From contig CAYHLX010000001.1 of NCBI GenBank assembly GCA_964357605.1, positions 5,159 through 69,158 on the forward strand: a stretch of DNA of 64,000 bases, given 5' to 3'. Positions 1-64,000 of this stretch are shown here, one piece after another; positions within the stretch are counted from its first letter, which is position 1, and the number at the start of each line of letters is the position of its first letter. The notes under the pieces were generated by a model. It saw only the letters and a list, made by a program, of their open reading frames with translations, searched no databases and had not been told where the DNA came from. The position numbers and the translations under genes were made by a program. The stretch is from an uncultured Candidatus Saccharibacteria bacterium (GTDB taxonomy: Bacteria > Patescibacteriota > Minisyncoccia > Phycocordibacterales > PALSA-1337).

Positions 1-849
1 CTCATCGAACTGCTGGTGGTTATCTCTATCATCGGACTGCTTTCATCAGTCGTCATAGCTTCGGTCACAGCCGCCCGCAAGCAAGGTATGATCGCCGCTG
101 GTCAGAAGTTTGATGCTCACACCCACGCCGCTTTCTATGATGACCTGGTCTTGAGTTGGGATTTTGATAGAGATACTGCTGGTAGTGGCATAGTGCAGGA
201 TTTGAGCGGGAATGGGAATAATTTATCGCTCACAGGAGCAACACTTGATGGCCCACCAACACCAAATCCGTTCAAGACAGGGAAGGTGATCTCGATCGGA
301 CCTTCAAAAACTGCAAATTTACCTGCGCCGATGAAAAAGCCTCCAGCCGGAAAATTCTCAGTGTCTTTTTGGTTGTATCCTGTTTTGGCAGCTGGCGAAA
401 CTGCTGAAGCAACTGAGTACCTCTCGTATTTCCCATTATCGAGCACAAAAGGAAATACATGGAAGTTTTCTTATGCTGTTGGTGCGGCAGGTTTTAATTT
501 TAAATATATTCCGTTATTACCTACTAATCAAAGAACAGTATCAATTGGCCAGCTAGCTTTTAATACATGGCACCATATTGTGGCAGTATGTAATACAACA
601 AATAATAAAATCGGTGTATATGTAAATGGTAAATCTGTGGGTACACCGACCGGGGTTACAGATTGTGGTTTTAATAATACAGATTTAACTGTAGGTTTAC
701 GATTGGTAAGTGTTGGTAAGCCTTATTATCTCGATAACGTACGTATATATGGAGAATCTCTGCCCCTCTCATTTATTCAGGAGCAGTATCTAGCCGGTAA
801 GCCCAAATTTGAAGCTTTGGCAAAGAACATGAAAGATCAAAAAAATTAA
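1..849 (+). CDS. Type IV pilin-like (prepilin N-terminal helix) protein fused to a LamG/concanavalin A-like domain; 5' end cut by window edge
   Basis: The reading frame is open from position 1 and encodes ...[22 protein letters not shown], the pilin/pseudopilin N-terminal hydrophobic helix. The C-terminal 'LDNVRIYGESL' matches the Laminin_G_3-type motif seen throughout this island. The ORF track lists 16..849. Confidence 0.7.
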   Translation, partial: LIELLVVISIIGLLSSVVIASVTAARKQGMIAAGQKFDAHTHAAFYDDLVLSWDFDRDTAGSGIVQDLSGNGNNLSLTGATLDGPPTPNPFKTGKVISIGPSKTANLPAPMKKPPAGKFSVSFWLYPVLAAGETAEATEYLSYFPLSSTKGNTWKFSYAVGAAGFNFKYIPLLPTNQRTVSIGQLAFNTWHHIVAVCNTTNNKIGVYVNGKSVGTPTGVTDCGFNNTDLTVGLRLVSVGKPYYLDNVRIYGESLPLSFIQEQYLAGKPKFEALAKNMKDQKN

Positions 850-852
850 TGT

Positions 853-2367
853 ATGAAAAATAATTTTAATAAAAAAATCTGGCCAAGTCTCTTTATACTC
901 GCAGTATTCTGCTTATTTATTTTTGCCGGATATTCAGTTGTGCATGCTGGCGTTGTGATACAACCAACGCCGACAACTGGACTCCGGGCACACTGGACAT
1001 TTGATACCAAGACATTCAGTTGGGGTACAAATAAAGTCTCGGATGTTTCTGGTAATGGTCATACAGGAACATTAGTCTTTATGGATTCAGGGACCAATCA
1101 AGTTGCTGGTAAAAAAGGCCAAGCGATTTTTCTGGATGGAAATATAGATTCGATCAGTTTGGCTACAAATCCTCTAACCACTTTTTCCAATCCTAGCTCC
1201 GCGTGTACGTGGGTCAATACAAATGATGTCACTGTTTCTACAGGAGGGTTCAATCAGACCATTTTGAATATTTCCGCTGATACCAATAATGGGTTACATA
1301 TGGGCAGTGTGGTCAATTCAGGAAAGTTTTTTGCTTCGTATAAATCAGGTGGTTCCTATTATGGTTCTGAATCAGCCAGTGCAGTTTTTGCTAACAATCA
1401 GTGGGTACATGTGTGTTATGTCTGGAATGGCAATGGTGTCAATCTCTATGCCAATGGTACATCGATTGCCACAACCACCAATACAGATGCTCCAAGTCTG
1501 GTAAACACTATCGGTGCTCGAAATGATCAGATCGATGGTACCTGGTCAGGTATGATCGATGATCTGCGTGTTTACAATCGCGCCTTGTCGATCGCGGAAA
1601 TAAAGCAGATATATAACAGTGGGGCACTGGTATTGAACAGCTTGCAAGGCAACAAAACTGTGGTTCTCCAGAAAACCCCATCAAATTTTCTCACGAACGG
1701 CCTGGTGGGGTACTGGTCTTTTGATGGAAGTAAAATAAATTGGGCCAGCAACACTGTCACTGATAGTTCAGGCAATGGTAATACGGGAACGATGATCAAT
1801 ATGTCTACAACCACTAGCCCTGCGCAGGGTAAGATTGGGCAGGCACTCTCGTTTGATGGGAGTGATGATTATGTGACTGTGGGAACCACTAATTTACCTA
1901 CGACTAATGATGGCACCATTTCTGCTTGGGTGAAAATTGCTCCGTCGCCTTCAGGTACAGATATTGTTTTATCGCATTATTCAACGGTCGCTCCGGCATT
2001 AGGGTATTATAAAATAGTACTGAGTGGAGGTAATCGTCCTATATTATACAATCTCTGTAGTAATGGAGGTGATGGAATATGCACCTCTGATTCCGGAATA
2101 ACTTTGACCCCAAATATCTGGTACCATATTGTTGGTACATTCGGTGGGTTAGATGAAGCTGATTCTGGAATAATATATGTCAATGCAGTAGTTAAAGCAA
2201 CTGGTGGCTTTAATGCCTTCTATAATATACCTGCAGGGCTCGTATTTCGAATGGGTTCAGATGTTGATGGAACAAACTTTTGTAATTGCACTCTCGATGA
2301 TGTCCGTATCTACAACCGCGCGCTTTCGTCAACAGAGATTAAACAGCTTTATAATATGGGCAGATGA
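853..2367 (+). CDS. Secreted protein with two LamG (Laminin_G_3 / concanavalin A-like lectin-glucanase) domains
   Basis: N-terminal signal/TM segment. Two modules each run from 'W(T/S)FD...SGNG(H/N)TGT...G..GQA..(L/F)DG' to the C-terminal hallmark 'DDLRVYNRALSIAEIKQIYN' / 'LDDVRIYNRALSSTEIKQLYN'. The gene ends in a TGA stop. Confidence 0.75.
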   Translation: MKNNFNKKIWPSLFILAVFCLFIFAGYSVVHAGVVIQPTPTTGLRAHWTFDTKTFSWGTNKVSDVSGNGHTGTLVFMDSGTNQVAGKKGQAIFLDGNIDSISLATNPLTTFSNPSSACTWVNTNDVTVSTGGFNQTILNISADTNNGLHMGSVVNSGKFFASYKSGGSYYGSESASAVFANNQWVHVCYVWNGNGVNLYANGTSIATTTNTDAPSLVNTIGARNDQIDGTWSGMIDDLRVYNRALSIAEIKQIYNSGALVLNSLQGNKTVVLQKTPSNFLTNGLVGYWSFDGSKINWASNTVTDSSGNGNTGTMINMSTTTSPAQGKIGQALSFDGSDDYVTVGTTNLPTTNDGTISAWVKIAPSPSGTDIVLSHYSTVAPALGYYKIVLSGGNRPILYNLCSNGGDGICTSDSGITLTPNIWYHIVGTFGGLDEADSGIIYVNAVVKATGGFNAFYNIPAGLVFRMGSDVDGTNFCNCTLDDVRIYNRALSSTEIKQLYNMGR

Positions 2368-2407
2368 TAAACTTATTCGCACCATCTAATGTGATAGAAT
2401 AGTATAA

Positions 2408-5400
2408 ATGAGAAAAATATTTTCTACAAAATATAATGTAAATTTTTTCAGTACATTTTTTGTGATTTTGGCTGTACTATTCTCAAGTACAAACCTAGCC
2501 CATGCTTCCAAGATAGGTGTCCCCCCCAACTTTATTCCAGGTAATGGACTATCGAATGGCCTCGTCGGCTACTGGACGTTTGATGGCAAGGATACCACCA
2601 TTCCTGGTCCAGTTGTAACATACATAACCTCCGGTTCTACATGGGCAGTTCCTTCAGACTGGAATAGTAGCAATAATACAATTGAAGTGATTGCTGGCGG
2701 TGGTGGAGGCAATGGTTCTAACACCGCAGGTGGAGGTAATGGTGGAACAGCAGGTTCAGGAGGAGCCTATGCAAAGGTGGTTAATTTGTCATTGACTCCA
2801 AGCTCATCGGTTAATATAGGAGTTGGTACAGGTGGTGCTGGAGGTGCTCGTGATACTAAAGGAGGTGTCGGAGGAGACACATGGTTTAATGCTACATCAC
2901 TTGCCAATGCAGTAACCAACGGTTCGTCTGTGAGCGTTGCCGCAGCGGGAGCCGCACAATCAGCCCTTTTATATAGTACAGCAGGTACGGCTGGTCAAGC
3001 ATCTGCTTCCGTAGGAACAACAAAATATAGTGGAGGTACTGGTGGGGCGGCTAACATTTTCCAGGCCTTTGGTGGCGGAGGAGGAGGTGGAGCTGGACCT
3101 AATGGAGATGGAGGTGCTGGTGGTACTGCTACTGGTTCTCAAGGTGCTGGAGGTGGAGGTTCAGGTGGTGGCGCTGCTGGTAGTAGTGGTTCAGGAAACA
3201 ATGGAGGTAACGGAGGTGCGAACTATACAGCATCACAAGCAGGAGGAACAGGTGGTGCTAATGATGGTGCTCCTGGTACTGGAGATAGCAACGGTGCTTC
3301 TGGTGCCGCTGGAGGAGGTTATGGTGTCTTCGGATCACAAACAGCCAATGGAGGCGCTGGTGGTTCTGGACAGGAATGGGATAGTACACATGGCTCAGGA
3401 GGTGGAGGAGGAGGAGCTGGTAGAGGTAATGCTGGAAACGCTGATGGTGGTAACGCAGGCTCGTATGGCGCAGGTGGTGGTGGTGGTTCTGACTCTGCGT
3501 CTGATGGTGTTGGAGGTAATGGTTCTCAAGGTCTCATCGTTGTCACGTATACTCCAGCCACAGCAGCCACCGTAGATAAATCTGGCAATGGCAACACCGG
3601 CACGCCCACCAACATGTCTCAAGCCACGAGTACAGCGGCAGGCAAAATCGGCCAAGCTCTCAATTTCGATGGTGCTGATGATTATGTGAATGCCGGAGCA
3701 AGCTCTGCTCTTAATGGGGCGACGCTGGTCACCGTGAGTGCCTGGGTGAATTTTAGTGATTTGCTTGAACATGGTTCTGGTTCTGGTGTGCCAGCTTATC
3801 AAAATATTTTTCAACGTGGTTCATCAGGCGAAATCAATGGATACATCTTAAATTTTGGATTGTATTCAGATGCTAAGATCATTGTAGATGTTCAGGACAC
3901 TACCACTCTTTCACATGTGCAAGCATTTAGCGCATCCACAGTTGCGGCCAATAAGTGGTACCATGTTGCTTTTGTGGCAGCAGCAAGCACGCTTACTGTA
4001 TACGTAGATGGAGTGGCAGGAACACCAGTGAGTTACAATGGTATGGAACCTTTGGTAACAGGAGGAACACTTTTTTATAATAGGGTAAATTTGGGAGCGG
4101 CTATGTATAGCAGTGACACAGCCAGTATTTACCTAAAAGGAAAACTCGACGACGTCCGCGTCTATACTCGCGCACTTTCCACCACAGAAATCGGACAGTT
4201 GTACAATCTAGGTGCGGCAAAATTTGGTATCTCGCCAACAAAATCTATAACCTCCGGCCTCGTCGGATACTGGACTCTGGATGGTAAGGACGTACCAAAC
4301 GGCAGAGCAAATGATGTAACAGGAAATGGACATCACGCTAACTTGGTGAACATTGCCACTTCCACTTTCTATACTTCAGGCAATACTGGACAAGGGTTTA
4401 ATTTGGACGGGGTAGATGATTATGTGAATACGAACAAAGCATTGTCGACTTTTACAGACGGTAGTAATGGTACATATGCGGCTTGGGCATATCCCACTGC
4501 CGCTGGCGGAGGCGCCTGTTCTAATTTAAATGCGGCTCCAATTATTACAGATGGTACTGGTAGCGGTGGCTATACAACTCTCGGTATAACTGGAGGTAAT
4601 TGGTGTGGAGGTTGGTGGGGTACTGGAGTTGGCGGTTTAACGAGTGCCGCTACACTGAATAAATGGTCACATGTTGTCTTAACTGTGAACGCTGGGGTTG
4701 AGACTCTCTACGTGAATGGTGTGCAAGTCGGTTCACAGTCAGTAGGAGCTACCACAGCTCTAACTAGCCCCGTGTATTTCGGGCGGTCATTTGGTGATAT
4801 ATATTTCCCAGGGAAGATTGACGACGTTCGCATCTACAATCGCGCGCTTTCTGCAACAGAAATTGCTCAACTCTACAAACTCGGTATCTCCGCCAAACAA
4901 TCCGCTTCTCCTACAGTTACTAGCACTTCTTGCGCAGCGGGGCTTTCCTGTGGCCTCATCGGCTACTGGACGTTTGATGGAAAGGATACTCCATGGACGA
5001 GCTCTACAGCGGCCACGACTTTGGATAAAAGTGGCAATGGCAACACCGGCACACTCACCAATATGGCTCAAGTCACGAGTCCGATAGCGGGCAAAATCGG
5101 GCAAGGACTTAGTTTTGATGGGAGTAATGACTATGTGAGTGCACCAGTGAATCTTTCGGGGACAAATATAGCCTCTCTTTCTTTTTGGATGAAGTGGAAT
5201 GCATATGCTAATGATGATGATCTGGCATTTGAGTATACTACCAACTTTACTGGCGTGAATGCATTTATTATAGATCCAAATGACAGCACACCATCAAGGT
5301 TTTCTATTATCATGTCAGCTACGGGAGGATATTATAATGGCGGGTATATAACACGACCATCCGCAGGAGTTTGGCATCATTATGGAGTTATATTAAACAG

Positions 5401-5632
5401 GACAACCGGAACAGCAAATGGTGTAACTATTTATGTAGACGGAGTGGCCCAATCAATGACACAAACATATTCATCAGATTTTAGTTCAAGTAATTTTGAC
5501 AACTCCTCGTTGTATTTCATGTCTCGAGGGGGCTCATCTCTATTTGGTGCAGGTTCTCTCGATGATGTCCGCATTTATAACCGAGCTCTATCTGCCACGG
5601 AGATTACTCAGCTCTATAATTCAGGCCGATAA
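2408..5632 (+). CDS. Large secreted protein: glycine-rich domain (Gly_rich-family-like) followed by four LamG domains
   Basis: Signal peptide. 'TSGSTWAVPSDWNSSNNTIEVIAGGGGGNGS...GGAYAKVVNLSLTPSSSVNIGVGTGG' fits the glycine-rich domain pattern W.VP.gV..i.V...GgGG....GG.GG...v.pg..l.v.VG.gG. This is followed by a long run of GGxGG low complexity. Four repeats end in 'LDDVR(V/I)Y(T/N)RALS(T/A)TEI.QLYN'. Confidence 0.7.
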   Translation: MRKIFSTKYNVNFFSTFFVILAVLFSSTNLAHASKIGVPPNFIPGNGLSNGLVGYWTFDGKDTTIPGPVVTYITSGSTWAVPSDWNSSNNTIEVIAGGGGGNGSNTAGGGNGGTAGSGGAYAKVVNLSLTPSSSVNIGVGTGGAGGARDTKGGVGGDTWFNATSLANAVTNGSSVSVAAAGAAQSALLYSTAGTAGQASASVGTTKYSGGTGGAANIFQAFGGGGGGGAGPNGDGGAGGTATGSQGAGGGGSGGGAAGSSGSGNNGGNGGANYTASQAGGTGGANDGAPGTGDSNGASGAAGGGYGVFGSQTANGGAGGSGQEWDSTHGSGGGGGGAGRGNAGNADGGNAGSYGAGGGGGSDSASDGVGGNGSQGLIVVTYTPATAATVDKSGNGNTGTPTNMSQATSTAAGKIGQALNFDGADDYVNAGASSALNGATLVTVSAWVNFSDLLEHGSGSGVPAYQNIFQRGSSGEINGYILNFGLYSDAKIIVDVQDTTTLSHVQAFSASTVAANKWYHVAFVAAASTLTVYVDGVAGTPVSYNGMEPLVTGGTLFYNRVNLGAAMYSSDTASIYLKGKLDDVRVYTRALSTTEIGQLYNLGAAKFGISPTKSITSGLVGYWTLDGKDVPNGRANDVTGNGHHANLVNIATSTFYTSGNTGQGFNLDGVDDYVNTNKALSTFTDGSNGTYAAWAYPTAAGGGACSNLNAAPIITDGTGSGGYTTLGITGGNWCGGWWGTGVGGLTSAATLNKWSHVVLTVNAGVETLYVNGVQVGSQSVGATTALTSPVYFGRSFGDIYFPGKIDDVRIYNRALSATEIAQLYKLGISAKQSASPTVTSTSCAAGLSCGLIGYWTFDGKDTPWTSSTAATTLDKSGNGNTGTLTNMAQVTSPIAGKIGQGLSFDGSNDYVSAPVNLSGTNIASLSFWMKWNAYANDDDLAFEYTTNFTGVNAFIIDPNDSTPSRFSIIMSATGGYYNGGYITRPSAGVWHHYGVILNRTTGTANGVTIYVDGVAQSMTQTYSSDFSSSNFDNSSLYFMSRGGSSLFGAGSLDDVRIYNRALSATEITQLYNSGR

Positions 5633-5651
5633 TAATGTTACAATTACTTCT

Positions 5652-8060
5652 ATGAACTTAGCGACGAAACACTTAACCATCCCTATCCTGGCTATTGTTA
5701 TCCTCCTCACCATCCTTTTCAACCTCGGAGGAACAGAAAAAGATATCTCTACATATTTACCACCTGCTCCCACTCAAACTGCAGCTGTTTCAGATTTCAA
5801 TTCTTCCCTCGTTGCTCACTATACTTTTGATGGTAATACCAACGACTCCGCTGGTTCTAACAATGGGACAGCAGTAGGTGGGCCGACGTATACCACAGGC
5901 AAAATTGGACAAGGACTCAGCTTCGATGGGACAGATGACAAAGTTACGACCTCAGATCTCGGTACTCTAGGATCGTCAGTCTCATTGTCATATTGGTTCA
6001 AAACCACAGATGGGCCAAATTCAGCCATGGTGGGCATCGGCACAAAAAAATATTGCAGTATCGATTGGAGTCCTGCAGGATCATTTGCCTGTACTGTCCA
6101 TGGCGGAGGTGGTGCACTTTCGAGTGGCCAGGCATTCAATGATGGAACATGGCATCATGGAGTGTTTGTTATGACAGAGAATAGTCAACTTATCTATATT
6201 GATGGCGTATTGAAAAATTCATCAAACGGAGAATTACCAGCAGATACTTCGTCCGCTGTTCTTATGGGAGATCGAGCTTTTGGCGGTACACCCTATTCCG
6301 GCGCTCTTGATGATGTACGAATATATAACAAAGCTCTTTCCGCTAATGAAATTCAACAATTGTACACTTTTAATAATGAAAGTACGCCAATAGTAACTCC
6401 GACACCGGATACAAATTCAAATCCAAATCCGACACCACCTCCGACTACAAATCCCGTGCCAGCACCAACCGAACCAATTTCTGTAGACAGCAAACATTAT
6501 TATGTGCGTCCTGATGGCGGAAATTATGGCAACGAAGATGGATCAAGTTGGGCTAATGCCTTTGACGGATTCAATGATGTTGTGTGGGGAAATAATACTG
6601 GCCAGGTCGGTGCAGGAGATGTCCTGTATGTGAGTGCCGGTAACTATTATCAACCACTTATTGTCGGTATATCAGGTGTTTCTGGAAATAGAGTGACAGT
6701 TCGCGCCGCGCAAGATACATATGTTGGAATTGCAAATCTTAATTCCACATCAGCAATAAGTTATGGAGGCAATGCTTATGTAACTATTGATGGAGGTTAC
6801 AATGGAAATAACCATTTTGTAACCACTACATATATTAATGGACAGGGTACTATAGACCCAGGTTTACATTATTTTACCATTAACAAAAATCTTGCCGATT
6901 TTAGATATTCAAGCAAAGGAGAATTTTCGTATAACATTGTTAATATTGTCGATTCAACTGCAGAAACGGCATTTTACTTCACTGCGTCAAAGAATCGTGA
7001 TGCCCCCTCGTTTGGATTATCAAAGTTCCATCATAATAAAATTATAGTACCAGGGAAGATAAATGACGGTAATGGTCCTGACGGTATTCATGCCGGAACA
7101 GGATTTGACATATACAACAACATTTTTCAATCAGTATTATGGACTCCCGGTTCGCTCATAGGTCATAACCACCAGGATCTCATACAGGCTTATGGAGATG
7201 AGCATTTGAGAATTTACAACAATGAATTTATTGACTCTGGTGATTCTCAAATTGATTTCTCTAAAGCAGGAAATGTAACGCAATCTAATTTACTTGTTTA
7301 TAATAACGTCTTTCGAAGGACTATTGCTGAAATGGGTACGGTCATGTTGAGGATATATACAGAAGGCGGGGGAAGCATCTCTTCGTTTAATAATATTATG
7401 ATTGACAATAACACGTTTATAGATGGATCTAGAACAGGTCCTTCCTATGGCGGAGGTATTCGCGTTATTAATACAGACACAGCTACCGGGGCTTCTAATG
7501 CGACAATACGAAATAATATTTTCTACAATTCTGGTCGCGCGTGGCCAGTCGTGTTGATGGAGGGTATATCACCAAACTGGACTGTGTCAAATAATCTAAT
7601 CAACGCTGGATCATCTGGTAATGCAACTATACAGTGGACAGGTATAAATCCTGTAGGCACGCAAACTACCGCACCTAATTTTGTAGGTTATGTTCCATAT
7701 GCGTTAAGTATGGATTTACATTTGAGAAACATGGATAGTGCCGCTATCAATAAAGGAGTCAATCTTTCCTCCCACTTTTCCACAGACAAAGACGGCAACC
7801 ATCGCAATGTTGGCGGTGCCTGGGACATCGGCGCCTACGAATACCAAGGAAGCGGGACAACTCAACCACCAGTCACCCCACCAGTAACACCCACCACCTA
7901 CAAACCAGGCGACTTCAACAGAGATGGAGCAGTCAATGCCCTAGACTTCTCCCTATTGTCAGGTGCCTGGAATACCAATACCTCTACATATGATCTAAAC
8001 AGTGATGGTATTGTGAACTCTCTCGACTACGTGATCATGGTGCAGAATTGGACGGGGTAG
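5652..8060 (+). CDS. Secreted LamG domain - PT-rich linker - right-handed parallel beta-helix (pectate-lyase-like) - C-terminal type I dockerin protein
   Basis: Start re-set to ATG 5652 (MNLATKHLTIPILAIVILL..., a signal/TM segment). The track ORF start at 5496 overlaps the previous gene. LamG motif 'LDDVRIYNKALSANEIQQLY' is followed by a TPTPDTNSNPNPTPPPTTNPVPAPT linker. Repeated NN(I/V)F/YNN.F motifs at beta-helix spacing. The C-terminus 'DFNRDGAVNALDFSLL...DLNSDGIVNSLDYVIMVQNW' is two DxNxDGxVNxxD calcium-loop repeats, i.e. a dockerin. Confidence 0.75.
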   Translation: MNLATKHLTIPILAIVILLTILFNLGGTEKDISTYLPPAPTQTAAVSDFNSSLVAHYTFDGNTNDSAGSNNGTAVGGPTYTTGKIGQGLSFDGTDDKVTTSDLGTLGSSVSLSYWFKTTDGPNSAMVGIGTKKYCSIDWSPAGSFACTVHGGGGALSSGQAFNDGTWHHGVFVMTENSQLIYIDGVLKNSSNGELPADTSSAVLMGDRAFGGTPYSGALDDVRIYNKALSANEIQQLYTFNNESTPIVTPTPDTNSNPNPTPPPTTNPVPAPTEPISVDSKHYYVRPDGGNYGNEDGSSWANAFDGFNDVVWGNNTGQVGAGDVLYVSAGNYYQPLIVGISGVSGNRVTVRAAQDTYVGIANLNSTSAISYGGNAYVTIDGGYNGNNHFVTTTYINGQGTIDPGLHYFTINKNLADFRYSSKGEFSYNIVNIVDSTAETAFYFTASKNRDAPSFGLSKFHHNKIIVPGKINDGNGPDGIHAGTGFDIYNNIFQSVLWTPGSLIGHNHQDLIQAYGDEHLRIYNNEFIDSGDSQIDFSKAGNVTQSNLLVYNNVFRRTIAEMGTVMLRIYTEGGGSISSFNNIMIDNNTFIDGSRTGPSYGGGIRVINTDTATGASNATIRNNIFYNSGRAWPVVLMEGISPNWTVSNNLINAGSSGNATIQWTGINPVGTQTTAPNFVGYVPYALSMDLHLRNMDSAAINKGVNLSSHFSTDKDGNHRNVGGAWDIGAYEYQGSGTTQPPVTPPVTPTTYKPGDFNRDGAVNALDFSLLSGAWNTNTSTYDLNSDGIVNSLDYVIMVQNWTG

Positions 8061-8133
8061 GGGTAACTAACTCTTGCTTTTGGCCCAGGATATGCTATAT
8101 TTGGTGTACTTATTGGTTATTTATAACTAATAT

Positions 8134-8757
8134 ATGAATTATATAGATTTTCAACAAAAGTTTAAGGAGTACCCGCTTATTATGGTTTCCGATATCAAGA
8201 CAGCATTTGCTGATTATGATTCTCGGCGATTGTATGAGTGGCAGAAGGCCGGCTATATCCGCAAGGTGGCTAGGAATTTTTGGTTATTTACAGATCAGCA
8301 GGTGAGTGAAAGTCAGACGTGTTTTATTGCCAACAAGCTTCGTGAGCCATCCTATCTAAGTTTGGAATATGCTCTTGGTACATATGGACTCATTCCAGAA
8401 CAGGTTTTCGTCAAGACATGTATAACAACGAGGGGTCGTGCGACATATGAGACACCTGTCGGGAACTTTAGCTATCGTTCCATGAAAGAGGAACTTTTTT
8501 TCGGCTATCTGCTCCATGGAGAGGGGGCATATGCATATAGGATGGCTTCACCAGAAAAGGCATTGCTGGATTTTCTTTACATGCGTTCAGATATACAGGA
8601 TGAAGGCCACATCGCCGAGCTACGCATTGCCACGGATGTGTATCGTGACAAGATAGATGATGCTCGACTGGATTCATATCTCAAAATATTCAACTCGCCG
8701 ACACTAGAGAATAAGGTGCGTCTTGTTCGTGAATATATACTAGACAACCATGATTAA
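8134..8757 (+). CDS. Putative AbiEi-like antitoxin (type IV toxin-antitoxin system partner of AbiEii)
   Basis: 207-aa protein immediately upstream of, and overlapping by 8 nt, an AbiEii-family nucleotidyltransferase gene. The call rests mainly on this conserved two-gene arrangement plus size. No strong motif was recognised by eye. Confidence 0.5.
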   Translation: MNYIDFQQKFKEYPLIMVSDIKTAFADYDSRRLYEWQKAGYIRKVARNFWLFTDQQVSESQTCFIANKLREPSYLSLEYALGTYGLIPEQVFVKTCITTRGRATYETPVGNFSYRSMKEELFFGYLLHGEGAYAYRMASPEKALLDFLYMRSDIQDEGHIAELRIATDVYRDKIDDARLDSYLKIFNSPTLENKVRLVREYILDNHD

Positions 8758-9524
8758 TCTTACCGAATTACAAAAGCTCTATCCGTACCCGGCAGGGTTT
8801 GACCGTAGTGCACTACGAGAATATTTTCAATACAAGATTATGGATATTCTTTTTAGACAAGGAATTGGAAACAAGCTTTGTTTTCTAGGGGGTACAGCAA
8901 TAAAGTTCTGCTATGGTGGCAGACGGTATTCAGAGGATCTTGATTTTGACAATCGTGGTATTAGTCCTGAAGAATTTGAGGCTTTGGTGGAAACCGTTGG
9001 ACAGGAACTTGGTCGTGAAGGATATCGCGTCGATGTTAGGAATTCTTTCAAGAATGCATTTCGTTCACGAGTGGGCATCGAGGGTGTATATCATGATAAT
9101 GGTTTGAGCCCACTTCCCAATGAAAAGCTAATGATCCAGATCGATATGGCACCGCAGGATTTTGCTTTTGAGCCACAGACATATATGCTACAAAAGTACG
9201 AGGTACTCCGTACGATTGCCGTAGTTCCAGTCCAGACTATTTTATCCCAAAAGGTTGCCGCAGTTATTTATTGGACGCAAGAGAGCTAAGGGTCGTGATT
9301 TCTACGACATCGTCTATCTCCGTGGCTTTACGGAATTTGATTTCTCCTATCTCAAGGATAAGCTTGGTATTGTCGATGTAGTCGAACTCAAAAAAAAACT
9401 TCTCGAAGTCACTGCTGGATTTGATTTTGATGCATTGGCTACCGATGTTATGCCATTTCTCGTTAATCGCGAGGAGGTTGAATATGTGCGCCAGTTTAGA
9501 ACATATATTGAACAGAAATTGTGA
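8750..9524 (+). pseudogene. AbiEii/AbiGii-family nucleotidyltransferase toxin, interrupted by a +1 frameshift around 9255-9290
   Basis: The N-terminal ORF 8750..9289 contains 'LCFLGGTAIKFCYGGRRYSEDLDFD', the AbiEii nucleotidyltransferase signature GGTAL...R.S.DLDF. The conserved C-terminal part 'GRKRAKGRDFYDIVYL...' continues in the +1 frame (ORF 9255..9524, which starts at TTG). The two ORFs overlap by 35 nt. Confidence 0.6.
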
Positions 9525-9599
9525 TCATGGTCCAAAATCGAACGTAATGTTGATAAGTTATAGATACAGTTCTAGACACAATCCTGTATAATAACACCC

Positions 9600-11990
9600 A
9601 TGAACCCCAAGAAATACGTGCTACTCTCTGCACTTGTAGCTGTTATCATTCTCACCATCCTCTTCAACCTCGGAGATATTACATCCAAGGAGATTGTCCA
9701 GTATATCCCACCTATTACCTCCCAATCCCAAACAGCCGCAGTGTCTGACTTCAACTCTAGTTTAGTAGCTCACTATACATTTGATGACACTACCAACGAT
9801 TCTGCAGGATCTAACCACGGTACAGCTGTAGGTGGACCGACGTATACTACTGGCAAGATCGGGAGGGGCTTACAATTTAACAATGATGGTGCGTTTAATA
9901 GCCCGATGCATGTTGTCAGTTCATCTGTTTCCCTCAGCTCTGACTGGTCCGTGTCCTTTTGGGTTTTAAGGATTTCAAATGTCGGGGCGGCTCAATATGC
10001 CGTTTCAATGACTGATGCTACAGGTATACTTGTAAAAGATAGTAGTGGCATTAATAATTGGGGATTTTTTGATGGCACAACAGTTTTAAATGGGTCGGCA
10101 CAGATACCAATACAGAGCTGGACTTTCATAACTGTTACGAAATCGGGAACTACTTATACCCTTTATATAAATGGAGCTTCTGATACTTCTGGTACACTTA
10201 ATGATGTAGATATAAGTAGAATAATGATAGGAGTTAGGTCATCTAATTTTCTTGGGATGCACGGAACACTTGATGACGTTCGCATATATGATCGTGCATT
10301 GAGTGCTGGAGAAGTAAGTCAACTCCATACACTTGGTAGTGGAGGAACTGTCATAGCACCGGATCCAACCCCCACTTCTCAACCAATACCAGTTCCAGAT
10401 CCAGTAGTAGTCACTCCACCTCCAGTTCAACAACAAGTACCACCACCTGTAGTATCTGGTTCGCAAACATACTATATAGACTATGTCTCAGGCAACAATG
10501 CGAACAACGGTACCTCAAAGACTACTCCTTGGAAGGTTCATCCATTCATGAAAGGTTTTACTGGTAGCTATTCACACAAGGCAGGAGACAGATTCATTTT
10601 TAAAGGTGGTGTGACGTGGCCAAACTCATCATTTCAGATGAATATTACCGCCGGTGGAAGCAGTGACAGTGTGCGTGACTATTATGGTGTTGACAAGACT
10701 TGGTATGCCGGTTCCTCGTGGGCTAGACCGGTGTTTGATTTTGAGAATACCCTTATATCCGGTGGCGGTTTTAATTCGGTCGGCCTCCTGATTAATAGTG
10801 CAAACTATATCACAATTGATGAAATAGATTTTGCTAGATACAGAACACCGGCGGTAGGAGCGGGCGACTATGGTTCAGGTACATTAGTCCTCATCGGTTC
10901 ATCCAGTAATATCACCATACAAAATTGTATTGTCCGCGACTGGTCAAATGGTGGTGGTGCCGATGGTGGTTCTGGCGGAGGTATCTGGTCATTTTCAAGT
11001 GGTAGTGGAAACAAAGTCTTGCATTGCATCTTTCATGGCTTTAATACCAATATAAAAGGAGGACGTGCATTATCATTTTATGGTGAGATCGGTTTCAATG
11101 AAGCATATGATTTGAGCACTTTCCTTATGGGTGGAGGCGATGTTCATGATAATTATGTACATAATATGAAAGGTGCCACAGACCCGAATAATCATGAAAA
11201 CGCCTTTTATATAATGGGTGTCAGCAAATTGTACAATAATCTTCTACATGACATTGATCCGGGTAGCTCTTCGTATTATCTAGAACCAGGTTTCTCCAGT
11301 CCATCGGGTACAACAATGGTCTATAATAATGTCGCTTTTAATGTTGGAAATGATGCCCCGATTTCAATCGAGACTGATGGACAGTACGCAGCTTCACAGA
11401 ATATAAAAATTTTCAATAACACTGTTGAACATGGAGTAGGTAATTGTATCCGAACTGTATTGCGCGGAAGCCAACATATTGGCTCGCTTGAAGTCGCTAA
11501 TAATCATTGTATAACTACTGGACCAGCCAAGGATTTTCCTACAGCGACAGTTACAACTCTTACGGACCGGGGTACCGACATAGTTCAGACTCATGCTCAG
11601 GCCGCGTCATCTGGTGCGACTCCTACAAATCGTTACCGGCCGACGTCTGCCAGTTCTCCTGCGATCAATGTTGGGCTATCGCTTCCTAGTTACTTCACGT
11701 CTGACAAATTAGGAGTCGTCCGTCCCCAAAGTACGGTATGGGATGTAGGCGCCTACGAATACCAAGGAAGCGGAACAAATCCTCCTGTAGTCACTCCCCC
11801 CATCACCCCACCAGTAACACCCCCAACCTACAAACCCGGCGACTTCAACAGAGACGGAGCAGTCAATGCCCTAGACTTCTCACTCTTGTCAGGTGCCTGG
11901 AATACCAATACCTCTACATATGATCTAAACAGTGATGGTATTGTGAATACTCTAGACTACGTCATCATGGTGCAGAATTGGACGGGGTAG
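9600..11990 (+). CDS. Secreted LamG - PT/PV linker - beta-helix - dockerin protein (paralog of 5652..8060)
   Basis: N-terminal 'ILTILFNLGDITSKEI...QSQTAAVSDFNSSLVAHYTFDDTTNDSAGSNHGTAVGGPTYTTGKIG' is near-identical to its paralogs. Also 'LDDVRIYDRALSAGEVSQLH', a PVPDPVVVTPPPVQQQVPPPV linker, NN-rich beta-helix repeats, and a C-terminal dockerin 'YKPGDFNRDGAVNALDFSLLSGAWNTNTSTYDLNSDGIVNTLDYVIMVQNWTG'. Confidence 0.75.
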   Translation: MNPKKYVLLSALVAVIILTILFNLGDITSKEIVQYIPPITSQSQTAAVSDFNSSLVAHYTFDDTTNDSAGSNHGTAVGGPTYTTGKIGRGLQFNNDGAFNSPMHVVSSSVSLSSDWSVSFWVLRISNVGAAQYAVSMTDATGILVKDSSGINNWGFFDGTTVLNGSAQIPIQSWTFITVTKSGTTYTLYINGASDTSGTLNDVDISRIMIGVRSSNFLGMHGTLDDVRIYDRALSAGEVSQLHTLGSGGTVIAPDPTPTSQPIPVPDPVVVTPPPVQQQVPPPVVSGSQTYYIDYVSGNNANNGTSKTTPWKVHPFMKGFTGSYSHKAGDRFIFKGGVTWPNSSFQMNITAGGSSDSVRDYYGVDKTWYAGSSWARPVFDFENTLISGGGFNSVGLLINSANYITIDEIDFARYRTPAVGAGDYGSGTLVLIGSSSNITIQNCIVRDWSNGGGADGGSGGGIWSFSSGSGNKVLHCIFHGFNTNIKGGRALSFYGEIGFNEAYDLSTFLMGGGDVHDNYVHNMKGATDPNNHENAFYIMGVSKLYNNLLHDIDPGSSSYYLEPGFSSPSGTTMVYNNVAFNVGNDAPISIETDGQYAASQNIKIFNNTVEHGVGNCIRTVLRGSQHIGSLEVANNHCITTGPAKDFPTATVTTLTDRGTDIVQTHAQAASSGATPTNRYRPTSASSPAINVGLSLPSYFTSDKLGVVRPQSTVWDVGAYEYQGSGTNPPVVTPPITPPVTPPTYKPGDFNRDGAVNALDFSLLSGAWNTNTSTYDLNSDGIVNTLDYVIMVQNWTG

Positions 11991-12006
11991 ATGGGGTAAA
12001 CAGCCA

Positions 12007-12048
12007 AAATCGTGAAAATAGCTTAATTTTATCGGTTTTTCACGATTT
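12007..12048. repeat. Perfect 12-bp inverted repeat (aaatcgtgaaaa ... ttttcacgattt) with about an 18-nt spacer, downstream of the 9600..11990 stop
   Basis: Read directly: 12007-12018 aaatcgtgaaaa and 12037-12048 ttttcacgattt are reverse complements. It could be a terminator/attenuator stem or a protein-binding palindrome. Confidence 0.6.
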
Positions 12049-12052
12049 ACTT

Positions 12053-12074
12053 CATCATGGTGCAGAATTGGACT
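12053..12074 (+). repeat. Orphan copy of the dockerin-gene 3' end (tcatcatggtgcagaattggac) about 60 nt downstream of the intact gene end
   Basis: 22/22 match to the last codons (VIMVQNW) of the dockerin genes ending at 8060, 11990 and 16401, but here it is followed by taactaa rather than ggggtag. Confidence 0.6.
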
Positions 12075-12120
12075 AACTAATGTTGATAAGTTACAGATGG
12101 AATAGTGTATAATAACACCC

Positions 12121-15100
12121 ATGGCCCACCCAAAGACACTTCACAGCATCATCGCACTCATAGCCTGTGCAGGTATCATATTAGCAATTATATTTAGCAC
12201 TAACTCATCACCTGACTCTGTCTCTCTCACCCTCTCACCAGAGAGTAGATCAACTCCAGTCGGAGAAACATTCACTATAGACATAGTCCTCAATACCGCC
12301 AAACAAACAGTATACGGAGTAGACATCAATCGACTACGCTTTGATCCTCGTATTCTAGAGGTAGTTGATATAGATACAGCTACACCAGGAACACAAATAA
12401 CAGCTGGCTCCCTCATGGACGCTACAGTCTTCAACTCTGCTGACAATACTCTCGGTACTATACAGTTCTCTCAAGTCATGACTCCAGGTACCAGTGGAAC
12501 TAACTCATTTACTGGCTCTGGTACTCTCGCTACCGTCACCTTCAAGGTAGTAGCTGAAGGTAAATCAGACATATTCATTGACTTTACCCCTGGCTCAAGT
12601 ACAGCTTCAAATGTCGCTGGACAATCAGGCAATCTCCTATCAGTAGTCAATGGTGGATCATACAAGGGTACACGATCACTTCTCTCAACTATCACTTCTC
12701 AATCTCAAATGGCTGCTGTGGCTGACTTTAACTCTAGTCTCGTTGCTCACTATACTTTTGATGGTAATACCAATGACGGAGCTGGTTCTAACAATGGGAC
12801 TGCAAGTGGTGGACCGACGTATACTACAGGCAAAATTGGACAAGGGCTCAGTCTTGACGGTAGCGATGACAAGATAACTTTTACCGCATTCAATGTACCT
12901 TCAAGCTTTACCATATCAACATGGGTCAACCCTGGGTCAAGTCAATCAAGAGATTGGTCGCAGATTCTAGGGGAAGTTAATACGGGCAGTGGGTTACATT
13001 ATAAAAGAGGGGCAAATAAAATTTCCTATTATTTTTCTGGAGGTGATCATTTGACTAACGGATCTCTAAATGCGGGTCAGTGGCACCATGTTGCTTTGGT
13101 TCAAAACTCTGGTAATTATACGTTTTATATAAATGGTTCTGCTGATGCGAGTGGTACAGGAGGTGTGAGTTTCAATCCTTACATCATAGGTCACAATCAC
13201 TGGGGCGAAACATTTGCCGGTTCACTGGATGACATGCGCATCTACAATCGCGCGCTTGACTCGAGTGAAGTGAGTCAACTCTACGCTCTCGGCAGTGGAG
13301 GTGGTACACCCGCGCCAACACCGGATCCTACGCCTACTCCGATACCAGATCCGACACCAACGCCCAGTCCGACAACCTGTTCTTCCTTTACTTACTCCAG
13401 TTGGGGTACGTGCACAAATAGTACCCAAAGTCGTACCGTGACTTCTTCTTCACCTACTGGTTGTACTGGCGGATCACCGATAACTACTCAGTCTTGTGTG
13501 GTTACAACACCTACTCCGACACCACCTGTAGTAACACCAACACCTTCGCCAATTCCTGGAAACACGACATGTCAGGCAATCAATGGTCATAAGTGCTGGT
13601 ATGTAAATTCTTCAGCGACAGGGTTAAATAATGGTACATCTTGGCAAGATGCATGGAGAAGCTTTGCAGATGTTCAGTTAAAAAATCCCTACCGTGCGTG
13701 CGGCGCGCCTACAGGATGCCTCAATTCTGGGGATACACTCTATATTTCGGGCGGCCCTAGCGGATCCAGCAGAACTTATTCAGGTATTTCTTATACATCC
13801 CCTCAGGGAGTAGGATTTGTTTTTGATGTTGGCCATGAGGAAACTGCAAGGTATGCTACAACTCGTGCAGATGGGATTAAAATAAGGCCAGGACAAGATG
13901 CCGGGCACAATGGCAAAGTGATAATTGATGCCGGAGGGCAGGTAGGAATTGGAGCAAATAATTCTCAATATGTCACAATTGATGGGGAATATAATGGTCA
14001 GAGAAATATCGTTATCAGAAATTCATCTGCCGGAATTACCGTCGTTTCAAGTAATGATGCAATAATTCGCTACGTTGAGATTGATAACGTCTCTTCTATA
14101 GCCATATCGGCAGGACAAACACAAAGAGGAGGTGAAATAGCATACAATTATATCCATCAAGTTCGTGGCGAAGCGGCGATCAACTGCAATGGCACAAACA
14201 ATGAACAAGGAAGTCCCAATCATGGCTATGATAAGATGTTGATTCATCACAATGAAATTCAGCTCAATCGCTGGGATCCCAGTCTGGAACCTTCCAGGAA
14301 TGCTGCAGCTGATGGAATTGGTCCTGATGGAATACAGGGTTGCTATGGCCTGAGCTTCTATAACAATTACATTTATCACAAGCCGGGAATGCTCGCGCCA
14401 CGTTCACAGCATCCGGACATGATCCAATCCGGTGGGGCATACTTGAAAGTATATAATAACGTTTTTGAGAATATGACAGATTCTGCAGTGGATTTTGACT
14501 CACCTTTTGTTGGAAAGGTTAGAATATTCAACAACATATTTAAGTCAACACTCTATACAGGTATACCAAGCGGCATTCGCATGTATTCTTCTGGCACATG
14601 GGGTCCTTTTACAAGCCTAGATGATGTTTATATTCTCAACAATCTTTTTGTTGATACTGGTTATTCTGAACGGGGAGGAAGTCCGATAGGTTTTGGCGCA
14701 GGTTCTGTAACGGCATCAAATATTCACATACTCAACAATATATTCTACAACTCAGGGCATAGTAATTATGGGTCACTCATTAATTCGGCAGCTTCTTCTG
14801 GATTTACTCATTCTGATTTTGATATAGGATACAATCTTGTTGATGCTGGATTGCATGGCACGACTAATATCATTCTTGATGGCACTGCCTTTACACAGCA
14901 TCATCCTCTGAGCGGAAAACCTGCTTGGGTTTCGTATAGTGAAGCTTCACCATCTAATAATTTTAAATTAACGGGATCTGATACATTTGCAATCGATAAG
15001 GGAACAAACTTAACAAACTTGTGCAGTGTGATTGGTCTATCTGAGCTTTGCGCTGACGCAGAAAATAAACCGAGACCTTCTGTCGGAGCATGGGAAATAG

Positions 15101-16401
15101 GAACATACGAATACAACGGCTCTGGCGGAACGCCGACTCCACCTCCAGTAACGCCACCGCCACCGCCACCGCCTTCACCTTTATCCACTTACTACGTTTC
15201 TCCTTCAGGCAATGATTCAAACGCGGGAACATCAGCATCACCATTCCGTACTATCCAAAAAGCCGCTAACATAGTTATTCCTGGAGATACAGTCGTCGTT
15301 AGAAATGGAACATATACTGATACGGATGGAAATAATATCATAGCAACCATCGGTAGGGGCGGTGCGGCTGGAGCACCAGTAACTTTCCGTTCGGAAAATC
15401 CTTTCGGTGCCATATTGAGTGGAAACAATACTGCCGGATTCGGATTTATTTTTGGAAATAATATCAACTATGTCAACATAGAAGGATTTGAAATTAAAGA
15501 TATTGTTGAGGCAGGGATCAACATCAACGAATCAAATTCATATATTACTATTAAGGATAATCGTATTCACCACATTGGTCACATTCAGACACACACACTA
15601 TACGGCATGAGTTGTATTGATGTGGGAAGTAGGGCTCATCATATTACTGTTGCAGGCAATACTATTTATTCCTGCGGAAGGCTGAACCCAAATAATACAA
15701 ACCTTGAAATTCTGGACTCAACCTGTATTACGCCGGTTGGCTATGTCTTTCCTGGAAATGGCATCACATATTCAAAGGAAAACACTTGCTACAACCATGA
15801 TCATGGCATATATGTAAGAGGTGATGATATCAATATTACTAACAATACATTCTACGATATGAAATCTGGTTGGGGAGTGCATGTATATGATGATGCGGCT
15901 CTAAAAGAGCGTATTACTATCACTGGCAACACATTTGCAGATGCCAATCCACAAAGAAACGGCCAGATCATTATCGGTCCACAGACAAGCAATCTGCGTA
16001 TCGAAAGTAATATTTTCTACAATCCATCAGTCTCTGCCATCAGGCTCGGAGACACTTGTGCTGCAGCCGGTCTCACCAGTATCACTATACAGAACAACTC
16101 AACCAACATCGGAGATCTCATCTCAGGAGCCGACGTATCATGCGGGTATACTATCTCCGGCAATCTTCTCAATCAAAATTTCCAATTTGCAAATGAAGCA
16201 GGAAGAGATTATCGTCTCATATCCGGCCAACCTATCGTCAACAAACCAGGCGACTTCAACAGAGACGGAGCAGTCAATGCCCTAGACTTCTCACTCTTGT
16301 CAGGTGCCTGGAATACCAATACCTCTACATATGATCTAAACAGTGATGGTATTGTGAATACTCTAGACTATGTGATCATGGTGCAAAATTGGACGGGGTA
16401 G
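12121..16401 (+). CDS. Giant surface protein: N-terminal cohesin-like domain, LamG domain, PT linkers, Cys-containing module, two right-handed beta-helix regions, C-terminal dockerin
   Basis: Residues about 30-180 ('VSLTLSPESRSTPVGETFTIDIVLNTAKQTVYGVDINRLRFDP...GTIQFSQV...GSGTLATVTFKVVAEGKSDIFIDF') have cohesin-like beta-sandwich features. They are homologous to the N-terminal domains of 21969..23327, 23367..25040 and 25101..25808. LamG 'LDDMRIYNRALDSSEVSQLY'. 'SPFRTIQKAANIVIPGDTVVVRNGTY' is a typical beta-helix cap. The dockerin tail is identical to that of 9600..11990. Confidence 0.7.
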   Translation: MAHPKTLHSIIALIACAGIILAIIFSTNSSPDSVSLTLSPESRSTPVGETFTIDIVLNTAKQTVYGVDINRLRFDPRILEVVDIDTATPGTQITAGSLMDATVFNSADNTLGTIQFSQVMTPGTSGTNSFTGSGTLATVTFKVVAEGKSDIFIDFTPGSSTASNVAGQSGNLLSVVNGGSYKGTRSLLSTITSQSQMAAVADFNSSLVAHYTFDGNTNDGAGSNNGTASGGPTYTTGKIGQGLSLDGSDDKITFTAFNVPSSFTISTWVNPGSSQSRDWSQILGEVNTGSGLHYKRGANKISYYFSGGDHLTNGSLNAGQWHHVALVQNSGNYTFYINGSADASGTGGVSFNPYIIGHNHWGETFAGSLDDMRIYNRALDSSEVSQLYALGSGGGTPAPTPDPTPTPIPDPTPTPSPTTCSSFTYSSWGTCTNSTQSRTVTSSSPTGCTGGSPITTQSCVVTTPTPTPPVVTPTPSPIPGNTTCQAINGHKCWYVNSSATGLNNGTSWQDAWRSFADVQLKNPYRACGAPTGCLNSGDTLYISGGPSGSSRTYSGISYTSPQGVGFVFDVGHEETARYATTRADGIKIRPGQDAGHNGKVIIDAGGQVGIGANNSQYVTIDGEYNGQRNIVIRNSSAGITVVSSNDAIIRYVEIDNVSSIAISAGQTQRGGEIAYNYIHQVRGEAAINCNGTNNEQGSPNHGYDKMLIHHNEIQLNRWDPSLEPSRNAAADGIGPDGIQGCYGLSFYNNYIYHKPGMLAPRSQHPDMIQSGGAYLKVYNNVFENMTDSAVDFDSPFVGKVRIFNNIFKSTLYTGIPSGIRMYSSGTWGPFTSLDDVYILNNLFVDTGYSERGGSPIGFGAGSVTASNIHILNNIFYNSGHSNYGSLINSAASSGFTHSDFDIGYNLVDAGLHGTTNIILDGTAFTQHHPLSGKPAWVSYSEASPSNNFKLTGSDTFAIDKGTNLTNLCSVIGLSELCADAENKPRPSVGAWEIGTYEYNGSGGTPTPPPVTPPPPPPPSPLSTYYVSPSGNDSNAGTSASPFRTIQKAANIVIPGDTVVVRNGTYTDTDGNNIIATIGRGGAAGAPVTFRSENPFGAILSGNNTAGFGFIFGNNINYVNIEGFEIKDIVEAGININESNSYITIKDNRIHHIGHIQTHTLYGMSCIDVGSRAHHITVAGNTIYSCGRLNPNNTNLEILDSTCITPVGYVFPGNGITYSKENTCYNHDHGIYVRGDDINITNNTFYDMKSGWGVHVYDDAALKERITITGNTFADANPQRNGQIIIGPQTSNLRIESNIFYNPSVSAIRLGDTCAAAGLTSITIQNNSTNIGDLISGADVSCGYTISGNLLNQNFQFANEAGRDYRLISGQPIVNKPGDFNRDGAVNALDFSLLSGAWNTNTSTYDLNSDGIVNTLDYVIMVQNWTG
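16377..16401 (+). repeat. Direct repeat copy 1 (the dockerin-gene 3' end catggtgcaaaattggacggggtag) flanking the ATPase gene
   Basis: 24/25 identical to 17743..17767. The two copies bracket the AAA ATPase gene 16532..17725. Confidence 0.7.
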
Positions 16402-16531
16402 GGGTGAAAGTAACTCAAGATGGTAAAAATAGTATTGTAAATTATGTTCAAGAATAAGGGTATTTTAGGTCTTTTTCCTAGATATAAAATTGCACTTTAC
16501 ATCTAGTCAAGATTAATGTAAACTACCATTT

Positions 16532-17725
16532 ATGAATAAAGTATTTTATCCGAGAAAAATATATCCTGAATTAAAGGAACATTTGGAGAGTGATGATGTC
16601 ATGATTATTACTGGCATGCGTCGTACCGGAAAGACTACATTGGTAGAACATATTCTTTCGGAAATAAATTCAAGTAACAAGATATTTTTAGATTTGGAGA
16701 AAATAAGTAATCAGGAAATATTTGGTGATAAAAATTATGATAATGTCATTATTAGTTTAGAACAACAGGGTTTATCTCAGAAGGAAAGAATGTATGTGGC
16801 CTTGGATGAAATCCAGACTATGCCGAACATACCGAGTGTAATCAAATATCTTCATGATCACTATAATATAAAGTTCATTCTTACCGGATCTAGTTCTTAC
16901 TATCTAAAAAATTTATTTACTGAGTCTCTCTCTGGAAGAAAGAAACTTTTTGAACTACATCCTCTGGATTTTGGAGAATTTTTGACTTTCAAAAATGTCT
17001 CATATAAACGACTTGATAGTATAGATTCAGTAGAAACTTTTAATATGCATGAGTATGAAAGACTGAAAGCTTACTATGAAGAATATATTGAGTATGGTGG
17101 TTTTCCAAAAGTTGTACTTGCTCCGTCTGTCAAAGATAAAAAAGATATTCTTGATGATATAATCAGCTCGTACATCAATGTTGATATAAAAAGTATCGCT
17201 GATTTCAAAGATGCTTCAGCAGTTCTCAATATAGCAAAAATGCTGGCGGCCAGGATAGGGGGTAAGCTCGATTATTCCAAATTATCTAGACTGACAGGGC
17301 TCACTCGACCAACGATCGTCAATTATATGTATCTATTTGAACGGACGTATCTCATTTCTCTCATTCCTGTTCATACCAAAAATCCTGATAGAGAAATAGT
17401 TAAGGCTCAAAAAATATATTTTTCGGATAGCGGGCTTGCTGGAATACTTGCTGGTATAGACAGTGGTTCAAAATTTGAAAATACTATTTTCAATCAGCTT
17501 AGACATAAGAGAGAATTAAAGTATTATTCCCTAAAGACTGGCAATGAAATTGATTTTATTGTTGACAAAAAACTAGCATTAGAAGTGAAGGAAACCCCTA
17601 CAGAATTTGACATAAAAAATCTTGCATATTTAGCGGACAAAGCAGGGGTTGTATCTTATAAATTAGTAGGTAGACATCACACTCCCAATTTTTCTAATTA
17701 TATATGGGGTGGAAGTATTTTATGA
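16532..17725 (+). CDS. AAA-family ATPase (AAA_14 + DUF4143-type architecture)
   Basis: Walker A 'ITGMRRTGKTTL'. Overall length and layout are typical of the widespread AAA+DUF4143 'ATP-binding protein' family. It is flanked by direct repeats of the dockerin 3' end. Confidence 0.8.
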   Translation: MNKVFYPRKIYPELKEHLESDDVMIITGMRRTGKTTLVEHILSEINSSNKIFLDLEKISNQEIFGDKNYDNVIISLEQQGLSQKERMYVALDEIQTMPNIPSVIKYLHDHYNIKFILTGSSSYYLKNLFTESLSGRKKLFELHPLDFGEFLTFKNVSYKRLDSIDSVETFNMHEYERLKAYYEEYIEYGGFPKVVLAPSVKDKKDILDDIISSYINVDIKSIADFKDASAVLNIAKMLAARIGGKLDYSKLSRLTGLTRPTIVNYMYLFERTYLISLIPVHTKNPDREIVKAQKIYFSDSGLAGILAGIDSGSKFENTIFNQLRHKRELKYYSLKTGNEIDFIVDKKLALEVKETPTEFDIKNLAYLADKAGVVSYKLVGRHHTPNFSNYIWGGSIL

Positions 17726-17742
17726 CACCAAGACTAGCGTCT

Positions 17743-17767
17743 CATGGTGCAGAATTGGACGGGGTAG
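17743..17767 (+). repeat. Direct repeat copy 2 (catggtgcagaattggacggggtag), an orphan dockerin 3' end with no gene attached
   Basis: Read directly. It encodes ...MVQNWTG* but is not preceded by a dockerin ORF, because it lies 18 nt after the ATPase stop. Confidence 0.7.
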
Positions 17768-17837
17768 AATGGCATCTACACCCTAGGTTATTAACAGAGT
17801 AAACTCCCTGAATTGCATTTTGTGATATCATTAACCC

Positions 17838-20420
17838 ATGAATCTCACCAAAAAACATCTCATAGTAGCGGGGCTTACTATTATTATCATCCTTACCATC
17901 CTCTTTAATCTTGGAGATATTACATCCAAGGAGATTGCACAGTATATCCCACCAAGTAGCTCACAATCCCAGACTGCCGCCGTTTCTGACTTCATCGTCC
18001 ACAATACATTTGATACAGGGACTGTGACCGGTGCTATCGGCCAGGCCACAACATTTGATGGGATTGATGATTATGTGACACTGAGTTCGAGTGGTGTGCC
18101 AGTGGGCAAACAGCCGGTGACTGTGTCGGCTTGGGTCAAGCTTGCTGGTTCTCCTTCTGCTGATAGCAGGATTGTTTTTCGCGGAGAGAGGTATTCGTCA
18201 TCAGATTTTATATTTTTTGATCTAGCTCTCGAAGGGGCAGGACACAATGTGCCGACATTTACCATGATGGGTACCGGAGGAGGAGGTTCACACTACAAGG
18301 CAACTTCAGGAACAGGACTTTCAGCCGGACAGTGGTACCACCTGGTTGGCGTTTCCGATGGAGGAGGCGCAGTGACTGTATATGTAAACAATACTCCTAC
18401 TACCGGAAGCCATATTGATTTCGATGGTCACGATGGAACACCATACGCACCGTCCGTAGGCGCACGGTTGCAAGGCTCCGCGGATTCTTTCTTTGCCGGT
18501 TCGATCGACGACGTTCGTATTTACAACCGCGCACTTGACTCGAGTGAAGTGAGCCAACTCTACGCGCTCGGCAGTGGAGGTGGTACGCCCGCGCCAACGC
18601 CGGATCCTACACCAACCCCGACACCGGATCCAACACCGACACCTTCTGCAGTCAACGGTCAATGTGGTGTAACTGAGAATATTTGTATTCAAGGTACTCT
18701 CAATAATACTGCTGACTCTACTACCAATTATCTTTGGCAATGTACCGGTGCAAATGGTGGCGCAACGGGTTCATGTTCTATTGCAAAACCAGTAAACACC
18801 ATAGTGACCCCACCATCCACTCCAGATCCAGTTACCTTTACAGCACCACCTGTAGTATCCGGTTCGCAAACATACTATATAGACTATGTCTCAGGTAACA
18901 ATGCCAACAACGGCACTTCAAAAAACACCCCATGGAAGGTTCATCCATACATGAAAGGTTTTACCGGAAGCTATTCACACAAGGCTGGAGACAGATTTAT
19001 TTTCAAGGGAGGTGTAACGTGGCCACACTCTGCATTTCAGATGAATATTGCCGCTGGCGGAAGCAGTGACAGTGCGCGTGACTATTATGGTGCTGACAAA
19101 ACTTGGTATGCCGGTTCATCTTGGACCAGACCAGTTTTTGATTTTGAAAACAAAGTCGTAGCACCGGATGCATGGGGTGGAGCAGAGTCAGCAGGGTTGC
19201 TTCTCAGGGATGTTCACTACATCACTCTCGACAATCTGGAGCTGATCCGTTTCCGTCAAAGATTGTTTGAAAAGAATTCCGGCAAGGCTGACCCCGGATT
19301 TGCGGTGGATAATATCACTATACAAGGATCCGCATCCAATATTACACTGCAAAACAGCATTGTGCGTGATTGGACTATACCTACACCCATACCGGCGGGC
19401 TATATAGATGGCGGGGCATCAGGAGGGGTTATCGTTAATGCTTGGTCTGGCGGAGGCACGGGTATAAAAATCCTTAACAATGAATTTCATCAGCAGAATA
19501 CAGGAATCAGATCTGGGGTAGCACTCTATTTGGGTGGAGAGATTGCCTATAACACTATCCACCATGTGTCAGATGCTATCGTCGGTGGTGGTAACGTTCA
19601 TGACAATCTGATCTACAACGTCGAGGATGCCACCTGTCCGGAATTACACGAAGATGTGATCTATATCACATCACCTTCAACGGTTTACAACAACGTTGTC
19701 TATGAAGCTACTGCCGCCGCTCCCGTCTATTACCTTGAACCGAGTCGTTCCGCATCCACTGGAACAACATTGGTGTATAACAATATTTCCTATAATACCG
19801 GGTATGCACCTCTCAGTATAGACATTAGTCAGCCTGAAGGTGTCAATCACGTGATAAAAGTTTACAACAACAGTTTTCATTCCGAAAGTTCTTCGGTGGT
19901 ACGCGTGGTGGATCGTGTCGGTTTACCATTGGGTGTATTGGATATGAAGAATAATCACTTTATTTTCAATGGACAATTCCTCAATATTCCTGCTGGCACA
20001 GTCCTAGACTTTAAGAATACAAATAATATTTTCCACACAGAGTCCGAAGCTGCCCAGTTCGGGGCAACAAGGGCCAACCTATTCAAATTTACTTCGTCTA
20101 ATGCACCAATGATAAACGCCGGTGTAAGTTTGTCGACATTTTTTGCGACTGACAGGCTCGGTGTTGCTCGTCCACAAGGCGGAGCTTGGGATATTGGCGC
20201 CTACGAATATGGTGGAAGCGGAGGATCTGTATGGTCACCACCGCCACCAGCACCAGTTTACAAGCAAGGTGATTTCAACAGGGATGGGCTAGTCAATTCT
20301 CTAGATCTTTCTCTGCTCACATCTGTTTGGAATCAAAATAGTGCCTCATACGATCTGAATTCTGATGGTATCGTAAATAGCTTGGATTATGTGGTTATGA
20401 TTCAGAACTGGACATCGTAA
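17838..20420 (+). CDS. Secreted LamG-like - PT linker - Cys module - beta-helix - dockerin protein (divergent paralog)
   Basis: Same N-terminal leader ('IIILTILFNLGDITSKEIAQYIPPSSSQSQTAAVSDF'). 'IDDVRIYNRALDSSEVSQLYALGSGGGTPAPTPDPTPTPTPDPTPTPS' is near-identical to 12121..16401. The beta-helix core is homologous to 9600..11990 ('SGSQTYYIDYVSGNNANNGTSK.TPWKVHP(F/Y)MKGFTGSYSHKAGDRFIFKGGVTWP'). The dockerin is a variant: 'DFNRDGLVNSLDLSLL...DLNSDGIVNSLDYVVMIQNWTS'. Confidence 0.7.
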   Translation: MNLTKKHLIVAGLTIIIILTILFNLGDITSKEIAQYIPPSSSQSQTAAVSDFIVHNTFDTGTVTGAIGQATTFDGIDDYVTLSSSGVPVGKQPVTVSAWVKLAGSPSADSRIVFRGERYSSSDFIFFDLALEGAGHNVPTFTMMGTGGGGSHYKATSGTGLSAGQWYHLVGVSDGGGAVTVYVNNTPTTGSHIDFDGHDGTPYAPSVGARLQGSADSFFAGSIDDVRIYNRALDSSEVSQLYALGSGGGTPAPTPDPTPTPTPDPTPTPSAVNGQCGVTENICIQGTLNNTADSTTNYLWQCTGANGGATGSCSIAKPVNTIVTPPSTPDPVTFTAPPVVSGSQTYYIDYVSGNNANNGTSKNTPWKVHPYMKGFTGSYSHKAGDRFIFKGGVTWPHSAFQMNIAAGGSSDSARDYYGADKTWYAGSSWTRPVFDFENKVVAPDAWGGAESAGLLLRDVHYITLDNLELIRFRQRLFEKNSGKADPGFAVDNITIQGSASNITLQNSIVRDWTIPTPIPAGYIDGGASGGVIVNAWSGGGTGIKILNNEFHQQNTGIRSGVALYLGGEIAYNTIHHVSDAIVGGGNVHDNLIYNVEDATCPELHEDVIYITSPSTVYNNVVYEATAAAPVYYLEPSRSASTGTTLVYNNISYNTGYAPLSIDISQPEGVNHVIKVYNNSFHSESSSVVRVVDRVGLPLGVLDMKNNHFIFNGQFLNIPAGTVLDFKNTNNIFHTESEAAQFGATRANLFKFTSSNAPMINAGVSLSTFFATDRLGVARPQGGAWDIGAYEYGGSGGSVWSPPPPAPVYKQGDFNRDGLVNSLDLSLLTSVWNQNSASYDLNSDGIVNSLDYVVMIQNWTS

Positions 20421-20432
20421 TACTGACTGTTA

Positions 20433-20981
20433 ATGAAAAAGCTACTCGTTATAATTGTATCGCTAATTATTATAGGTTTGATTGTATTTTTTGCGCTCAA
20501 TAAGGACGATGGTTCTTTGTCGCCAGATGTTGCTGATCAAAAGAATGCACCTGCTTCTGTCCTATCCCAACCGCTCACAGAGACATATAAAAATGACAAA
20601 TACAGATTCTCTCTCAAACACCCAGTTGATCTTACGGCTTCTTCTTTCACCGACGAGACTGTTGGTGGGGAAGTTGTAACAGTGGCAGATGAATCTACGG
20701 GTATGGGGATGCAGATCGTGATCACTCCATTTGATGAAGAACTCGTTGTGCTCACTCCTGACAGGATCAAGAAGGACCAACCAGAGCTGGTGATCCGTGG
20801 AGCGCAAGAGGTGATCCTTGGTGCGCATGGCAAAGGGGTAGCGTTTCTTGATGCAGAGAAGGACGAAGAGTCTCATCGACAGATCTGGTTCATCGCCTCA
20901 AAGCATCTGTATCAGATCACAGCACCATTTCCCTCCGATACTCTAGTGCAAAACATGCTCAACACCTGGGAGTTTTTTTAG
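20433..20981 (+). CDS. Hypothetical membrane-anchored protein
   Basis: N-terminal TM 'LLVIIVSLIIIGLIVFFAL'. No recognisable domain. Confidence 0.45.
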   Translation: MKKLLVIIVSLIIIGLIVFFALNKDDGSLSPDVADQKNAPASVLSQPLTETYKNDKYRFSLKHPVDLTASSFTDETVGGEVVTVADESTGMGMQIVITPFDEELVVLTPDRIKKDQPELVIRGAQEVILGAHGKGVAFLDAEKDEESHRQIWFIASKHLYQITAPFPSDTLVQNMLNTWEFF

Positions 20982-21004
20982 GAGATTCGTAGTACAATAT
21001 TCAG

Positions 21005-21907
21005 ATGATTGTTATGAGACATAAAAACTATGCTCAAGCTTTTACCCTAATAGAGATATTGGTGGTTATATCTATCTTGGGATTATTAGCATCTATAGTT
21101 TTTGCTGTGATCAGACAGGCTCGTGAAAGAGGAGTGATAGCCGGGGGAATTATTTTTGCAACTCATACACAACATACCGTCGGTGATCAAGGGGCGATAT
21201 ATTTTGATTTTGGTGCACCATCTGACTTGGATGCAGATCCCGACACAGAAGAAGTGGCAGATACGTCCGGCAACAGTCTTCACGGTACTCTGATGGGTAA
21301 TTCTCCGAGTAATCCGATGGTAAGTCCTACATCGTATTCTCCAGAGGCAGGTAGTTCTCTCAGTCTTAATACCCAATCTGGGATACCGACTCAGTATGTA
21401 AGCGTCGGGTCAAGTCCTGCTCTTGAAAGTGAGAAGCTGATTCTTTCGGCGTGGGTAAAGTCTCCGCCAGTACCTCATCTTTCACAGTTTATAAAAACAG
21501 TTGTTTCATACCATCCAGTGTATATTCTTTTTTTGGACTTGCGTCGCCATAGGGTGAGCGTTTGCACTACTCCTCATAGATTATATAGCGGTCCTCCCGG
21601 ATCATGTCTGTCGTCAGAAATAATATCTATTGATCCAGTTGATGATAAATGGCACAACATAATAGTATCAATTGATTCAGGGGTGCCAAATGGCTCGAAG
21701 ATATATTATGACGGACGTTTGATCGCACAGGGGCTATTTAATATGGCGGCAGTTCCTTCTGGTTGTGAACCCATATTGAGTATTGGTAAGGTAGAGGCGG
21801 CATGTGGTATTCCGTCTTTTGCATATCCAGATAATACTTACCCTAATATGTTTACAGGTCAACTAGATGACGTTCGAGTATACACCACTTCCTTGCCTGT
21901 AAACTGA
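21005..21907 (+). CDS. Type IV pilin-like protein with C-terminal LamG-type domain
   Basis: 'AFTLIEILVVISILGLLASIVFAVIRQARERG' is a prepilin-type N-terminal helix (Ala instead of Gly at -1). C-terminal 'LDDVRVYTTSLPVN'. Confidence 0.6.
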   Translation: MIVMRHKNYAQAFTLIEILVVISILGLLASIVFAVIRQARERGVIAGGIIFATHTQHTVGDQGAIYFDFGAPSDLDADPDTEEVADTSGNSLHGTLMGNSPSNPMVSPTSYSPEAGSSLSLNTQSGIPTQYVSVGSSPALESEKLILSAWVKSPPVPHLSQFIKTVVSYHPVYILFLDLRRHRVSVCTTPHRLYSGPPGSCLSSEIISIDPVDDKWHNIIVSIDSGVPNGSKIYYDGRLIAQGLFNMAAVPSGCEPILSIGKVEAACGIPSFAYPDNTYPNMFTGQLDDVRVYTTSLPVN

Positions 21908-21968
21908 TCCTAATGTTATGGGAGGTATGTGTGTGCCGAAGTGAAAGGAATAGAGTATAATACTATTT

Positions 21969-23327
21969 ATGAAATCCAAAATAATAAAAGCAGTGTATGT
22001 CTTCGCTCTGCTCTATGCTCTACCATCTTTAGTTTCGGCGGCGACACTATCTATTTCGCCTGCGACGAGCTCTGTTGTTGTCGGTAGTGATTTTTCTGTT
22101 GACATCTTGCTCGATACCGAAGGTGTACCAGTAGATGGAGTCGATATTATATATCTCAACTATAACCCTTCACAAATCCAGATACAGGATGCCAATACTT
22201 CTCTTGCTGGGATCCAGATCACTCCTGGCACGCTCATGTCATCAACGTTGGTGAATACTACCAATGAAAGTTCGGGCAGAGTAACTTTTTCTCAAGTATC
22301 AACGGGTGGTACTCGGTATAATGGTTCAGGTACCCTGGCTTCAATTTCTTTTAAAGCACTGACTACTGGTACGGCTAGTCTTGTTTTCAACTTCACTCCA
22401 GGACTCACCACAGATTCCAATGTCGCTTCAAATCAGATCGATATATTGGATACTGTCACCAATGGTTCTTATGTAATAAATTCCCCCCCACCTCCACCTC
22501 CTTCATCTCCACCACCTAGTACACCACCAGCATCTTCTGGTGGTGGCGGTGGTGGTGGTTCTTCAAGTTCTGGTGGCGGCGGAGGAAGTCCAGCACCAGT
22601 TATAGTACCAGCAACGAGTATTACTACAGTCAGTAATTCTGGTGGAGTAAATCAGGTGACTATATATGTCCCGCTAAATATCACACGTTGGCTCACTGTT
22701 GGATCAACCGGTCAGGATGTCCTTCAACTTCACAAAGCCCTCAATCAAAACGGTTTTGCTGTTGCGACAAATGGTGCCGAATCGCTCAATAAGGAAACAA
22801 CTTATTTTGGGCCAGCGACGGCCGCCGCGATCAGAAAATTTCAATGTGCCAAATTGCAGGTCTGCCAGGGCACACCTGAAACAACTGGATATGGTGGTGT
22901 CGGACCGAGAACGCGTCAGGCCCTGTCTCTTTTGAAAATTGCCTCAGTTTCTTCTGTTACGGTCTCAACTGCATCAACAACGGCGCTTACTTCAGTTCCG
23001 GGTTGTCCAGCCGGTTTTATTTGTAGATTGGCTAGTGCCACATCAACTTCGTCATTGCCAACAATACAATATTATTCAACCACCACTCTTCCGGTATTTA
23101 CACGCAACCTCACTTTGGGAGCCGTCGGCGCAGATGTCAAATCTCTGCAGATATATCTCAATTCACGTGGATTCACCATCGCCACGTCTGGTGGTGGATC
23201 CCCAGGCTATGAGACCATGTATTTTGGTCAAGCTACTCAGTCAGCCTTGGTTCGTTTCCAAAGATCAAATGGCATTGTTCCAGCGTCCGGTTTCTTCGGA
23301 CCTTTGACCAGGGGATATATCAAGTAA
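21969..23327 (+). CDS. Cohesin-like domain protein with Pro/Gly-rich linker and two peptidoglycan-binding (PG_binding_1-like) domains; putative cell-wall-anchoring scaffoldin
   Basis: Signal peptide. Cohesin-like module 'LSISPATSSVVVGSDFSVDILLDTEGVPVDGVDIIYLNYNPSQIQI...GRVTFSQVSTGG..GSGTLASISFKAL'. A PPPPPPSSPPPSTPPASSGGGGGGGSSSSGGGGG linker. Two modules 'LTVGSTGQDVLQLHKALNQNGF...YFGPATAAAIRKFQ' and 'LTLGAVGADVKSLQIYLNSRGF...YFGQATQSALVRFQRSNGIVPASGFFGPLTRGYI' fit the PG-binding three-helix domain pattern. Confidence 0.65.
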   Translation: MKSKIIKAVYVFALLYALPSLVSAATLSISPATSSVVVGSDFSVDILLDTEGVPVDGVDIIYLNYNPSQIQIQDANTSLAGIQITPGTLMSSTLVNTTNESSGRVTFSQVSTGGTRYNGSGTLASISFKALTTGTASLVFNFTPGLTTDSNVASNQIDILDTVTNGSYVINSPPPPPPSSPPPSTPPASSGGGGGGGSSSSGGGGGSPAPVIVPATSITTVSNSGGVNQVTIYVPLNITRWLTVGSTGQDVLQLHKALNQNGFAVATNGAESLNKETTYFGPATAAAIRKFQCAKLQVCQGTPETTGYGGVGPRTRQALSLLKIASVSSVTVSTASTTALTSVPGCPAGFICRLASATSTSSLPTIQYYSTTTLPVFTRNLTLGAVGADVKSLQIYLNSRGFTIATSGGGSPGYETMYFGQATQSALVRFQRSNGIVPASGFFGPLTRGYIK

Positions 23328-23366
23328 TACGTTTTTGTTTATTAGAAAAGAAGGTATAATGATCTC

Positions 23367-25040
23367 ATGAATCAAACATTAAAAACTTCACACGGTATTG
23401 CGATCCTTGCAATATTATTGATTGTTTCCATAATCTACATCGTAAAAACGGGTAATCAAACTGATGGTATCGCCAAATTTGTTCAACCACAAAGTCAGTT
23501 GGCGCAGGTGACCTCCGCCACGACCCTGTCACTCACCACCGCATCTCCCACTACAGTTGGGAGTACATTTACCGTAAATATTACCCTCAATACCGGTGGG
23601 CGAGCTGTATATGGTGTTGACATCAATCGTTTTCGATTTAACCCTGCCATGCTCCAGGTTGTAGATGCCAACACGGGGACAGCTGGTGTACAGGTTGCCC
23701 CAGGATCTCTCATGGCTATTAGTATCATAAATACTGTAGATAACAGTGCCGGCACAGTCCAATTTTCACAAGTTGCAAATCCAGGGTCTACATTCACTGG
23801 TATAGGTACGGTGGCTTCTGTTACTTTCCGTGTTTTGGCCGTAGGTACGTCAAACGTGACCATTGATTTTAGTCAAGGTAGCGGTACGGATTCTAACGTG
23901 GCCGGACTGGGAGGAGATATACTCACTTCGGTGACAGGAGGTTCATATACGGGTACAGCTGTAGTGGTTGTGCCACCTACACCTCCAGCAGACACAACCG
24001 CCCCTACTATTTCCAACGTTACTTTTTCGGGACTTTCGACTACTGGTATCACCATCGCCTGGACTACTGCCAATGAAAATTCCAATACCCAAGTAGAATA
24101 TGGATTGACAAGTAGTTACGGATCACAGACGGCATTGAATGCATCACTCACATCCGCACATACAGCCACTCTCTCCGGCCTCTCACCAGGCACAGCCCAT
24201 CACTATCGTGTCAGATCTCGCGATGCGGCTGGAAATCTGGCTGTATCTACAGATAATATTTTTACAACCTTGGCGGCGGCTGATAGTACAGCACCTACAG
24301 TGCCTTCCGGTGTTACGGCTACAGCCACAGGGGAGACACAGATCCAATTGTCCTGGACAGCTTCTACTGATCCTGCTGGTACTGGACAAAACGTTTCTGG
24401 TGTCGCAAGATACCAAGTTTTTCGTGGGGGAACACTTCTAGGTACTGCGCCATCGACTGCGTATCTAGATACGGGATTGACTGCGGCGACGGCGTATAGC
24501 TATAGAATAAGTGCTGTTGATACGGCTGGCAATATATCTGGACAATCTACAGCGGTGAGTGCTACGACACGATCAGCTTCTGTTGTAGATATTCCGCTTC
24601 AACGCAAAATAATTTTGTCACTAGAGGGAGCTACAAATACTGGCAAGGCTGTTTCTGGAGTCATCGAGTTTCTAGATCCTGTCACGAGGGCCAAAATATA
24701 TCAGGCAAATATTGTCACCGATGCTTCTGGTCAGTACGTCATGAATATTCCGGCAGGGCTTGTGGCAACTGTTGTGCTACGCCCAAAGATCCCTGGCTAT
24801 ATCTCAAAACTGATCACGGATGTAGATCTGAGAAATACTGCCATACTCGAGGTCAATTCGCCGGTATTACGAGCGGGTGATTTCAATGGTGATCAGATCG
24901 TCAATTCTCTAGACTTCTCATATATGAATAGCAAATGGGGTGCGGCGGCTGATGCCCTGGCTGATATAAACAGGGATGGAGGCGTGAACTCCATAGACTT
25001 TTCATATTTGTCTAGCAACTGGTTAGCGACAGGAGAGTAA
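23367..25040 (+). CDS. Cohesin-like domain - two fibronectin type III domains - C-terminal dockerin; putative adaptor scaffoldin
   Basis: The N-terminal module is homologous to the N-terminus of 12121..16401 ('YGVDINRFRFNPAMLQVVDANTGTAG...GTVQFSQVANPGSTFTGIGTVASVTFRV'). Two FN3-like repeats ('APTISNVTFSGLSTTGITIAWTT...HHYRVRSRDAAGN'; 'APTVPSGVTATATGETQIQLSWTAS...YSYRISAVDTAGN'). C-terminal 'GDFNGDQIVNSLDFSYM...DINRDGGVNSIDFSYLSSNW' is two dockerin calcium-binding repeats. Confidence 0.65.
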   Translation: MNQTLKTSHGIAILAILLIVSIIYIVKTGNQTDGIAKFVQPQSQLAQVTSATTLSLTTASPTTVGSTFTVNITLNTGGRAVYGVDINRFRFNPAMLQVVDANTGTAGVQVAPGSLMAISIINTVDNSAGTVQFSQVANPGSTFTGIGTVASVTFRVLAVGTSNVTIDFSQGSGTDSNVAGLGGDILTSVTGGSYTGTAVVVVPPTPPADTTAPTISNVTFSGLSTTGITIAWTTANENSNTQVEYGLTSSYGSQTALNASLTSAHTATLSGLSPGTAHHYRVRSRDAAGNLAVSTDNIFTTLAAADSTAPTVPSGVTATATGETQIQLSWTASTDPAGTGQNVSGVARYQVFRGGTLLGTAPSTAYLDTGLTAATAYSYRISAVDTAGNISGQSTAVSATTRSASVVDIPLQRKIILSLEGATNTGKAVSGVIEFLDPVTRAKIYQANIVTDASGQYVMNIPAGLVATVVLRPKIPGYISKLITDVDLRNTAILEVNSPVLRAGDFNGDQIVNSLDFSYMNSKWGAAADALADINRDGGVNSIDFSYLSSNWLATGE

Positions 25041-25100
25041 AAGGATGTTAAAATTATTCAACATAATAGCAATAAATTTAAAAGCGCACATTATCAATTT

Positions 25101-25808
25101 ATGAAATCAACATCGATGAAAAATTTTATCCCAGTGCTTGTAGCAGTATTTGTTATACCTTCGCTCGCATCCGCGGCGACATTGTCGGTCTCGCCCTCAT
25201 CTCACACAGTCAAGGCGGGGGATACATTCTCTGTATCTGTGCGTCTTGATACCCAAGGTGATTCTATTGACGGCGTAGATTTGAGATATCTCAATTACAA
25301 TTCTAGTTTGTTACAGGTTTTGGATGCGGATGTAGCCAAGTCGGGCACACAGATCACTCCTGGCACTCTGATGCCCATGACTCTTTTGAATAATGTGGAT
25401 CAGGCTTCTGGTAAAATTTCTTTTTCACAGGTTAGTGCTGGAGGAACAAAATATAAGGGTTCAGGTACCCTGGCGACGATTTCGTTCAAGGCCCTGGCTT
25501 CTGGCAGTACACAACTCACATTCAACCATACACCGAGCAACACCACTGACTCCAATGTGGCCATGGCTGGAAAAGATACACTGAGTGCAGTCATAAACGG
25601 ATCAATTACTATTGGTGGGGTGGGGGTGGTGGCACCAACTTCAATATCGTCAGAATCACGAAACTCAGATGGTTCTTTTGTGCCTTTACCAGAAGGAGAT
25701 TCTGATGAATCAATTGAAAGCCCTAAGTCACAGGGATCTTTTTGGAATGCGATAGATTATGTATTTGGTCGCATTGCAAAGGGTTTTATGAGAATTTTCG
25801 GAAGATAA
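25101..25808 (+). CDS. Secreted cohesin-like domain protein
   Basis: Signal peptide. 'LSVSPSSHTVKAGDTFSVSVRLDTQGDSIDGVDLRYLNYNSSLLQVLDAD...GKISFSQVSAGGTKYKGSGTLATISFKAL' is homologous to the cohesin-like module of 21969..23327. Confidence 0.6.
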   Translation: MKSTSMKNFIPVLVAVFVIPSLASAATLSVSPSSHTVKAGDTFSVSVRLDTQGDSIDGVDLRYLNYNSSLLQVLDADVAKSGTQITPGTLMPMTLLNNVDQASGKISFSQVSAGGTKYKGSGTLATISFKALASGSTQLTFNHTPSNTTDSNVAMAGKDTLSAVINGSITIGGVGVVAPTSISSESRNSDGSFVPLPEGDSDESIESPKSQGSFWNAIDYVFGRIAKGFMRIFGR

Positions 25809-25927
25809 AAATTTACATCCTCCTAATCACCCTCAATCCTTGACAATTTTAAGTATTCCTGTATCATTATCTGGGTAAGTTTCTCGTGCGCTTACGTTTA
25901 TATTTAAAGACGAGGTATATAAGAAAA

Positions 25928-26224
25928 ATGGCAAAGAAGTTATATGTAGGAGGTATTTCTTACGGTACTAGTGAAGATACGCTTAAGGCGCATTTCGCTC
26001 AGGCCGGAGCAGTTGAGTCAGCATCAATTATTATGGACAAGATGACAGGCCGATCAAAAGGTTTTGGATTCGTCCAGATGAGTTCAGATGCTGAAGCAGA
26101 CAATGCTGTTAACATGTTTAATGGCAAAGAGCTTGAAGGAAGAACTCTTACTGTGAACGAGGCACGCCCTATGGAGCCTAGAGCACCTAGAGCACCTCGA
26201 GGTGAAGGACGCGGAAACTGGTAA
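25928..26224 (+). CDS. RRM-domain RNA-binding protein
   Basis: 'KLYVGGISYGTSEDTLKAHF' (RNP-2-like), 'KGFGFVQM' (RNP-1) and a C-terminal RG-rich tail. Start set at ATG 25928 ('MAKKLYVGG'); the track ORF starts 42 nt upstream. Confidence 0.85.
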   Translation: MAKKLYVGGISYGTSEDTLKAHFAQAGAVESASIIMDKMTGRSKGFGFVQMSSDAEADNAVNMFNGKELEGRTLTVNEARPMEPRAPRAPRGEGRGNW

Positions 26225-26243
26225 CAGGACTCGTCTCTTAAAA

Positions 26244-26276
26244 CAAAAAACGCCCCTCTCGGGGTGTTTTTTGTTT
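26244..26276. terminator. Bidirectional rho-independent terminator between convergent genes
   Basis: acgcccctctcggggtgt hairpin flanked by an A-run (aaaacaaaaaa) and a T-run (ttttttgtttt). Confidence 0.6.
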
Positions 26277-26278
26277 TC

Positions 26279-26962
26279 TTAATCCATATCTTTCCACCAT
26301 TCAGAAATGGGGGCTTTTTTTATTATTTCTATCACCTTATTTAGGTCATCTGTGATCATAAAGAGATCCAAATCACTTTTATCGATCGATTGTACTTTAC
26401 CAAGCATTTTAGATACCATAAAATCTTTTAAGTCATTCCAGAAGTCTTGGCCAATCAAAATTATTGGTACCCTTGGAATTTTTTTGTTTTGAATGAGGGT
26501 TAGGACACTAAATAATTCGTCAAAAGTGCCATATCCTCCAGGAAAACAGATAAAAGCTTCTGCCGAAAAAGTAAGCATGGCCTTTCGAGAAAGAAAATAT
26601 TTGAATTCCATTGCCGAAGTGACATAAGGATTTATTTTCTGCTCTCTGGGAAGGTTTATAGCAAAACCTATGGAATTTCCACCCGCTTCTTTTGCACCGA
26701 AGTTTGCCCCAGCCATGATACCTGGTCCTCCTCCGCTTATGACTGAGTATCCAAGTTCCTTGACGATAAGACCAGCCAATTCTTGTGCTTGTTTGTAATA
26801 AGGATCTACGGGGCTTAATCTGGATGAACCAAAGATCGTCACTGATTTTGGATATTTTTTTAATATTTCAAAACCATCTCTAAATTCTTTGGTGATTTCT
26901 GCTATATGATCATCCATATTGTTTTCATTATTCATGTATTTGATTATAACATAGCAATACAT
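26279..26962 (-). CDS. LOG family protein (TIGR00730 Rossmann-fold, cytokinin riboside 5'-monophosphate phosphoribohydrolase-like)
   Basis: 'VTIFGSSR...GYSVISGGGPGIMAGANFGAKEAGGNSIGF...PGGYGTFDELFSVLTLIQ' carries the LOG-family motifs PGGxGTxxE and GGGxGxM. Confidence 0.8.
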   Translation of the reverse strand: MYCYVIIKYMNNENNMDDHIAEITKEFRDGFEILKKYPKSVTIFGSSRLSPVDPYYKQAQELAGLIVKELGYSVISGGGPGIMAGANFGAKEAGGNSIGFAINLPREQKINPYVTSAMEFKYFLSRKAMLTFSAEAFICFPGGYGTFDELFSVLTLIQNKKIPRVPIILIGQDFWNDLKDFMVSKMLGKVQSIDKSDLDLFMITDDLNKVIEIIKKAPISEWWKDMD

Positions 26963-26974
26963 TAGTATGGGAGG

Positions 26975-28177
26975 ATGAGTTTAAAATTTACCATAGAAAA
27001 AGAACTGACTAATGGAAGGGGTAGAGTGGGGAAGATTGAAACTACTCATGGGGTAATAAATACCCCGGCTTTTATTGTGGTTGGTACCAAAGGAACAGTT
27101 AAAGCACTGACATCAGAACAAGTCTTCTCTCTTGGTACAGAAGCAGTTTTGGCCAATACTTATCATCTTTACTTGCAACCAGGAGAGGGGATCGTGAGAC
27201 AAGCCGGGGGATTACATAAAATGATGAATTGGTCAGGTCCAACCTTTACAGATTCTGGGGGTTTTCAGGCTTTTTCATTGGGAGTAGCTTTTAATAACAA
27301 GGTGGGGAAAATCCAGGAAAGTTCTGATGGGGAAGTTTTTACTCCAGCGAACTTGCCGAATTTTGCGAAAGTGGATGAGGATGGTGTAATATTTAAATCA
27401 ATCATCGACGGCAGTTCTCATCGGTTTACCCCAGAACGCTCAATAGAAATACAGCAGAATATTGGTGCTGATATTATTTTTGCTTTTGATGAATGTACTT
27501 CACCTCATGCCCCATATGTATATCAAAAAGAAGCGATGGAACGTACTCATAGGTGGGCACAGAGGTCTCTAAGTTATCACCGAGCTAATGTAAAAAATTC
27601 CATCAATCCAACCCAGTCAATTTTCGGCATTGTTCAAGGAGGACGCCATGAAGATTTGAGAAAAGAGAGTGCAAAAATAATCGGAAAGATGGATTTTGAT
27701 GGCTTCGGTATCGGGGGTTCTTTTGACAAGGAAGATATCTATACAGCTGTTGGTTGGGTGAATGATATTTTGCCAAAACAAAAACCGAGACATCTTCTCG
27801 GGATTGGTGAGCCCGCGGATATCTTTGGAGGAATAGAGAGTGGTGTAGATACTTTTGATTGTGTTTCGCCTACCCGCATAGCTCGCAACGGCGGTTTGTA
27901 TACGAGAGATGGCCAGATAAATATTCTTAATGCAAAATTTAAGAATGATTTTGAAAAAATAGATGCTCAATGCTTTTGCTACACCTGTTCTCACTATTCT
28001 CATGCCTACCTTTCACATTTATTTAGAGCTAAAGAAATATTGGGATCAACATTGGCGTCAATTCACAACCTTTATTTTATTGTAAATCTAGTCAAAGAAA
28101 TCCGTGTTTCTATGTTGGAGGGAAAGTTTGAGGAATTCAGAAAGAGTTTTTTGGAGAGGTACTATAAAAATAATTAA
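26975..28177 (+). CDS. tgt: Queuine tRNA-ribosyltransferase (tRNA-guanine transglycosylase)
   Basis: 'GRVGKIETTHGVINTPAFIVVGTKGTVKALT', 'DFDGFGIGG', and a zinc site CxCxxC...H ('CFCYTCSHYSHAYLSHL'). Confidence 0.9.
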   Translation: MSLKFTIEKELTNGRGRVGKIETTHGVINTPAFIVVGTKGTVKALTSEQVFSLGTEAVLANTYHLYLQPGEGIVRQAGGLHKMMNWSGPTFTDSGGFQAFSLGVAFNNKVGKIQESSDGEVFTPANLPNFAKVDEDGVIFKSIIDGSSHRFTPERSIEIQQNIGADIIFAFDECTSPHAPYVYQKEAMERTHRWAQRSLSYHRANVKNSINPTQSIFGIVQGGRHEDLRKESAKIIGKMDFDGFGIGGSFDKEDIYTAVGWVNDILPKQKPRHLLGIGEPADIFGGIESGVDTFDCVSPTRIARNGGLYTRDGQINILNAKFKNDFEKIDAQCFCYTCSHYSHAYLSHLFRAKEILGSTLASIHNLYFIVNLVKEIRVSMLEGKFEEFRKSFLERYYKNN

Positions 28178-29172
28178 ATCTCCCTGACCTTATAGTCTCC
28201 TGGCGCTCTAGAAAGCCACCATTCTACTTGTTCTTTGGTTAGAAGCCCTTCTTGTGCGCCGACATATTGAATTACTGACATGGGATTTACTGGTGCCCAA
28301 ACAAAGGCTTCTAGTGGCGATTTTCCCATAATGAGGGCCGAGACGAAAGTAGCTGCAAAAGAGTCTCCACAACCAGTTCTCTCTACTGGAGGTTTGGGGT
28401 CTGGATAGATAGGCATGAAATAGAAGTGTTCACCATCAAGCATGTATGATCCTTTTGGGCCATCAGTAATAATAACGATCTTTGGTCCATAAGCGTGAAG
28501 CTCAGCTAATAACTCTTTTATGTCACTAGATTTTGTATTCAGAATTCTCTGAGCTTCTTCAACATTTACGAAAAATACTTCGGTCCGGATATAAATATCT
28601 TTTAGTTTATTTATACCTAATTTCATTTGGAATGTTCCCGGTTGGAAAGCTAATTTGATTTCTGGATTTATTTTTAACCATTCTGCTATCCTTCCATGAT
28701 AAGCTTCGGTGTTTGAGGCCAGGGAACTCAAATAGACCCACTTGGGAGTTGGAGAAATAGTTGGTAGATGATATTCATACTCCACGTGATTTACGAGAAT
28801 TGTTCTGTCCACATCGTACCAAAGTACAAAGTGATAGTTGGTTGGTTTTTGATCATGTTTTTTTATATAGGTCGTTTTAACATTTTCTTCCTTAAGCTTG
28901 GCTAGGCAATCTGATCCATTTTGGTCATCACCGATATTAGCTACTAAGGAGGATCTTAAGCCTAATCGAGCGGCTACTACAGATGCGTTGGCAGAATTTC
29001 CCACAGCTTTGATAATCTTTACATATTCGAAAGGTACTTTGTCTCCAAATCTCATGCACAGTTCGCATCTTTCTGTATTTAAAATACAATGAACACTAGC
29101 ATCTTCAATCCTAATAAAAGCATCAGTGGTGATATCTCCTATGGCTAGGAAGTCTATAGATTTTTGAAACAT
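28174..29172 (-). CDS. PfkB-family carbohydrate kinase (ribokinase-like)
   Basis: N-terminal 'LAIGDITTDAFI'. C-terminal 'TGCGDSFAATFVSALIMG' is the PfkB anion-hole/GG and DTxGAGD-like signature. Confidence 0.8.
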   Translation of the reverse strand: MFQKSIDFLAIGDITTDAFIRIEDASVHCILNTERCELCMRFGDKVPFEYVKIIKAVGNSANASVVAARLGLRSSLVANIGDDQNGSDCLAKLKEENVKTTYIKKHDQKPTNYHFVLWYDVDRTILVNHVEYEYHLPTISPTPKWVYLSSLASNTEAYHGRIAEWLKINPEIKLAFQPGTFQMKLGINKLKDIYIRTEVFFVNVEEAQRILNTKSSDIKELLAELHAYGPKIVIITDGPKGSYMLDGEHFYFMPIYPDPKPPVERTGCGDSFAATFVSALIMGKSPLEAFVWAPVNPMSVIQYVGAQEGLLTKEQVEWWLSRAPGDYKVREI

Positions 29173-29188
29173 ATGGTAGAATTATAAC

Positions 29189-30055
29189 ATGATTAGAGCT
29201 ATACAAACTTTACAAGAGTGTATAAAGAGTGCCCAAGATAGAAAAGTCGCGATTGGACATTTTAATATTTCAAATATTGAAGGTTTTTGGGCGGTGGTAC
29301 AAGCGGCGAAGGAATTAAAGTTGCCTGTAATCATCGGAGTGTCTGAAGGCGAAAGAGATTTTATGGGAGTACGTGAGATAGCCGCAATGGTTAAGACCTA
29401 TAGAGAATCTACTGGACAATTAGTCTTTCTAAATGCTGATCACACCTACTCTTTTGAAAGGGTTGTGGAAGTAGTAGATGCTGGATATGACTCTGTCATT
29501 TTCGATGGTACAGAGCTTCCTTTGGAAAAAAATATCCAAACAACTAAAAAAAGTCTAGAGTATGCCAAATCAAAAAATCCATCCATTCTCTTTGAGGCAG
29601 AAATAGGTTTCATTGGTAAATCATCAAAAATACTCGATGCTATTCCTGAGGGTGTCGGCCGACTAACTTCTTTAGAAGAAGCTGTAGATTTTGTGAAAGA
29701 GACGGGTGTTGATATGTTGGCTCCAGCTGTTGGAAATGTCCATGGTATAGTCAGGGGCGGAGAGCCAGCTCTCAATATTTCGCTTATAAAAGAAATAAGT
29801 CAAACAGTGGGAATACCACTGGTCTTGCATGGTGCTTCTGGTAATTCAAATGAGGAAGTGATGGCGGCAATAAATGCTGGAATTACTATTGTTCATGTTA
29901 ATACCGAATTACGTGTAGCGTACCGAGCTGGTTTAATAAAATCTCTTCAGGAAAACCCAGACGAAGTAGCTCCTTACAAATATCTGAAAGGTGCCCGTAA
30001 CGCAATGCAAAAAGTGGTGGAAGAAAAATTAAAAGTTTTTAATAAAATGATTTAA
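29189..30055 (+). CDS. fba: Class II fructose/tagatose-bisphosphate aldolase
   Basis: 'VAIGHFNISNIEGFWAVVQAA', 'LNADHTYSFE', 'VIFDGTELPLEKNI', 'EAEIGFIG' and 'LHGASG' are class II aldolase metal-site motifs. Confidence 0.85.
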   Translation: MIRAIQTLQECIKSAQDRKVAIGHFNISNIEGFWAVVQAAKELKLPVIIGVSEGERDFMGVREIAAMVKTYRESTGQLVFLNADHTYSFERVVEVVDAGYDSVIFDGTELPLEKNIQTTKKSLEYAKSKNPSILFEAEIGFIGKSSKILDAIPEGVGRLTSLEEAVDFVKETGVDMLAPAVGNVHGIVRGGEPALNISLIKEISQTVGIPLVLHGASGNSNEEVMAAINAGITIVHVNTELRVAYRAGLIKSLQENPDEVAPYKYLKGARNAMQKVVEEKLKVFNKMI

Positions 30056-30067
30056 AGAAAGTAAATT

Positions 30068-31036
30068 ATGAAAAATGTTTTTGTCACGAGAAGAATTCCG
30101 GCCATAGGCATCAAAATGCTTATTGATAAGGGGTATTCAGTTTATATTGGTACGAAAGATCGCCCCATGAACAAAAAAGAGTTGATCCGAGCTTTACAGA
30201 AGAGACCGTACGAGGCAGTTCTTACTTTGTTAACTGATATTATCGATAAAGATGTGATGAATTCTGCTCCAAGTGTAAAGATTTATGCAAATTATGCAAT
30301 CGGTTTCAATAATATTGACATAGCAGAAGCTCAGAAAAGGAATATTTTTGTAACCAACACTCCTGGTGGTGGTGCCGATAGAGTGGCTGAGCATGCTTGG
30401 GCACTAATCTTGGCTTTGAGTTGTAGAGTTGTAGAGGGTGATGTGTATGTAAAAAAAGGTAAATATAAGGGTTGGGATCCAATGCTACTGCACGGTACAA
30501 AGTTAGCTGGAAAGACACTCGGGATAATTGGTACTGGCAAAATTGGTTCGGATGTGGCCCATCGTGGCAAGAATGGTTTTGGTATGAATATCGTTTATTA
30601 TGATATAAAAAGAAATGAACAGTTAGAAAAGGATTTTGGGGCCGTATTTTATGAAAATCTTGAAGAAGTTCTAAAAATTTCTGACGTTGTTTCTCTACAT
30701 GTACCACTTCTTGAATCTACTCATCACCTGATAAATTGGGAAAGGTTAAAAATGATGAAACCATCAGCGTATCTTATAAATACCTCCAGAGGCCCTGTTG
30801 TGGATGAGAAGGCTCTAGTCGAAGCTTTAAAGCACGATCTTATAAAAGGTGCTGGACTTGATGTTTTTGAGTTTGAACCAAAGCTTGCAAAGGGCTTAGC
30901 TAAGCTCTCAAATGTTGTTTTGACTCCACACATAGCTTCTGGAACAGATGAAGCTCGTCACGAAATGGCCGTACTTTCTGCTACTAATGTTATTGACACC
31001 CTTGAGGGTAGACAGCCAAAAAACATGGTATACTAA
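30068..31036 (+). CDS. D-isomer-specific 2-hydroxyacid dehydrogenase (glyoxylate/hydroxypyruvate reductase or PGDH-like)
   Basis: NAD-binding 'LGIIGTGKIGSDVA', 'LINTSRGPVVDEKAL' and a catalytic 'HIASGT' region. Confidence 0.85.
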   Translation: MKNVFVTRRIPAIGIKMLIDKGYSVYIGTKDRPMNKKELIRALQKRPYEAVLTLLTDIIDKDVMNSAPSVKIYANYAIGFNNIDIAEAQKRNIFVTNTPGGGADRVAEHAWALILALSCRVVEGDVYVKKGKYKGWDPMLLHGTKLAGKTLGIIGTGKIGSDVAHRGKNGFGMNIVYYDIKRNEQLEKDFGAVFYENLEEVLKISDVVSLHVPLLESTHHLINWERLKMMKPSAYLINTSRGPVVDEKALVEALKHDLIKGAGLDVFEFEPKLAKGLAKLSNVVLTPHIASGTDEARHEMAVLSATNVIDTLEGRQPKNMVY

Positions 31037-31044
31037 ATATATAT

Positions 31045-31281
31045 ATGAGTAACGGAGTAGAATTTGAAGAAGATAAGTATGGTCTGGGTGGACAAATGAA
31101 TGCCCAACAGCGTTTTGTGCCAGGTCAGTCTGGAGGTACGTCTGCATCGAGTTCTAAAATGGCTCGATGGTTGATAAATAAAGGTATTGTCAAATCAGAC
31201 TCCGGTGCACAGATTATACTAATCATTGTTGTAATTATTAACATAATCGTCACTTTTTTCGTGATAAAATATTTTATATGA
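31045..31281 (+). CDS. Small protein with C-terminal transmembrane segment
   Basis: 78 aa ending 'IILIIVVIINIIVTFFVIKYFI'. No homology recognised. Confidence 0.4.
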   Translation: MSNGVEFEEDKYGLGGQMNAQQRFVPGQSGGTSASSSKMARWLINKGIVKSDSGAQIILIIVVIINIIVTFFVIKYFI

Positions 31282-31298
31282 AAGGACAAGTTCAGAAA

Positions 31299-31385
31299 AT
31301 GTCAAAATCCGTCTACTTTCTTCTGGTTGTTGTGATCATTATTAATATCGTTGTCACTTATGTGATGATTCGTTATTTTGTCTAA
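31299..31385 (+). CDS. Tiny 28-aa hydrophobic peptide, paralogous to the C-terminal TM of 31045..31281
   Basis: Manual translation gives MSKSVYFLLVVVIIINIVVTYVMIRYFV*, compared with ...IILIIVVIINIIVTFFVIKYFI* for the upstream gene. It is not in the ORF track because it is under 60 aa. Confidence 0.3.
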   Translation: MSKSVYFLLVVVIIINIVVTYVMIRYFV

Positions 31386-31395
31386 ATCTATACCC

Positions 31396-32283
31396 ATGAA
31401 AAAAAACTTAAAAACAAGAGGCTTTACTTTGATTGAGCTTCTAGTAGTGATTTCAATCATCGGCATGATGTCCTCTGTGGTACTCGCAGCCGTTAATAAC
31501 GCTCGAAAAAGTGGCAGTGTTGCCGCTGGTCTCAGTTTTAGTGGGTATAATTATAGAACAATGGGAGATTTAGCCTTTGGTTTTTGGGATTTCAATGAAC
31601 CAAATGGAACCACTGCCTATGATTTGTCAGAAAATAGATTCAATGCAACCTTCGCTGTTCCTGGGCCAACTAGAGATACAGCAGAAAAACCATCAAAGAG
31701 AGGTGCTTCGATGAATTTTACTGGAACAAACAATAACTTGGTAGCCACTATTAGTTCACAAAAGAATCTCTGTAATAATATAAATACTGTGGATGGTTGC
31801 AATTCTTCTACTGTGAGTGCTTGGGTCTGGCCTACTAGTGTCAGTAATCAAGGAACTATAATTGATACGGGTACCCCTGCAATTAGAAGTGTAAGGATGT
31901 TATTTTCTGCTACTGCTGGATCTGTGGTTTGTGGATATGGTAACGTCTTAGTCACTTTTTCTGAAGCCCTTGTCAAGGTAGGAGAATGGCAACATCTCAC
32001 TTGTTCGTATACTGGAAATGGCACGACAGGTAAGATGACATTCTATCTAAATGGAAAAATGATTATTTCAAAAACATTAAACGTATCATTAGCTGATCTT
32101 TCTAGGTTAATACCGTCTGTGACAATAGGAAATTATCCTGGTGGTGGTGCGGCAAACCTCCCCTTCATCTTTAATGGTAAAATGGATGATGTAGCTATAT
32201 ATGGTAAAGTTCTCACTGCTCTAGAGATTAGACACATCTATGCTAGAGGTTTAGCTGAACACTCTATTGCTAGGGCTGAATAA
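31396..32283 (+). CDS. Type IV pilin-like protein with LamG-type C-terminal domain
   Basis: '[35 protein letters not shown]' is a canonical prepilin (G-1/F+1, E+5). C-terminal 'GKMDDVAIYGKVLTALEIRHIY'. ATG 31396 is preferred over the track's TTG at 31378. Confidence 0.65.
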   Translation: MKKNLKTRGFTLIELLVVISIIGMMSSVVLAAVNNARKSGSVAAGLSFSGYNYRTMGDLAFGFWDFNEPNGTTAYDLSENRFNATFAVPGPTRDTAEKPSKRGASMNFTGTNNNLVATISSQKNLCNNINTVDGCNSSTVSAWVWPTSVSNQGTIIDTGTPAIRSVRMLFSATAGSVVCGYGNVLVTFSEALVKVGEWQHLTCSYTGNGTTGKMTFYLNGKMIISKTLNVSLADLSRLIPSVTIGNYPGGGAANLPFIFNGKMDDVAIYGKVLTALEIRHIYARGLAEHSIARAE

Positions 32284-32341
32284 TCATTCCCCCTCTACAT
32301 CTACTTGATTTTTAAACCACCCTATAGTAAAGTATGCTCCT

Positions 32342-33001
32342 ATGATTAGTTTAACTGTAGAAAAGAGAGACTCAAAGGTTAAAGTAGATGTCCTGAGAAA
32401 ACAAGGCAAAGTGCCTGCTGTTTTCTATGGACCAAAACAGAAGTCCTCTTCTGTTTATGTCTCCATGAAAGATTTCGTCAAAGTCTGGAAAAAGGCCGGT
32501 GAATCTTCAGTTATTATCCTTAAAGACGGAGAAACAGAACACGAAGCTCTAATACACGAAATAGACATTCATCCTATAACCGGAGTTCCGCGCCACGCCG
32601 ATTTTTATGTGATAGAAAAAGGAAAAAAAGTAAGAGTCCATGTACCACTTATTTTTGATGGAGTTTCTTCAGCTGTAAAGGATCAAGGAGGAATACTTAT
32701 CAAGGTGATGCGTGAGCTTGAGATTGAAGCCACACCCAAAGACTTACCATATGAGTTAAAAGTAGATCTTTCTCTACTTATAGATATCTCTAGTGTGATC
32801 ACAGCGAAGGAGATAAAAATCCCTGCCAATGTCACACTCATTGCCAAACCAGATGAAATCGTCGCATCTATTGCATTGGCCAAAGAAGAAGTAGAAGAAG
32901 TCAAACCAGTAGATATGTCTGCTATCGAAGTAGAAAAGAAGGGTAAAGAAGCTAAAGAGGGAGAAGAGGTAGTAGCTCCAGAAGCAGAAGCAAAAAAATA
33001 G
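32342..33001 (+). CDS. rplY: 50S ribosomal protein L25 (general stress protein Ctc form)
   Basis: 'LTVEKRDSKVKVDVLRKQGKVPAVFYG' plus a beta-barrel and an acidic/K-rich C-terminal tail. Confidence 0.85.
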   Translation: MISLTVEKRDSKVKVDVLRKQGKVPAVFYGPKQKSSSVYVSMKDFVKVWKKAGESSVIILKDGETEHEALIHEIDIHPITGVPRHADFYVIEKGKKVRVHVPLIFDGVSSAVKDQGGILIKVMRELEIEATPKDLPYELKVDLSLLIDISSVITAKEIKIPANVTLIAKPDEIVASIALAKEEVEEVKPVDMSAIEVEKKGKEAKEGEEVVAPEAEAKK

Positions 33002-33018
33002 TGATAGAATAAGGAGAC

Positions 33019-34380
33019 ATGCTGACTAAGCATTCAATCCAGAAGTTTTTCATTTTGCTTATATTTTCAAGTATAGTTTTTTCGCCTTTTATGGCTCATG
33101 GTCAAATTACTGAGACTCCAGATCAAAAACAGACTAGATTGGAAGCAGAATTAGCGCAGGTAGAGGCAGAACAGAGAGAAACTCAAAAAGTTCTTTCCGC
33201 TGCCCAAAACCAGTCGTCCTCACTTAAAAGAGATATTCTCATCCTAGATACCAAGATCAAAGCGGCTGAGCTCAATATAAGGGCAAAGAACCTACTCATA
33301 GAGAGTTTAGGAAAAGATATTAATAAAAAGCAGGAGACCATAGAAGGTCTATTGGAAAGAATTGAAAAAGGCCAGGAGACTTTAGCTCAGATTATGAGAA
33401 AGACTAATGAAGTAGACACAGTGACTCTACCAGAGATTATCTTGTCTAATGAAAATTTGACCCATGTATTTTATGATCTTGATTCTTTTGAATCAGTCCA
33501 GCTATCATTACAGAAGACTTTTGAAGAGATACGTACAGTAAAATCACAAACAGAAACAGAGAAAGATGCTCTTGATAAAAGAAAAGGCCAAGAACAAGAT
33601 GCTAGGTTGACTATTCAGCAAGAAAAGAGAAATATTGCTAATGATCAGATTGAAAAACAACGCTTACTTAATATTAGTAAAAATAATGAGCAGACATATT
33701 CTCAAGTCTTAGAAGAAAAACAGAGGAAGGCTGCTCAAATTAGGGCCGCGCTATTTGCCTTGAGGGATACGGCCGCAATTCCTTTCGGTGATGCTTTGAA
33801 ATATGCCAATGAGGCGGCTAAGATGACTGGTATTCGTCCGGCTTTTCTCTTGGCTATTTTGACTCAAGAATCGTCTCTGGGGGCAAATGTTGGCTCGTGC
33901 TATTTGGTTGATACGAAGACTGGTACTGGTTCTGGAGTAAAGACTGGAAATACGATCAAAAAGGTTATGAATCCAACACGCGATGTACCGCCTTTTCTAA
34001 CTATTACCAAGGAACTAGGATTAGATCATACAAAGACACTCGTTTCCTGTCCTCAGTCTGTTGGTTGGGGTGGCGCAATGGGTCCAGCACAGTTCATTCC
34101 TTCTACCTGGATGCTTTTTAAAGAGAGGATTGCTAAAGCGGTAGGCACAAGTATTCCAAATCCATGGTCGCCAAAAGATGCTTTCATGGCTTCGGCTATC
34201 TACCTTACTGATCTAGGAGCGATAAATGGTAGTTATAATGGTGAACAAAATGCTGCCTGTCGATATTATTCAGGAAGATCTTGTAGTTCATCATCTCTAA
34301 TCAAGTCTTATGGTACATCAGTCATGACAAAAGCAAACAATATTCAAAAGAACATGATTGATCCATTACAAGGATTATGA
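33019..34380 (+). CDS. Secreted coiled-coil protein with C-terminal lytic transglycosylase (lysozyme-like/SLT) domain
   Basis: Signal peptide, about 230 aa of heptad-rich coiled coil, then 'AFLLAILTQESSLGANVG...GAMGPAQFIPSTW' (E-S-S catalytic motif and the GxMQ-like motif of family-1 lytic transglycosylases). Confidence 0.55.
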   Translation: MLTKHSIQKFFILLIFSSIVFSPFMAHGQITETPDQKQTRLEAELAQVEAEQRETQKVLSAAQNQSSSLKRDILILDTKIKAAELNIRAKNLLIESLGKDINKKQETIEGLLERIEKGQETLAQIMRKTNEVDTVTLPEIILSNENLTHVFYDLDSFESVQLSLQKTFEEIRTVKSQTETEKDALDKRKGQEQDARLTIQQEKRNIANDQIEKQRLLNISKNNEQTYSQVLEEKQRKAAQIRAALFALRDTAAIPFGDALKYANEAAKMTGIRPAFLLAILTQESSLGANVGSCYLVDTKTGTGSGVKTGNTIKKVMNPTRDVPPFLTITKELGLDHTKTLVSCPQSVGWGGAMGPAQFIPSTWMLFKERIAKAVGTSIPNPWSPKDAFMASAIYLTDLGAINGSYNGEQNAACRYYSGRSCSSSSLIKSYGTSVMTKANNIQKNMIDPLQGL

Positions 34381-34387
34381 TAGATGA

Positions 34388-34987
34388 TTAGGGATTTTGA
34401 AAACAACCCTTTGGTTTTGTTACATCATATGACAATCCTACACCATAGGTATAACCAGATGCTTCACTGGATCCAGAACTACCCACACAAAAATAACCAT
34501 TTTTACCAGGAAGATAAGCACCGATGGATAAATGATTTTTACCACCACCAGGACTATTGAGGGGTGCACCTATAACTAGCTGGTTTGAAATTGTGTTGTT
34601 ACCGATAGTGCTGATGATTTTTTCGCATATCCTAGAAGCTTCTGGGTTTGCGACCCTAATTGCCGAGGTGAATACTTCAGAACATGAAGTACCATCATTA
34701 TCTATGTAACAATAAAAACTAAAGTTATCACCAGAACCAGAATAGGAGCATCCATTTAAATATGGTGGTGGAGGTCTCATTTGCCAATTTTCATAATTTC
34801 CTTTTTCTGCATAGGTGCCCTGAAAGAGTAATCTCAATTGCAACATACTGGTTTTGATCGCGGCATCTTTTGATTTTAATCTTGCGGTATTTACTGAGGC
34901 GAGAACAACACTAGACATCATGCCAATGATTGAGATGACGACGAGAAGTTCTATAAGAGTAAAACCTTTTTTGTCTGACCACTTCAT
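34388..34987 (-). CDS. Type IV pilin-like protein
   Basis: '[46 protein letters not shown]'. Confidence 0.7.
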
Positions 34988-35049
34988 AGTTTAATGGTAC
35001 CATAGATCTTTTGTTGCAAAAATAGGTCTTATTTGTTATATTTCCATCT

Positions 35050-35313
35050 ATGAAGAAAGATATCCACCCAAAGGAATATAGACCAGTAGTTTTCGTTGAT
35101 AACTCAAACGGAGCGCAGTTTCTCATTTCCTCAACTATCAAATCAACCGAAAAAATAAAATGGACAGATGGCAAAGAATACCCGGCTGTGCATGTTGAAA
35201 TTTCTAGCGCTTCTCACCCTTTTTATACCAACCAGGAGAAGACTCTAGATAGTGCCGGTAGAGTAGAAAAATTCAAGTCTCGCCAAGCCAAAGCCACCAA
35301 GAAAAAGGCTTAG
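35050..35313 (+). CDS. rpmE: 50S ribosomal protein L31
   Basis: '[17 protein letters not shown]...HPFYTNQEK' plus a K-rich tail. Confidence 0.85.
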
Positions 35314-36243
35314 ATGAATCTAGAAGAACTAAAGAAAAACCACACCACCGCTTATTTGGCGGAGCAGTACGAATCACTTTTGAAACAAGAAAAGGATCTT
35401 TTGGCTATGGCCGAGAAGGACCCATCCATGAAAGAGCTTATTCAATCAGAAATTCTAACTCTGGCAGATCAGAAGAAGTCAATTGAAGCTCAAGCTCAAG
35501 CCTTCCTAGATTCACAAAAAGAAGAATTAGAGTATCCGACAGAATTGATTTTGGAAATTAGGGCGGGTGCTGGTGGAGATGAGGCCGCTCTGTTTGCTGA
35601 AGAGATTTTGCAGATGTACAAGAGATATGCCGAGACACGTGGCTGGTCAGCCAAGATTATTGAAGACTTAACCTTGGAAATAAAAGGAAAAGAAGCCTAC
35701 ACCGCCTTAAAATATGAAACTGGGGTTCATCGGGTCCAGAGAATACCTGAAACAGAGAAAATGGGACGAGTCCATACTTCTACAGTAACTGTAGCTATTT
35801 TGCCTATTAGGAAAAAAATTACCCTGGATGTTCCTCCAACCGATCTTCATATTGAAACTTCACGAGCGGGCGGAAAAGGAGGTCAGAACGTCAATAAAGT
35901 AGAAACTGCGGTTAGGATCGTGCATATCCCAACCGGTCTTGATGTGAGAGCGACCAACGAGAGAAGTCAGTCAGCCAATAAGGAAAGAGCCATGACTATC
36001 CTTATGGCCAAATTACAAGCTTTAAAGGAGGAGGAAGAGGCCAAGAAATTTAATGCTGATAAGAAAGGACAGATTGGCACAGGGGATAGATCAGAGAAGA
36101 TTCGTACCTACAACTTTCCCCAGGATCGTATCACAGACCATCGGGTAAAGGAGTCTTGGAGTAATATCCACAATATTCTTCTGGGGAAGCTTGACCCTAT
36201 CATTGACCATTTGGCCGAGTTTGAGAAGAATTTGCAAAAATAA
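35314..36243 (+). CDS. prfA: Peptide chain release factor 1 (short N-terminus)
   Basis: GGQ motif '[26 protein letters not shown]'. The codon-recognition tripeptide region '[25 protein letters not shown]' is of P-x-T (RF1) type. Confidence 0.8.
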
Positions 36244-36276
36244 GCCTTATTTGTTACACTCCTCTTTACCTTAATT

Positions 36277-36984
36277 ATGTCATCAATAACCCCCAAAACA
36301 GCGAACAAACCTCAAATTGACAGTATGTTCAACGCCGGAGCTCACTTCGCTTTCTCTCGTTCACGCAGACATCCTACCGTTTCCCCATATATCTTCGGGG
36401 TAAAAAATAAAGTAGAAATATTTGATTTAGAAAAAACAGAATCTTTGCTCGGTATTGCAAAGGATTTTATAAAGTCTATGGCCAAGGAAGGGAAAGTCAT
36501 TCTTCTTGTCGGAGGAAAGAGTGAAGCGAGAAATGCTGTTAAAAACGGGGCTATGTCCATAAATATGCCTTTTGTAGATGGAAGATGGATAGGAGGAACT
36601 CTAACCAACTTTGGTCAGATCAGAAAAAGAGTGGAAAAGATGGAAAAACTAGTTTCCGAGAAGGAAAAAGGTGAACTATCAAAGTACACAAAGAAGGAGA
36701 GACTTCTTATTGACCGAGAAATCGCTAACCTAGAAAGATTTTTCTCTGGAATCGTTTCTATGAAAGAACTACCAAAAGCTTTGTTTGTGATAGATTCCAA
36801 GAAAGAGAAAAATGCCGTAAAAGAGGCTCAAGATATGGGTATTCCTGTCATTGCCCTTACCGGTTCCGATTGCAATCTTAAAGAGGTAACCTACCCTATT
36901 GTCGGAAATGATGCCTCCCAGACTAGTATTCAATTCTTTGTTAATGAGATCACCAAGGCCTATTCAGAAGGCAAGAAAGTGTAG
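36277..36984 (+). CDS. rpsB: 30S ribosomal protein S2
   Basis: 'MFNAGAHFAFSRSRRHPTVSPYIFG', 'ILLVGGKSEARNAV' and 'VDGRWIGGTLTNF'. Confidence 0.9.
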   Translation: MSSITPKTANKPQIDSMFNAGAHFAFSRSRRHPTVSPYIFGVKNKVEIFDLEKTESLLGIAKDFIKSMAKEGKVILLVGGKSEARNAVKNGAMSINMPFVDGRWIGGTLTNFGQIRKRVEKMEKLVSEKEKGELSKYTKKERLLIDREIANLERFFSGIVSMKELPKALFVIDSKKEKNAVKEAQDMGIPVIALTGSDCNLKEVTYPIVGNDASQTSIQFFVNEITKAYSEGKKV

Positions 36985-36998
36985 TATAATGTGAGTCT

Positions 36999-37586
36999 AT
37001 GATTACCACAGAACAAATCAAAGATTTGCGTGATCAGACAGGCGTGTCGATCATGCAGTGTAAGAAGGCTCTAGAAGAAGCCAAGGGCGATATTGAGAAA
37101 GCTTTAGTCATACTTAGAAAAAAGAGCGGGGAACTAGCTGCCAAGAAGACAGACAGGACTTTTGGCGCTGGGACTGTGCAAGCATATATTCACTCTACAG
37201 GTAATGTCGGAAGTATGGTCGTCCTGATGTGCGAAACAGACTTTGTCTCAGGGAATGATGAGTTCAAGGCTCTCGCTCGCGATATTGCGATGCATATTAC
37301 CGCGACCAATCCTAAATTTTTGAGAAAGGAAGATATAAATGAGGCAGCTCGCGCTACTGCCAAGGAAGTCTTTGCCAATGAGGTCAAGGATAAGCCAAAG
37401 GACATGCAAGAAAAGATTCTGGAGGGTAAACTCTCCACTTATTTCAGCGAGATGGTGCTCTTGGACCAACCTTTCATCAAAAACCCAGAAATGACCATCC
37501 AGAACCTTATTGATAATGCTGTACTGAAATTTGGAGAAAAAATTGCTATAGATCGCTTCAATAGATTTGCTACTCTAGAAAAATAA
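36999..37586 (+). CDS. tsf: Elongation factor Ts
   Basis: 'IKDLRDQTGVSIMQCKKALEEAKGDIEKAL' (UBA-like N-terminus), 'GKLSTYFSEMVLLDQPFIK'. It directly follows rpsB. Confidence 0.9.
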   Translation: MITTEQIKDLRDQTGVSIMQCKKALEEAKGDIEKALVILRKKSGELAAKKTDRTFGAGTVQAYIHSTGNVGSMVVLMCETDFVSGNDEFKALARDIAMHITATNPKFLRKEDINEAARATAKEVFANEVKDKPKDMQEKILEGKLSTYFSEMVLLDQPFIKNPEMTIQNLIDNAVLKFGEKIAIDRFNRFATLEK

Positions 37587-37603
37587 TTTTTTCTAACTAT
37601 TTT

Positions 37604-37984
37604 ATGACAACATCAACACTATCTTTTTTTATCGCCCTTGTAGGTATTGTGGGCATGATCAGTCTCAAAGCTTTTGAGATCAAAAGAGGTAAGAAGCTCA
37701 TCTTCTCCAGATTAGCAGAAAAAACTGACCACTTTGTCCAGAGAATCTATAATGCTGTTAGAGTTTTTATTTCTCATCTAAACAAACACAATGCTATTGC
37801 TTTGGTTCAGTGGATTGCTTATCATATTCTTTCTTGGCTTAGAAAAATCTACATACATCTCCATACCAAGGCTCATGCCCATCCTCATTCAAAGAAGGTT
37901 ATTGATATGGTGAGGGGCAAAGGCGAATTACCTAGAAGTGGAGGGGCATCCTTTTATCTCAAGAGGATTTCAGAAGAAAATTAG
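37604..37984 (+). CDS. Hypothetical membrane protein
   Basis: N-terminal TM 'LSFFIALVGIVGMISL'. No recognisable domain. Confidence 0.4.
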   Translation: MTTSTLSFFIALVGIVGMISLKAFEIKRGKKLIFSRLAEKTDHFVQRIYNAVRVFISHLNKHNAIALVQWIAYHILSWLRKIYIHLHTKAHAHPHSKKVIDMVRGKGELPRSGGASFYLKRISEEN

Positions 37985-38020
37985 ACAGGAAAGTAAAATA
38001 TTGCTAGTATTTTTGTTACC

Positions 38021-38093
38021 GCCACCTTAGCTCAGTTGGTAGAGCATCCGATTTGTAATCGGACGGTCGTCAGTTCAAGTCTGACAGGTGGCT
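38021..38093 (+). tRNA. tRNA-Thr (anticodon TGT)
   Basis: Manual cloverleaf: acceptor gccacct/aggtggc, D stem gctc/gagc, anticodon stem tccga/tcgga with loop ttTGTaa, T stem gtcag/ctgac with loop ttcaagt, 5-nt variable loop. No encoded CCA. Confidence 0.8.
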
Positions 38094-38152
38094 CAAGAAT
38101 GAGGGTTGTTGTGTAGCAAACACCCTGTGACTTTTAAGGAAGTTTTGTATAT

Positions 38153-38584
38153 ATGAGTTTTGTAACAAATAGAAAATGCATAGGCTGTAATAAGTCTCTT
38201 TTAACACGGAGCCAGCTTAAGTATTGTTCCCAACAATGCCAAGCTACAACAAAATATTATAAATCCATAGAAGAATGGAAATTCGGAATAAAAAATGGAT
38301 CACTTGGAATACAGACGAGAATAATATCCTCTTTTTTACGTAGATACTTATTTGAAAAGTATAAAAACAAGTGTTCCCAGTGCGGCTGGAATGAAAAGAA
38401 TCTAGTTTCAGGAAAAATTCCCCTAGAAGTTGATCATATTGATGGTAATTCTGAGAATAATTCGGAGGAAAATCTAAGACTCCTTTGTCCAAACTGCCAT
38501 TCCTTGACCCCGTATTTCAGAAATTTAAATAAAGGAAAAGGAAGACGATGGAGGATGAAAAATATTCAGAAGAGGATTAATTAA
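38153..38584 (+). CDS. HNH endonuclease
   Basis: N-terminal Cys4 'CIGCNKSL...CSQQC'. HNH core 'CSQCGWN...LEVDHIDGNSENNSEENLRLLCPNCH'. It lies immediately 3' of the tRNA gene. Confidence 0.8.
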   Translation: MSFVTNRKCIGCNKSLLTRSQLKYCSQQCQATTKYYKSIEEWKFGIKNGSLGIQTRIISSFLRRYLFEKYKNKCSQCGWNEKNLVSGKIPLEVDHIDGNSENNSEENLRLLCPNCHSLTPYFRNLNKGKGRRWRMKNIQKRIN

Positions 38585-38627
38585 AATTATAACTTTTTTT
38601 AAATGTATTTTAGTGTAAAATGTAAGT

Positions 38628-39068
38628 ATGGACTACAAAATTGGAAAGGATTTGACACAAGAAGCCCCACGAAGCCCAAAAGTGATGCTCGGAGGTTATG
38701 TTATCCTTGCACGCACACTCGATAAATGCCGTGCCTCTATATGGGGCAAGCTCGGAGAGTATGAATTTGATTGCGAACTTGATAACTATCTTTTTAATTT
38801 TAAAGGTTTAAAAGGAGAAGATTTTAAGAAGTTTGTTTCAGAAGGGTACCTTGATGAAGAGATATTAGACTGGGTTAATAAAAATGGAATTAAAAGAACA
38901 GATAAGGAAATTTCAGAATGGACTAAAAAACAGATGAAGCATAATTATGCTGATGATAAAGAAGGTAAAGAATGGTTGCGAGGTAAAAATAAAAAATTAG
39001 GTCTCCCTTTAGATGGAACTTTATTTGATTATCTAGAAGCAGATGACAAAGCTAGTTTTACTAGGTAG
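38628..39068 (+). CDS. Hypothetical protein (conserved DUF-type)
   Basis: 146 aa, 'LGGYVILARTLDKCRASIWGKLGEYEFDCELDNYLFNF'. No function recognised. Confidence 0.4.
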   Translation: MDYKIGKDLTQEAPRSPKVMLGGYVILARTLDKCRASIWGKLGEYEFDCELDNYLFNFKGLKGEDFKKFVSEGYLDEEILDWVNKNGIKRTDKEISEWTKKQMKHNYADDKEGKEWLRGKNKKLGLPLDGTLFDYLEADDKASFTR

Positions 39069-39079
39069 TTTTCTACTGT

Positions 39080-40213
39080 TTATCTTATTGTAGCCCTGAA
39101 GTTTTTTGTCGTAGCTTTTTCTATCTTCTTATGTAAGGCGTTTGTTTCGTCGTTTGTAAGCGTTCTATCCAGTGATCTATATGTAATGCGGTATGCATAG
39201 CTAACATTACCTTTGCCGAGCTTATTTTCATTTTCATACTTATCAATGAGATGAACCTCTTCGATGAGATCCGGTACTAATTCACGCACGAGATCAAAAT
39301 AGTCATTTGGGATAAAGGTATTTGGCACGATGAAAGAGATATCTCTTACTACTGCTGGATACTTACTGACTTCTACAAATTTTTGGCCAAGCTTGAGTTG
39401 TTTGGTAACTCGTGGGTCTTCTGACCACAATAGGCGGATGTCAGGAAGTTGCATGCTGATAATAGCCAGTCTTTCTAAACCAAAGCCGAAAGCCCAGCCA
39501 TTGTAGCCTTCCACTCCAAAATCTTTTAGAACTATCGGACGGGGTAGGCCACCTCCGAGGATTTCGATCCACTGACCACTGATTTCTACTTCTACCTCAA
39601 GGGATGGATCTGTGTAGGGGAAGGTGTCAACATTGAATCTAAATTTAGTCTCTTTGCCGAAAATACTCTGCACGATTTCAGAAAGGACAGCTTTGAGATC
39701 ATCTAAGACAACGGCTTTCTTATCATTTGGTACGAGGTAAAGCCCTCCCATTTGGTGGAAGATGTTCATATGATGACGATCGATCTCATCTTTTCGGTAA
39801 ACTTTTCCATAACACATCACTCCAACAGATTCTCTCTTGGCGATTTTCTTTTTTATTTCTGGAAGGTTGAGAAAGTAGTACCACATCACGGTATCGTGGG
39901 TACGAAGCACATTTTTGGAATCGATATAGTAAGTATCAGATTTACTGCGAGCGGGATGATCTGTAGCAAAGTTGAAAAGGTCAAAAAGAATATCGGTTCC
40001 AATTACTTCAGGAATATCAATATCATCAAAATCCTTAAGCAGAGGAAGAGAAGTGACTCTCTTCATAATCTCATTTAATGGACTACCAGGGGTTCTAGAG
40101 AGGTCTGGCATAGCCAGGTATCGTTTGATACGTTGGGCCTCTATATCCTCGCGTTTATTGAATTCAGTAAGAAGAGCTTTTTCTTCATCACGTGGAATAA
40201 TATAGTTTTTCAT
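39080..40213 (-). CDS. pheS: Single-chain (mitochondrial-type) phenylalanine--tRNA ligase: PheS-like class II catalytic core fused to a C-terminal FDX-ACB anticodon-binding domain
   Basis: 'FNFATDHPARSKSDTYYI' (motif 2 / HPAR) and 'GWAFGFGLERLAIISMQLPDIRLLWSEDPR' (motif 3). The C-terminus 'KYPAVVRDISFIVP...NDYFDLVRELVPDLIEEVHLIDKY...YRITYRSLDRTLTNDETNALHKKIE' closely resembles the FDX-ACB domain of mitochondrial PheRS. Start set to ATG 40213; the track ORF start at 40501 would overlap gyrB. Confidence 0.8.
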   Translation of the reverse strand: MKNYIIPRDEEKALLTEFNKREDIEAQRIKRYLAMPDLSRTPGSPLNEIMKRVTSLPLLKDFDDIDIPEVIGTDILFDLFNFATDHPARSKSDTYYIDSKNVLRTHDTVMWYYFLNLPEIKKKIAKRESVGVMCYGKVYRKDEIDRHHMNIFHQMGGLYLVPNDKKAVVLDDLKAVLSEIVQSIFGKETKFRFNVDTFPYTDPSLEVEVEISGQWIEILGGGLPRPIVLKDFGVEGYNGWAFGFGLERLAIISMQLPDIRLLWSEDPRVTKQLKLGQKFVEVSKYPAVVRDISFIVPNTFIPNDYFDLVRELVPDLIEEVHLIDKYENENKLGKGNVSYAYRITYRSLDRTLTNDETNALHKKIEKATTKNFRATIR

Positions 40214-40321
40214 GGATGTAAGTGTAGATAAAAAGTGGATAAAAGGCAAGAAATCAGGTCGTTTTTGGGGTGTGCAATTTGTCTTTCTTTTTGATATAAT
40301 ACCTCTACAAAACACAACAAA

Positions 40322-42427
40322 ATGGCTAAAGAAAAAGACAATTACGGTGCCGATTCCATCCAAGTTCTCGAAGGCCTTGAGCCAGTGCGAAAGCGTCCTG
40401 GTATGTACATCGGTACCACTGGTCCCGATGGTCTTCATCATTTGATTACTGAGGTTTTTGACAACTCTCGTGATGAAGCTATGGGAGGTTTTGCTGATCA
40501 CATAGAAGTAGCTCTACTTCCTCATAATCGGGTGAGGGTGGTGGACAACGGGCGAGGTATACCTGTGGATATCCACAAGACAACTAAAGTCTCTGCTCTA
40601 GAGACTATTATGACCGTTCTTCATGCTGGAGGAAAGTTTGGAGGAGAAGGAAGTGGATACAAAGTTTCCGGAGGTCTTCATGGGGTGGGAGCTTCAGTCG
40701 TTAATGCTTTGTCCGTTTATACTCAAGTTTGGGTTTATAAAGATGGAGATATCTATACCCAAGAATACTCTCAAGGAAAGAAAAAAGCCGCTGTCAAAAA
40801 AATCGGAAAAACTAAAGCCAAAGGGACAATTGTTACTTTTGAACCAGATGAGATTATTTTTAAGGAAATTAAATTTGATTTTAATAAGGTGGTGCATTCT
40901 TTGCGTCAGCAGGCTTATCTAGTTAAAGCCTTACGCATTACCGTCATAGATGCCAGGGATTATGTAGGAGAGGAAATTCCTTTTGCTAAAGACGGCTCTC
41001 TAGATATAGAAGCGGAAATAACTTATTTAAGCCAACTCAATCTCCAAGTTCCTTCCCAAACTTTCTATTTCGAAAATGGACTAACTTCGTTGGTAAAATT
41101 TAATAATCAAATACTTAAACCAATACATAAAAATATCTTTTATGTCGAAAAGAAAGTGGAGGGAGTTGAGTCAGTTGAAATAGCCTTACAATATGCTGAT
41201 GACATTTCTGCTCGTATTTTGCCTTTTGCCAACAATATCTATAATCCCGAAGGAGGTACACATATCACTGGTTTCAAAACAGCTCTTACGAGAACACTTA
41301 ATACCTATGCTAAAAATAATAACCTAGCGAAAAACGGTGATGAGACATTTACCGGAGACGATGTGCTAGAAGGCCTCACTGCAGTTATTTCTGTCAAACT
41401 TCGTGAAATACAATTTGAAGGACAAACTAAAGCTAAATTGGGGTCAGTGGAAGCTCAAAGCGCGGTGGCCACAGTTTTTGGAGAAACCTTTGCGGCTTTT
41501 CTAGAAGAAAATCCAGATGATGCCAAAGCCATCATCACCAAAGTCGTTTTGGCGATGAAGGCGCGTAAAGCGGCCAAAGCGGCCAAGGACAGTGTTTTGA
41601 GAAAAGGGGCTCTCGAAGGTATGACTTTGCCAGGAAAGTTGGCGGATTGCCAATCAAACGATGCTTCAGAGTCTGAACTATTTATTGTGGAGGGAGATTC
41701 TGCGGGTGGTACCGCCAAAACTGGACGTGATCGACGTACTCAGGCCATCCTGCCATTGCGAGGAAAGATTTTGAATATTGAAAGAGCGAGACTTGACCGT
41801 ATGTTGGGTTCGGAGCAGATTAAAAATCTCGTTTTGGCTTTTGGTACGGCGATTGGAGATACTTTTGATATTTCCAAACTCCGTTACCACAAGATTATTC
41901 TAGCGACAGATGCTGACGTGGACGGAGCACACATTCGTACCTTGATTCTTACTTTGCTCTACAGATATTTTAAACCGCTGGTAGAAGGAGGATTTGTTTA
42001 TATTGCTCAACCACCACTTTATAAAGTGAAGAGAGGGAAGGAAGTGTTGTATTTTTATAACGAAGAAGAAAAAGTCAAAGCTCTTGGTAAGGATATTGGA
42101 AATGAAGAGGAGATTATTAATGACAATGAGGCGAGAGAACAACTTTTAGAGGCGGCGGAAGCTCCGGCTGATGAAGAAGAGGTGGAAGCTGAAACAAAAG
42201 GGAAGAAAGCTAAAATCGTCATACAGAGATATAAGGGTCTGGGAGAGATGAATGCCGAAGAGTTGTGGGAAACAACCATGGATCCGGAAAAGAGGATCTT
42301 AAAGCAGGTAAATATTGATGATGCTCAAGAGGCCGATAAGGTATTTGATATGCTCATGGGTACGGATGTGCCATCTAGAAAGATGTTCATCCAATCCAAC
42401 GCCAAGAAGGCCAATATTGACCTATAG
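40322..42427 (+). CDS. gyrB: DNA gyrase subunit B (or topoisomerase IV subunit B)
   Basis: 'YGADSIQVLEGLEPVRKRPGMYIGTTGPDGLHHLITEVFDNSRDEAMGG', 'LHGVGASVVNALS', Toprim 'LFIVEGDSAGGTAK' and 'ILATDADVDGAHIRTLILT'. Confidence 0.9.
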   Translation: MAKEKDNYGADSIQVLEGLEPVRKRPGMYIGTTGPDGLHHLITEVFDNSRDEAMGGFADHIEVALLPHNRVRVVDNGRGIPVDIHKTTKVSALETIMTVLHAGGKFGGEGSGYKVSGGLHGVGASVVNALSVYTQVWVYKDGDIYTQEYSQGKKKAAVKKIGKTKAKGTIVTFEPDEIIFKEIKFDFNKVVHSLRQQAYLVKALRITVIDARDYVGEEIPFAKDGSLDIEAEITYLSQLNLQVPSQTFYFENGLTSLVKFNNQILKPIHKNIFYVEKKVEGVESVEIALQYADDISARILPFANNIYNPEGGTHITGFKTALTRTLNTYAKNNNLAKNGDETFTGDDVLEGLTAVISVKLREIQFEGQTKAKLGSVEAQSAVATVFGETFAAFLEENPDDAKAIITKVVLAMKARKAAKAAKDSVLRKGALEGMTLPGKLADCQSNDASESELFIVEGDSAGGTAKTGRDRRTQAILPLRGKILNIERARLDRMLGSEQIKNLVLAFGTAIGDTFDISKLRYHKIILATDADVDGAHIRTLILTLLYRYFKPLVEGGFVYIAQPPLYKVKRGKEVLYFYNEEEKVKALGKDIGNEEEIINDNEAREQLLEAAEAPADEEEVEAETKGKKAKIVIQRYKGLGEMNAEELWETTMDPEKRILKQVNIDDAQEADKVFDMLMGTDVPSRKMFIQSNAKKANIDL

Positions 42428-42475
42428 GGCTCACCCCTTGACTTTTCTCTCAAAGTAGTATAGAATAGTGACATT

Positions 42476-43516
42476 ATGAATAAAAATAATGTTGCGATAA
42501 TAATTGTTGTAGTGGCTCTATTGAGCTCTATCTTTACGTTCTTTCCTGCAGAAGCCAAGGCTGACTACAGAGACTTCTATTCTACCTATAACTACAGTCA
42601 GTCTGGTTATCCTAACTATTCTTATGGATATTCTGGAACCAACTATTACGGAACAAGTTACAATTCCTATAACAGTGGGTATTATGGTGGTTATCCTACT
42701 CAGAGTAACTATCCTCTAATTGTCTCATGTTCTGCCAACCAGACCTTTGTCTCTACAGGTGCCAATATCACTTGGGTAGCCAATGTCTCTGGTGGTAACG
42801 GAGTTTACTCATTTAGTTGGAGTGGTACAGATGGTCTATACGGATCTCAAAGTACGGCTATCGCCAACTATCATGCTCCTGGGGTTAAAACTGCCAGTGT
42901 CTATGTAACATCTCTAGGTCAACAGAGAAGTGTTCAGTGTTCAAACACTGTGACAGTAGGGATTCCAAGTAATCTTGTCTATCCACCTCCTCCAATCTAT
43001 CAACAGACATTTATCAATAATCCAGTTCCAAATCAGCCTGTAGCTTCAAACAATATTCAAATCGCTTGTTTTGCAGATACCACAACTGCTAAAGTTGGTG
43101 TACCTGTGACTTGGGGTGTTGAAGCAACTGGTTCTGGTGAAAACTTCACTTATGCTTGGACTGGTTCCGACGGTTTGTCTGGAAATCAAGCCTCTCTAAT
43201 TACGACTTACGTTACTACTGGTAGAAAGAGTGCTGTAGTTACAGTTACCTCTGCCAATGGTAAGAGTCAGTCAAAGGCTTGCGGAAATACAGTCAATGTC
43301 ACGGGTGCTTACAAAGCAACTACTGTGACCAAGACTCCTGCAAAGCCTGCTGCTCCAGCCGTGCCAGTTGTTACTCCTCCAGCTCCGGATAATAGTCTTT
43401 CGGCCGCTACTCTCTTCTCACTTGAATATGTGCCATGGGGACTTGTCGCGGTACTTGTCATCCTCATCTTGTTTATCACCGTACTTTATCTTCTCTTCAA
43501 TAAGAAGAAGATATAA
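42476..43516 (+). CDS. Secreted protein with two Ig/PKD-like repeats and a C-terminal TM anchor
   Basis: Signal peptide and a Tyr/Ser/Asn-rich low-complexity stretch. Two about 90-aa repeats ('SCSANQTFVSTGANITWVANVSGGNGVYSFSWSGTDGL...' / 'IACFADTTTAKVGVPVTWGVEATGSGENFTYAWTGSDGL...'). C-terminal 'GLVAVLVILILFITVLYLLFNKKKI'. Confidence 0.5.
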   Translation: MNKNNVAIIIVVVALLSSIFTFFPAEAKADYRDFYSTYNYSQSGYPNYSYGYSGTNYYGTSYNSYNSGYYGGYPTQSNYPLIVSCSANQTFVSTGANITWVANVSGGNGVYSFSWSGTDGLYGSQSTAIANYHAPGVKTASVYVTSLGQQRSVQCSNTVTVGIPSNLVYPPPPIYQQTFINNPVPNQPVASNNIQIACFADTTTAKVGVPVTWGVEATGSGENFTYAWTGSDGLSGNQASLITTYVTTGRKSAVVTVTSANGKSQSKACGNTVNVTGAYKATTVTKTPAKPAAPAVPVVTPPAPDNSLSAATLFSLEYVPWGLVAVLVILILFITVLYLLFNKKKI

Positions 43517-43570
43517 GGTAAGAGTGTGACGGGTGTTGGCTCCAAATAAAAAGTCTAAATAAAATAATAG

Positions 43571-43601
43571 AAAAACTCCGGATCAAACCGGAGTTTTTCT
43601 T
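43571..43601. terminator. Bidirectional rho-independent terminator between convergent genes
   Basis: aaaaactccggatcaaaccggagtttttc: a 6-bp stem ctccgg/ccggag with an A-run 5' and a T-run 3'. Confidence 0.6.
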
Positions 43602-45342
43602 ATTTCTTTTCCTTTATTTCCTTAACCAACTTTTCTAGAACTTCTTCATTACTTAATTGACCGATCTGTCCGTGATCACGACTCTCTAGAGTGACCTTGC
43701 CAGCGTCGATGTCTTTATCTCCGATGATGATGAAGTAGGGAATATGTTCATTTTTTGCTTCTCTTACTTTTTTACCAAAATTATTTGGAGATAGATCGAT
43801 ATCCACTCTTATATCTATTTCTCTCATCTTTTCAAGAAGAGCAAAAGCCTTTTCATGATGAGTATCTCCAATAGGGATGATACGCGCTTGGACTGGTGAA
43901 AGCCAAAGAGGGAATTTTCCAGCAAAATGTTCTACGAGAATACCAATAAATCTTTCTAAAGATCCGTAAATTACTCGATGTATCACTACGGGCATTTTTC
44001 TCAAACCATCTTTGTCTGTATAGTGGAGATCAAATCGTTGTGGAAGTTGAAAATCGAGTTGCATCGTACCCATTTGCCAGTCTCGTCCTAGAGAATCCTT
44101 CATGACAATATCTATCTTAGGACCGTAGAAAGCTCCATCACCTTCCGCGATAACATAATCTTTTCCAGACTTAGCCAAAATTTCTTTCAACACCTTCTCT
44201 GCTCTATCCCAAGTCTCTATCTCTCCCAGAAAGCTTTTTGGTCGAGTTCCGAGTCTGAATTTGTATTCTAAATTAAATATTCCGTAAAATCTTTTACAAA
44301 TAGTCATGATATGCTCGTATTCGGAAGCAATCATGTCTTCAGAAATAAAATTATGAGAATCATCTTGCTGAAATGATCGACAACGTAAAAGTCCATTTAA
44401 AGTACCCGATCTCTCGTAGCGATGGAGGCGGTCTGTATCTGAGAGTCTGAGCGGAAGATCTCTATAGCTAATTTGCATCGAATCAAACACTACCATGGCA
44501 TTAGGACAATTCATGGGTTTTATTCCATACACTTCATTCTCTCCCATATTAGCAATAAACATATCTTCCTTGTAGTGGTCCCAGTGGCCTGATTTTTTCC
44601 ATAGCTCTGCTTTGTTTACTAGGGGGCTGCAGATTTCTTTATATCCCATCACCGCATGCTCCTTGCGCCAGTACTCCTCGAGTTCTTTGTAAAGAACCAA
44701 ACCTTTTGGTAGCCAATAGGGCATTCCAGGAGAAGTCTCGTGGAACATGAACAGTCCCAACTCCCTGCCTAGTTTTTTATGATCCCTTTTTTCGGCCTCG
44801 ATTCTCATGGCCTCATAATCATCCAACTCAAGCTTTGATCCAAAGGCTAGTCCATAGATGCGAGTGAGCATTTTATTCTCCTCACTGCCTCGCCAGTAGG
44901 CTCCAGCTACTCGGGAAAGTTTAAAGGAGTCATGAGGAATTTCTTTGGCGGGATTTTCGGCATGACCTCCGCGACAGAGGTCGGTGAAATTTCCACAGGT
45001 ATAGAGAGTAATTTTTTCTCCTTTGGCCACGATCTCTCCTATGAGTTCAAGTTTGTAAGGATTACCTTTAAAATGTTCCTTGGCTTCTTTCTCGCTCACT
45101 TCTTTGTGAGTAAATTTGGTCCAGGACTTGAGATGACTTTTCATTTTCTTTTCGATGGCAGGGAGGTCTTTGTCAGAAATTTTTACGTCGGCAGGGAATT
45201 CGAAATCATAATAGAAACCATCATCAATAGCCGGTCCGATGGTGTTTTTGGTTTCAGGATGCAATTCTAGAACCGCTGAAGCGAGTAAGTGGGCTAGAGT
45301 GTGGCGGATGTGGGAAAGTTGTTCTGGGGGTTGGGGGTTCAT
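43600..45342 (-). CDS. thrS: Threonine--tRNA ligase
   Basis: 'HIRHTLAHLLASAVLELHP' (second-additional/editing domain), class II core 'RVAGAYWRG' ... 'FYGPKIDI', and a C-terminal anticodon-binding domain. Start set to ATG 45342 ('MNPQPPEQ'); the track ORF begins at an upstream TTG. Confidence 0.9.
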   Translation of the reverse strand: MNPQPPEQLSHIRHTLAHLLASAVLELHPETKNTIGPAIDDGFYYDFEFPADVKISDKDLPAIEKKMKSHLKSWTKFTHKEVSEKEAKEHFKGNPYKLELIGEIVAKGEKITLYTCGNFTDLCRGGHAENPAKEIPHDSFKLSRVAGAYWRGSEENKMLTRIYGLAFGSKLELDDYEAMRIEAEKRDHKKLGRELGLFMFHETSPGMPYWLPKGLVLYKELEEYWRKEHAVMGYKEICSPLVNKAELWKKSGHWDHYKEDMFIANMGENEVYGIKPMNCPNAMVVFDSMQISYRDLPLRLSDTDRLHRYERSGTLNGLLRCRSFQQDDSHNFISEDMIASEYEHIMTICKRFYGIFNLEYKFRLGTRPKSFLGEIETWDRAEKVLKEILAKSGKDYVIAEGDGAFYGPKIDIVMKDSLGRDWQMGTMQLDFQLPQRFDLHYTDKDGLRKMPVVIHRVIYGSLERFIGILVEHFAGKFPLWLSPVQARIIPIGDTHHEKAFALLEKMREIDIRVDIDLSPNNFGKKVREAKNEHIPYFIIIGDKDIDAGKVTLESRDHGQIGQLSNEEVLEKLVKEIKEKK

Positions 45343-45471
45343 GGGTACTACTATATCATTGCTAAAATAAATAATAAAGAACGTAAATAACTTAAACAAT
45401 TTCTCTAAGATTGATTGCCACCACCAAAAGAAGTACAATTAAGCCAAATTAACATAACTTCCATAATAAAT

Positions 45472-46827
45472 ATGAGCAAATCAATATTCAAAGTTGGGGC
45501 AATAATTTTTTTCTTAATTTTTGTTTTAACAAGTAATCCAGGATCTGTACAAGCTTGCAGTCCAATTAACCTGACTTCTCAACAACAATTTGAAACAGCC
45601 GATGCTGTTTTTGTAGGACGAGTCTCATCTGTCACTACAAGTTCTGAAGGAGACACCAATATAGTCAAAGGATCAGTCGAAGTGGATAAATATTGGAAAG
45701 GTAGTCTGGATAGAAACGTAAGAATCACATCTTCTGGTATATATACATGTGCCCCTGGTTTTAGTGTAGGAGCTAATGGTGGTTACTATTTGATTTATGC
45801 AAATCGCAATGCTCAATCTGGAGATTACTATATTGGCATGATGGGAATGAAATTGGTTTCTAATGCCACTAACGAAATAGCTGCTCTAGGAATTGGCAGG
45901 GAAATTACTGTATCTACAGACTCATCTAAATTTAATAGAGATTTATCAGTAGGGGTGTCTGGATCCGATGTTTCCTCTCTCCAATCCTGGCTTATTGAAA
46001 ATGGATACGATATTCCATCTATCAGTTCTGGAGCTGCAGTACGTGGCTACTTTGGCTCACAGACGAGAGCTGCGGTGATAAGATACCAGGCAACAAACGG
46101 CATTCCAAATACGGGTTTTGTAGGACCTCTCACAAGGGGAAGATTGAATGAAAGGCGGCCAATCGACTCTCGTTCCCCAGTTATAAACGGAATTGATGCC
46201 CCCACGACCTTGAATGTAAATCAGACTGGAACCTGGACAGTGCGTGCAACTGATCCTCAAAACGGGACATTGAGCTATTCTGTTGACTGGGGAGAGATGC
46301 CATCATCTCAGGTGACTTGTCCGGCTGGTTACATTTGTACATCTAACGCTACCCCTCCTCCAGTTCAGCAAGGATCCACTTTCACTCACTCGTATTCTAT
46401 TCCAGGAACTCACATAGTCTGGTTTACCGTTAAAAATAGTGCCGGTCTAATAACTAGATCCAGTGTCACCGTGGTAGTAGGTGATACCAATGCTAATCCA
46501 CTAAGAGTTACTTCTCCGAATGGTGGAGAGACATGGCAGAGTAATGCAGTACGTCAGATTGCTTGGTCTGCTAATGCCAATACTTCTCTCGATCTTTACC
46601 TCGACCAGGCCGATATCTACTGCATCACCACTCCTTGTGGAAGTACGTATCTTCTTGATAGAAATATTGGAGTATCAACAATTTACAATTGGATAGTGGC
46701 TACCGACATAAGTAATGTGAGGATCCCAGATGGATCTTACCGAGTCCGTGTTTGTACGGCTGGTTCAACAACAAATTGCGACTCGAGCGATGCTTCTTTT
46801 AGGATTACTTCCACACTAACATACTAA
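45472..46827 (+). CDS. Secreted protein with a peptidoglycan-binding-like domain and Ig-like modules
   Basis: Signal peptide 'MSKSIFKVGAIIFFLIFVLTSNPGSVQA'. 'LSVGVSGSDVSSLQSWLIENGYDIP...YFGSQTRAAVIRYQATNGIPNTGFVGPLTRGRL' fits the PG_binding_1 pattern; compare 21969..23327. Start set to ATG 45472. Confidence 0.55.
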   Translation: MSKSIFKVGAIIFFLIFVLTSNPGSVQACSPINLTSQQQFETADAVFVGRVSSVTTSSEGDTNIVKGSVEVDKYWKGSLDRNVRITSSGIYTCAPGFSVGANGGYYLIYANRNAQSGDYYIGMMGMKLVSNATNEIAALGIGREITVSTDSSKFNRDLSVGVSGSDVSSLQSWLIENGYDIPSISSGAAVRGYFGSQTRAAVIRYQATNGIPNTGFVGPLTRGRLNERRPIDSRSPVINGIDAPTTLNVNQTGTWTVRATDPQNGTLSYSVDWGEMPSSQVTCPAGYICTSNATPPPVQQGSTFTHSYSIPGTHIVWFTVKNSAGLITRSSVTVVVGDTNANPLRVTSPNGGETWQSNAVRQIAWSANANTSLDLYLDQADIYCITTPCGSTYLLDRNIGVSTIYNWIVATDISNVRIPDGSYRVRVCTAGSTTNCDSSDASFRITSTLTY

Positions 46828-46940
46828 AAAATCATTTACATTTTCTAACTTCTATTTCTAAATAAAAAATCTTACAAAATATTTCCTAAAACAGCCCTTG
46901 AAAACTTACGTATTTTGTAGATAAAGGCGAAATAAAATTT

Positions 46941-47510
46941 TTGTATGTTTTGCTATTGCTAAAATTAATTATAGTAATCTATACTGTACCTAACATGGAT
47001 GAAACAGAACCACTATATTTTACAAAATTCAGAGAACATATTGATCACAAACTTGAAACACATGTTCCGAAGTATTTTAAAGATTTTCAAATGCACATTG
47101 ATCAAAAGTTTGAAACACACGTTCCAAAGTACTTTAGGGATTTCCAAATGCACATTGATCAAAGGTTTGAAACATATATACCGAAATACTTCAGAGATTT
47201 TCAAGTACATATCGATAAGAAGATTGAATCAGAGATTAATAGTCTTGCTGTAATGATAAAGGACAACTTTGCTACTAAGGACGATCTAGAAGAAATGAAA
47301 AAAGATATGGTAACTAAAGAAGACATAAAAGATATGGTTACTACATACGATATAAAAGATATGGCAACAAAGGAAGATGTCAGAGAGGCTGTGGCTCCAA
47401 TCTTGAAACACATCGGATCTTATGAAATGCGGGCAAAAAATATAGAAGATATTTTACTTAAAGATCATAAACCCAGGATTGTTGATCTAGAAAAGAAGGT
47501 TTTTGCTTGA
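46941..47510 (+). CDS. Hypothetical protein built from in-frame tandem repeats (20-aa and 9-aa units)
   Basis: 'HIDHKLETHVPKYFKDFQM / HIDQKFETHVPKYFRDFQM / HIDQRFETYIPKYFRDFQV / HIDKKIESE', then 'TKEDIKDMV / TTYDIKDMA / TKEDVREAV'. The start could instead be ATG 46996 (MDETEPLYF). Confidence 0.45.
   Translation: MYVLLLLKLIIVIYTVPNMDETEPLYFTKFREHIDHKLETHVPKYFKDFQMHIDQKFETHVPKYFRDFQMHIDQRFETYIPKYFRDFQVHIDKKIESEINSLAVMIKDNFATKDDLEEMKKDMVTKEDIKDMVTTYDIKDMATKEDVREAVAPILKHIGSYEMRAKNIEDILLKDHKPRIVDLEKKVFA
47035..47240 (+). repeat. About 3.5 tandem copies of a 60-nt coding repeat
   Basis: Read directly: ...cacattgatcaaaagtttgaaacacacgttccaaagtactttagggatttccaaatg... repeated with few substitutions. 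It is inside the CDS and in frame. Confidence 0.7.
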
Positions 47511-47514
47511 GGTA

Positions 47515-50751
<3,237 letters not shown>

Positions 50752-50802
50752 AGGGAAAGTATAGCAAAAAATGGCTCAAGAATGTGGTCAAAATTTTGCT
50801 TG

Positions 50803-50838
50803 ACTTTTGGTTATATTATGTTGTATAATTGAAGTGGT
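50803..50838 (+). promoter_or_regulatory. Candidate sigma70-type promoter of the DGR target gene (TTGACT - 18 nt - TATAAT), followed by about a 140-nt leader
   Basis: ttgacttttggttatattatgttgtataattg, read directly. The long untranslated leader before the GTG 50975 / ATG 50984 start has no recognised motif. Confidence 0.4.
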
Positions 50839-50974
50839 TTTAAAGAGCACTTTTACAAGAGAAGAGACGATCCGCTACAGCGTTGAGAGGCTTAAAACAG
50901 ATAAAACTAGGCAATTCAAAGCTGTGGCGGACCATGTCGGTACGTCATACGGCACATAACAAACACGATGAAAG

Positions 50975-51736
50975 GTGATAACGATGAACACATCGATTAC
51001 ATCGAACCAGACAGAACAAGTAGCAACCTTCACTGCAGATGCCGCCCGCTCCGGCGCCCGAAACGTCATGGAACGAGTCGCGAAGATTGAAGGTGTCTCC
51101 CGAGACAGCCTTCAGGCAAGAGTCATCGAAAAAGGCAACGAGCTGACCAAGTTCGTAAGTCGGGAAGTTGAAGCTCTTCTGGAGAGCAAGCTTCTCGCAA
51201 TGCTGATGATCATGCTCGACCACCTCAAGGTGATCATGGTAGGATCAGTGAAAATTGCGACTATGCCCCGCATGAAAGTTGTTGATTGCCTCAAGCAAGA
51301 CGGCGTGATCATCGGCTGGCGTGATGACGATCTGGATGGCTGGCTCTCGGAATATGTTTCAGCGATGCCTACAGGGACAATCAACTGCATGGAACTTACG
51401 AAGCCCGAAGGCACAACTTTCCGCCAGATGGCTGAAGCGGCCCTAGGCATGGCCGGGGCTAACGACGCAGAGCTGAAAAAAGCTCTTCGTGAACGTGGAA
51501 TGACCTTCCACCTTGAACAAGTTCGGGATCTCATCACGAGAACCGAAGCTAAAGAGGAGACAGGCTTCCATAAGGACGGCAAAGCCAACCTCCTTTTTAT
51601 CGAGGATGAGAATGGGGAAGTCTTTGGGCTCCGCGTCCGTCGGGATGACTGCTGGGGGGTGCGCGTCGACTCCTTTGGCAACGACCGCGAGTGGCTTCAG
51701 GGCCGTCGTTTCTTCTCTCGCAACATGCCTGCGTAA
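50975..51736 (+). CDS. DGR target (variable) protein; C-terminal about 36 aa encoded by the VR
   Basis: The VR occupies the last about 106 nt before the stop. The VR-encoded tail 'VFGLRVRRDDCWGVRVDSFGNDREWLQGRRFFSRN' corresponds to the TR-encoded 'IFGLNVNRNDYWKVNVNSFDNDNEWNQGNRFFSRN' (AAC/Asn-rich, as is usual for DGR templates). GC content is visibly higher than in flanking genes. No signal peptide is evident. An alternative start at ATG 50984 has a GGTG Shine-Dalgarno. Confidence 0.75.
   Translation: MITMNTSITSNQTEQVATFTADAARSGARNVMERVAKIEGVSRDSLQARVIEKGNELTKFVSREVEALLESKLLAMLMIMLDHLKVIMVGSVKIATMPRMKVVDCLKQDGVIIGWRDDDLDGWLSEYVSAMPTGTINCMELTKPEGTTFRQMAEAALGMAGANDAELKKALRERGMTFHLEQVRDLITRTEAKEETGFHKDGKANLLFIEDENGEVFGLRVRRDDCWGVRVDSFGNDREWLQGRRFFSRNMPA
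51619..51724 (+). repeat. DGR variable region (VR)
   Basis: Manual alignment to 52014..52119 gives 85/106 identical. Every one of the 21 differences is VR G/C/T opposite a TR A (g/a, cg/aa, cg/aa, g/a, g/a, g/a, gg/aa, cg/aa, g/a, g/a, cg/aa, ct/aa, cg/aa, c/a). Confidence 0.85.
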
Positions 51737-51742
51737 GCAGGC
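51727..51742 (+). promoter_or_regulatory. GC-rich hairpin immediately 3' of VR (gcctgc GTAA gcaggc), with the TAA stop codon inside the tetraloop
   Basis: Read directly. A 6-bp perfect stem with a 4-nt loop in this position matches the hairpin/cruciform element known to flank VR in DGRs and to promote target recognition. Confidence 0.5.
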
Positions 51743-51779
51743 AAGGTTTAGATCCTTGGGTCTTTGGACACTTGGATTC

Positions 51780-51812
51780 AAAGGGGCGTTCGCAAGAATG
51801 CCCCTTTCTGCT
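51780..51812 (+). terminator. Rho-independent terminator of the target gene
   Basis: aaggggcgttcgcaagaatgcccctttctgc: stem aggggc/gcccct followed by a T-rich tract. Confidence 0.5.
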
Positions 51813-52013
51813 ATACTCAAAAAGGCTTTGTTGACATTTCCGTTCACTAAATAGTGGATTGAGGTGACAAAGTCTTTTTCAATCGTTTTATTTTGTTGAA
51901 AAATAAAAAAAGAAAAAAGTTGGTACATGAAACTGGTGAGTGATAGGACTCAAAATAATATACAATCTGGAGACAACCTCAACAGACAGTGACATGGAAG
52001 GTTTTGTGTACAT

Positions 52014-52119
52014 AATCTTTGGGCTCAACGTCAATCGGAATGACTACTGGAAGGTGAACGTCAACTCCTTTGACAACGACAACGAGTGGAATCAGGGCAA
52101 TCGTTTCTTCTCTCGAAAC
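52014..52119 (+). repeat. DGR template region (TR)
   Basis: Adenine-rich cognate of the VR (see the VR feature). It lies in non-coding context between the target gene and the avd/RT genes. Confidence 0.85.
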
Positions 52120-52128
52120 TGTTTCTTT

Positions 52129-52148
52129 CTCCCGCATCAGAGCGGGAG
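52129..52148 (+). promoter_or_regulatory. Hairpin 10 nt downstream of TR (ctcccgc atcaga gcgggag) followed by ttttctttc
   Basis: Perfect 7-bp stem, read directly. It is a plus-strand terminator-like or structured 'spacer' element of the TR RNA, and it overlaps the 3' end of the antisense avd ORF. Confidence 0.4.
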
Positions 52149-52436
52149 TTTTCTTTCTAGAGGAAGGTTTTGTAGTTCCTTATGCCATCCACCGATCATT
52201 TTTCCTGGTTCAATTAAAGTCTTTGAAAGAGCTATGTATCTTTTGTCATCAAGTACTTTTATTTCCCAAGCTACATTTAGGAAAATTTTTAAACAATCTA
52301 GTTTGGTTACTGCTTTCTTTAAATGCGGCATTTTTTCCGTTCTGGGGCTCAAGGCACTCAGACTCAGATTTTCTATAAGTTCTATGAAAAGTGAGTCTAT
52401 TTTTCCGGCAATGGTGTGTCTTTTGGATTTTGGCAT
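52137..52436 (-). CDS. avd: Avd-like accessory variability determinant (four-helix-bundle protein); true start probably upstream at 52524 but out of frame because of a G10 tract
   Basis: The C-terminal 'KLDCLKIFLNVAWEIKVLDDKRYIALSKTLIEPGKMIGGWHKEL' matches the conserved ...L...lgyl.eeey..l...ieeigkmLngli of Avd / 23S-IVS four-helix-bundle proteins. 'MPKSKRHTIAGKIDSLFIELIENL' aligns to the FPKEEKYgLtsQlRRAavSIpaNIAEG helix. The in-frame upstream sequence 'AHSLPVLLKLISSYKLWQQYFDS' supplies helix 1 but has no start codon. An ATG-ATG (52524/52521) sits in the -1 frame just across a G10 run. Confidence 0.6.
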   Translation of the reverse strand: MPKSKRHTIAGKIDSLFIELIENLSLSALSPRTEKMPHLKKAVTKLDCLKIFLNVAWEIKVLDDKRYIALSKTLIEPGKMIGGWHKELQNLPLERKLPL

Positions 52437-52505
52437 GCTATCAAAATACTGTTGCCAAAGTTTATAACTTGAGATTAACTTTAATAAAACTGGTAAGCTG
52501 TGTGC

Positions 52506-52515
52506 GGGGGGGGGG
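52506..52515. repeat. G10 (C10 on the avd strand) homopolymer in the 31-nt divergent intergenic/5' region between avd and the RT
   Basis: Read directly: tgtgc gggggggggg tgaca. This is an exceptional run in a roughly 40% GC genome. With 9 G the avd ORF would start MMSPPPAHSLPV... and be 128 aa. Confidence 0.9.
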
Positions 52516-52555
52516 TGACATCATAGGTTTTAGGTTATCATAATAAGGTTTATAT

Positions 52556-53548
52556 ATGAAGACATATGTTGATATTATTTCTACAAACAATTTACTCAAA
52601 GTTTGGAAAGAATTTTTACGTGGAAAGAAAAAACGTAAGGATGTGAATGTATTTTCACTGCATCTTATGGACAATATCTTTAGGCTTCATAAAGATATGA
52701 AAAATAAAGAATATAAACATGATGAATATGAAGCATTTGGTATTTCTGATCCAAAGCCTCGCAAGATTCACAAGGCTACAGTCAGAGATCGCCTAGTTCA
52801 CCATGTCTTGTATGAAGCCTTATCCCCACAGTTCAATCAAAGATTTATTTCTGATTCATATTCTTGTCGTCTCAATAAAGGGATGCACCGCGCCCTCGCA
52901 AGATTTAAAATATATTCAGGAAAGGTGAGTAAAAACAATACCAAAACATGCTGGATTTTGAAATGTGATATTAGAAAATTCTTTGCTTCTATTGATCAAT
53001 CTATTCTCACATCCATTCTTGAAAAATATATTTCTGATAAAGACATTCTTTGGCTGCTGTCTAATGTCATACATAGTTTCCATAGTACTGCTCCAGGAAA
53101 AGGACTACCTCTGGGTAATCTGACCTCACAATTGTTGGTCAATATTTACATGAACGAATTTGATCAATTTGTAAAACATAAACTCAAAATAAAATGCTAT
53201 ATTCGTTATGCCGATGATTTTGTTGTTTTTGATTCTTGCAAAAGTAATTTGGAAAATCTTATAATTATTTTCAGGGAATTTCTAAAAGAAAATCTAAAGC
53301 TTGACCTGCATCCCAATAAAGTTTTCATAAAAACTCTAGCATCAGGTGTTGATTTTCTCGGCTGGGTTCATTTTCCTAACCACCGAGTGTTGCGTACAGT
53401 TACAAAAAAGAGAATGATGAAGAAAATAAAATCAGGTTTTCGGCCAGAAGTCATAGCTTCGTATATTGGTATGCTTGAACATGGAGATGCTTATACCTTG
53501 CGAAAGAATATAGAAAATCTTCCAGAAATCGAGATAAAGCCGAAATAA
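52556..53548 (+). CDS. DGR-type reverse transcriptase
   Basis: 'GLPLGNLTSQLLVNIYMNEFD' is the DGR-specific motif 4 (I/LGxxxSQ). 'IRYADDFVVF' is YxDD motif 5. 'ISDPKPRKIHKATVRDRLVHHVLYEAL' covers motifs 1-2. The compact 330-aa size and the absence of maturase/endonuclease or intron RNA features fit a DGR RT. Confidence 0.85.
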   Translation: MKTYVDIISTNNLLKVWKEFLRGKKKRKDVNVFSLHLMDNIFRLHKDMKNKEYKHDEYEAFGISDPKPRKIHKATVRDRLVHHVLYEALSPQFNQRFISDSYSCRLNKGMHRALARFKIYSGKVSKNNTKTCWILKCDIRKFFASIDQSILTSILEKYISDKDILWLLSNVIHSFHSTAPGKGLPLGNLTSQLLVNIYMNEFDQFVKHKLKIKCYIRYADDFVVFDSCKSNLENLIIIFREFLKENLKLDLHPNKVFIKTLASGVDFLGWVHFPNHRVLRTVTKKRMMKKIKSGFRPEVIASYIGMLEHGDAYTLRKNIENLPEIEIKPK

Positions 53549-53602
53549 AGTTTTTGTGAAATTGGCTATTGCTTTTAACGGGGTAGTTGGGATAATTGGG
53601 GG

Positions 53603-54427
53603 ATGGGAAATGAAAGTATCAAACTAGCACTCTTTCAGAAGAAGGGGATAAGAAGGACAATTCATGAGAATGAGTGGTATTTTGTTATTGCGGATGTTAT
53701 TGAGGTTCTTACAGATTCCATCAATCCAAAACAATACTTAAAAAATCTTCTGAACAGAGATGAGGAACTTGTAAAAGGGTGGGTTCAAATTGAACACCCC
53801 CTTTCAATAGATACTGCAGGAGGGCCACAGAAAATGCTTTGTGCTAACACCGAAGGTATTTTTCGCATAGTCCAATCAATTCCTTCTCCCAAAGCAGAAC
53901 CATTTAAAAGATGGTTGGCAAAAGTAGGTTATGAAAGAATACAGGAAATAGAAAATCCAGAGCTAGCTACTAAACGAACGAGAATATTATATAAATTGAA
54001 AGGATATCCTGATGATTGGATTGAAAAAAGAATGCGAGGTATTGCTATCAGAGAAGAATTAACTGATGAATGGAAAAATAGAGGGGCGAGGGAGAAAAAA
54101 GATTATGAAATACTGACGACAGAAATTTCAAAAGCGACTTTTGGTGTTACTCCAGAAGAATATAAAAAGTTAAAGGGTTTAGAAAGAGAAAATCTAAGGG
54201 ATCATATGAATGATTTTGAACTTATCTTTACTATGCTTGGAGAACGTTCAACGACCGAAATTCACAGAACCGAAAATTCAAAAGGAGTATCAAAACTAAA
54301 ATCAGATGCAAAAGTTGGTGGTGAAATAGCGGGAGACGCTAGAAAGAGACTTGAAAAGAGGCTCAAGAAATCTCTGGTCTCAGAAAAGAATTTCAAAGAT
54401 CTTAATGAAAAAAGACTTAAAAAATAA
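53603..54427 (+). CDS. DinD-like DNA-damage-inducible protein (Bro-N domain + DinD C-terminal region)
   Basis: N-terminal 'IRRTIHENEWYFVIADVIEVL...NPKQYLKNL' follows the Bro-N pattern (..ir....ge.wFva.Dva..L). The central/C-terminal 'EELTDEWKNRGA...FGVTPEEYKKLKGLERENLRDHMNDFELIFTMLGERSTTEI' resembles E. coli DinD. It overlaps the rnhB start by 23 nt. Confidence 0.6.
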   Translation: MGNESIKLALFQKKGIRRTIHENEWYFVIADVIEVLTDSINPKQYLKNLLNRDEELVKGWVQIEHPLSIDTAGGPQKMLCANTEGIFRIVQSIPSPKAEPFKRWLAKVGYERIQEIENPELATKRTRILYKLKGYPDDWIEKRMRGIAIREELTDEWKNRGAREKKDYEILTTEISKATFGVTPEEYKKLKGLERENLRDHMNDFELIFTMLGERSTTEIHRTENSKGVSKLKSDAKVGGEIAGDARKRLEKRLKKSLVSEKNFKDLNEKRLKK

Positions 54428-55010
54428 GTATTTAATCGGCATCGACGAAGTTGGCCGAGGGCCGATTGCTGGACCTGTTGCTGTTTGTGCTTTTGTATTT
54501 CTTAAGCTGGAATCTAGAAAGCTTTTTCGAGGTGTGAAAGAGTCGAAGCAATTAACGGAAGAAAAAAGGGAAGAGTGGTTTGTTAAAATCCTTGAAGCTC
54601 GAAAGAAACGCCTCATAAATTTTTGCGTGTCATTCCAAAGTGAAAAAGTCATAGATAAAAAAGGAATTTCTTTCGCCATTAAAAAATGTTTAGAGACTTC
54701 CTTAAAAAAGTTGGCCATTAATCCTTCCTCAGCTCTCATTTTACTCGATGGTAGTCTCAAAGCTCCTTCACAATACAAAAATCAAAAAACCATCATCAAG
54801 GGTGATGTCAAAGAGCAGGTTATTGCCCTAGCTTCTATTTGTGCCAAGGTACTTCGTGATAGGAAGATGCGAAAACTGGCCAAAAAGTATCCAAAATACG
54901 GTTTTGATGTCCATAAAGGTTATGGCACGAAGAGGCATTATCAAGCCATTGAGCTAACTGGTCTTTGTCTGCTCCATAGAAGGAGTTTCTTGCAAAAAAG
55001 ACCTGTATAA
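54405..55010 (+). CDS. rnhB: Ribonuclease HII
   Basis: 'LIGIDEVGRGPIAGPVAVCAFVF', 'LLDGSLKAP' and 'SIAKVLRDRKM'. Start set to ATG 54405. Confidence 0.9.
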   Translation: MKKDLKNKYLIGIDEVGRGPIAGPVAVCAFVFLKLESRKLFRGVKESKQLTEEKREEWFVKILEARKKRLINFCVSFQSEKVIDKKGISFAIKKCLETSLKKLAINPSSALILLDGSLKAPSQYKNQKTIIKGDVKEQVIALASICAKVLRDRKMRKLAKKYPKYGFDVHKGYGTKRHYQAIELTGLCLLHRRSFLQKRPV

Positions 55011-55026
55011 GCTAAGATAGCCCTAT

Positions 55027-55260
55027 ATGGTAAATCGAATGAGAGCTACTCGGGCTCACCGAGATAATAGACGCTCACATCACGCCCTGGATGATGTGCG
55101 TCTTTCTAAGTGTTCAAACTGCAGTGCGATGCATCTCCGTCACACTCTTTGTACTTCCTGCGGATTTTATAGAGGAAAGAAAATCTTAGACATGACCGCT
55201 TTGGTGGCCAAAAAGGCAGCCAAGACCAAGGCCCGGCAAGCAGAAGCCTCAAAAAAATAA
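55027..55260 (+). CDS. rpmF: 50S ribosomal protein L32
   Basis: 'RATRAHRDNRRSHHAL' and a Cys4 zinc ribbon 'CSNCSAMHLRHTLCTSCGFYRGKKI'. Confidence 0.8.
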   Translation: MVNRMRATRAHRDNRRSHHALDDVRLSKCSNCSAMHLRHTLCTSCGFYRGKKILDMTALVAKKAAKTKARQAEASKK

Positions 55261-55305
55261 TCTCAAAAGTTTCCAAGTTAGAACCAGCTCCTTTACAAAA
55301 AACAT

Positions 55306-56202
55306 ATGGCCAATAGACACCTCTCAAGATCAGTCGTCCTCCAATCACTCTTTGAGTGGGACTTTCGTGGACAGAAGGATAAAGAGGCCAAAGACATTAT
55401 TATTCGTAATGCTAAAGAGTTTGCTACGGGCATGGGAGATATTTCTTTTATAGAAGATCTCATGCTCAATGTTTTATCTAAAAAACCGGAACTAGACAAA
55501 ATTATTACCAAAGCGGCCCCAGATTGGCCCTTAGAAAAGATCTCTGTTATAGACAGAAATGTTTTGCGTATGGGCTTATATGAGCTTCTTTTTGCTGATC
55601 GAGAAGAAGTACCAGCTAAGGTGGCGATAAATGAGGCGATAGAGCTAGCCAAGGCTTTTGGTGGAGAGAATAGCGGTAAGTTTGTAAACGGCGTTCTAGG
55701 CTCTGTTTACAAGGAATTGGGTGAGCCTGGCAAAGACTCTTCCCCAAAAAAGAAGAAGAAAATTGAGGATATTCCATACGAGGACATGCCTATTCAGAAT
55801 CTCGGTGGGGCGGTGGTTTATGCAAAAAAAGAAAAAGAGATTTATCTAGCTTTTGTTCATGATATTTTTGGACACTGGACTCTTTCCAAAGGCAAACTTG
55901 AGGGTACGGAAGATGTGAGAAGTGGAACGGTTCGAGAGATCAAAGAAGAGATGGGTTTGGATATAGAGATAGAGCAGGATCTAGGGATGAATGAATATAT
56001 TGCTAATGATCCGGAGAAGGGTAAGATCAGAAAACAAGTCCACTATTTTCTGGCTCAGGCAAAATTTGACACCATCAAGCTCGGTCCGAGCGGAGGTTTG
56101 GATGATGCTAAATGGTTTAAGTTAGCAGACATTCTTGAACTTAATTTTTATAATGATATAGTGCCGATTGTGACGAAGTCGGTTATGCTTTTGAGTAAAT
56201 AA
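55306..56202 (+). CDS. nusB: NusB antitermination factor fused to a C-terminal NUDIX hydrolase domain
   Basis: N-terminal about 140 aa 'RSVVLQSLFEWDF...RNVLRMGLYELLFADREEVPAKVAINEAIELAKAFGGENSGKFVNGVLGSV' is NusB. C-terminal 'GKLEGTEDVRSGTVREIKEEMGL' is a complete Nudix box GX5EX7REUXEEXGU. Confidence 0.8.
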   Translation: MANRHLSRSVVLQSLFEWDFRGQKDKEAKDIIIRNAKEFATGMGDISFIEDLMLNVLSKKPELDKIITKAAPDWPLEKISVIDRNVLRMGLYELLFADREEVPAKVAINEAIELAKAFGGENSGKFVNGVLGSVYKELGEPGKDSSPKKKKKIEDIPYEDMPIQNLGGAVVYAKKEKEIYLAFVHDIFGHWTLSKGKLEGTEDVRSGTVREIKEEMGLDIEIEQDLGMNEYIANDPEKGKIRKQVHYFLAQAKFDTIKLGPSGGLDDAKWFKLADILELNFYNDIVPIVTKSVMLLSK

Positions 56203-56211
56203 TTTTTTAAT

Positions 56212-56907
56212 ATGCCAGATTTTTTAAAATTTTCAGAAAAGATGGGGATAGAGTTCAATGATCTCAATCTTCTAAAAAAAGCTTGTACCCACAGGTCTTT
56301 TCTCAATGAGAACAAAGGGGCGGGATTGGAGCATAATGAACGTTTGGAATTTCTCGGTGATGCCGTTCTGGAGCTGGTGGTAACTAGCTATCTTTTTAGA
56401 AAATATTCTGACAAAAATGAAGGGGATCTGACTTCGTACAGATCGGCTCTAGTGAATACTCATAGTCTAGCGCGAGTAGCCACTGTTCTCGGTGTAAACG
56501 ACTACTTGCTTTTGTCAAAAGGTGAATCAAAAGATACTGGTCGGGCCCGATCTATCATCATGGCTGATTCTATAGAAGCTATCATCGGGGCCGTTTACCT
56601 TGATCAAGGATACAACGCCGCCGCCAATTTTATTTCCAAAAATCTTCTGGAGGTGATTGATATCGATGAGATCGTGGAGAAAAAACTTTGGTTGGATGCT
56701 AAAAGTCGTTTTCAAGAACGGGCTCAAGAGGAGACAGGTCAGACTCCCTCATACAAAACTCTCAAAGAAGTTGGGCCAGATCACAGCAAAGAATTTACTC
56801 TAGGGGTTTTTATTGGCGATACCCAAGTCGCTCTAGGTACGGGTTTATCTAAACAAGAAGCGGAACAAAAAGCTGCAGAAAAAGCTCTAGAGGTGAAGGG
56901 CTGGTAG
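56212..56907 (+). CDS. rnc: Ribonuclease III
   Basis: 'ERLEFLGDAVLELVVTSYLF' is the RNase III signature. 'ADSIEAIIGAVYLD'. C-terminal dsRBD 'PSYKTLKEVGPDHSKEFTLGVFIGDTQVALGTGLSKQEAEQKAAEKALE'. Confidence 0.9.
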   Translation: MPDFLKFSEKMGIEFNDLNLLKKACTHRSFLNENKGAGLEHNERLEFLGDAVLELVVTSYLFRKYSDKNEGDLTSYRSALVNTHSLARVATVLGVNDYLLLSKGESKDTGRARSIIMADSIEAIIGAVYLDQGYNAAANFISKNLLEVIDIDEIVEKKLWLDAKSRFQERAQEETGQTPSYKTLKEVGPDHSKEFTLGVFIGDTQVALGTGLSKQEAEQKAAEKALEVKGW

Positions 56908-56949
56908 TTGTTTGACTAAGTGTTGTTTGGGGAGTAGTATTTATTTTGA

Positions 56950-57363
56950 ATGAATACTGCTCTTCTCGGTCGAAGGCTTGTTGAAAGACAGCCTTCCTTA
57001 ACTCGTCCGATCGATCCACCTCGCTCCAGTCGTGAGTGTGGATGTCAGGGCAACTGTCACGAAAGTTGTCATCACGCTCCAAGCGAAGCAGATCCAAATG
57101 TTACTGATGCGCAGTTGGAACTCATTGCCACTGAAGCCTTTCTTCAGGAAGGACTTATCGAAGGTCACGGTGGGTGTTGTGGAGACGATCCAGACATCTG
57201 CCACTGTCAATGCAGTTTCCATGTCCCGGGATCAATGATGGAGCACGTTAGCCCTTGCTGCGAGAGGTCTCCTTGCGGTTTGGACATCAAGGTTCACGCG
57301 TTGGAAATGCACATCGCTGGTTGCAATCGCTGCAAAGAAATCGCCCAGGAAAATGCGAGGTAA
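56950..57363 (+). CDS. Hypothetical Cys/His-rich protein in a GC-rich islet
   Basis: 'CGCQGNCHESCHH', 'GGCCGDDPDICHCQCSFH', 'CCERSPCG' and 'CNRC'. Local GC is clearly above the flanking genes. No homology recognised. Confidence 0.35.
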   Translation: MNTALLGRRLVERQPSLTRPIDPPRSSRECGCQGNCHESCHHAPSEADPNVTDAQLELIATEAFLQEGLIEGHGGCCGDDPDICHCQCSFHVPGSMMEHVSPCCERSPCGLDIKVHALEMHIAGCNRCKEIAQENAR

Positions 57364-57367
57364 GTTT

Positions 57368-57601
57368 ATGGCCACATTTGACAACATGAGCTTGGCGCTC
57401 CAAATGTCTGCTACAGCCAGATCGCACCTCAATTCCGTTTACCATGGCGGAATGTGGTTTACCCAAGCGTCTAACAGCTTTCCACAAGTTCCTTGTGGAG
57501 CTACAGTGGCGCTAACCGAGGTGGAAGCCCACCTCAGAAAATGTAAACTCTGCCAACTCAAACTTTCTGCGGAGGTCATGCAGAAATTCAAGAAAATTTA
57601 A
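57368..57601 (+). CDS. Hypothetical small protein (second gene of the GC-rich islet)
   Basis: ATG 57368 is preceded by gcgagg (Shine-Dalgarno). 'MATFDNMSLALQ...CGATVALTEVEAHLRKCKLCQLK'. The ORF track gives 57353 as the start. Confidence 0.3.
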   Translation: MATFDNMSLALQMSATARSHLNSVYHGGMWFTQASNSFPQVPCGATVALTEVEAHLRKCKLCQLKLSAEVMQKFKKI

Positions 57602-57627
57602 CCCCTAAGTTTTGGGGTCACGCGAAC

Positions 57628-57662
57628 GAGCCCAGCTCCACAGCTGGCTCTTTCTTTTTTAT
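57628..57662 (+). terminator. Rho-independent terminator
   Basis: gagcccagctccacagctggctc followed by tttcttttttat. It is preceded by a second small hairpin, acccctaagttttggggt. Confidence 0.55.
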
Positions 57663-57676
57663 GGTAAAATATTCCC

Positions 57677-59896
57677 ATGTATCTCAAATCACTGGAGATT
57701 GGAGGATTCAAGTCATTCGCCAAGAAAGCGACACTCAACTTCACCTCACCCATATCAGCCATCGTCGGTCCCAACGGATCGGGCAAATCCAACGTGGCCG
57801 AAGGATTTAGATTTGTCCTTGGCGAGCAGTCTATAAAAAGTATGAGAGGAAAGAGGGGAGAAGATCTCATTTTTAATGGAGGAGGGGAAGGATCTAGGGT
57901 AAATAGAGCCAGTGTCAAAGTTATTTTTGATAATAGCAAAAGGATGCTCAATGTAGACTTTGATGAAGTGACTCTGGAACGTGTCGTGCATCGCGACAAC
58001 AGCAACGAATACTTTATCAACGGCTCACCAGTGAGGCTCAAAGACATTGTGGAGTTACTCGCCGGAGCTCATATCGGGGCTTCCGGACACCATATTATTT
58101 CACAGGGAGAGGCCGACAGAATTCTCAATGCCAATATCAAAGAAAGAAGAGAAATGATAGAAGATGCTCTGGGACTTAAAATCTATCAATACAAAAAAAT
58201 AGAGAGTCAAAGAAAATTGGAAAAGACGGAGGAAAATATGAAATCCGTAGAGTCCTTAAGAAGAGAGATTGCCCCACACCTAAAATTTCTAAAAAAACAG
58301 GTAGAGAAGGTGGAAAAAGTTCAAGAGCTTCGCGAGGAACTTAGAAAGTTATATAAAGAATATTTAAAACGTGAAGAAAATCATGTTCTTTTGGAAAGAA
58401 AAAATATCAATGATGAAAAGGAGCCAATTTTAAAAGAACTTTCAGAACTTGATCGGGACATCGCCGAGGCCAGAAAAATCCTAGAAGGCTCAAAGAATAG
58501 AGATGCCAAAAGTGATGAGCTCATAAATCTAGAATCAGCCTTGCAGGAAATTCGTACCAAAAAGGATGCCCTGATGAGAGAATTGGGAAAAATAGAAGGG
58601 GAGATTTCGGCGGGGTTACGGGTTATTTTCAAAGAAAAAGAGAAACAGACTAAAGATGAGTTCAAGACGGTCTATCTCAAAGATGTTGAAGAAATAGCGC
58701 ACAAGATTGATCTCATTGAGACGATTTCGGAAATTAAGAAATTACTTTTTAGTTTCATTTCTCTTCATAAAAATAAGGAAAATTCTGTTTTAGTGGCAGA
58801 AACAGAAAAGGATTTGGCTAGTCTCAAAACAAAAAAATCAGATCTTGAATTATCTCTTAAAAAATCAGAAGGACAAGAAGGGAGCATTACTCTTGAATAC
58901 AATCAACTCCGGGTTAGAATTGAAAAAGAGAAAGATTCTGATCGGGATGCCGAAAAGAATGTCTTTCGTATTATTGCCAGACAAAATGAATTGAGAGGTA
59001 TCTTGAATGGGGTCAAGACCAGAGAAGATAAACTGATCATTGATGAACAGGCTTTGAAACACGAGATAGATGAGGCCTATTCCATGGTGGGGAGAGAGAT
59101 TATGGAATACAAGGATCTAGTCATAACTCACGAGGGAGATTCTCGTTATGATCAAATAGATAGGTATAAGGCCATCGAGAAGATCAAGATTAGAATAGAA
59201 GATTCAGGAGCGGGAAATGGTAGTGAAATCTTGAAAGAATATAAAGAGGTTGAGGAAAGGGATGGTTTTCTTGGTCGTGAACTAACAGATCTAGAAAATT
59301 CTAAAAAGTCTTTGAGCGATTTGATCGCTGATTTGGAAGCGCGGATTGATGTAGAGTTTAAGGAAGGAATTCTCAAAATCAATGCTCAATTCCAAGAATT
59401 TTTCTCGCTCATGTTTGGTGGTGGTTCGGCCTCTTTGAATGTCATTCGGGAAAAGAAAAGAAAGAAGAGATTGGATACTGATCTACCGACAGAGGATGAT
59501 GAAGAGCTTATGAATACAAAAGAAGAAGAGGAGGAAGGAGAAGAGGGTATAGAAATCAATGTGAACTTACCACGTAAAAAGGTAAAAGGTTTGATGATGC
59601 TTTCTGGTGGAGAAAGAGCGCTGACATCCATTGCTCTCCTTTTTGCCATTTCTCAAGTCAATCCTCCTCCTTTTATCATTCTTGATGAAACAGATGCGGC
59701 TCTAGATGAAGCTAACTCTCGCAAGTATGGCGACATGATTGCCAATCTTTCAAAGTATTCCCAACTAATTCTCATTACTCATAATCGGGAAACCATGTCA
59801 CGAGCGGGAGTGCTTTATGGAGTGACCATGGGTTCCGATGGGGCTTCCAAACTGCTTTCTATCCAGTTTGATGATGCAGTGAAGGTAGCGAAGTAA
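57677..59896 (+). CDS. SMC-family ATPase, short (739 aa) form without an obvious hinge domain
   Basis: N-terminal 'LEIGGFKSFAKKATLNFTSPISAIVGPNGSGKSNV' (Walker A). C-terminal 'LSGGERALTSIALLFAISQVNPPPFIILDETDAALD' (signature + Walker B/D-loop). About 450 aa of coiled coil lies between them, but there is no GGx-rich hinge. Confidence 0.8.
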   Translation: MYLKSLEIGGFKSFAKKATLNFTSPISAIVGPNGSGKSNVAEGFRFVLGEQSIKSMRGKRGEDLIFNGGGEGSRVNRASVKVIFDNSKRMLNVDFDEVTLERVVHRDNSNEYFINGSPVRLKDIVELLAGAHIGASGHHIISQGEADRILNANIKERREMIEDALGLKIYQYKKIESQRKLEKTEENMKSVESLRREIAPHLKFLKKQVEKVEKVQELREELRKLYKEYLKREENHVLLERKNINDEKEPILKELSELDRDIAEARKILEGSKNRDAKSDELINLESALQEIRTKKDALMRELGKIEGEISAGLRVIFKEKEKQTKDEFKTVYLKDVEEIAHKIDLIETISEIKKLLFSFISLHKNKENSVLVAETEKDLASLKTKKSDLELSLKKSEGQEGSITLEYNQLRVRIEKEKDSDRDAEKNVFRIIARQNELRGILNGVKTREDKLIIDEQALKHEIDEAYSMVGREIMEYKDLVITHEGDSRYDQIDRYKAIEKIKIRIEDSGAGNGSEILKEYKEVEERDGFLGRELTDLENSKKSLSDLIADLEARIDVEFKEGILKINAQFQEFFSLMFGGGSASLNVIREKKRKKRLDTDLPTEDDEELMNTKEEEEEGEEGIEINVNLPRKKVKGLMMLSGGERALTSIALLFAISQVNPPPFIILDETDAALDEANSRKYGDMIANLSKYSQLILITHNRETMSRAGVLYGVTMGSDGASKLLSIQFDDAVKVAK

Positions 59897-59899
59897 GAC

Positions 59900-61837
59900 T
59901 TAGGCCAAAGAATAGTCCAAAGTTTTTCTATCTAGATCGGCTCCGACTACTTTAAACTTGATGCTATCCCCAAGGGTAAACTTTTGTTTGGTTTTTTGCC
60001 CGATGATGGAGTAAGTCTTTTTGTTAAATTCGTAAAAGTCATTGCCAAGATCTCTGATTTTGATCATCCCTTCTGATCTAGTTTCTTTTTCTTCCACATA
60101 GAGACCCCATTCGGTGACGCCAGAGATAGATCCTTCAAATATTTGACCGACTTTATCTGACATGTATTCTACTTGTTTGAGCTTCTTTGATTCACGTTCA
60201 GCACCAGCCGCATCTATTTCTCTAGCGGTGGACTGTTCCGCAACTTTCTGGAACTGGTTGATCTCGGTATCTCTAAAAGGTTCGTGATGCAAATGTCTCT
60301 GGAGAATTCTCTGCACTAGTAGATCGGGATAACGTCTGATAGGGGAAGTAAAGTGAGTGTAGTAGTCAAAAGCTAGGCCAAAGTGCCCAACATTTTTTGT
60401 AGAGTAAACGGCTTTTTGCATGGAGCGTATCACCGCCGTACTAATGAGCGTTTCGTGAGGTGTGCCCTCTATCTGTCTAAGGAGACTTTTGATTTCATGA
60501 GCGGTCACGGTACCTTCCTTGGTTTTTAGACTATAACCAAGAGCTTTGACGAAGGTAGAGAGATCAGACATCCTCTCTTTGTCCGGTAGGTCATGGATAC
60601 GGTAGATTGAACCGGTATCTTTCTTACCTTTTTTCTGGATGGAATCATAGATGAACTTGGCCACCTCTCTGTTGGCGAGAAGCATGTATTCCTCTACTAG
60701 TTTGTGGGTGTCTAAGCGCTCTTTTTTATAAACTCCGATTGGCTTACCATTTTCATCTAGTTTGAATTTTATTTCATCTTGTTCAAACTCTATCGCTCCT
60801 TTGCTAAACTTATCCTTCTGTAGAATTTTGGCAATCTTGTTGAGAATATTTAATTCTTGGTAATATGATCCAGACTTTGTATCGAGAGACTCCTGAGCAT
60901 TTTCATAGGTGAATCGGTGAGAGGAGTTGATAATGCTTTTTCCGAACCATCTGTCAGAAATATGACCTTTCTCATTTATGACAAAAACGGCGGAGAAGGA
61001 AAGTTTGTCTTCATTGGGATTGAGACTACAGACATCGTTGGAGAGGACTTCTGGAAGCATGGGAATAGTTCGGTCTACGAGGTAGATGGAACAACCTCTT
61101 TTTAAGGCTTCTTTGTCTAGAGAGGTTCCTTCTTTGACATAGTGAGAGACATCGGCAATGTGGACGCCGATTTCATAGGTGCCATTGTTTAAATCTTTAA
61201 AAGAGATGGCGTCGTCAAAGTCTTTGGCATCAAAAGGGTCAATGGTGAGAGTTAGAGTTTCTCTAAAATCTTTTCTTTTGGGGATTTCCGCTTCTATATC
61301 CGTAATTTTGTTTTCCTCTATCTCATCAGCTTCTTTTTCCACTTCAGGAGGGAAGCGAGTATCAAAACCTCTTTCTAGAACGATAGATTCCATTTCGGCA
61401 TTATTGTTGCCTTTTTTACCAATCACTCGGAGAATAGTTCCTTCTGGATTTTTGTTGGCGTCGGTCCAGGTGGCTATTTTGAACTGTACTTTGTCCCCAG
61501 CACTGATTTTTGAAGATTCAGAAGAGGGAAGCATCACATCAACGTACATTTTTTTGTCATCAGGAATAATGCCAAATTTTCCATCTCTCTCTTCTACGGT
61601 TCCCACAAATGTTTCTCGGGCACGTTTGACGACGGTGAGGACCTCCCCCCTTTTTTCTTTTCCGTCATGCACTAGTATTTCCACCTCGTCTCCATTCAAG
61701 GCAAAGTTGAGTTTATCTGACTCTATGACGATATCGTTCTCTTCATCCTTAGGATCAGCGACAAAGCCCATCCCTTTGCGAATGGTCGTGATGGTGCCTA
61801 TGATTTTCCGGTTTTTCACTCGAATACTATACCTCAT
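59900..61837 (-). CDS. rnr: Ribonuclease R / RNase II-family exoribonuclease
   Basis: Cold-shock/OB N-terminus 'GTITTIRKGMGFVADP'. RNB domain 'DFDDAISF...GVHIADVSHYV' and 'SPIRRYPDLLVQRIL'. C-terminal S1 domain. Start set to ATG 61837; the track ORF uses a GTG at 61876. Confidence 0.85.
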   Translation of the reverse strand: MRYSIRVKNRKIIGTITTIRKGMGFVADPKDEENDIVIESDKLNFALNGDEVEILVHDGKEKRGEVLTVVKRARETFVGTVEERDGKFGIIPDDKKMYVDVMLPSSESSKISAGDKVQFKIATWTDANKNPEGTILRVIGKKGNNNAEMESIVLERGFDTRFPPEVEKEADEIEENKITDIEAEIPKRKDFRETLTLTIDPFDAKDFDDAISFKDLNNGTYEIGVHIADVSHYVKEGTSLDKEALKRGCSIYLVDRTIPMLPEVLSNDVCSLNPNEDKLSFSAVFVINEKGHISDRWFGKSIINSSHRFTYENAQESLDTKSGSYYQELNILNKIAKILQKDKFSKGAIEFEQDEIKFKLDENGKPIGVYKKERLDTHKLVEEYMLLANREVAKFIYDSIQKKGKKDTGSIYRIHDLPDKERMSDLSTFVKALGYSLKTKEGTVTAHEIKSLLRQIEGTPHETLISTAVIRSMQKAVYSTKNVGHFGLAFDYYTHFTSPIRRYPDLLVQRILQRHLHHEPFRDTEINQFQKVAEQSTAREIDAAGAERESKKLKQVEYMSDKVGQIFEGSISGVTEWGLYVEEKETRSEGMIKIRDLGNDFYEFNKKTYSIIGQKTKQKFTLGDSIKFKVVGADLDRKTLDYSLA

Positions 61838-61876
61838 ATTGCCTTTTTTTGACAAGTCTGGTACTATGTCCCCCAC

Positions 61877-62227
61877 ATGTTAATGATTAGATTACAACGA
61901 GTAGGCAGGAAGCACGAACCGGTTTTTCGCCTGGTTTTGACTGATTCAAAGAACGGACCTAAGAGTGGAAAATATCTTGAAGTTCTAGGATCCTATGATC
62001 CTCGCCGAGAGAATAAAATCGAGCAATTTAAAGTTGAAGAAATAAAGCATTGGATAAGTAAGGGAGCTAAACTCTCTGACACCGTCCACAATTTTCTCCT
62101 GACCAAGAAGGTGATTGCGGGAAAGAAGATCAATGCTCTACCAAAGAAAAAACCTATCGTCAAACCAGCAGATCCCACAGTGGCTCCAAAAGCAGAAGTG
62201 AAAGCTGAACCAGCTCCAGCGGCCTAA
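61877..62227 (+). CDS. rpsP: 30S ribosomal protein S16
   Basis: 'MLMIRLQRVGRKHEPVFRLVLTDSKNGPKSGKYLEVLGSYDP'. Confidence 0.9.
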   Translation: MLMIRLQRVGRKHEPVFRLVLTDSKNGPKSGKYLEVLGSYDPRRENKIEQFKVEEIKHWISKGAKLSDTVHNFLLTKKVIAGKKINALPKKKPIVKPADPTVAPKAEVKAEPAPAA

Positions 62228-62315
62228 ACTCTACTGTGTACAACCTCGTTTGACGCTATCTTACTGTAAGTTACAATTATACCGTACCCCGTTATCAGAT
62301 TAAACGAATGAAAAT

Positions 62316-62627
62316 ATGAATCAAGACCAGCAATTTTTGGAATACGTTATCAAAGCCCTTGTTGACAATCCTAACGATGTAAAAATCTCTAGAACTGTTG
62401 ATGAAATGGGTGTGCTCATGACCCTTGAGGTCCATGCTTTGGATATGGGAAAGGTGATCGGTCGTTCAGGAAACACCGCCAAAGCGATCCGCACTCTGCT
62501 CCGTGTTGTTGGGATGAAGAATAACTCTCGAGTGAATTTGAAGATCAATGAACCAGAAGGAGGTATGAAGCCAGTAGAGAAAGCTTCAAAGACGGTAGAT
62601 GAAGCCATGGCGGATTTGAAGATATAG
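62316..62627 (+). CDS. KH-domain RNA-binding protein (YlqC/KhpA-like)
   Basis: 'VIGRSGNTAKAIRTLL' is a KH GXXG loop (GRSG). It has the conserved position between rpsP and trmD. Confidence 0.8.
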   Translation: MNQDQQFLEYVIKALVDNPNDVKISRTVDEMGVLMTLEVHALDMGKVIGRSGNTAKAIRTLLRVVGMKNNSRVNLKINEPEGGMKPVEKASKTVDEAMADLKI

Positions 62628-62685
62628 AACATAGTCTAGCTAAGATTGAAAAAGTGTGGTAATGTAATGCCACCCTTTTTCATTT

Positions 62686-63330
62686 ATGACCTACCACATC
62701 ATCAGTCTTTTTCCCCAGTCTCTGGATTCATACCTCAATGAGTCTATTTTAAAGCGTGCTATAGAAGACAAGAAGATCAAAGTTAAGTTCTACAACCCGC
62801 GAGATTTCACTAAGGGCACAAGTTATGCTGAACGTAGAGTTGACGATAAGCCTTATGGTGGAGGTCCGGGAATGGTGATAGAAGCCTTACCAGTAATGAA
62901 GGCGATTGCCAAGGCCAAAGGAAAGAAGAATGCCAAAATCATTTGGCTCGTTCCATCTGGAAAACAGTTTGATACGGCGTATGCCAAAGATCTAGCCAAG
63001 AAACACAAAGATATTATTATCGTTTGTGGAAGATATGAGGGAATAGACGCGCGGGTCAAAAAAGCTTTTAAGGTAGAAGAAATCTCTGTTGGACCATTTG
63101 TTTTGACTGGAGGAGAACTGCCGGCGATGATGATGATTGATGTAATTTCTCGTCAAATAGAGGGAGTCCTTGGTGACCACGCTTCTCTAGAAGAAAACAG
63201 AATCGCCTCTCCCGATGTCTATACTCGTCCAGAAGTAGTAGAATATAAGGGAAAGAAATATAAAGTACCCAAAGTACTCCTTTCAGGTAATCACAAACTT
63301 ATTGATGAGTGGAAAAAGCAACAGCGGTAA
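62686..63330 (+). CDS. trmD: tRNA (guanine37-N1)-methyltransferase
   Basis: 'ISLFPQ...YLNESILKRA', 'DDKPYGGGPGMV', 'IIVCGRYEGIDARV' and 'SVGPFVLTGGELPAMMMIDV'. Confidence 0.9.
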   Translation: MTYHIISLFPQSLDSYLNESILKRAIEDKKIKVKFYNPRDFTKGTSYAERRVDDKPYGGGPGMVIEALPVMKAIAKAKGKKNAKIIWLVPSGKQFDTAYAKDLAKKHKDIIIVCGRYEGIDARVKKAFKVEEISVGPFVLTGGELPAMMMIDVISRQIEGVLGDHASLEENRIASPDVYTRPEVVEYKGKKYKVPKVLLSGNHKLIDEWKKQQR

Positions 63331-64000
63331 GATTTTAGTAATAAGCTTAGCGATTCTGTTCGCTATCGCTGTTTATTACTCCTCCACCACAATCTCTTCT
63401 AATACAGATTTTTCTTCGCCATTCTCCTTTACCAAATCTACAGATAAATTATCTATCTTAGTTGTAGGAGACATGATGCTTGATAGGAATGTGAGAAATC
63501 TCATAAATAAAAATGGCTTTGAAGAATTTTTCTCTGGGGTTAAAGAACTGGTGAGTGGAGCAGATATAGCGGTAGCTAATCTAGAAGGACCTTTTACCCC
63601 GTATCCTTCTTTAACCGCCAGTCTGGTAAATAAAACTTTAACCTTTACCTTTGATCCCGCTCTCGCTCCGAAACTTTCTGATCTCGGTTTTGATATTCTT
63701 GGTCTAGCGAACAATCACACTTTGAATTTTGGTAGGGAAGGATTGGAAATGACTCGGGAATATGTTCGAGAAGCAGGAATGTTCTATTATGGTGATCCAA
63801 ACAATGCCACCGAACTAAGTATCATCACGGCTGAAAATGGCATCAGTGTGGGTTTTGTGGGTTTTCATGAATTTACTTATGTAAATTTTACAAAAGTGCT
63901 GGAGGAGATTGACTACCTCCGGGCTCAAGTGGATGTCGTCATCGTGACGCCGCATTGGGGAGAAGAATATCAAAGAGAACCGACAGAAAATATGAAAAAG
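63305..64000 (+). CDS. CapA-family (PGA_cap / metallophosphatase-like) protein, 3' end beyond the window
   Basis: Manual translation from ATG 63305 is open to the window end: 'MSGKSNSGKILVISLAILFAIAVYY...LSILVVGDMMLDRNV...ADIAVANLEGPF...FDILGLANNHTLNFG...VDVVIVTPHWGEEY'. Motifs DxxxDR, NLE, ANNH and HWG are typical of CapA. It overlaps the trmD 3' end by 26 nt. It is absent from the ORF track, presumably because no stop lies in the window. Confidence 0.55.
   Translation, partial: MSGKSNSGKILVISLAILFAIAVYYSSTTISSNTDFSSPFSFTKSTDKLSILVVGDMMLDRNVRNLINKNGFEEFFSGVKELVSGADIAVANLEGPFTPYPSLTASLVNKTLTFTFDPALAPKLSDLGFDILGLANNHTLNFGREGLEMTREYVREAGMFYYGDPNNATELSIITAENGISVGFVGFHEFTYVNFTKVLEEIDYLRAQVDVVIVTPHWGEEYQREPTENMKK

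What the first reader, a model, noticed from the sequence alone, without database searches (positions are those of the whole stretch)
1..849. Pilin/pseudopilin N-terminal helices fused to LamG lectin-like domains (four genes in the window)
ORFs 1..849, 21005..21907 and 31396..32283 combine a type IV prepilin N-terminus ([15 protein letters not shown]-type) with a C-terminal LamG/concanavalin-like domain ending in the same DDVR(I/V)Y motif as the dockerin proteins. ORF 34388..34987 (-) is a plain pilin. Lectin-tipped minor pilins would give carbohydrate-binding pili. That makes functional sense for a host-attached CPR cell and ties the pilus to the LamG/dockerin surface system.
Basis: partly seen in the sequence, partly recalled or inferred. 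Interest (0 to 1): 0.5.

Follow-up and report, generated by a model that had tools for sequence, protein, structure and literature searches.

The report
LamG-headed type IV pilins in Patescibacteria
Three genes in this groundwater Patescibacteria (CPR) contig encode type IV pilin subunits whose head is a LamG/concanavalin-like binding domain, a fusion already catalogued as common in this group, so they are most likely ordinary but fast-changing adhesin subunits of the cell's pili.

Summary
Three ORFs combine a class III (prepilin) signal peptide and a long N-terminal helix with a Laminin_G_3 domain: 1..849 (cut by the window edge; 301 aa in full), 21005..21907 and 31396..32283. ORF 34388..34987(-) is a plain pilin. 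Pfam and NCBIfam cut-offs are passed, and two AlphaFold models show a ~46-48-residue helix running straight into a ConA-like beta-sandwich.

The architecture is not new. At least 120 relatives share it (638 hits in all), named ones from Patescibacteria MAGs. Raynaud et al. 2021 list IPR012902+PF13385 among the 15 commonest "modular pilin" architectures. Lectin-type minor pilins are characterised in S. sanguinis (PilC) and reported in Saccharibacteria TM7x (PilX1).

Still untested: carbohydrate binding, tip location, and a pilus machinery in this genome (none in the window). The "DDVRIY" motif is the generic last strand of PF13385, not a specific link to the dockerin proteins.

Additions from this work:
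- Two of the three have Ala, not Gly, at -1.
- No separate pilin head domain is predicted.
- The cluster-embedded pilin is a mosaic hypervariable gene (60% aa identity) inside a cohesin/dockerin cluster that is 93-98% identical in another MAG.

Verdict: new member of a known kind, modest interest.

The parts
1..849 (+). pil1: the 3' 282 codons plus stop of a 301-aa LamG pilin. The true start is 56 nt upstream of the window. The leader is MVKISRIISHKNKFSTA (Ala at -1); LamG lies at about aa 131-273 of the full protein. The stop is 4 nt before the 2xLamG gene at 853.
   Evidence: Laminin_G_3, 49.9 bits; completed from L005; TIGR02532, 22.8 bits
21005..21907 (+). pil2: a 300-aa LamG pilin inside the cohesin/dockerin cluster. 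Leader MIVMRHKNYAQA (Ala -1), Phe+1, Glu+5. The model has a helix at aa 15-62 followed by a beta-sandwich.
   Evidence: N_methyl 29.1, Laminin_G_3 29.2 bits; AF2 pLDDT 81, pTM 0.79; Foldseek: AbnA domain 4, BoNT HCN; conserved position in L007
21431..21860 (+). Hypervariable mosaic segment of pil2 (about aa 151-285, half of the LamG sandwich). A second diverged patch is aa 26-62 (21080-21190).
   Evidence: nt identity to L007 is 0.39-0.65 here, against 0.90-1.00 in the flanks; dS about 2.7 here, against 0.07-0.22 in the gene ends and flanking genes; the third allele, P0122, is a recombinant of the other two.
31396..32283 (+). pil3: a 295-aa LamG pilin in a housekeeping neighbourhood. Leader MKKNLKTRG (31396-31422); alpha1 aa 12-57; beta-sandwich aa 60-269 (31573-32202); C-terminal helix aa 275-294.
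   Evidence: Laminin_G_3 66.8, N_methyl 30.5 bits; AF2 pLDDT 83, pTM 0.77; Foldseek; family; positional orthologues; NCBI MEK7105745.1, 'LamG-like jellyroll fold domain-containing protein'
34388..34987 (-). pil4: a plain 199-aa type IV pilin. Leader MKWSDKKG. Mature residues 1-22 are identical to those of pil3. It is a candidate partner or major subunit.
   Evidence: N_methyl 33.8 bits; 78% identity to pil3 over the first 37 aligned residues; N-terminal similarity to Geobacter/PilA pilins; NCBI 'type II secretion system protein'

Best explanation
These are modular type IV pilins. Each precursor has a short basic leader that a prepilin peptidase (encoded elsewhere) cleaves after Gly or Ala at -1. 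This exposes N-methyl-Phe1 and Glu5 on a hydrophobic alpha1 helix of about 46-48 residues. That helix is the part that packs into the core of a type IV filament built by a PilB/PilC/PilM-type machine.

Instead of the usual small alpha-beta pilin head, the helix carries a ~230-residue LamG/ConA-like beta-sandwich, which the filament displays. The bulk of this head argues for low-abundance incorporation, most likely at or near the tip, into filaments made mainly of plain pilins such as 34388..34987(-). There it would act as the ligand-binding (adhesin) module for attachment to partner cells or particles. A glycan ligand is plausible but unproven.

The binding head evolves very quickly. In the cluster-embedded copy it is exchanged by recombination between conserved gene ends, as expected of a specificity determinant.

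Shown here: the signal-peptide features, the fold, family distribution, synteny and mosaic divergence.
Inferred: processing, incorporation into a pilus, position in the filament, and the ligand.
For: - Class III signal peptide: Pfam and NCBIfam cut-offs passed. Phe+1 and Glu+5 are invariant in 126 of 126 relatives, and Gly-1 occurs in 90%.
- Structure: AF2 models show alpha1 at 12-57 and 15-62, followed directly by a beta-sandwich. Foldseek probability is 1.00 to ConA-like domains, including the arabinan-complexed AbnA domain 4.
- Co-assembly hint: the alpha1-N of pil3 is identical over 22 residues to that of the neighbouring plain pilin.
- Family: 638 hits; all of the best 120 have PF07963+PF13385 and are 253-311 aa long; the named ones come from Patescibacteria, Paceibacterota and Taylorbacteria MAGs. 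A related genome has two LamG pilins beside three plain pilins.
- Fast-evolving head: pil3 orthologues in a conserved position show 28-30% identity in LamG, against 52-80% for neighbouring genes. pil2 is 60% identical inside a cluster that is 93-98% identical, with saturated dS in the head segment and a recombinant third allele.
- Literature precedents: PF13385 modular pilins are among the 15 commonest architectures, and several of the figured representatives are CPR proteins (PMC8179133). S. sanguinis PilC is a lectin-module pilin modelled in a tip complex (PMC9934059). TM7x PilX1 is a jelly-roll, lectin-like minor pilin, and TM7x host binding is inhibited by sugars (PMC11623550).
- Machinery in the habitat: T4P assembly genes are present in ~88% of Patescibacteria MAGs enriched in the 0.1-um fraction at the same site (PMC8672522).
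Against: - No pilus assembly ATPase, platform protein, PilM/N/O or prepilin peptidase lies in the 64-kb window.
- None lies within about 10 kb of relatives in seven other genomes.
- No canonical pilin head domain is predicted, so how a 25-kDa sandwich packs in a filament is unknown.
- Two of the three have Ala at -1, which from my own knowledge of PilD substrates is a poorer cleavage site.
- PF13385 and ConA-like domains are not all lectins. The closest folds (BoNT HCN, the trans-sialidase C-terminal domain) have no established sugar site.
- No conserved ligand-site residues were identified. The invariant W, W, G and D look like core positions.
Confidence: 0.62

Rival explanations
1. Pilin-anchored surface display without filament incorporation. 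The class III signal peptide serves only for export and membrane anchoring, so the LamG domains sit on the cell surface on a short helical stalk. This would resemble the class III signal-peptide sugar-binding proteins of the Sulfolobus 'bindosome' (own knowledge), and they would work alongside the cell-wall-anchored cohesin/dockerin LamG proteins.
For: - The genes are orphans, never next to assembly genes.
- No pilin head domain is predicted.
- Two copies are embedded, probably co-transcribed, in a surface-protein cluster with PG-binding cohesin proteins.
Against: - Glu+5 and Phe+1 are strictly conserved, and Gly predominates at +14 (83 of 126). These features matter for filament assembly rather than for simple anchoring.
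- The alpha1-N of pil3 is identical to that of a plain pilin.
- Relatives are interleaved with plain pilins.
Confidence: 0.15
2. Major subunits of a separate, thick filament. Each LamG pilin homopolymerises, giving a pilus sheathed in LamG domains.
For: - The family is abundant and multi-copy.
- alpha1 has full length.
- pil3 lies in a conserved position, with a weak promoter-like site upstream.
Against: - The head is about twice the size of known major pilin heads.
- The extreme divergence of the head (28-30% identity between positional orthologues) fits a ligand-binding module better than a subunit whose lateral contacts must be preserved.
- In the characterised cases of bulky or modular pilins (PilC, PilB, PilX1/PilX2) they are described as minor pilins.
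Confidence: 0.08
3. Components of a competence (Com) or T2SS-like pseudopilus rather than an adhesive pilus. The LamG domain would capture DNA or a substrate.
For: - The N-termini give weak hits to the GspG/GspH and ComGC/D/E models.
- NCBI names the plain pilin 'type II secretion system protein'.
- A ComEC-type Competence domain lies near one relative.
Against: - All these hits are far below the curated cut-offs and cover only the shared N-terminal helix.
- Patescibacteria lack an outer membrane for a T2SS (own knowledge).
- A ConA-like fold has no known DNA-binding role.
Confidence: 0.08
4. Not pilins at all: generic N-terminal signal anchors on secreted LamG proteins.
For: Ala at -1 in two proteins, and no peptidase gene in the window.
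Against: - The motif G/A-FTLIE-L/I-LVVISI passes two independent curated models.
- It is invariant across the family.
- The other LamG proteins in the same cluster use ordinary Sec signal peptides.
Confidence: 0.03

Closest known systems
Modular type IV pilins of architecture IPR012902 (N_methyl) + PF13385 (Laminin_G_3), catalogued by Raynaud et al. 2021 (PMC8179133)
   Same: Same two-domain architecture and size class. [quoted passage not shown] The window proteins carry exactly these Pfam domains.
   Different: That survey is a database catalogue only, with no structure, genetics or population analysis for this architecture. Whether the paper's own examples lack a separate pilin head was not checked here.
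Streptococcus sanguinis PilC (modular minor pilin with a ConA-like lectin module; Shahin et al. 2023, PMC9934059)
   Same: A class III signal peptide and a short pilin moiety carry a ConA-like superfamily module. PilC is experimentally a lectin and is modelled in a tip complex of minor pilins.
   Different: No detectable sequence similarity, and PilC is not among the top 50 Foldseek matches. PilC is larger (52.8 kDa), has an extra Ig-like module and a galectin-like sandwich, and is encoded in the pil locus. The genes here are orphans, and the sandwich follows alpha1 directly.
Saccharibacteria TM7x PilX1 (minor pilin with a beta-jelly-roll, L-type-lectin-like C-terminal domain; PMC11623550)
   Same: A CPR organism with a pilin carrying a jelly-roll accessory domain, proposed as a tip adhesin. 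TM7x host binding is inhibited by sugars.
   Different: PilX1 keeps a 'lollipop' pilin globular domain plus an added C-terminal domain that NCBI CD-Search does not recognise, and it lies in a T4P locus.
Tip minor pilins with grafted domains (ETEC CofB, T2SS GspK), as discussed in PMC8179133
   Same: The concept of a bulky effector module carried by a pilin helix and presented at the filament tip.
   Different: The grafted folds are unrelated, and those proteins retain a pilin head domain. The comparison rests on the literature only.
Haloarchaeal Tat-fimbria subunit TafC (NCBIfam NF052521)
   Same: A weak hit from the second half of the pil3 LamG domain (35.6 bits, aa 192-284) to the C-terminal part of the TafC model, from a different kind of filament.
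   Different: The score is far below the 410-bit cut-off. TafC is secreted by the Tat pathway and assembles by strand donation. This is not membership.

Membership tests
Type IV pilin / class III signal peptide (PF07963, TIGR02532) | Short, basic leader peptide ending in Gly at -1 | tested here: met
   pil3 (MKKNLKTRG) and pil4 (MKWSDKKG) have Gly. pil1 and pil2 have Ala at -1, a minority variant found in 12 of 126 family members.
Type IV pilin / class III signal peptide (PF07963, TIGR02532) | Phe (or another hydrophobic residue) at +1, Glu at +5, and about 20 hydrophobic residues | tested here: met
   FTLIE(L/I)LVVISI(I/L)G... in all four genes. F+1 and E+5 occur in 126 of 126 relatives. Curated cut-offs are passed.
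Type IV pilin / class III signal peptide (PF07963, TIGR02532) | Extended N-terminal alpha1 helix of about 50 residues | tested here: met
   AF2 gives a helix at 12-57 in pil3 and 15-62 in pil2.
Type IV pilin / class III signal peptide (PF07963, TIGR02532) | Canonical globular head (antiparallel beta-sheet packed on alpha1-C, with a D-region) | tested here: not met
   In both models the LamG sandwich starts 2-3 residues after alpha1, and no separate head domain is predicted. Coordinates could not be inspected, so packing of alpha1-C on the sandwich is unknown.
Type IV pilin / class III signal peptide (PF07963, TIGR02532) | Processing by a prepilin peptidase and assembly by a PilB/PilC/PilM-type machine in the same genome | not testable with these tools
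   None of these genes is in the window. Attempts to extend the contig failed. The only support is indirect: ~88% of similar MAGs at this site carry such genes (PMC8672522).
Laminin_G_3 / ConA-like lectin-glucanase superfamily (PF13385) | Profile match above the gathering score | tested here: met
   49.9, 29.2 and 66.8 bits against a cut-off of 27.6. pil2 is marginal.
Laminin_G_3 / ConA-like lectin-glucanase superfamily (PF13385) | Two-sheet jelly-roll beta-sandwich fold | tested here: met
   AF2 plus Foldseek for pil3 and pil2: probability 1.00; matches are BoNT HCN, the trans-sialidase lectin-like domain, PTX3 and AbnA domain 4 (TMt 0.68). pil1 was not modelled.
Laminin_G_3 / ConA-like lectin-glucanase superfamily (PF13385) | Carbohydrate (lectin) binding | not testable with these tools
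   No ligand-site motif was identified. The invariant residues W143, W198, G220 and D264 appear structural.
Modular pilin sensu Raynaud/Pelicic | [quoted passage not shown] | tested here: met
   the definition and PF13385 examples are in PMC8179133.
T2SS / Com pseudopilins (GspG/H, ComGC/D/E equivalogs) | Score above the NCBIfam equivalog cut-off | tested here: not met
   The best scores are 16-35 bits against cut-offs of 49-89, and only the N-terminal helix is matched.
Cohesin-dockerin system component | Presence of a dockerin or cohesin module in the pilin | tested here: not met
   No Dockerin_1 or Cohesin hit in any pilin at E<=0.01. The association is by gene neighbourhood only.

The most novel reading that the evidence does not exclude
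The LamG pilins are exchangeable partner-specificity cassettes. The copy embedded in the cohesin/dockerin/LamG cluster is a recombination hot spot. Its conserved ends (leader plus alpha1-N, and the last beta-strand) let whole head segments be swapped between Patescibacteria lineages. The surrounding cell-wall-anchored cohesin-dockerin 'adhesome' is itself passed almost unchanged between species. Together these would form a pilus-plus-adhesome host-recognition system whose specificity is reset by allele replacement.
Probability: 0.15. Interest if true: 0.6.

Novelty: new member of a known kind. Interest (0 to 1): 0.3.

Why it matters
Patescibacteria depend on attachment to other cells, and type IV pili are their best-supported attachment organelle. 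LamG-headed pilins are a large, uncharacterised, fast-evolving pilin class in the Paceibacteria-type lineages, which have no cultured model. If they set partner specificity, they are obvious candidates for predicting or manipulating host range.

The mosaic allele pattern found here gives a concrete handle: a 400-nt hypervariable head segment between conserved ends that could be tracked in population metagenomes. As a discovery, though, it extends published catalogues and the PilC and PilX1 precedents rather than opening a new category.

Tried and rejected
- **Family size by profile search.** A profile search of 1.84 billion representatives with the family alignment was swamped by giant multi-LamG proteins (757,714 hits at E<=1e-3). 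It gave no count for the pilin architecture.
- **afdb50 fold search.** Unavailable.
- **Genome-contig scan.** It keyed on the FTLIELLVV motif and mostly returned unrelated PVC-group prepilin-like genes. Only four loci were full-length relatives.
- **Extending the contig past the window to look for pilB/C/D.** Look-ups of TrmD, RNase R and SMC gave only 2.6-7 kb fragments or no record at all.
- **Silent pilS-like donor cassettes for the pil2 variable segment.** None were found in the window or in L007.
- **A specific tie through the DDVRIY motif.** Rejected, because the motif is generic to PF13385.
- **Recent domain shuffling between pilin and dockerin LamG domains.** Rejected, at only 23-38% identity.
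- **Membership in the TafC, GspG/H or ComG families.** Rejected on score.
- **Promoter and terminator scans.** Counts were within or near shuffle expectation. There is only a weak promoter-like site at 31351-31379 upstream of pil3.

Full report
**1. The observation**

- ORF 21005..21907 begins MIVMRHKNYAQA|FTLIEILVVISILG.
- ORF 31396..32283 begins MKKNLKTRG|[14 protein letters not shown].
- ORF 34388..34987(-) begins MKWSDKKG|[14 protein letters not shown].
- ORF 1..849 begins in mid-motif ([12 protein letters not shown]) because the window cuts it.

A six-frame regular-expression scan of all 64 kb finds this motif nowhere else.

Pfam places N_methyl (29-34 bits, cut-off 21.2) on the three complete N-termini. 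It places Laminin_G_3 (49.9, 29.2 and 66.8 bits, cut-off 27.6) on the three long proteins. The fourth has only N_methyl. NCBIfam TIGR02532 is passed by all four.

A sister contig from the same groundwater sample series (L005) has 1 mismatch in 3048 overlapping nt. It completes ORF1 as a 301-aa protein with the leader MVKISRIISHKNKFSTA, starting 56 nt before the window.

So the window holds three LamG fusions and one plain pilin. Two details differ from the finding. The -1 residue is Ala in two of the fusions. The C-terminal motifs are DNVRIY, DDVRVY and DDVAIY.

**2. Source and context**

Proteins identical to pil3 and pil4 are in NCBI as MAG proteins of a "Patescibacteria group bacterium". 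They are named "LamG-like jellyroll fold domain-containing protein" and "type II secretion system protein". Matching contigs come from Hainich well H41, 0.1-um fraction.

Window 853-25808 is a same-strand cluster of LamG(x1-3), LamG+dockerin, cohesin+LamG+beta-helix+dockerin, cohesin+PG-binding, fn3+dockerin and cohesin proteins.
- pil1 ends 4 nt before the first of these genes.
- pil2 lies 23 nt after a 182-aa gene and 61 nt before the cohesin/PG-binding gene.
- pil3 and pil4 lie among housekeeping genes: FBA, 2-hydroxyacid dehydrogenase, L25, an SLT transglycosylase, RF, S2 and EF-Ts.

No T2SSE, T2SSF, PilM/N/O or Peptidase_A24 gene is in the window.

**3. Structure**

AlphaFold2 with family alignments gave confident models: pil3 with pLDDT 83 and pTM 0.77, and pil2 with pLDDT 81 and pTM 0.79. 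Each has one long helix (12-57 and 15-62) followed within 2-3 residues by an all-beta domain. pil3 ends with a C-terminal helix.

Foldseek against the PDB matches ConA-like sandwiches at probability 1.00. These are the botulinum toxin HCN domain, the trypanosomal trans-sialidase lectin-like domain and the PTX3 pentraxin domain. For pil2 the top match is domain 4 of arabinanase AbnA, solved in complex with an arabinan ligand, with TMt 0.68.

No separate pilin head domain is predicted; the sandwich takes its place. I could not inspect coordinates, so the geometry of helix against sandwich remains open.

**4. Family and distribution**

The word-indexed search found 638 relatives at E<=1e-3. All of the best 120 have PF07963+PF13385 and are 253-311 aa long. 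Those with names come from Patescibacteria, Paceibacterota or Taylorbacteria MAGs. Full-length genomic matches were in Kaiserbacteria, Paceibacterota, Parcubacteria and one "Saccharibacteria"-labelled MAG.

Across 126 sequences:

| Feature | Result |
|---|---|
| Phe+1 | 126 of 126 |
| Glu+5 | 126 of 126 |
| -1 residue | Gly 113, Ala 12, Ser 1 |
| Median leader length | 8 aa |

pil2 belongs to a narrow subgroup, with only three close relatives.

**5. Neighbourhoods**

pil3 is a positional orthologue. The order (TGT-PfkB-FBA-...)-80-aa TM ORF-LamG pilin-L25-SLT recurs in two other genomes. In another genome, two LamG pilins and three plain pilins are scattered among the same housekeeping genes.

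In seven related loci, none has an assembly gene within about 10 kb. These pilins are therefore orphans, as extra pilin genes often are.

**6. Evolutionary behaviour (new here)**

Between the window and its positional orthologues, the neighbouring genes are 52-80% identical. pil3 is only 35% identical overall: 58-67% in alpha1 and 28-30% in LamG.

The second case is more striking. MAG GCA_964602725.1 (L007) carries the same cohesin/dockerin cluster at 92-96% nt identity, and 93-98% aa identity for four of its genes. The adjacent L25 and SLT genes are only 58% and 62% identical. pil2, in the middle of the cluster, is 59.7% identical.

Sliding-window identity is 0.90-1.00 in the flanks. It falls to about 0.76 over 21031-21330 and to 0.39-0.65 over 21431-21830. 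Nei-Gojobori estimates are as follows:

| Segment | dS | dN |
|---|---|---|
| pil2 aa 1-25 | 0.065 | 0 |
| pil2 aa 286-300 | 0.088 | 0 |
| Three near-identical flanking genes (o12121, o17838, o20433) | 0.10-0.22 | 0.02-0.04 |
| pil2 aa 26-62 | 0.88 | 0.38 |
| pil2 aa 151-285 | ~2.7 (saturated) | 0.53 |

A third allele (P0122) matches the window in aa 26-62 and L007 in aa 150-285.

Elevated dS shows that diverged segments were imported by recombination between conserved ends. In-situ positive selection alone would not raise dS. No silent donor copies exist in the window or in L007. This analysis rests on three alleles only.

**7. The claimed tie to the dockerin proteins**

The "DDVR(I/V)Y" motif is the generic last strand of PF13385. 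It occurs in nearly every LamG repeat of the window and in 115 of 150 unrelated giant multi-LamG proteins.

The pilin LamG domains are only 23-38% identical to those of the dockerin proteins. The pilins have no dockerin or cohesin module.

What remains is a neighbourhood link: tight spacing, the same strand, and conservation of pil2's position in L007. That is suggestive of co-function but no more.

**8. Comparison with what is known**

- Raynaud et al. 2021 searched InterPro for IPR012902 plus a non-T4P domain. They list PF13385 among the 15 most frequent architectures and predict carbohydrate binding; several of the figured representative proteins are from CPR lineages.
- Shahin et al. 2023 showed that S. 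sanguinis PilC is a modular pilin whose ConA-like module binds sialylated glycans and heparin, and modelled it in a tip complex with PilA and PilB.
- A 2024 study of Saccharibacteria TM7x reports "lectin-like minor pilins", including PilX1 with a jelly-roll domain, and host binding that sugars inhibit.
- The Hainich study found T4P assembly genes in ~88% of Patescibacteria MAGs enriched in the 0.1-um fraction.

**9. Mechanism and verdict**

The most likely mechanism has five steps.
1. Cleavage and N-methylation by a PilD encoded elsewhere.
2. Insertion of the alpha1 helix into a type IV filament.
3. The body of that filament is built mainly of small pilins. pil4 is a candidate, since it shares an identical 22-residue alpha1-N with pil3.
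4. Low-copy, probably tip-proximal, display of a LamG binding head.
5. Rapid turnover of that head by recombination.

Confidence is about 0.6 for "filament-borne binding subunit" and clearly lower for "glycan-specific lectin at the tip". The rivals, in order of weight, are pilin-anchored surface display without polymerisation, a homopolymeric thick filament, a Com/T2SS-like pseudopilus, and a generic signal anchor.

Novelty is "new member of a known kind". The modest additions are the Ala(-1) variants, the absence of a separate head domain, and the mosaic hypervariable allele inside a near-identical, apparently exchanged cohesin-dockerin cluster.

Noticed in passing
window 50975-53548: A diversity-generating retroelement. 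ORF 50975..51736 (253 aa, no Pfam hit) carries a variable repeat at 51621-51724. This is 82% identical to a template repeat at 52016-52119, and every mismatch falls on a template adenine. An RVT_1 reverse transcriptase (52556..53548) follows, and a Bro-N protein is next.
   Followed up: partly
window 12105-25630 vs L007 (GCA_964602725.1, CAZRRZ010000004.1): The cohesin/dockerin/LamG/beta-helix cluster is 92-96% nt identical between two Patescibacteria MAGs, yet their adjacent L25 and SLT genes are only 58-62% aa identical. This suggests recent exchange of the whole surface-protein cluster between species. Chimeric assembly was not excluded.
   Followed up: partly
window 16401-17730: A 1.3-kb insertion absent from the otherwise collinear L007 cluster. 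It carries an AAA_14 + DUF4143 ATPase gene (16532..17725) and coincides with a GC dip to 0.36.
   Followed up: no
window 8134-9289: An AbiEii-family nucleotidyltransferase toxin (8750..9289), overlapping an upstream 207-aa ORF, lies inside the cohesin/dockerin cluster. An AbiEii gene sits at the equivalent place in L007.
   Followed up: no
window 31045-31281: A 78-aa ORF with a C-terminal transmembrane helix lies directly upstream of pil3. It is conserved in the same position in two other genomes, at 33-50% identity. Function unknown.
   Followed up: no
window 39080-40213 (-): PheS carries a fused FDX-ACB anticodon-binding domain (tRNA-synt_2d + FDX-ACB, ~377 aa as called in L001 and L008). 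From my own knowledge, this resembles the single-chain mitochondrial PheRS architecture. A related genome (L006) has the usual separate PheS and PheT.
   Followed up: no
window 18331-18430: A 100-nt patch of low identity (0.63) to L007 inside the LamG domain of the LamG-dockerin gene 17838..20420. This may be a second small mosaic patch in a LamG domain.
   Followed up: no
L005 180-965 (upstream of window position 1): A 261-aa Pro/Thr/Ala-rich low-complexity protein is encoded immediately upstream of pil1.
   Followed up: no

What the first reader, a model, noticed from the sequence alone, without database searches (positions are those of the whole stretch)
5652..20420. Family of four LamG - beta-helix - dockerin paralogs whose dockerin-coding 3' ends are nearly identical at the DNA level (concerted evolution / cassette exchange)
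The four genes (5652..8060, 9600..11990, 12121..16401, 17838..20420) share an N-terminal leader + LamG module and a C-terminal dockerin. Their central beta-helix regions are divergent in length and sequence. The last about 160 nt, which encode the dockerin, are about 95% identical between 8060, 11990 and 16401, including synonymous positions. The 3' UTRs are also similar (ggggtaggggtaactaactc / ggggtaggggtgaaagtaactc). Gene 12121..16401 additionally begins with a cohesin module, which would make a protein able to bind copies of itself or its paralogs. This pattern suggests ongoing gene conversion or recombination that shuffles catalytic beta-helix cargo onto a conserved docking module. It is a built-in diversification mechanism distinct from the DGR.
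Basis: seen in the sequence. Interest (0 to 1): 0.7.

Follow-up and report, generated by a model that had tools for sequence, protein, structure and literature searches.

The report
Dockerin gene ends homogenised by recombination
In a groundwater Saccharibacteria genome, three very different surface-protein genes carry an almost identical 161-base stretch encoding their docking module, because recombination between the copies keeps overwriting it; this is a familiar process seen here in a new organism and module.

Summary
Genes A (5652-8060), B (9600-11990) and C (12121-16401) end in a 161-nt dockerin block that is 95-97.5% identical. Its dS is 0.16-0.27, whereas synonymous sites are saturated in the gene bodies. 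The breakpoint lies exactly at the dockerin start (permutation P<=0.001). Gene D's dockerin is not homogenised (about 34% different, synonymous sites saturated).

A sister genome (GCA_964602725.1) has the same three-copy homogenised set. Two derived synonymous substitutions are shared by all three window copies and by none of the sister copies. Dockerin dS between orthologues is normal. This indicates gene conversion after the lineages split, not nucleotide-level selection.

Older patches with other pairings (dS 0.6-0.75), and relatives with swapped leaders, cohesin or cargo, show a recombining modular family. There is no sign of a dedicated diversification machine: every gene is complete with its own promoter-like box.

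One result was not anticipated. Defence and toxin-antitoxin cassettes (AbiE, AAA_14/DUF4143) sit directly after these dockerins. Each is followed by a 22-37-nt copy of the dockerin end. The AAA_14 unit occupies different dockerin ends in the two genomes, and each genome has a clean empty site where the other is filled.

Verdict: this is a new member of a known kind, concerted evolution of an anchor module. The cassette pattern deserves follow-up.

The parts
5652..8060 (+). Gene A (802 aa): leader/TM, LamG (aa 92-235), beta-helix centre, choice-of-anchor-Q motif (aa 694-732), Pro/Thr linker, dockerin (aa 752-796)
   Evidence: Pfam; NCBIfam. The identical protein is called on ENA contig L001.
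7900..8060 (+). Homogenised 161-nt dockerin block, copy A
   Evidence: 95.0% identical to the B and C copies; dS 0.23-0.27
8134..9520 (+). AbiE cassette: AbiEi 8134-8757 and AbiEii 8750-9520. AbiEii is truncated in the window to 8750-9289 by a 4-nt insertion at 9264-9267.
   Evidence: Pfam; PADLOC (AbiEi E=5e-61, AbiEii E=4e-50); comparison with L001
9520..9543 (+). Degenerate dockerin-3'-end remnant directly after the AbiEii stop. It is followed by a conserved promoter spacer that runs up to the start of B.
   Evidence: GTGATCATGGTCCAAAATCGAAC versus ATCATGGTGCAGAATTGGAC
9600..11990 (+). Gene B (796 aa): leader, LamG, centre homologous to that of D, dockerin
   Evidence: Pfam; hhalign
11830..11990 (+). 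Homogenised 161-nt dockerin block, copy B
   Evidence: 97.5% identical to C and 95.0% to A
11991..12051 (+). Hairpin/operator-like remnant (13-bp stem AAATCGTGAAAAA/TTTTTCACGATTT). It is homologous to the region upstream of the Fic gene in the sister genome.
12052..12073 (+). 22-nt exact duplicate of the dockerin end (identical to 11962-11983), old type ending GGAC-TAA. The promoter spacer of C follows it.
12121..16401 (+). Gene C (1426 aa): signal, cohesin (aa 38-161), LamG (aa 246-385), beta-helix module 1, DUF1565/Beta_helix module 2 (aa 1029-1354), dockerin
   Evidence: Pfam. The orthologue in L002/L003 is 93.7% identical in nt.
16241..16401 (+). Homogenised 161-nt dockerin block, copy C. 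Its 5' boundary at 16241 is sharp.
   Evidence: The max-chi2 breakpoint lies 160 nt from the 3' end.
16402..17730 (+). AAA_14/DUF4143 cassette (PADLOC PDC-S01 candidate defence gene); ORF 16532-17725. It is absent from this site in the sister genome.
   Evidence: Pfam; PADLOC; junctions; independent assembly L015
17731..17767 (+). 37-nt direct-repeat copy of the dockerin 3' end including the stop codon. It forms the right boundary of the AAA_14 unit.
17838..20420 (+). Gene D (860 aa): leader, LamG, B-like centre, and a dockerin of a different, non-homogenised type (20260-20420)
   Evidence: Pfam. The D-type dockerin is conserved as an orthologue in L004, L006 and L007.
10441..10747 (+). Older conversion patch shared with D (18844-19150): 88.6% identity, dS 0.60
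13213..13364 (+). Older conversion patch shared with D (18492-18643): 85.5% identity, dS 0.70
5773..5941 (+). Older conversion patch shared with C (12704-12872): 82% identity, dS 0.75
21969..23327 (+). Candidate wall anchor for dockerin proteins: signal peptide, weak cohesin match, two PG_binding_1 domains
   Evidence: Pfam (Cohesin 20.2 bits, below the cut-off of 24.1; PG_binding_1 E=6e-18); N-terminus
23367..25808 (+). fn3-dockerin gene (23367-25040, a third dockerin type) and a small secreted cohesin gene (25101-25808). This pair is conserved across Saccharibacteria loci.
   Evidence: Pfam; tblastn

Best explanation
A, B, C and D are members of a modular Saccharibacteria surface-protein family. 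The module order is leader, optional cohesin, LamG lectin-like module, beta-helix cargo, Pro/Thr linker, and a C-terminal type-I-like dockerin. The dockerin presumably fixes the protein to a cohesin-bearing partner on the cell wall.

In A, B and C the 161-nt dockerin-coding block is repeatedly overwritten by homologous recombination between the paralogues, that is, non-reciprocal gene conversion. This could occur within the chromosome or through DNA taken up by natural transformation. The docking module therefore evolves in concert while the cargo diverges freely.

Selection for binding to one shared cohesin probably favours the homogenised state. D carries an older dockerin type, conserved as an orthologue, and does not take part.

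The same repeated sequence also acts as a crossover point. The locus gains, loses and relocates defence and TA cassettes, and whole cargo genes, at dockerin ends.

Shown: the tract, its boundaries, its relative age, post-split conversion, mosaicism, and the cassette indels. Inferred: the RecA/transformation route, the cohesin partner, and the selective reason.
For: 1. Tract and statistics. Dockerin dS among A, B and C is 0.155-0.267, against saturated pS of 0.72-0.76 in the gene bodies. Max-chi2 breakpoints lie 160 nt from the 3' end for A-C and B-C, and 228 nt for A-B (P<=0.001). Identical runs are 62-122 nt long. Codon identity is 0.90-0.93 in the dockerin and about 0.4 elsewhere.

2. Internal controls.
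- The A-B N-terminal region is 74-87% identical in amino acids, yet its pS is 0.84, so purifying selection alone does not preserve synonymous sites.
- D's dockerin is 63-70% identical in amino acids to the others, yet its synonymous sites are saturated.

3. No nucleotide-level constraint. Dockerin dS between orthologues in the window and the sister genome is 0.19 for C and 0.20 for D, equal to the whole-gene values of 0.195 and 0.223. The RNA fold z-score is -0.79.

4. Conversion after the split. Block columns 113 and 116 correspond to window positions 8012/8015, 11942/11945 and 16353/16356. They carry T and G in all three window copies. None of the three sister-genome copies has T at column 113 or G at column 116, and neither do L029 or the D-type dockerins.

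5. Recurrent process. Older patches with other partners have intermediate dS of 0.60-0.75. In L005, two unrelated cargo genes share a genome-specific dockerin at 86.7% over 166 nt.

6. Dockerin end as a junction. The AAA_14 unit with its 37-nt repeat is filled at C|D and empty at B in the window, and the reverse holds in the sister genome. Further remnants lie at 9520-9543 and 12052-12073, and at L003 2473-2523.

7. Plausible machinery. Saccharibacteria are naturally transformable and integrate DNA by homologous recombination. A dockerin protein is essential in Southlakia epibionticum (PMC10633639).
Against: - Only two linked sites document conversion after the split.
- Paralogue dockerin dS (0.16-0.27) is about equal to orthologue dS. 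Most homogenisation may therefore date to around the split rather than being continuous.
- No population data show conversion in progress. The only extra contigs found come from the same strain.
- The cohesin partner and any selective benefit are untested.
- Variation within the block clusters at columns 110-134 rather than falling off smoothly from one end. This fits several short tracts but is not explained in detail.
Confidence: 0.8

Rival explanations
1. Cassette-driven homogenisation. Defence and TA cassettes (AAA_14/DUF4143, AbiE, Fic) move between dockerin ends and bring a replacement copy of the gene's 3' end. Repair or co-conversion during each arrival overwrites the neighbouring dockerin. 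Cassette traffic would then be the cause of the near-identity, not a consequence of it.
For: - All homogenised dockerins are cassette sites or empty sites, and D is neither.
- The AAA_14 unit has clean filled and empty sites at two different dockerins.
- Its right repeat carries element-specific variants (GCGTCTC) in both genomes.
- The same anatomy occurs with other host genes: L017/L018 with a 40-nt repeat at 97.5%, and L016 with an 85-nt repeat.
- DUF4143 is a PD-(D/E)XK nuclease family (PMC3424549).
- The current dockerin ends (GGAC-GGGGTAG) differ from the older remnants (GGAC-TAA) by an insertion-like footprint.
Against: - The dockerin next to the cassette in the sister genome (LX) is not the closest relative of the dockerin next to the cassette in the window. 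LX-wC differ at 9 of 134 positions, LX-LC at 5 and LX-wB at 6. No co-conversion tract is therefore visible.
- The repeat is only 22-48 nt long, whereas the homogenised block is 161 nt.
- Five of about nine AAA_14 contexts show no repeat.
- Cassettes of unrelated families show the same remnants, which fits generic homologous recombination.
Confidence: 0.15
2. A one-off module transfer. A single recent event, or a few, grafted one dockerin onto three pre-existing genes, with no continuing conversion.
For: - Paralogue dockerin dS is similar to the orthologue dS between the two genomes.
- Both genomes already have the three-copy set.
- The 5' boundary in C is sharp.
Against: - Two derived synonymous sites are shared by all three window copies only.
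- Several older patches of different ages and partners exist.
- In A-B, similarity continues upstream of the block at lower identity. This fits repeated overlapping tracts.
Confidence: 0.1
3. A dedicated, programmed diversification or antigenic-variation system that swaps beta-helix cargo between conserved ends.
For: - The 5' leader/LamG start and the 3' dockerin are conserved around variable centres.
- P0003 and P0002 show different cargo or module sets between relatives.
Against: - There are no silent or promoterless cassettes. Each gene is intact, with an ATG and a TATAAT-like box about 7 nt upstream.
- No recombinase, invertase or transposase domain was found in the scanned ORFs of the window.
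- The 5' homology is old (dS 0.7 to saturated).
- The two strain-level assemblies are identical.
Confidence: 0.05
4. Purifying selection, a nucleotide-level functional element, or an assembly artefact accounts for the identity.
For: The dockerin protein is highly conserved (dN<=0.008). The repeats are long enough to confuse assemblers.
Against: - Orthologue dS in the dockerin is normal (0.19-0.20).
- The fold z-score is -0.79.
- The conserved N-terminal region and D's dockerin show saturated synonymous sites.
- The copies differ at 4-8 positions.
- Independent assemblies and a second genome show the same structure.
Confidence: 0.03

Closest known systems
Concerted evolution of the 3' segments of the babA/babB adhesin paralogues, and other Hop outer-membrane protein genes, in Helicobacter pylori (own knowledge: Pride & Blaser 2002; general review by Santoyo & Romero 2005)
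   Same: Paralogous surface-protein genes have divergent ligand-binding middles. The 3' part, which encodes the anchoring module, is homogenised within a genome by RecA-type gene conversion. The evidence is of the same kind: paralogues within a strain resemble each other more than orthologues do.
   Different: The anchor here is a dockerin (protein-protein docking), not a beta-barrel. The genes lie in one tandem array interleaved with defence cassettes. The organism is an ultra-small epibiotic CPR bacterium. Only two diagnostic sites are available so far.
Campylobacter fetus sap (S-layer protein) homologues (own knowledge)
   Same: Several full-length paralogues share a DNA-identical block encoding the cell-surface attachment domain, with variable remainders. 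Recombination occurs within the conserved block.
   Different: In C. fetus the conserved block is at the 5' end. There is one promoter, and DNA inversion places different cassettes behind it, which is programmed variation. Here each gene has its own start and promoter-like box, and no inversion system is seen.
Cellulosomal and non-cellulosomal cohesin-dockerin systems (own knowledge: Bayer and Lamed work; Peer et al. 2009 on non-cellulosomal modules)
   Same: Type-I-like dockerins with two Ca-binding repeats sit on diverse cargo, and cohesin proteins are encoded nearby. One cohesin protein has peptidoglycan-binding domains. Many cargo proteins of one organism share a dockerin type.
   Different: No multi-cohesin scaffoldin and no cellulases or GH domains were detected. 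The cargo is LamG plus beta-helix (possibly polysaccharide-lyase-like or adhesin). Near-identity of dockerins at synonymous sites and its recombinational origin were not found in the searched literature.
Integrative elements that regenerate the 3' end of their target gene (tRNA/tmRNA-type att duplications), and integron or Rhs/CDI 'orphan' cassette arrays (own knowledge)
   Same: Accessory and defence cassettes lie directly after a gene. Each is followed by a direct-repeat copy of that gene's 3' end. Arrays of TA cassettes separated by a repeated element occur in L006.
   Different: No integrase, attC-like hairpin or IntI was found. The repeat is protein-coding dockerin sequence of variable length, from 22 to more than 150 nt. 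Unrelated cassette families show the same pattern, so plain homologous recombination may be enough.

Membership tests
Type I dockerin (Pfam PF00404) | A profile match above the gathering score, and two F-hand Ca-binding repeats (DxNxDGxxNxxD) | tested here: met
   E=6.5e-10 to 3.4e-9 and 37-39.5 bits, against a cut-off of 22.9, in A, B, C and D. DFNRDGAVNALD and DLNSDGIVNSLD are visible in the translation.
Type I dockerin (Pfam PF00404) | Ca-dependent binding to a cognate cohesin | not testable with these tools
   No multimer prediction or biochemistry was available.
Cohesin (Pfam PF00963) | A profile match above the gathering score | tested here: met
   C aa 38-161: 43.5 bits. Gene 25101-25808: 41.6 bits. 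Gene 21969-23327: only 20.2 bits, below the cut-off of 24.1.
Cellulosome | A scaffoldin with multiple cohesins and dockerin-bearing glycoside hydrolases | tested here: not met
   Each protein has a single cohesin. No GH or cellulase domain occurs in any dockerin protein of the window.
Concerted evolution by gene conversion | A discrete tract with far lower synonymous divergence than its flanks and statistically supported breakpoints | tested here: met
   dS is 0.16-0.27 in the tract and saturated in the flanks. Max-chi2 and run-length permutations give P<=0.001.
Concerted evolution by gene conversion | Paralogues within a genome share derived changes that orthologues in a sister genome lack | tested here: met
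   Columns 113 and 116 are T and G in all three window copies and in none of the three L003 copies, L029 or the D-type dockerins. There are only two sites and they are linked.
Concerted evolution by gene conversion | No alternative nucleotide-level constraint on the tract | tested here: met
   Orthologue dS in the dockerin is 0.19-0.20, the same as the gene averages. The RNA fold z-score is -0.79.
Programmed cassette-based antigenic variation (pilE/pilS, vlsE, sap type) | Silent, promoterless or truncated donor cassettes plus one expression site | tested here: not met
   All four genes are complete ORFs with an ATG and a TATAAT-like box just upstream.
Programmed cassette-based antigenic variation (pilE/pilS, vlsE, sap type) | A dedicated recombinase or invertase, or a specific recombination signal | tested here: not met
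   About 40 ORFs of the window were scanned and none has a recombinase, invertase or transposase domain.
Diversity-generating retroelement target | A VR in the gene paired with a TR next to an RT, with adenine-specific mismatches | tested here: not met
   The window's DGR has its VR at 51621-51724 and its TR at 52016-52119, next to the RT at 52556-53548. It targets gene 50975-51736, not the dockerin genes.
Integron cassette array | IntI integrase, attI, and attC hairpin sites bounding the cassettes | tested here: inconclusive
   No integrase was found in the window. The repeats bounding the cassettes are dockerin-coding fragments of variable length. Their ssDNA folding was not examined, and the rest of the genome is unavailable.

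The most novel reading that the evidence does not exclude
The dockerin-coding 3' end doubles as a landing site for a cassette system that contains no recombinase gene. Single-gene or two-gene defence and TA units insert immediately after the stop codon. The clearest case is the AAA_14/DUF4143 ATPase-nuclease unit, which has a conserved non-coding left end. These units carry or create a 22-85-nt copy of the host gene's 3' end and hop between dockerin genes. Repair associated with this traffic would be what homogenises the dockerins. The same unit shows the same anatomy behind unrelated genes in other Patescibacteria. It could therefore be an undescribed kind of mobile element, with arrays like the one in L006 as an integron-like product.
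Probability: 0.2. Interest if true: 0.75.

Novelty: new member of a known kind. Interest (0 to 1): 0.45.

Why it matters
Saccharibacteria live attached to host bacteria, and their surface proteins are the interface of that lifestyle. A dockerin protein is essential in the one species with genetics (PMC10633639).

This locus shows how such a reduced genome keeps a common docking handle while letting the functional cargo diverge and be exchanged. It uses only homologous recombination on a 161-nt repeat to do so.

The locus also gives a concrete, testable prediction of which dockerins share a cohesin: A, B and C versus D versus the fn3 protein. It further flags dockerin ends as hot spots where defence genes come and go.

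If the cassette pattern proves to be an active mechanism, it would add a new type of mobile element that is abundant in Patescibacteria.

Tried and rejected
- A protein search with the linker and dockerin alone returned nothing for technical reasons: no shared words. The range of cargo carrying this exact dockerin could therefore not be surveyed.
- An exact-DNA probe of JGI and other metagenome contigs found only one contig, from the same strain and site. No strain series was obtained.
- A co-conversion test failed. The dockerin flanking the AAA_14 unit in the sister genome is not the closest relative of the one flanking it in the window. Cassette-driven homogenisation is therefore not demonstrated.
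- AAA_14 homologues are not generally next to dockerin genes. A specific AAA_14-dockerin partnership was dropped.
- The consensus promoter/terminator scan was uninformative: 51 sites against 40 expected.
- PDB sequence searches of the A and B centres gave nothing meaningful.
- The AF2 model of A is low-confidence (pLDDT 53.3). Fold hits to PL6 lyases count only as weak support.
- An RNA-structure explanation was rejected (z=-0.79).
- An assembly artefact was rejected.
- Literature searches for dockerin with 'gene conversion' or 'concerted evolution' found nothing relevant.
Full report
**What is there**

The window is chromosomal DNA of an uncultured Candidatus Saccharibacteria (Patescibacteria/CPR) from Hainich groundwater.
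- Gene A is encoded identically on an ENA contig from well H41.
- The closest genome in GTDB is a Saccharibacteria MAG.
- Housekeeping genes (gyrB, dnaE, pheS, thrS, tgt, ribosomal proteins) surround the locus.

Genes A (5652-8060), B (9600-11990), C (12121-16401) and D (17838-20420) all encode Laminin_G_3 plus Dockerin_1. C adds an N-terminal cohesin and a second DUF1565/Beta_helix module.

The beta-helix assignment rests on the following:
- The centre of A passes the Pfam Beta_helix threshold when scanned alone.
- The centres of B and D have no Pfam match but are homologous to the A/C centre by profile-profile comparison (95.5%, E=1.6e-8).
- Conserved NN motifs recur along the alignment.
- A low-confidence AF2 model (pLDDT 53) shows triplets of short strands in the centre, with weak PL6-lyase-like hits.
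- NCBIfam finds a 'choice-of-anchor Q' motif just before the linker. This fits a cargo that can carry alternative anchors.

Downstream lie three related genes:
- a secreted cohesin-like protein with two peptidoglycan-binding domains (21969-23327);
- an fn3-dockerin protein (23367-25040);
- a small secreted cohesin (25101-25808).

The last 161 nt of A, B and C differ at only 4-8 positions: A-C 95.0%, B-C 97.5%, A-B 95.0%. The gene bodies are 20-45% identical in protein.

Among codons that specify the same amino acid, 90-93% are identical in the dockerin and about 40% elsewhere. Nei-Gojobori dS is 0.155-0.267 in the dockerin. Synonymous sites in the remaining 655-716 aligned codons are saturated, with pS 0.72-0.76.

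Maximum chi-square places the breakpoint 160 nt from the 3' end for A-C and B-C, and 228 nt for A-B. Identical runs of 62-122 nt never occur in 1000 permutations. In C the 5' boundary is abrupt, because a different module precedes the dockerin.

Similarity past the stop codon lasts only about 13-16 nt in A and C.

D does not belong to the homogenised set. It differs at 53-55 of 161 nt and its synonymous sites are saturated. D's dockerin type is the one conserved as an orthologue in more distant Saccharibacteria and Paceibacterota loci.

**Why this is recombination and not selection or artefact**

Two internal controls show that protein conservation alone does not preserve synonymous sites here:
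- The N-terminal region of A and B is 74-87% identical in protein, yet pS is 0.84.
- D's dockerin is 63-70% identical to the others, yet its synonymous sites are saturated.

A sister genome (GCA_964602725.1, loci L002/L003) carries orthologues of C (93.7% nt) and D (91.8% nt) in synteny. Between these orthologues the dockerin dS is 0.19 and 0.20, the same as the whole-gene values of 0.195 and 0.223. The block is therefore under no special nucleotide-level constraint. It also has no unusual RNA fold (z=-0.79).

The sister genome has its own set of three ABC-type dockerins. At two synonymous positions (block columns 113 and 116) all three window copies carry T and G. None of the three sister copies has T at column 113 or G at column 116, and neither do the more distant relative L029 or the D-type dockerins. 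A change that arose once has therefore spread to all three paralogues after the lineages separated.

Independent assemblies from replicate samples reproduce parts of the locus at 99.9%, and the copies are not identical. Assembly collapse is therefore excluded.

**A recombining, modular family**

Other patches of raised identity join different partners:

| Pair | First copy | Second copy | Identity | dS |
|---|---|---|---|---|
| B-D | 10441-10747 | 18844-19150 | 88.6% | 0.60 |
| C-D | 13213-13364 | 18492-18643 | 85.5% | 0.70 |
| A-C | 5773-5941 | 12704-12872 | 82% | 0.75 |
| B-D | 9643-9753 | 17884-17994 | 86% | 0.72 |

 These dS values lie between the dockerin values and the saturated background. 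They indicate older exchanges.

Relatives show modules in other combinations:
- P0003 in the sister genome has an A-like 5' end (81% over 280 nt) and the ABC dockerin (94%) around an unrelated Pel9A/NosD-type beta-helix.
- P0002 (L029) is C-like in its LamG, second module and dockerin, but has a B-like leader and no cohesin.
- In L005, two adjacent genes with unrelated cargo (Ig-like repeats versus polysaccharide lyase/CBM6) share a genome-specific dockerin at 86.7% over 166 nt.

Orthologue comparisons are themselves patchy. C codons 1001-1203 have dS 0.5-1.0, and D codons 101-300 have dS 0.46-0.93. This suggests allelic recombination between strains.

Saccharibacteria are naturally transformable and integrate DNA by homologous recombination (PMC10633639). 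The required machinery is therefore plausible.

Nothing indicates a dedicated diversification device.
- All four genes are complete.
- Each is preceded by a TATAAT-like box about 7 nt before its ATG, with no evident Shine-Dalgarno sequence.
- No recombinase, invertase or transposase domain was found in the roughly 40 ORFs scanned.
- The window's DGR (VR 51621-51724, TR 52016-52119, RT 52556-53548) targets another gene.

What is directly seen is conservation of the anchor by homogenisation. Cargo exchange is inferred only from comparisons between genomes.

**An unexpected layer: cassettes at dockerin ends**

The spaces between the paralogues hold defence and TA genes:
- AbiEi/AbiEii after A;
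- a remnant of a Fic-type promoter/operator after B;
- an AAA_14/DUF4143 gene after C. This gene matches the PADLOC candidate PDC-S01 (E=1.6e-61), and DUF4143 is a PD-(D/E)XK family.

Each is followed by a short copy of the dockerin 3' end: 9520-9543, 12052-12073 (a 22-nt exact copy) and 17731-17767 (37 nt including the stop).

Junction comparison is clean.
- In the sister genome, C' is followed directly by the D' upstream region. In the window, the 1.33-kb AAA_14 unit plus the 37-nt repeat lies between them.
- Conversely, the sister genome has the same unit (96.7% identical) after another dockerin gene. The sequence that follows it there is the one that follows B directly in the window.

A more distant Saccharibacterium (L006) has five or six TA and AAA_14 cassettes in a row, each followed by a dockerin fragment. 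One fragment keeps extra upstream gene sequence, so the boundaries are not fixed.

AAA_14/DUF4143 homologues (58-84% identical) are extremely common in Patescibacteria and are usually not next to dockerins. In L017/L018 and L016 the unit is again followed by a 40-nt (97.5%) or 85-nt copy of the 3' end of whatever gene precedes it. It also has a conserved non-coding left end. Five other contexts show no such repeat.

I could not decide between two readings. Either these units use the repeated dockerin end passively, through homologous recombination, or they are active elements whose traffic helps homogenise the dockerins. One test of the second reading was negative: the cassette-flanking dockerins in the two genomes are not each other's closest relatives.

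**Comparison with known systems and verdict**

The core finding is concerted evolution, by gene conversion, of the anchor-encoding end of paralogous surface-protein genes. This is well known from H. pylori babA/babB and, in mirror image, from C. fetus sap genes (own knowledge).

The new elements are the module (a non-cellulosomal dockerin), the organism (a CPR epibiont), and the link with defence-cassette indels. Searches of the held literature found no report of dockerin gene conversion or concerted evolution.

I rate it a new member of a known kind, of moderate interest. It has a less likely but more novel reading, a recombinase-less cassette system that uses gene 3' ends, which deserves a dedicated survey.

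Noticed in passing
window 16402-17767; L003 135-1501; L017 4890-6272; L018 1980-3362; L016 3196-4770: The AAA_14/DUF4143 (PADLOC PDC-S01) unit has the same anatomy behind unrelated host genes. The order is: host gene stop, conserved non-coding left end (GGGTATTTTA...ACTTTACAT), ORF, then a 37-85-nt copy of the host gene's 3' end with its own stop. The unit contains no recombinase. The repeat was found in 4 of about 9 contexts examined.
   Followed up: partly
L006 4271-9815: A distant Saccharibacteria locus has an integron-like row of TA and defence cassettes: HEPN/MNT twice, Gp49-HigB/HTH, AAA_14/DUF4143, a HigB-like gene, and MNT/HepT. Each of the first five is followed by a dockerin-coding fragment, one of which is a pseudogene. 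The row lies between two full-length dockerin genes.
   Followed up: partly
window 9264-9267: A 4-nt insertion (TTAT) relative to the replicate-sample contig L001 frameshifts the AbiEii toxin gene, giving 179 aa instead of 256 aa. This is either a toxin-inactivating variant in the population or an assembly error.
   Followed up: partly
window 8054-8080, 12070-12085, 16395-16420; L029 1476-1510: The current ABC dockerins end GGAC-GGGGTAG (..NWTG*). Older remnants end GGAC-TAACTAATG (..NWT*). The flank of A reads GGAC+GGGGTAGGGG+TAACTAACTC, as if a 10-nt footprint had replaced the old stop codon.
   Followed up: no
window 5636-5654, 9584-9602, 12105-12123, 17823-17840, 8118-8136: Every paralogue, and AbiEi, has a TATAAT-like box ending about 7 nt before its ATG, with no obvious Shine-Dalgarno sequence. 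This suggests leaderless transcripts with one promoter per gene.
   Followed up: no
window 11991-12051; L003 1502-1598: The hairpin after B (13-bp stem, AAAATCGTGAAAAT motifs) is homologous to the repeated operator-like motifs and TTGACA/TATACT promoter upstream of the Fic gene in the sister genome. The window therefore seems to retain only the stump of a lost Fic cassette.
   Followed up: partly
window 15121-15729 (C codons 1001-1203) and 18138-18737 (D codons 101-300), compared with L003: Orthologue dS is very uneven: 0.5-1.0 in these stretches against 0.01-0.2 elsewhere. This suggests allelic replacement by recombination between strains, including in D's LamG domain.
   Followed up: no
L029 1541-5083 (P0002): A C-like gene in a Logan assembly lacks the N-terminal cohesin and carries a B-like leader. 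It is preceded by an AbiEi/AbiEii pair and a dockerin-end remnant. The cohesin module is therefore itself gained or lost by recombination.
   Followed up: partly
window 50975-53548: DGR: VR 51621-51724 at the end of gene 50975-51736, TR 52016-52119, RT 52556-53548. TR-to-VR mismatches are mostly at TR adenines. It is unrelated to the dockerin genes.
   Followed up: partly
window 16-5632, 21005-21907, 31378-32283: There are further LamG genes without dockerins: three upstream genes with one to three LamG modules that share the repeated DDVRIYNRALS..E..QLY motif at the DNA level, and two pilin-like (N_methyl) LamG proteins. The region is a large LamG surface-protein island.
   Followed up: no

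Follow-up and report, generated by a model that had tools for sequence, protein, structure and literature searches.

Why does the 3' end of a dockerin gene recur, with no gene attached to it, directly behind the ATPase gene that follows, and how did this ATPase gene come to lie between two copies of the same gene end? These questions are raised by the dockerin locus in the 64-kb stretch of Saccharibacteria DNA analysed here (in its entirety referred to as the window), for which an earlier note had proposed either insertion of the ATPase segment with target duplication or its recombination into the locus via the conserved dockerin end.

Gene-end copies and cargo in the dockerin array

The sequence CATGGTGCAAAATTGGACGGGGTAG (16377-16401) is the true end of the dockerin ORF 12121..16401, and, as had been noticed earlier, CATGGTGCAGAATTGGACGGGGTAG at 17743-17767 matches it in 24/25 positions. 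The 25-mer also terminates the ORFs 5496..8060 and 9600..11990, and its four matches in the window compare with 0.00 expected (100 shuffles). The copy at 17743-17767 indeed has no ORF attached, and a weaker homology continues upstream of 17743 back to 17731 (AGACTAGCGTCTCATGG vs AGACTATGTGATCATGG, 87% over 38 nt), that is, to a position 5 nt past the stop codon of the ATPase (17723-17725). A further orphan copy, previously placed near 12053..12074, is present at ~12050-12078 (22 nt exact at 12052-12073), and a third, degenerate one that was absent from the earlier note lies at 9523-9549, right where the AbiEii reading frame terminates. When the ends of all ORFs of the window and of the fetched loci were checked, the only other orphan gene ends were those at ksgA and L016 (see below) and a DGR VR/TR pair. 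The locus is composed of the following features:

5496..8060, + strand: dockerin paralog 1 (LamG_3 + Dockerin_1)
8061..9522, + strand: AbiE cassette (AbiEi 8134..8757, AbiEii 8750..9524)
9523..9549, + strand: orphan A, degenerate dockerin gene-end copy, GTGATCATGGTCCAAAATCGAAC--GTAA
9600..11990, + strand: dockerin paralog 2, its last 37 nt (11954-11990) being a gene-end repeat copy
11991..12049, + strand: 59-nt cassette remnant, leader of the Fic cassette with the cargo gene deleted
12050..12078, + strand: orphan B, gene-end copy, CTTCATCATGGTGCAGAATTGGAC followed by TAACTAA
12121..16401, + strand: dockerin paralog 3 (cohesin, LamG_3, beta-helix, Dockerin_1)
16365..16401, + strand: left repeat, functional 3' end of paralog 3
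16402..17730, + strand: ATPase cassette (GC 32%, flanking genes 44-47%)
16532..17725, + strand: ATPase ORF, AAA_14 + DUF4143 (PD-(D/E)xK)
17731..17767, + strand: orphan D, right repeat, AGACTAGCGTCTCATGGTGCAGAATTGGACGGGGTAG
17768..17837, + strand: ancestral intergenic region between paralogs 3 and 4
17838..20420, + strand: dockerin paralog 4, dockerin end diverged (67%), neither cargo nor orphan behind it

On the 3' side of orphan A come the ancestral intergenic region TGTTGATAAGTTATAGAT...TGTATAATAACACCC and then paralog 2, and on that of orphan B the same promoter-like intergenic region and then paralog 3. The last 37 nt of paralog 1 (8024-8060; the true start of this gene is probably downstream of the listed TTG) likewise constitute one copy of the gene-end repeat. 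Paralogs 1, 2, 3, and X are 87-100% identical over their last 150-165 nt and <50% identical further upstream; judged from these alignments, the dockerin 3' modules evolve in concert. A dockerin module travelling together with a cassette would be undetectable here because the ends are homogenised (93-98% in all pairs). The earlier assertion that every dockerin paralog is followed by its own cargo proved too broad, as paralog 2 has only the 59-nt remnant and 17838..20420 as well as 23367..25040 have none.

The ATPase matches the PADLOC models of the candidate family PDC-S01 (PDLC04787, E = 1.6e-61), PF13173 (1.6e-30), and PF13635 (2e-24), its Walker A, Walker B, and D...E-x-K motifs are intact, and a structure search with its predicted fold matched ORC/Cdc6/RFC and STAND ATPases only. 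This likeness to PDC-S01 (AAA_14 + DUF4143; COG1373) in model match, both Pfam domains, and the ORC/Cdc6-like AAA+ fold describes the cargo and not the repeat architecture; no report of gene-end repeats around PDC-S01 was found in the literature, and the family is a candidate defence family without experimental validation (PMC12988326). The cassette possesses a promoter/operator region of its own (TTTACA-17-TAAACT at 16496-16524, with the inverted repeat CTAGATATAAA..TTTACATCTAG), and this promoter-like region is conserved and common to homologues in other genomes. By its composition, the segment appears foreign and horizontally acquired. Viral contigs contained no relatives of the ATPase (searched with the single protein and with an 18-sequence profile) and matches in a phage collection were all <30% identical, so that nothing points to transport by a phage.

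The AbiE cassette (AbiEi, E = 5e-61; AbiEii, E = 4e-50) terminates in orphan A; its AbiEii gene is frameshifted and split in the window by a 4-nt TTAT duplication near 9264 and is intact (256 aa) on the Hainich sister contig L036. The 59-nt remnant carries the inverted repeat AAATCGTGAAAA / TTTTCACGATTT. The Fic cassette, which has a promoter-like motif (TTGACA-17-TATACT), is intact in the related MAG described below, and the window retains its leader and orphan B only. The same architecture is thus found for several cargos, AbiE and Fic sharing the layout of gene end, cargo, and orphan, which bears out the earlier suggestion that the dockerin end has been used as a handle elsewhere in the array. 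All of these cargos are known or candidate defence genes (PDC-S01, AbiE, and Fic), with a presumed defence function.

Filled, empty, and relocated sites

In a related Saccharibacteria MAG (CAZRRZ010000004.1) with a 93.7% identical ortholog of paralog 3, this gene leads from ...GGACGGGGTAA directly to the stretch that in the window lies behind orphan D, and on to paralog 4, the gene end being present only once; this base-precise empty site at the dockerin locus comes from one related genome only, a co-assembled MAG. Window positions 17768..17837 are 96% identical to the sequence directly behind its paralog 3 stop. This insertion polymorphism, in which a dockerin gene leads directly into the next paralog and no ATPase lies in between, is what the earlier note had expected of an inserted segment.

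The same ATPase cassette is found in the MAG behind a different dockerin gene (97.1% identity in the CDS and 97.7% in the leader), and its conservation between window and MAG (97%) exceeds that of the flanking genes (90-94%); the two ATPase genes differ by 23 synonymous and 11 nonsynonymous codons. At this location the ATPase cassette is followed by a Fic cassette, which has orphan D' in front of it and ends in a ~45-nt orphan of its own. The relocated cassette has the same aberrant right-repeat variant (CACCAAGACTAGCGTCTCATGG), and the out-of-frame left part of orphan D (AGACTAGCGTC) is identical at both locations, from which it follows that the orphan D copy belongs to the cassette. A cassette-borne repeat is therefore shared by two sites, in support of the proposed role of the dockerin end as a recombination handle. 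The other half of the earlier proposal, insertion with target duplication, fares less well: de novo duplication is disfavoured at the dockerin array, since the right repeat travels with the cassette. A transposon or IS with target-site duplication was likewise rejected on account of the same decayed right repeat at two insertion sites and the lack of a transposase. Between paralog 3 and its MAG ortholog, the last ~60 nt are 87-90% identical and the upstream part 97-100%, which suggests that the end of paralog 3 may have been replaced on arrival of the cassette. Neither circular intermediates nor empty alleles within a population were observed; a scan of metagenome contigs with the repeat returned the same Hainich organism and chance matches only, and in genome contigs six of the seven matched stretches were chance or the single related MAG.

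The footprint is not dockerin-specific, as it accompanies homologous ATPases of other Patescibacteria at ksgA and at one further gene. In L019, ksgA is followed by an ATPase and then by a ~45-nt copy of the ksgA end (31 nt exact). The site is empty in L023, L024, and L025, where gene end and intergenic region match the orphan side; the orphan keeps the ancestral end (AATTAG plus ancestral intergenic region) and the functional copy has a new one (CCATAA). Around a second ATPase in L016, a gene-end repeat of ~92 nt is present at a site that is empty in L017. The repeats end at the stop (dockerin, 37 nt), within 6 nt of it (ksgA, ~45 nt), or 5 nt past it (L016, ~92 nt), and no core motif common to the three was seen by eye. 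At five of the eight distinct ATPase sites, flanking repeats are absent (L016 main copy, L018, L026, L032, and L034); L017 is uninformative for this survey because its contig ends.

That gene-end repeats gave rise to chimeric joins during assembly appears extremely unlikely. In its favour are the repeated gene ends, the origin of all data from metagenome assemblies, and the MAG, which was co-assembled and whose contig stops within a dockerin module; however, the arrangement of the window is reproduced by three independent Hainich assemblies (L001, L013, and L002; 99.9-100% identity), four independent Hainich contigs agree with it across both junctions, and the exact repeat (15-25 nt) is below typical assembly k-mers. 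Moreover, differences of 3-10% from the window along its whole length mark the MAG as an independent genome, and the ksgA case is present on 13-18 contigs from different samples.

Very improbable, too, is a history without mobility, in which the orphans would be remains of full paralogs or partial duplications that were trimmed by deletion in an unequally crossing-over tandem array. The tandem paralogs with their near-identical 3' modules, the position of orphans A and B in front of the same promoter-like intergenic region as at a normal paralog-to-paralog junction, and the visible decay of cassettes by deletion (the 59-nt remnant) would all suit it. It would, however, need at least three independent deletions, each 27-45 nt before the stop and right behind a cargo stop, and leaves unexplained why ksgA, a single-copy housekeeping gene with clean empty sites in relatives, bears this footprint as well; the compositionally foreign cassette also speaks against it. 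In an alignment of the repeat flanks, no homology reaches into upstream coding sequence at the right-hand repeat, contrary to what a partial duplication including such sequence, the alternative named in the earlier note, would have left behind.

Recombination route and known integrative elements

An associated recombinase, which the earlier note had suggested looking for, was not detected in Pfam scans of essentially all ORFs >=100 aa in the 64-kb window and of flanking ORFs of related loci; the only nuclease/reverse-transcriptase-type genes in the window are an HNH ORF beside tRNA-Thr and a DGR reverse transcriptase, both >20 kb off. Neither an IntI tyrosine recombinase with adjacent attI (window and related loci) nor a transposase domain was found, the ATPase and AbiE cassettes lack terminal inverted repeats, and the repeats (37, 45, and 92 nt) do not have the fixed duplication length of IS elements or transposons. 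With respect to attC-like folding, the folds of the left repeat and orphan A with flanks do not surpass those of shuffled sequences (z +0.2 to +1.75), orphan D forms only a 9-bp hairpin at its boundary (z about -2), and no known RNA family was matched in Rfam.

The integron-like character proposed earlier holds as a logic only. As in integron arrays, cassettes are co-oriented and compact, each ends in a repeated element just past its ORF, toxin-antitoxin and defence genes are overrepresented in the cargo, and close relatives differ in the cassettes they contain. Integrons, however, have IntI and attI, their cassettes are promoterless whereas the ATPase and Fic cassettes have promoter-like regions of their own, and their repeat is an imperfect palindrome folding as single-stranded DNA, as opposed to the coding gene end found here. 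The present cassettes are also, unlike those of integrons, interleaved with large host genes. Another parallel is offered by the orphan modules of rhs and cdiA, where a piece of the main gene recurs downstream without an ORF and provides a homology handle for exchange; these arrays record displacement history, and behind the fragment lies an alternative C-terminal toxin tip with its immunity gene. Unlike in rhs and cdiA, the fragment here is the extreme 3' end, no protein part is swapped, and the cargo is an independent gene.

On balance of these comparisons, the arrangement may best be described as a novel variant of gene-3'-end integrative islets (CIME-like). In common with CIMEs and the ssrA islands of Dehalococcoides, it has direct repeats that consist of the target gene 3' end and stop at the gene end, tandem cargo split by repeats (PMC3146451, PMC5704250), low-GC cargo, and single-repeat empty sites in related strains (here the MAG, L023/L024/L025 for ksgA, and L017 for L016), and many units are without integration genes of their own, as are about half of the Dehalococcoides ssrA islands (PMC3146451). 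CIME accretion places cassettes in tandem with repeat copies between them (PMC5704250). Unlike CIMEs, each unit comprises just one gene or gene pair (1-1.5 kb), none of the members seen bears an integrase, and protein-coding genes serve as targets (several dockerin paralogs, ksgA, and one unnamed gene); the repeats are of different lengths and unrelated in sequence between targets, and the paralogous targets evolve in concert, which offers a homology-based route.

We regard it as rather unlikely that these are integrase-less, CIME-like site-specific elements on which a recombinase encoded elsewhere in the genome, on a phage, or on a plasmid acts in trans, the gene end serving as attB, orphan and gene end as attR and attL, and the tandems arising by accretion. 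Such elements would account well for repeats that run from an internal point to the target stop (boundary -6, 0, and +5 nt), for the new end of the functional ksgA copy, as when an element supplies a replacement 3' end, for tandem cassettes split by repeat copies as in ssrA islands (PMC3146451) and CIME accretion (PMC5704250), and for the small hairpin at the orphan D boundary. Yet neither the 64-kb window nor any fetched locus yielded a tyrosine or serine recombinase, and in none of the fetched sequences was a cognate integrase acting in trans or an integrase-bearing related element seen; one enzyme would not fit three repeats of 37, 45, and 92 nt without a common core; the orphans decay freely; and there is strong independent evidence of homologous exchange among the gene ends.

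We therefore prefer, at a probability of about 0.58, a homology-driven gain, loss, and relocation of defence cassettes via a cassette-borne gene-end mimic. The segment 16402-17730 (1.33 kb) would represent a single-gene PDC-S01-type defence cassette with its own promoter, inserted at the 3' end of paralog 3 and bearing at its distal end a short, partly decayed mimic of the last ~37 nt of this gene; since it carries the mimic, the cassette is bracketed by direct repeats once inserted. The ATPase, AbiE, and Fic cassettes would have been gained, lost, and moved between tandem dockerin 3' ends by recombination across the repeat, most likely host homologous recombination or gene conversion, with the concertedly evolving dockerin module (~150 nt) as long left arm and the orphan (25-37 nt) as short right arm. 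Alternatively, an excised circle may have entered in Campbell fashion, and dependence on a cassette-encoded recombinase seems less likely. We infer both the enzymology (RecA-type versus site-specific) and the making of the first gene-end duplication. In favour of homology, natural competence and the integration of DNA through homologous recombination are known from Saccharibacteria (PMC10633639). Against it, the repeat boundary is within ~6 nt of the host stop in all cases, and homology cannot explain the first gene-end mimic of a foreign cassette, for example, at single-copy ksgA. A boundary at a gene 3' end is the classical signature of integrase att sites, and an arm of 25-37 nt, being near the lower limit for RecA-dependent recombination, also counts against homology, as do the five of eight ATPase sites that have no repeat.

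Very unlikely in our estimate is that the ATPase gene itself is a minimal mobile element promoting its own insertion, for example, by a long-stagger cut at gene ends that creates the gene-end duplication, with the AbiE and Fic cassettes being mobilised in trans. All three base-resolved filled/empty pairs involve this family, the cassette boundaries are close to the ATPase promoter and stop codon, and the intact Walker A/B and D...E-x-K motifs belong to a protein whose DUF4143 is a member of the PD-(D/E)XK superfamily (PMC3424549). Nonetheless, annotation places the family among the candidate defence genes (PMC12988326), and in its predicted fold the protein is akin to ORC/Cdc6/RFC and STAND ATPases and not to transposases or integrases. 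Variable repeat lengths without terminal inverted repeats and the five of eight ATPase sites without a repeat further weigh against self-mobility, the differences between repeat copies are concentrated at one end and not randomly distributed, and a single decayed right repeat at two insertion sites was evidently not made de novo at each.

Gene gain in Patescibacteria

Patescibacteria have tiny genomes with few recognisable mobile elements, and their acquisition of accessory genes is poorly understood. The locus described here represents a base-resolved case of gene gain, in which single defence genes are placed at exact host-gene 3' ends and bracketed by a copy of the gene end, with filled, empty, and relocated states of the cassette in close relatives and without an integrase. 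Surface-protein paralogs with a concertedly evolving 3' module would thereby provide a multi-site landing pad on which an array of defence cassettes may be assembled by homology. If the footprint, seen here at unrelated genes, is general, an orphan copy of the last 25-90 nt of the upstream gene would furnish a search rule for recent gains. The footprint is also directly testable in naturally transformable Saccharibacteria strains, which are now genetically tractable.

A more far-reaching scenario, which we consider quite doubtful, is that Saccharibacteria, and perhaps Patescibacteria generally, have a dedicated, hitherto undescribed cassette-capture system that uses short gene-3'-end mimics as attachment sites for single-gene defence cassettes and relies on an unrecognised catalyst, possibly the PDC-S01 protein; if true, the abundant PDC-S01 would be a self-mobilising gene, instead of or besides a defence gene. 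In any case, PDC-S01, among the commonest candidate 'defence' genes, here behaves as mobile cargo.

Gene-end repeats and cargo in the dockerin array

Four tandem genes in the window (paralogs 1-4 at 5496..8060, 9600..11990, 12121..16401, and 17838..20420) encode LamG/dockerin surface proteins, and behind each of paralogs 1-3 the same order recurs, in which the true gene end is followed by cargo, an ORF-less copy of the gene end (hereafter orphan), an intergenic region, and the next paralog. The sequence CATGGTGCAAAATTGGACGGGGTAG at 16377-16401 is the real 3' end of ORF 12121..16401, and its consensus form CATGGTGCAGAATTGGACGGGGTAG is present again, without an ORF, at 17743-17767; ORFs 5496..8060 and 9600..11990 end in the same 25-mer. 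With four matches in the window and none in shuffled sequence, the repeat claimed in the earlier note is real. Its ORF-less copy forms part of orphan D, which shows weaker homology back to 17731 (AGACTAGCGTCTCATGG as compared to AGACTATGTGATCATGG) and thus has its left limit 5 nt past the ATPase stop; comparison of the repeat copies revealed no homology upstream of 17731. Three further groundwater assemblies from Hainich (L001, L013, and L002) show the arrangement too, with 99.9-100% identity.

Cargo and orphans behind paralogs 1-3
8061-9522, AbiEi/AbiEii pair, cargo behind paralog 1
9523-9549, degenerate orphan A, starting at the AbiEii stop
Behind paralog 2, 59-nt cargo with a 12-bp inverted repeat, then orphan B (12050-12078)
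16402-17730, ATPase, cargo behind paralog 3, then orphan D (17731-17767)

The ATPase segment has a GC content of 32%, as compared to 44-47% for the flanking genes, and orphans A and B both precede the same promoter-like sequence, TGTTGATAAGTTAyAGAT...TGTATAATAACACCC-ATG. Paralog 4, the dockerin end of which is 67% identical to those of the other paralogs, has neither cargo nor orphan. The proposal that every dockerin paralog has a different cargo thus holds for paralogs 1 and 3 (AbiE and ATPase, respectively) but not for paralog 2, with just 59 nt, or paralog 4, with none.

Right after the true dockerin stop codon, each cassette (i. e., the inserted cargo segment) opens with a mini second copy of the stop region, namely, directly behind the stop TAG, GGGTAAC (8061-8067), ATGGGGTAAAC (11991-12001), or GGGTGAAAG (16402-16407), which may be a trace of older, imprecise junctions. 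The AbiEii gene (8750..9524) is frameshifted in the window by a 4-nt TTAT tandem duplication at about 9264-9267 and intact (256 aa) on contig L036 from the same Hainich site, reflecting either strain-level toxin inactivation or an assembly variant.

Empty sites and relocated cassettes in relatives

Scanning one genome per species for a relative, with all sequences compared being metagenome assemblies, led to one Candidatus Saccharibacteria MAG (CAZRRZ010000004.1), the single related genome from which the dockerin empty site is known. In this MAG, the ortholog of paralog 3 (93.7% identical) terminates in ...GGACGGGGTAA and passes directly into AATTGCACCTACACCCTAGGTTATTAACAG..., that is, the sequence after orphan D in the window, which in the MAG leads into paralog 4 (90% identical). 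With its single gene-end copy, this junction is an empty site and hence the case that the earlier note had suggested looking for, a dockerin gene running straight into the next paralog without the ATPase. The MAG furthermore holds the ATPase cassette behind another dockerin gene, 97% identical to the window copy and thereby more conserved than the flanking genes. There, the cassette ends in the same odd out-of-frame repeat variant as in the window, CACCAAGACTAGCGTCTCATGG; the right-hand repeat accordingly belongs to the cassette and was not newly made from each target, which disfavours insertion with target duplication. The idea of a cassette with a recombination handle, on the other hand, proved largely right, given the empty site and the relocation behind another dockerin gene.

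Downstream of the ATPase cassette, the MAG carries a Fic cassette (PF02661; PADLOC PDC-S04/SoFic) that ends in its own ~45-nt orphan and whose leader is, in its first 45 nt, the counterpart of the 59-nt remnant in the window. Together, this layout and the remnant indicate that cassettes are tandem, eroded by internal deletion, and variable among relatives.

The nearest ATPase homologues are 60-84% identical and patescibacterial. In locus L019, a 76%-identical ATPase lies behind single-copy ksgA (encoding the 16S rRNA dimethyltransferase), and 12 nt past the ATPase stop, the ksgA end recurs as a ~45-nt copy (31 nt exact). Three ATPase-free loci with conserved synteny (L023, L024, and L025; KsgA 79-80% identical) have a gene end and intergenic sequence, ...GGAAATAATTAG followed by AATCATTGGTATAATTTC, that agrees with L019 on the orphan side (...GGAAATAATTAG followed by GTTTATTGATATAATTTC), whereas the functional L019 ksgA copy has a different end, GGAAATCCATAA. 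In L016, a second ATPase sits between ~92-nt repeats, about 85% identical, that correspond to the end of the gene upstream; at the orthologous position, L017 has an empty site. Since no flanking repeat was found at five other ATPase sites examined, the footprint is recurrent, though neither universal nor confined to dockerins. Upstream of ksgA in L023 (462-3488), a UvrD-like helicase gene contains an intein (PF14890 Intein_splicing), the product being 1008 aa long as compared to 647 aa in other relatives.

The cargo ATPase, its leader, and other features of the window

The ATPase (16532..17725) combines AAA_14 and DUF4143 domains and matches PADLOC candidate PDC-S01 (E = 1.6e-61), an abundant, unvalidated defence candidate (PMC12988326). 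Its Walker A, Walker B, and D...E-V-K motifs are all intact, and structure prediction (pLDDT 78) gave a fold similar to those of ORC/Cdc6/RFC and STAND ATPases. DUF4143/COG1373 has been placed in the PD-(D/E)XK superfamily (PMC3424549); that such an ATPase-nuclease mobilises itself nevertheless appears very improbable. Between window and MAG, the gene differs by 23 synonymous and 11 nonsynonymous codons and is thus under purifying selection.

A ~90-nt upstream region is conserved among ATPase homologues (window 16470-16531; leaders in L016, L017, L018, and L019) and comprises a promoter-like TTTACA-17-TAAACT site inside an 11-bp inverted repeat, CCAAATGTAA..TTTACATTTGG (window form CTAGATATAAA..TTTACATCTAG). 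This region probably serves as the operator through which the wHTH domain of the protein exerts autoregulation. Another, common leader (window 12003-12048; L003 2650-2711, in the MAG Fic cassette; L016 about 4335-4405) carries AAAA[T/C]CGTGAAAA twice in direct and once in inverted orientation, the three copies overlapping a promoter-like TTGACA-17-TATACT. Standing before Fic in the MAG and before an ATPase in L016, and being the sole leftover in the window, this leader resembles a promoter under operator control that was retained while cargo was swapped or deleted.

Elsewhere, the window contains a diversity-generating retroelement (DGR; 50975-53548), in which each core mismatch pairs an A of the template repeat with a G or C of the variable repeat, and a free-standing HNH endonuclease ORF.

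DGR and HNH features
51621-51724, DGR variable repeat, 3' end of ORF 50975..51736
52016-52119, DGR template repeat
52556..53548, DGR reverse transcriptase (RVT_1)
53603..54427, Bro-N protein, after the reverse transcriptase
38153..38584, HNH endonuclease ORF, directly downstream of tRNA-Thr (38021-38094)

Proposed routes of cassette transfer and known analogues

The recombinase search proposed in the earlier note covered the ORFs of the related loci and of the 64-kb window, and turned up neither an integrase nor a transposase, nor a recombinase of another kind. Likewise, attC-like folding of the repeats was not found, no known RNA family matched, and the cassettes lack terminal inverted repeats; repeat lengths vary (37, 45, and 92 nt), with no common core seen by eye. 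The lack of a recombinase, attC fold, terminal inverted repeats, fixed length, and common core argues against an integron, a fixed-duplication transposon, or a single site-specific enzyme. The description as integron-like therefore stands as an analogy of logic only, every structural feature of membership testable here (recombinase, attC fold) being absent.

In contrast, paralogs 1, 2, and 3 and MAG paralog X (a dockerin gene) are 87-100% identical over their final ~150-165 nt, with identity abruptly falling below 50% upstream, which shows ongoing homologous exchange between gene ends; paralog 4, at 67%, is outside this conversion group.

Concerted dockerin modules, shared with MAG paralogs
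7866-8060, paralog 1
11796-11990, paralog 2
16207-16401, paralog 3

Between window paralog 3 and its ortholog, most divergence lies in the final 60 nt (7 differences over 72 nt), with 97-100% identity upstream, a pattern that fits import of the gene end along with the cassette. Saccharibacteria, being naturally competent, recombine the DNA that they take up (PMC10633639). The simplest model would be homology-driven cassette transfer, the enzymology of which we infer: on the left, crossing over would take place within the dockerin module, and on the right, the orphan carried by the cassette would recombine with the gene end of the recipient. In an alternative version, the flanking repeats would recombine with each other and free a circle that re-enters by a Campbell route; 17767 would then be joined to 16402 (...GACTAGCGTCTCATGGTGCAGAATTGGACGGGGTAG followed by GGGTGAAAGTAACTC...) and, at the empty site, 16401 to 17768.

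Movement of cassettes by a recombinase acting in trans is unlikely, but is kept as the main rival because integrase insertion into gene 3' ends yields just this pattern, with repeats bounded at the stop codon and, as at ksgA, an ancestral end that has been displaced. Moreover, homology-driven transfer leaves unexplained how a foreign cassette first gained a gene-end mimic (e. g., of ksgA).

The closest parallels are islets that lack an integrase but keep att repeats where their target gene ends (3'). Among them are CIMEs that arose by accretion (PMC5704250) and the Dehalococcoides ssrA islands, which are arranged in tandem with a 20-bp ssrA-end copy between them, about half being without integration genes (PMC3146451). 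Unlike such islets, the units described here consist of one gene or a gene pair each, none of the members seen bears an integrase, and the targets are protein-coding and mutually unrelated in sequence, with a paralog family that offers several equivalent sites.
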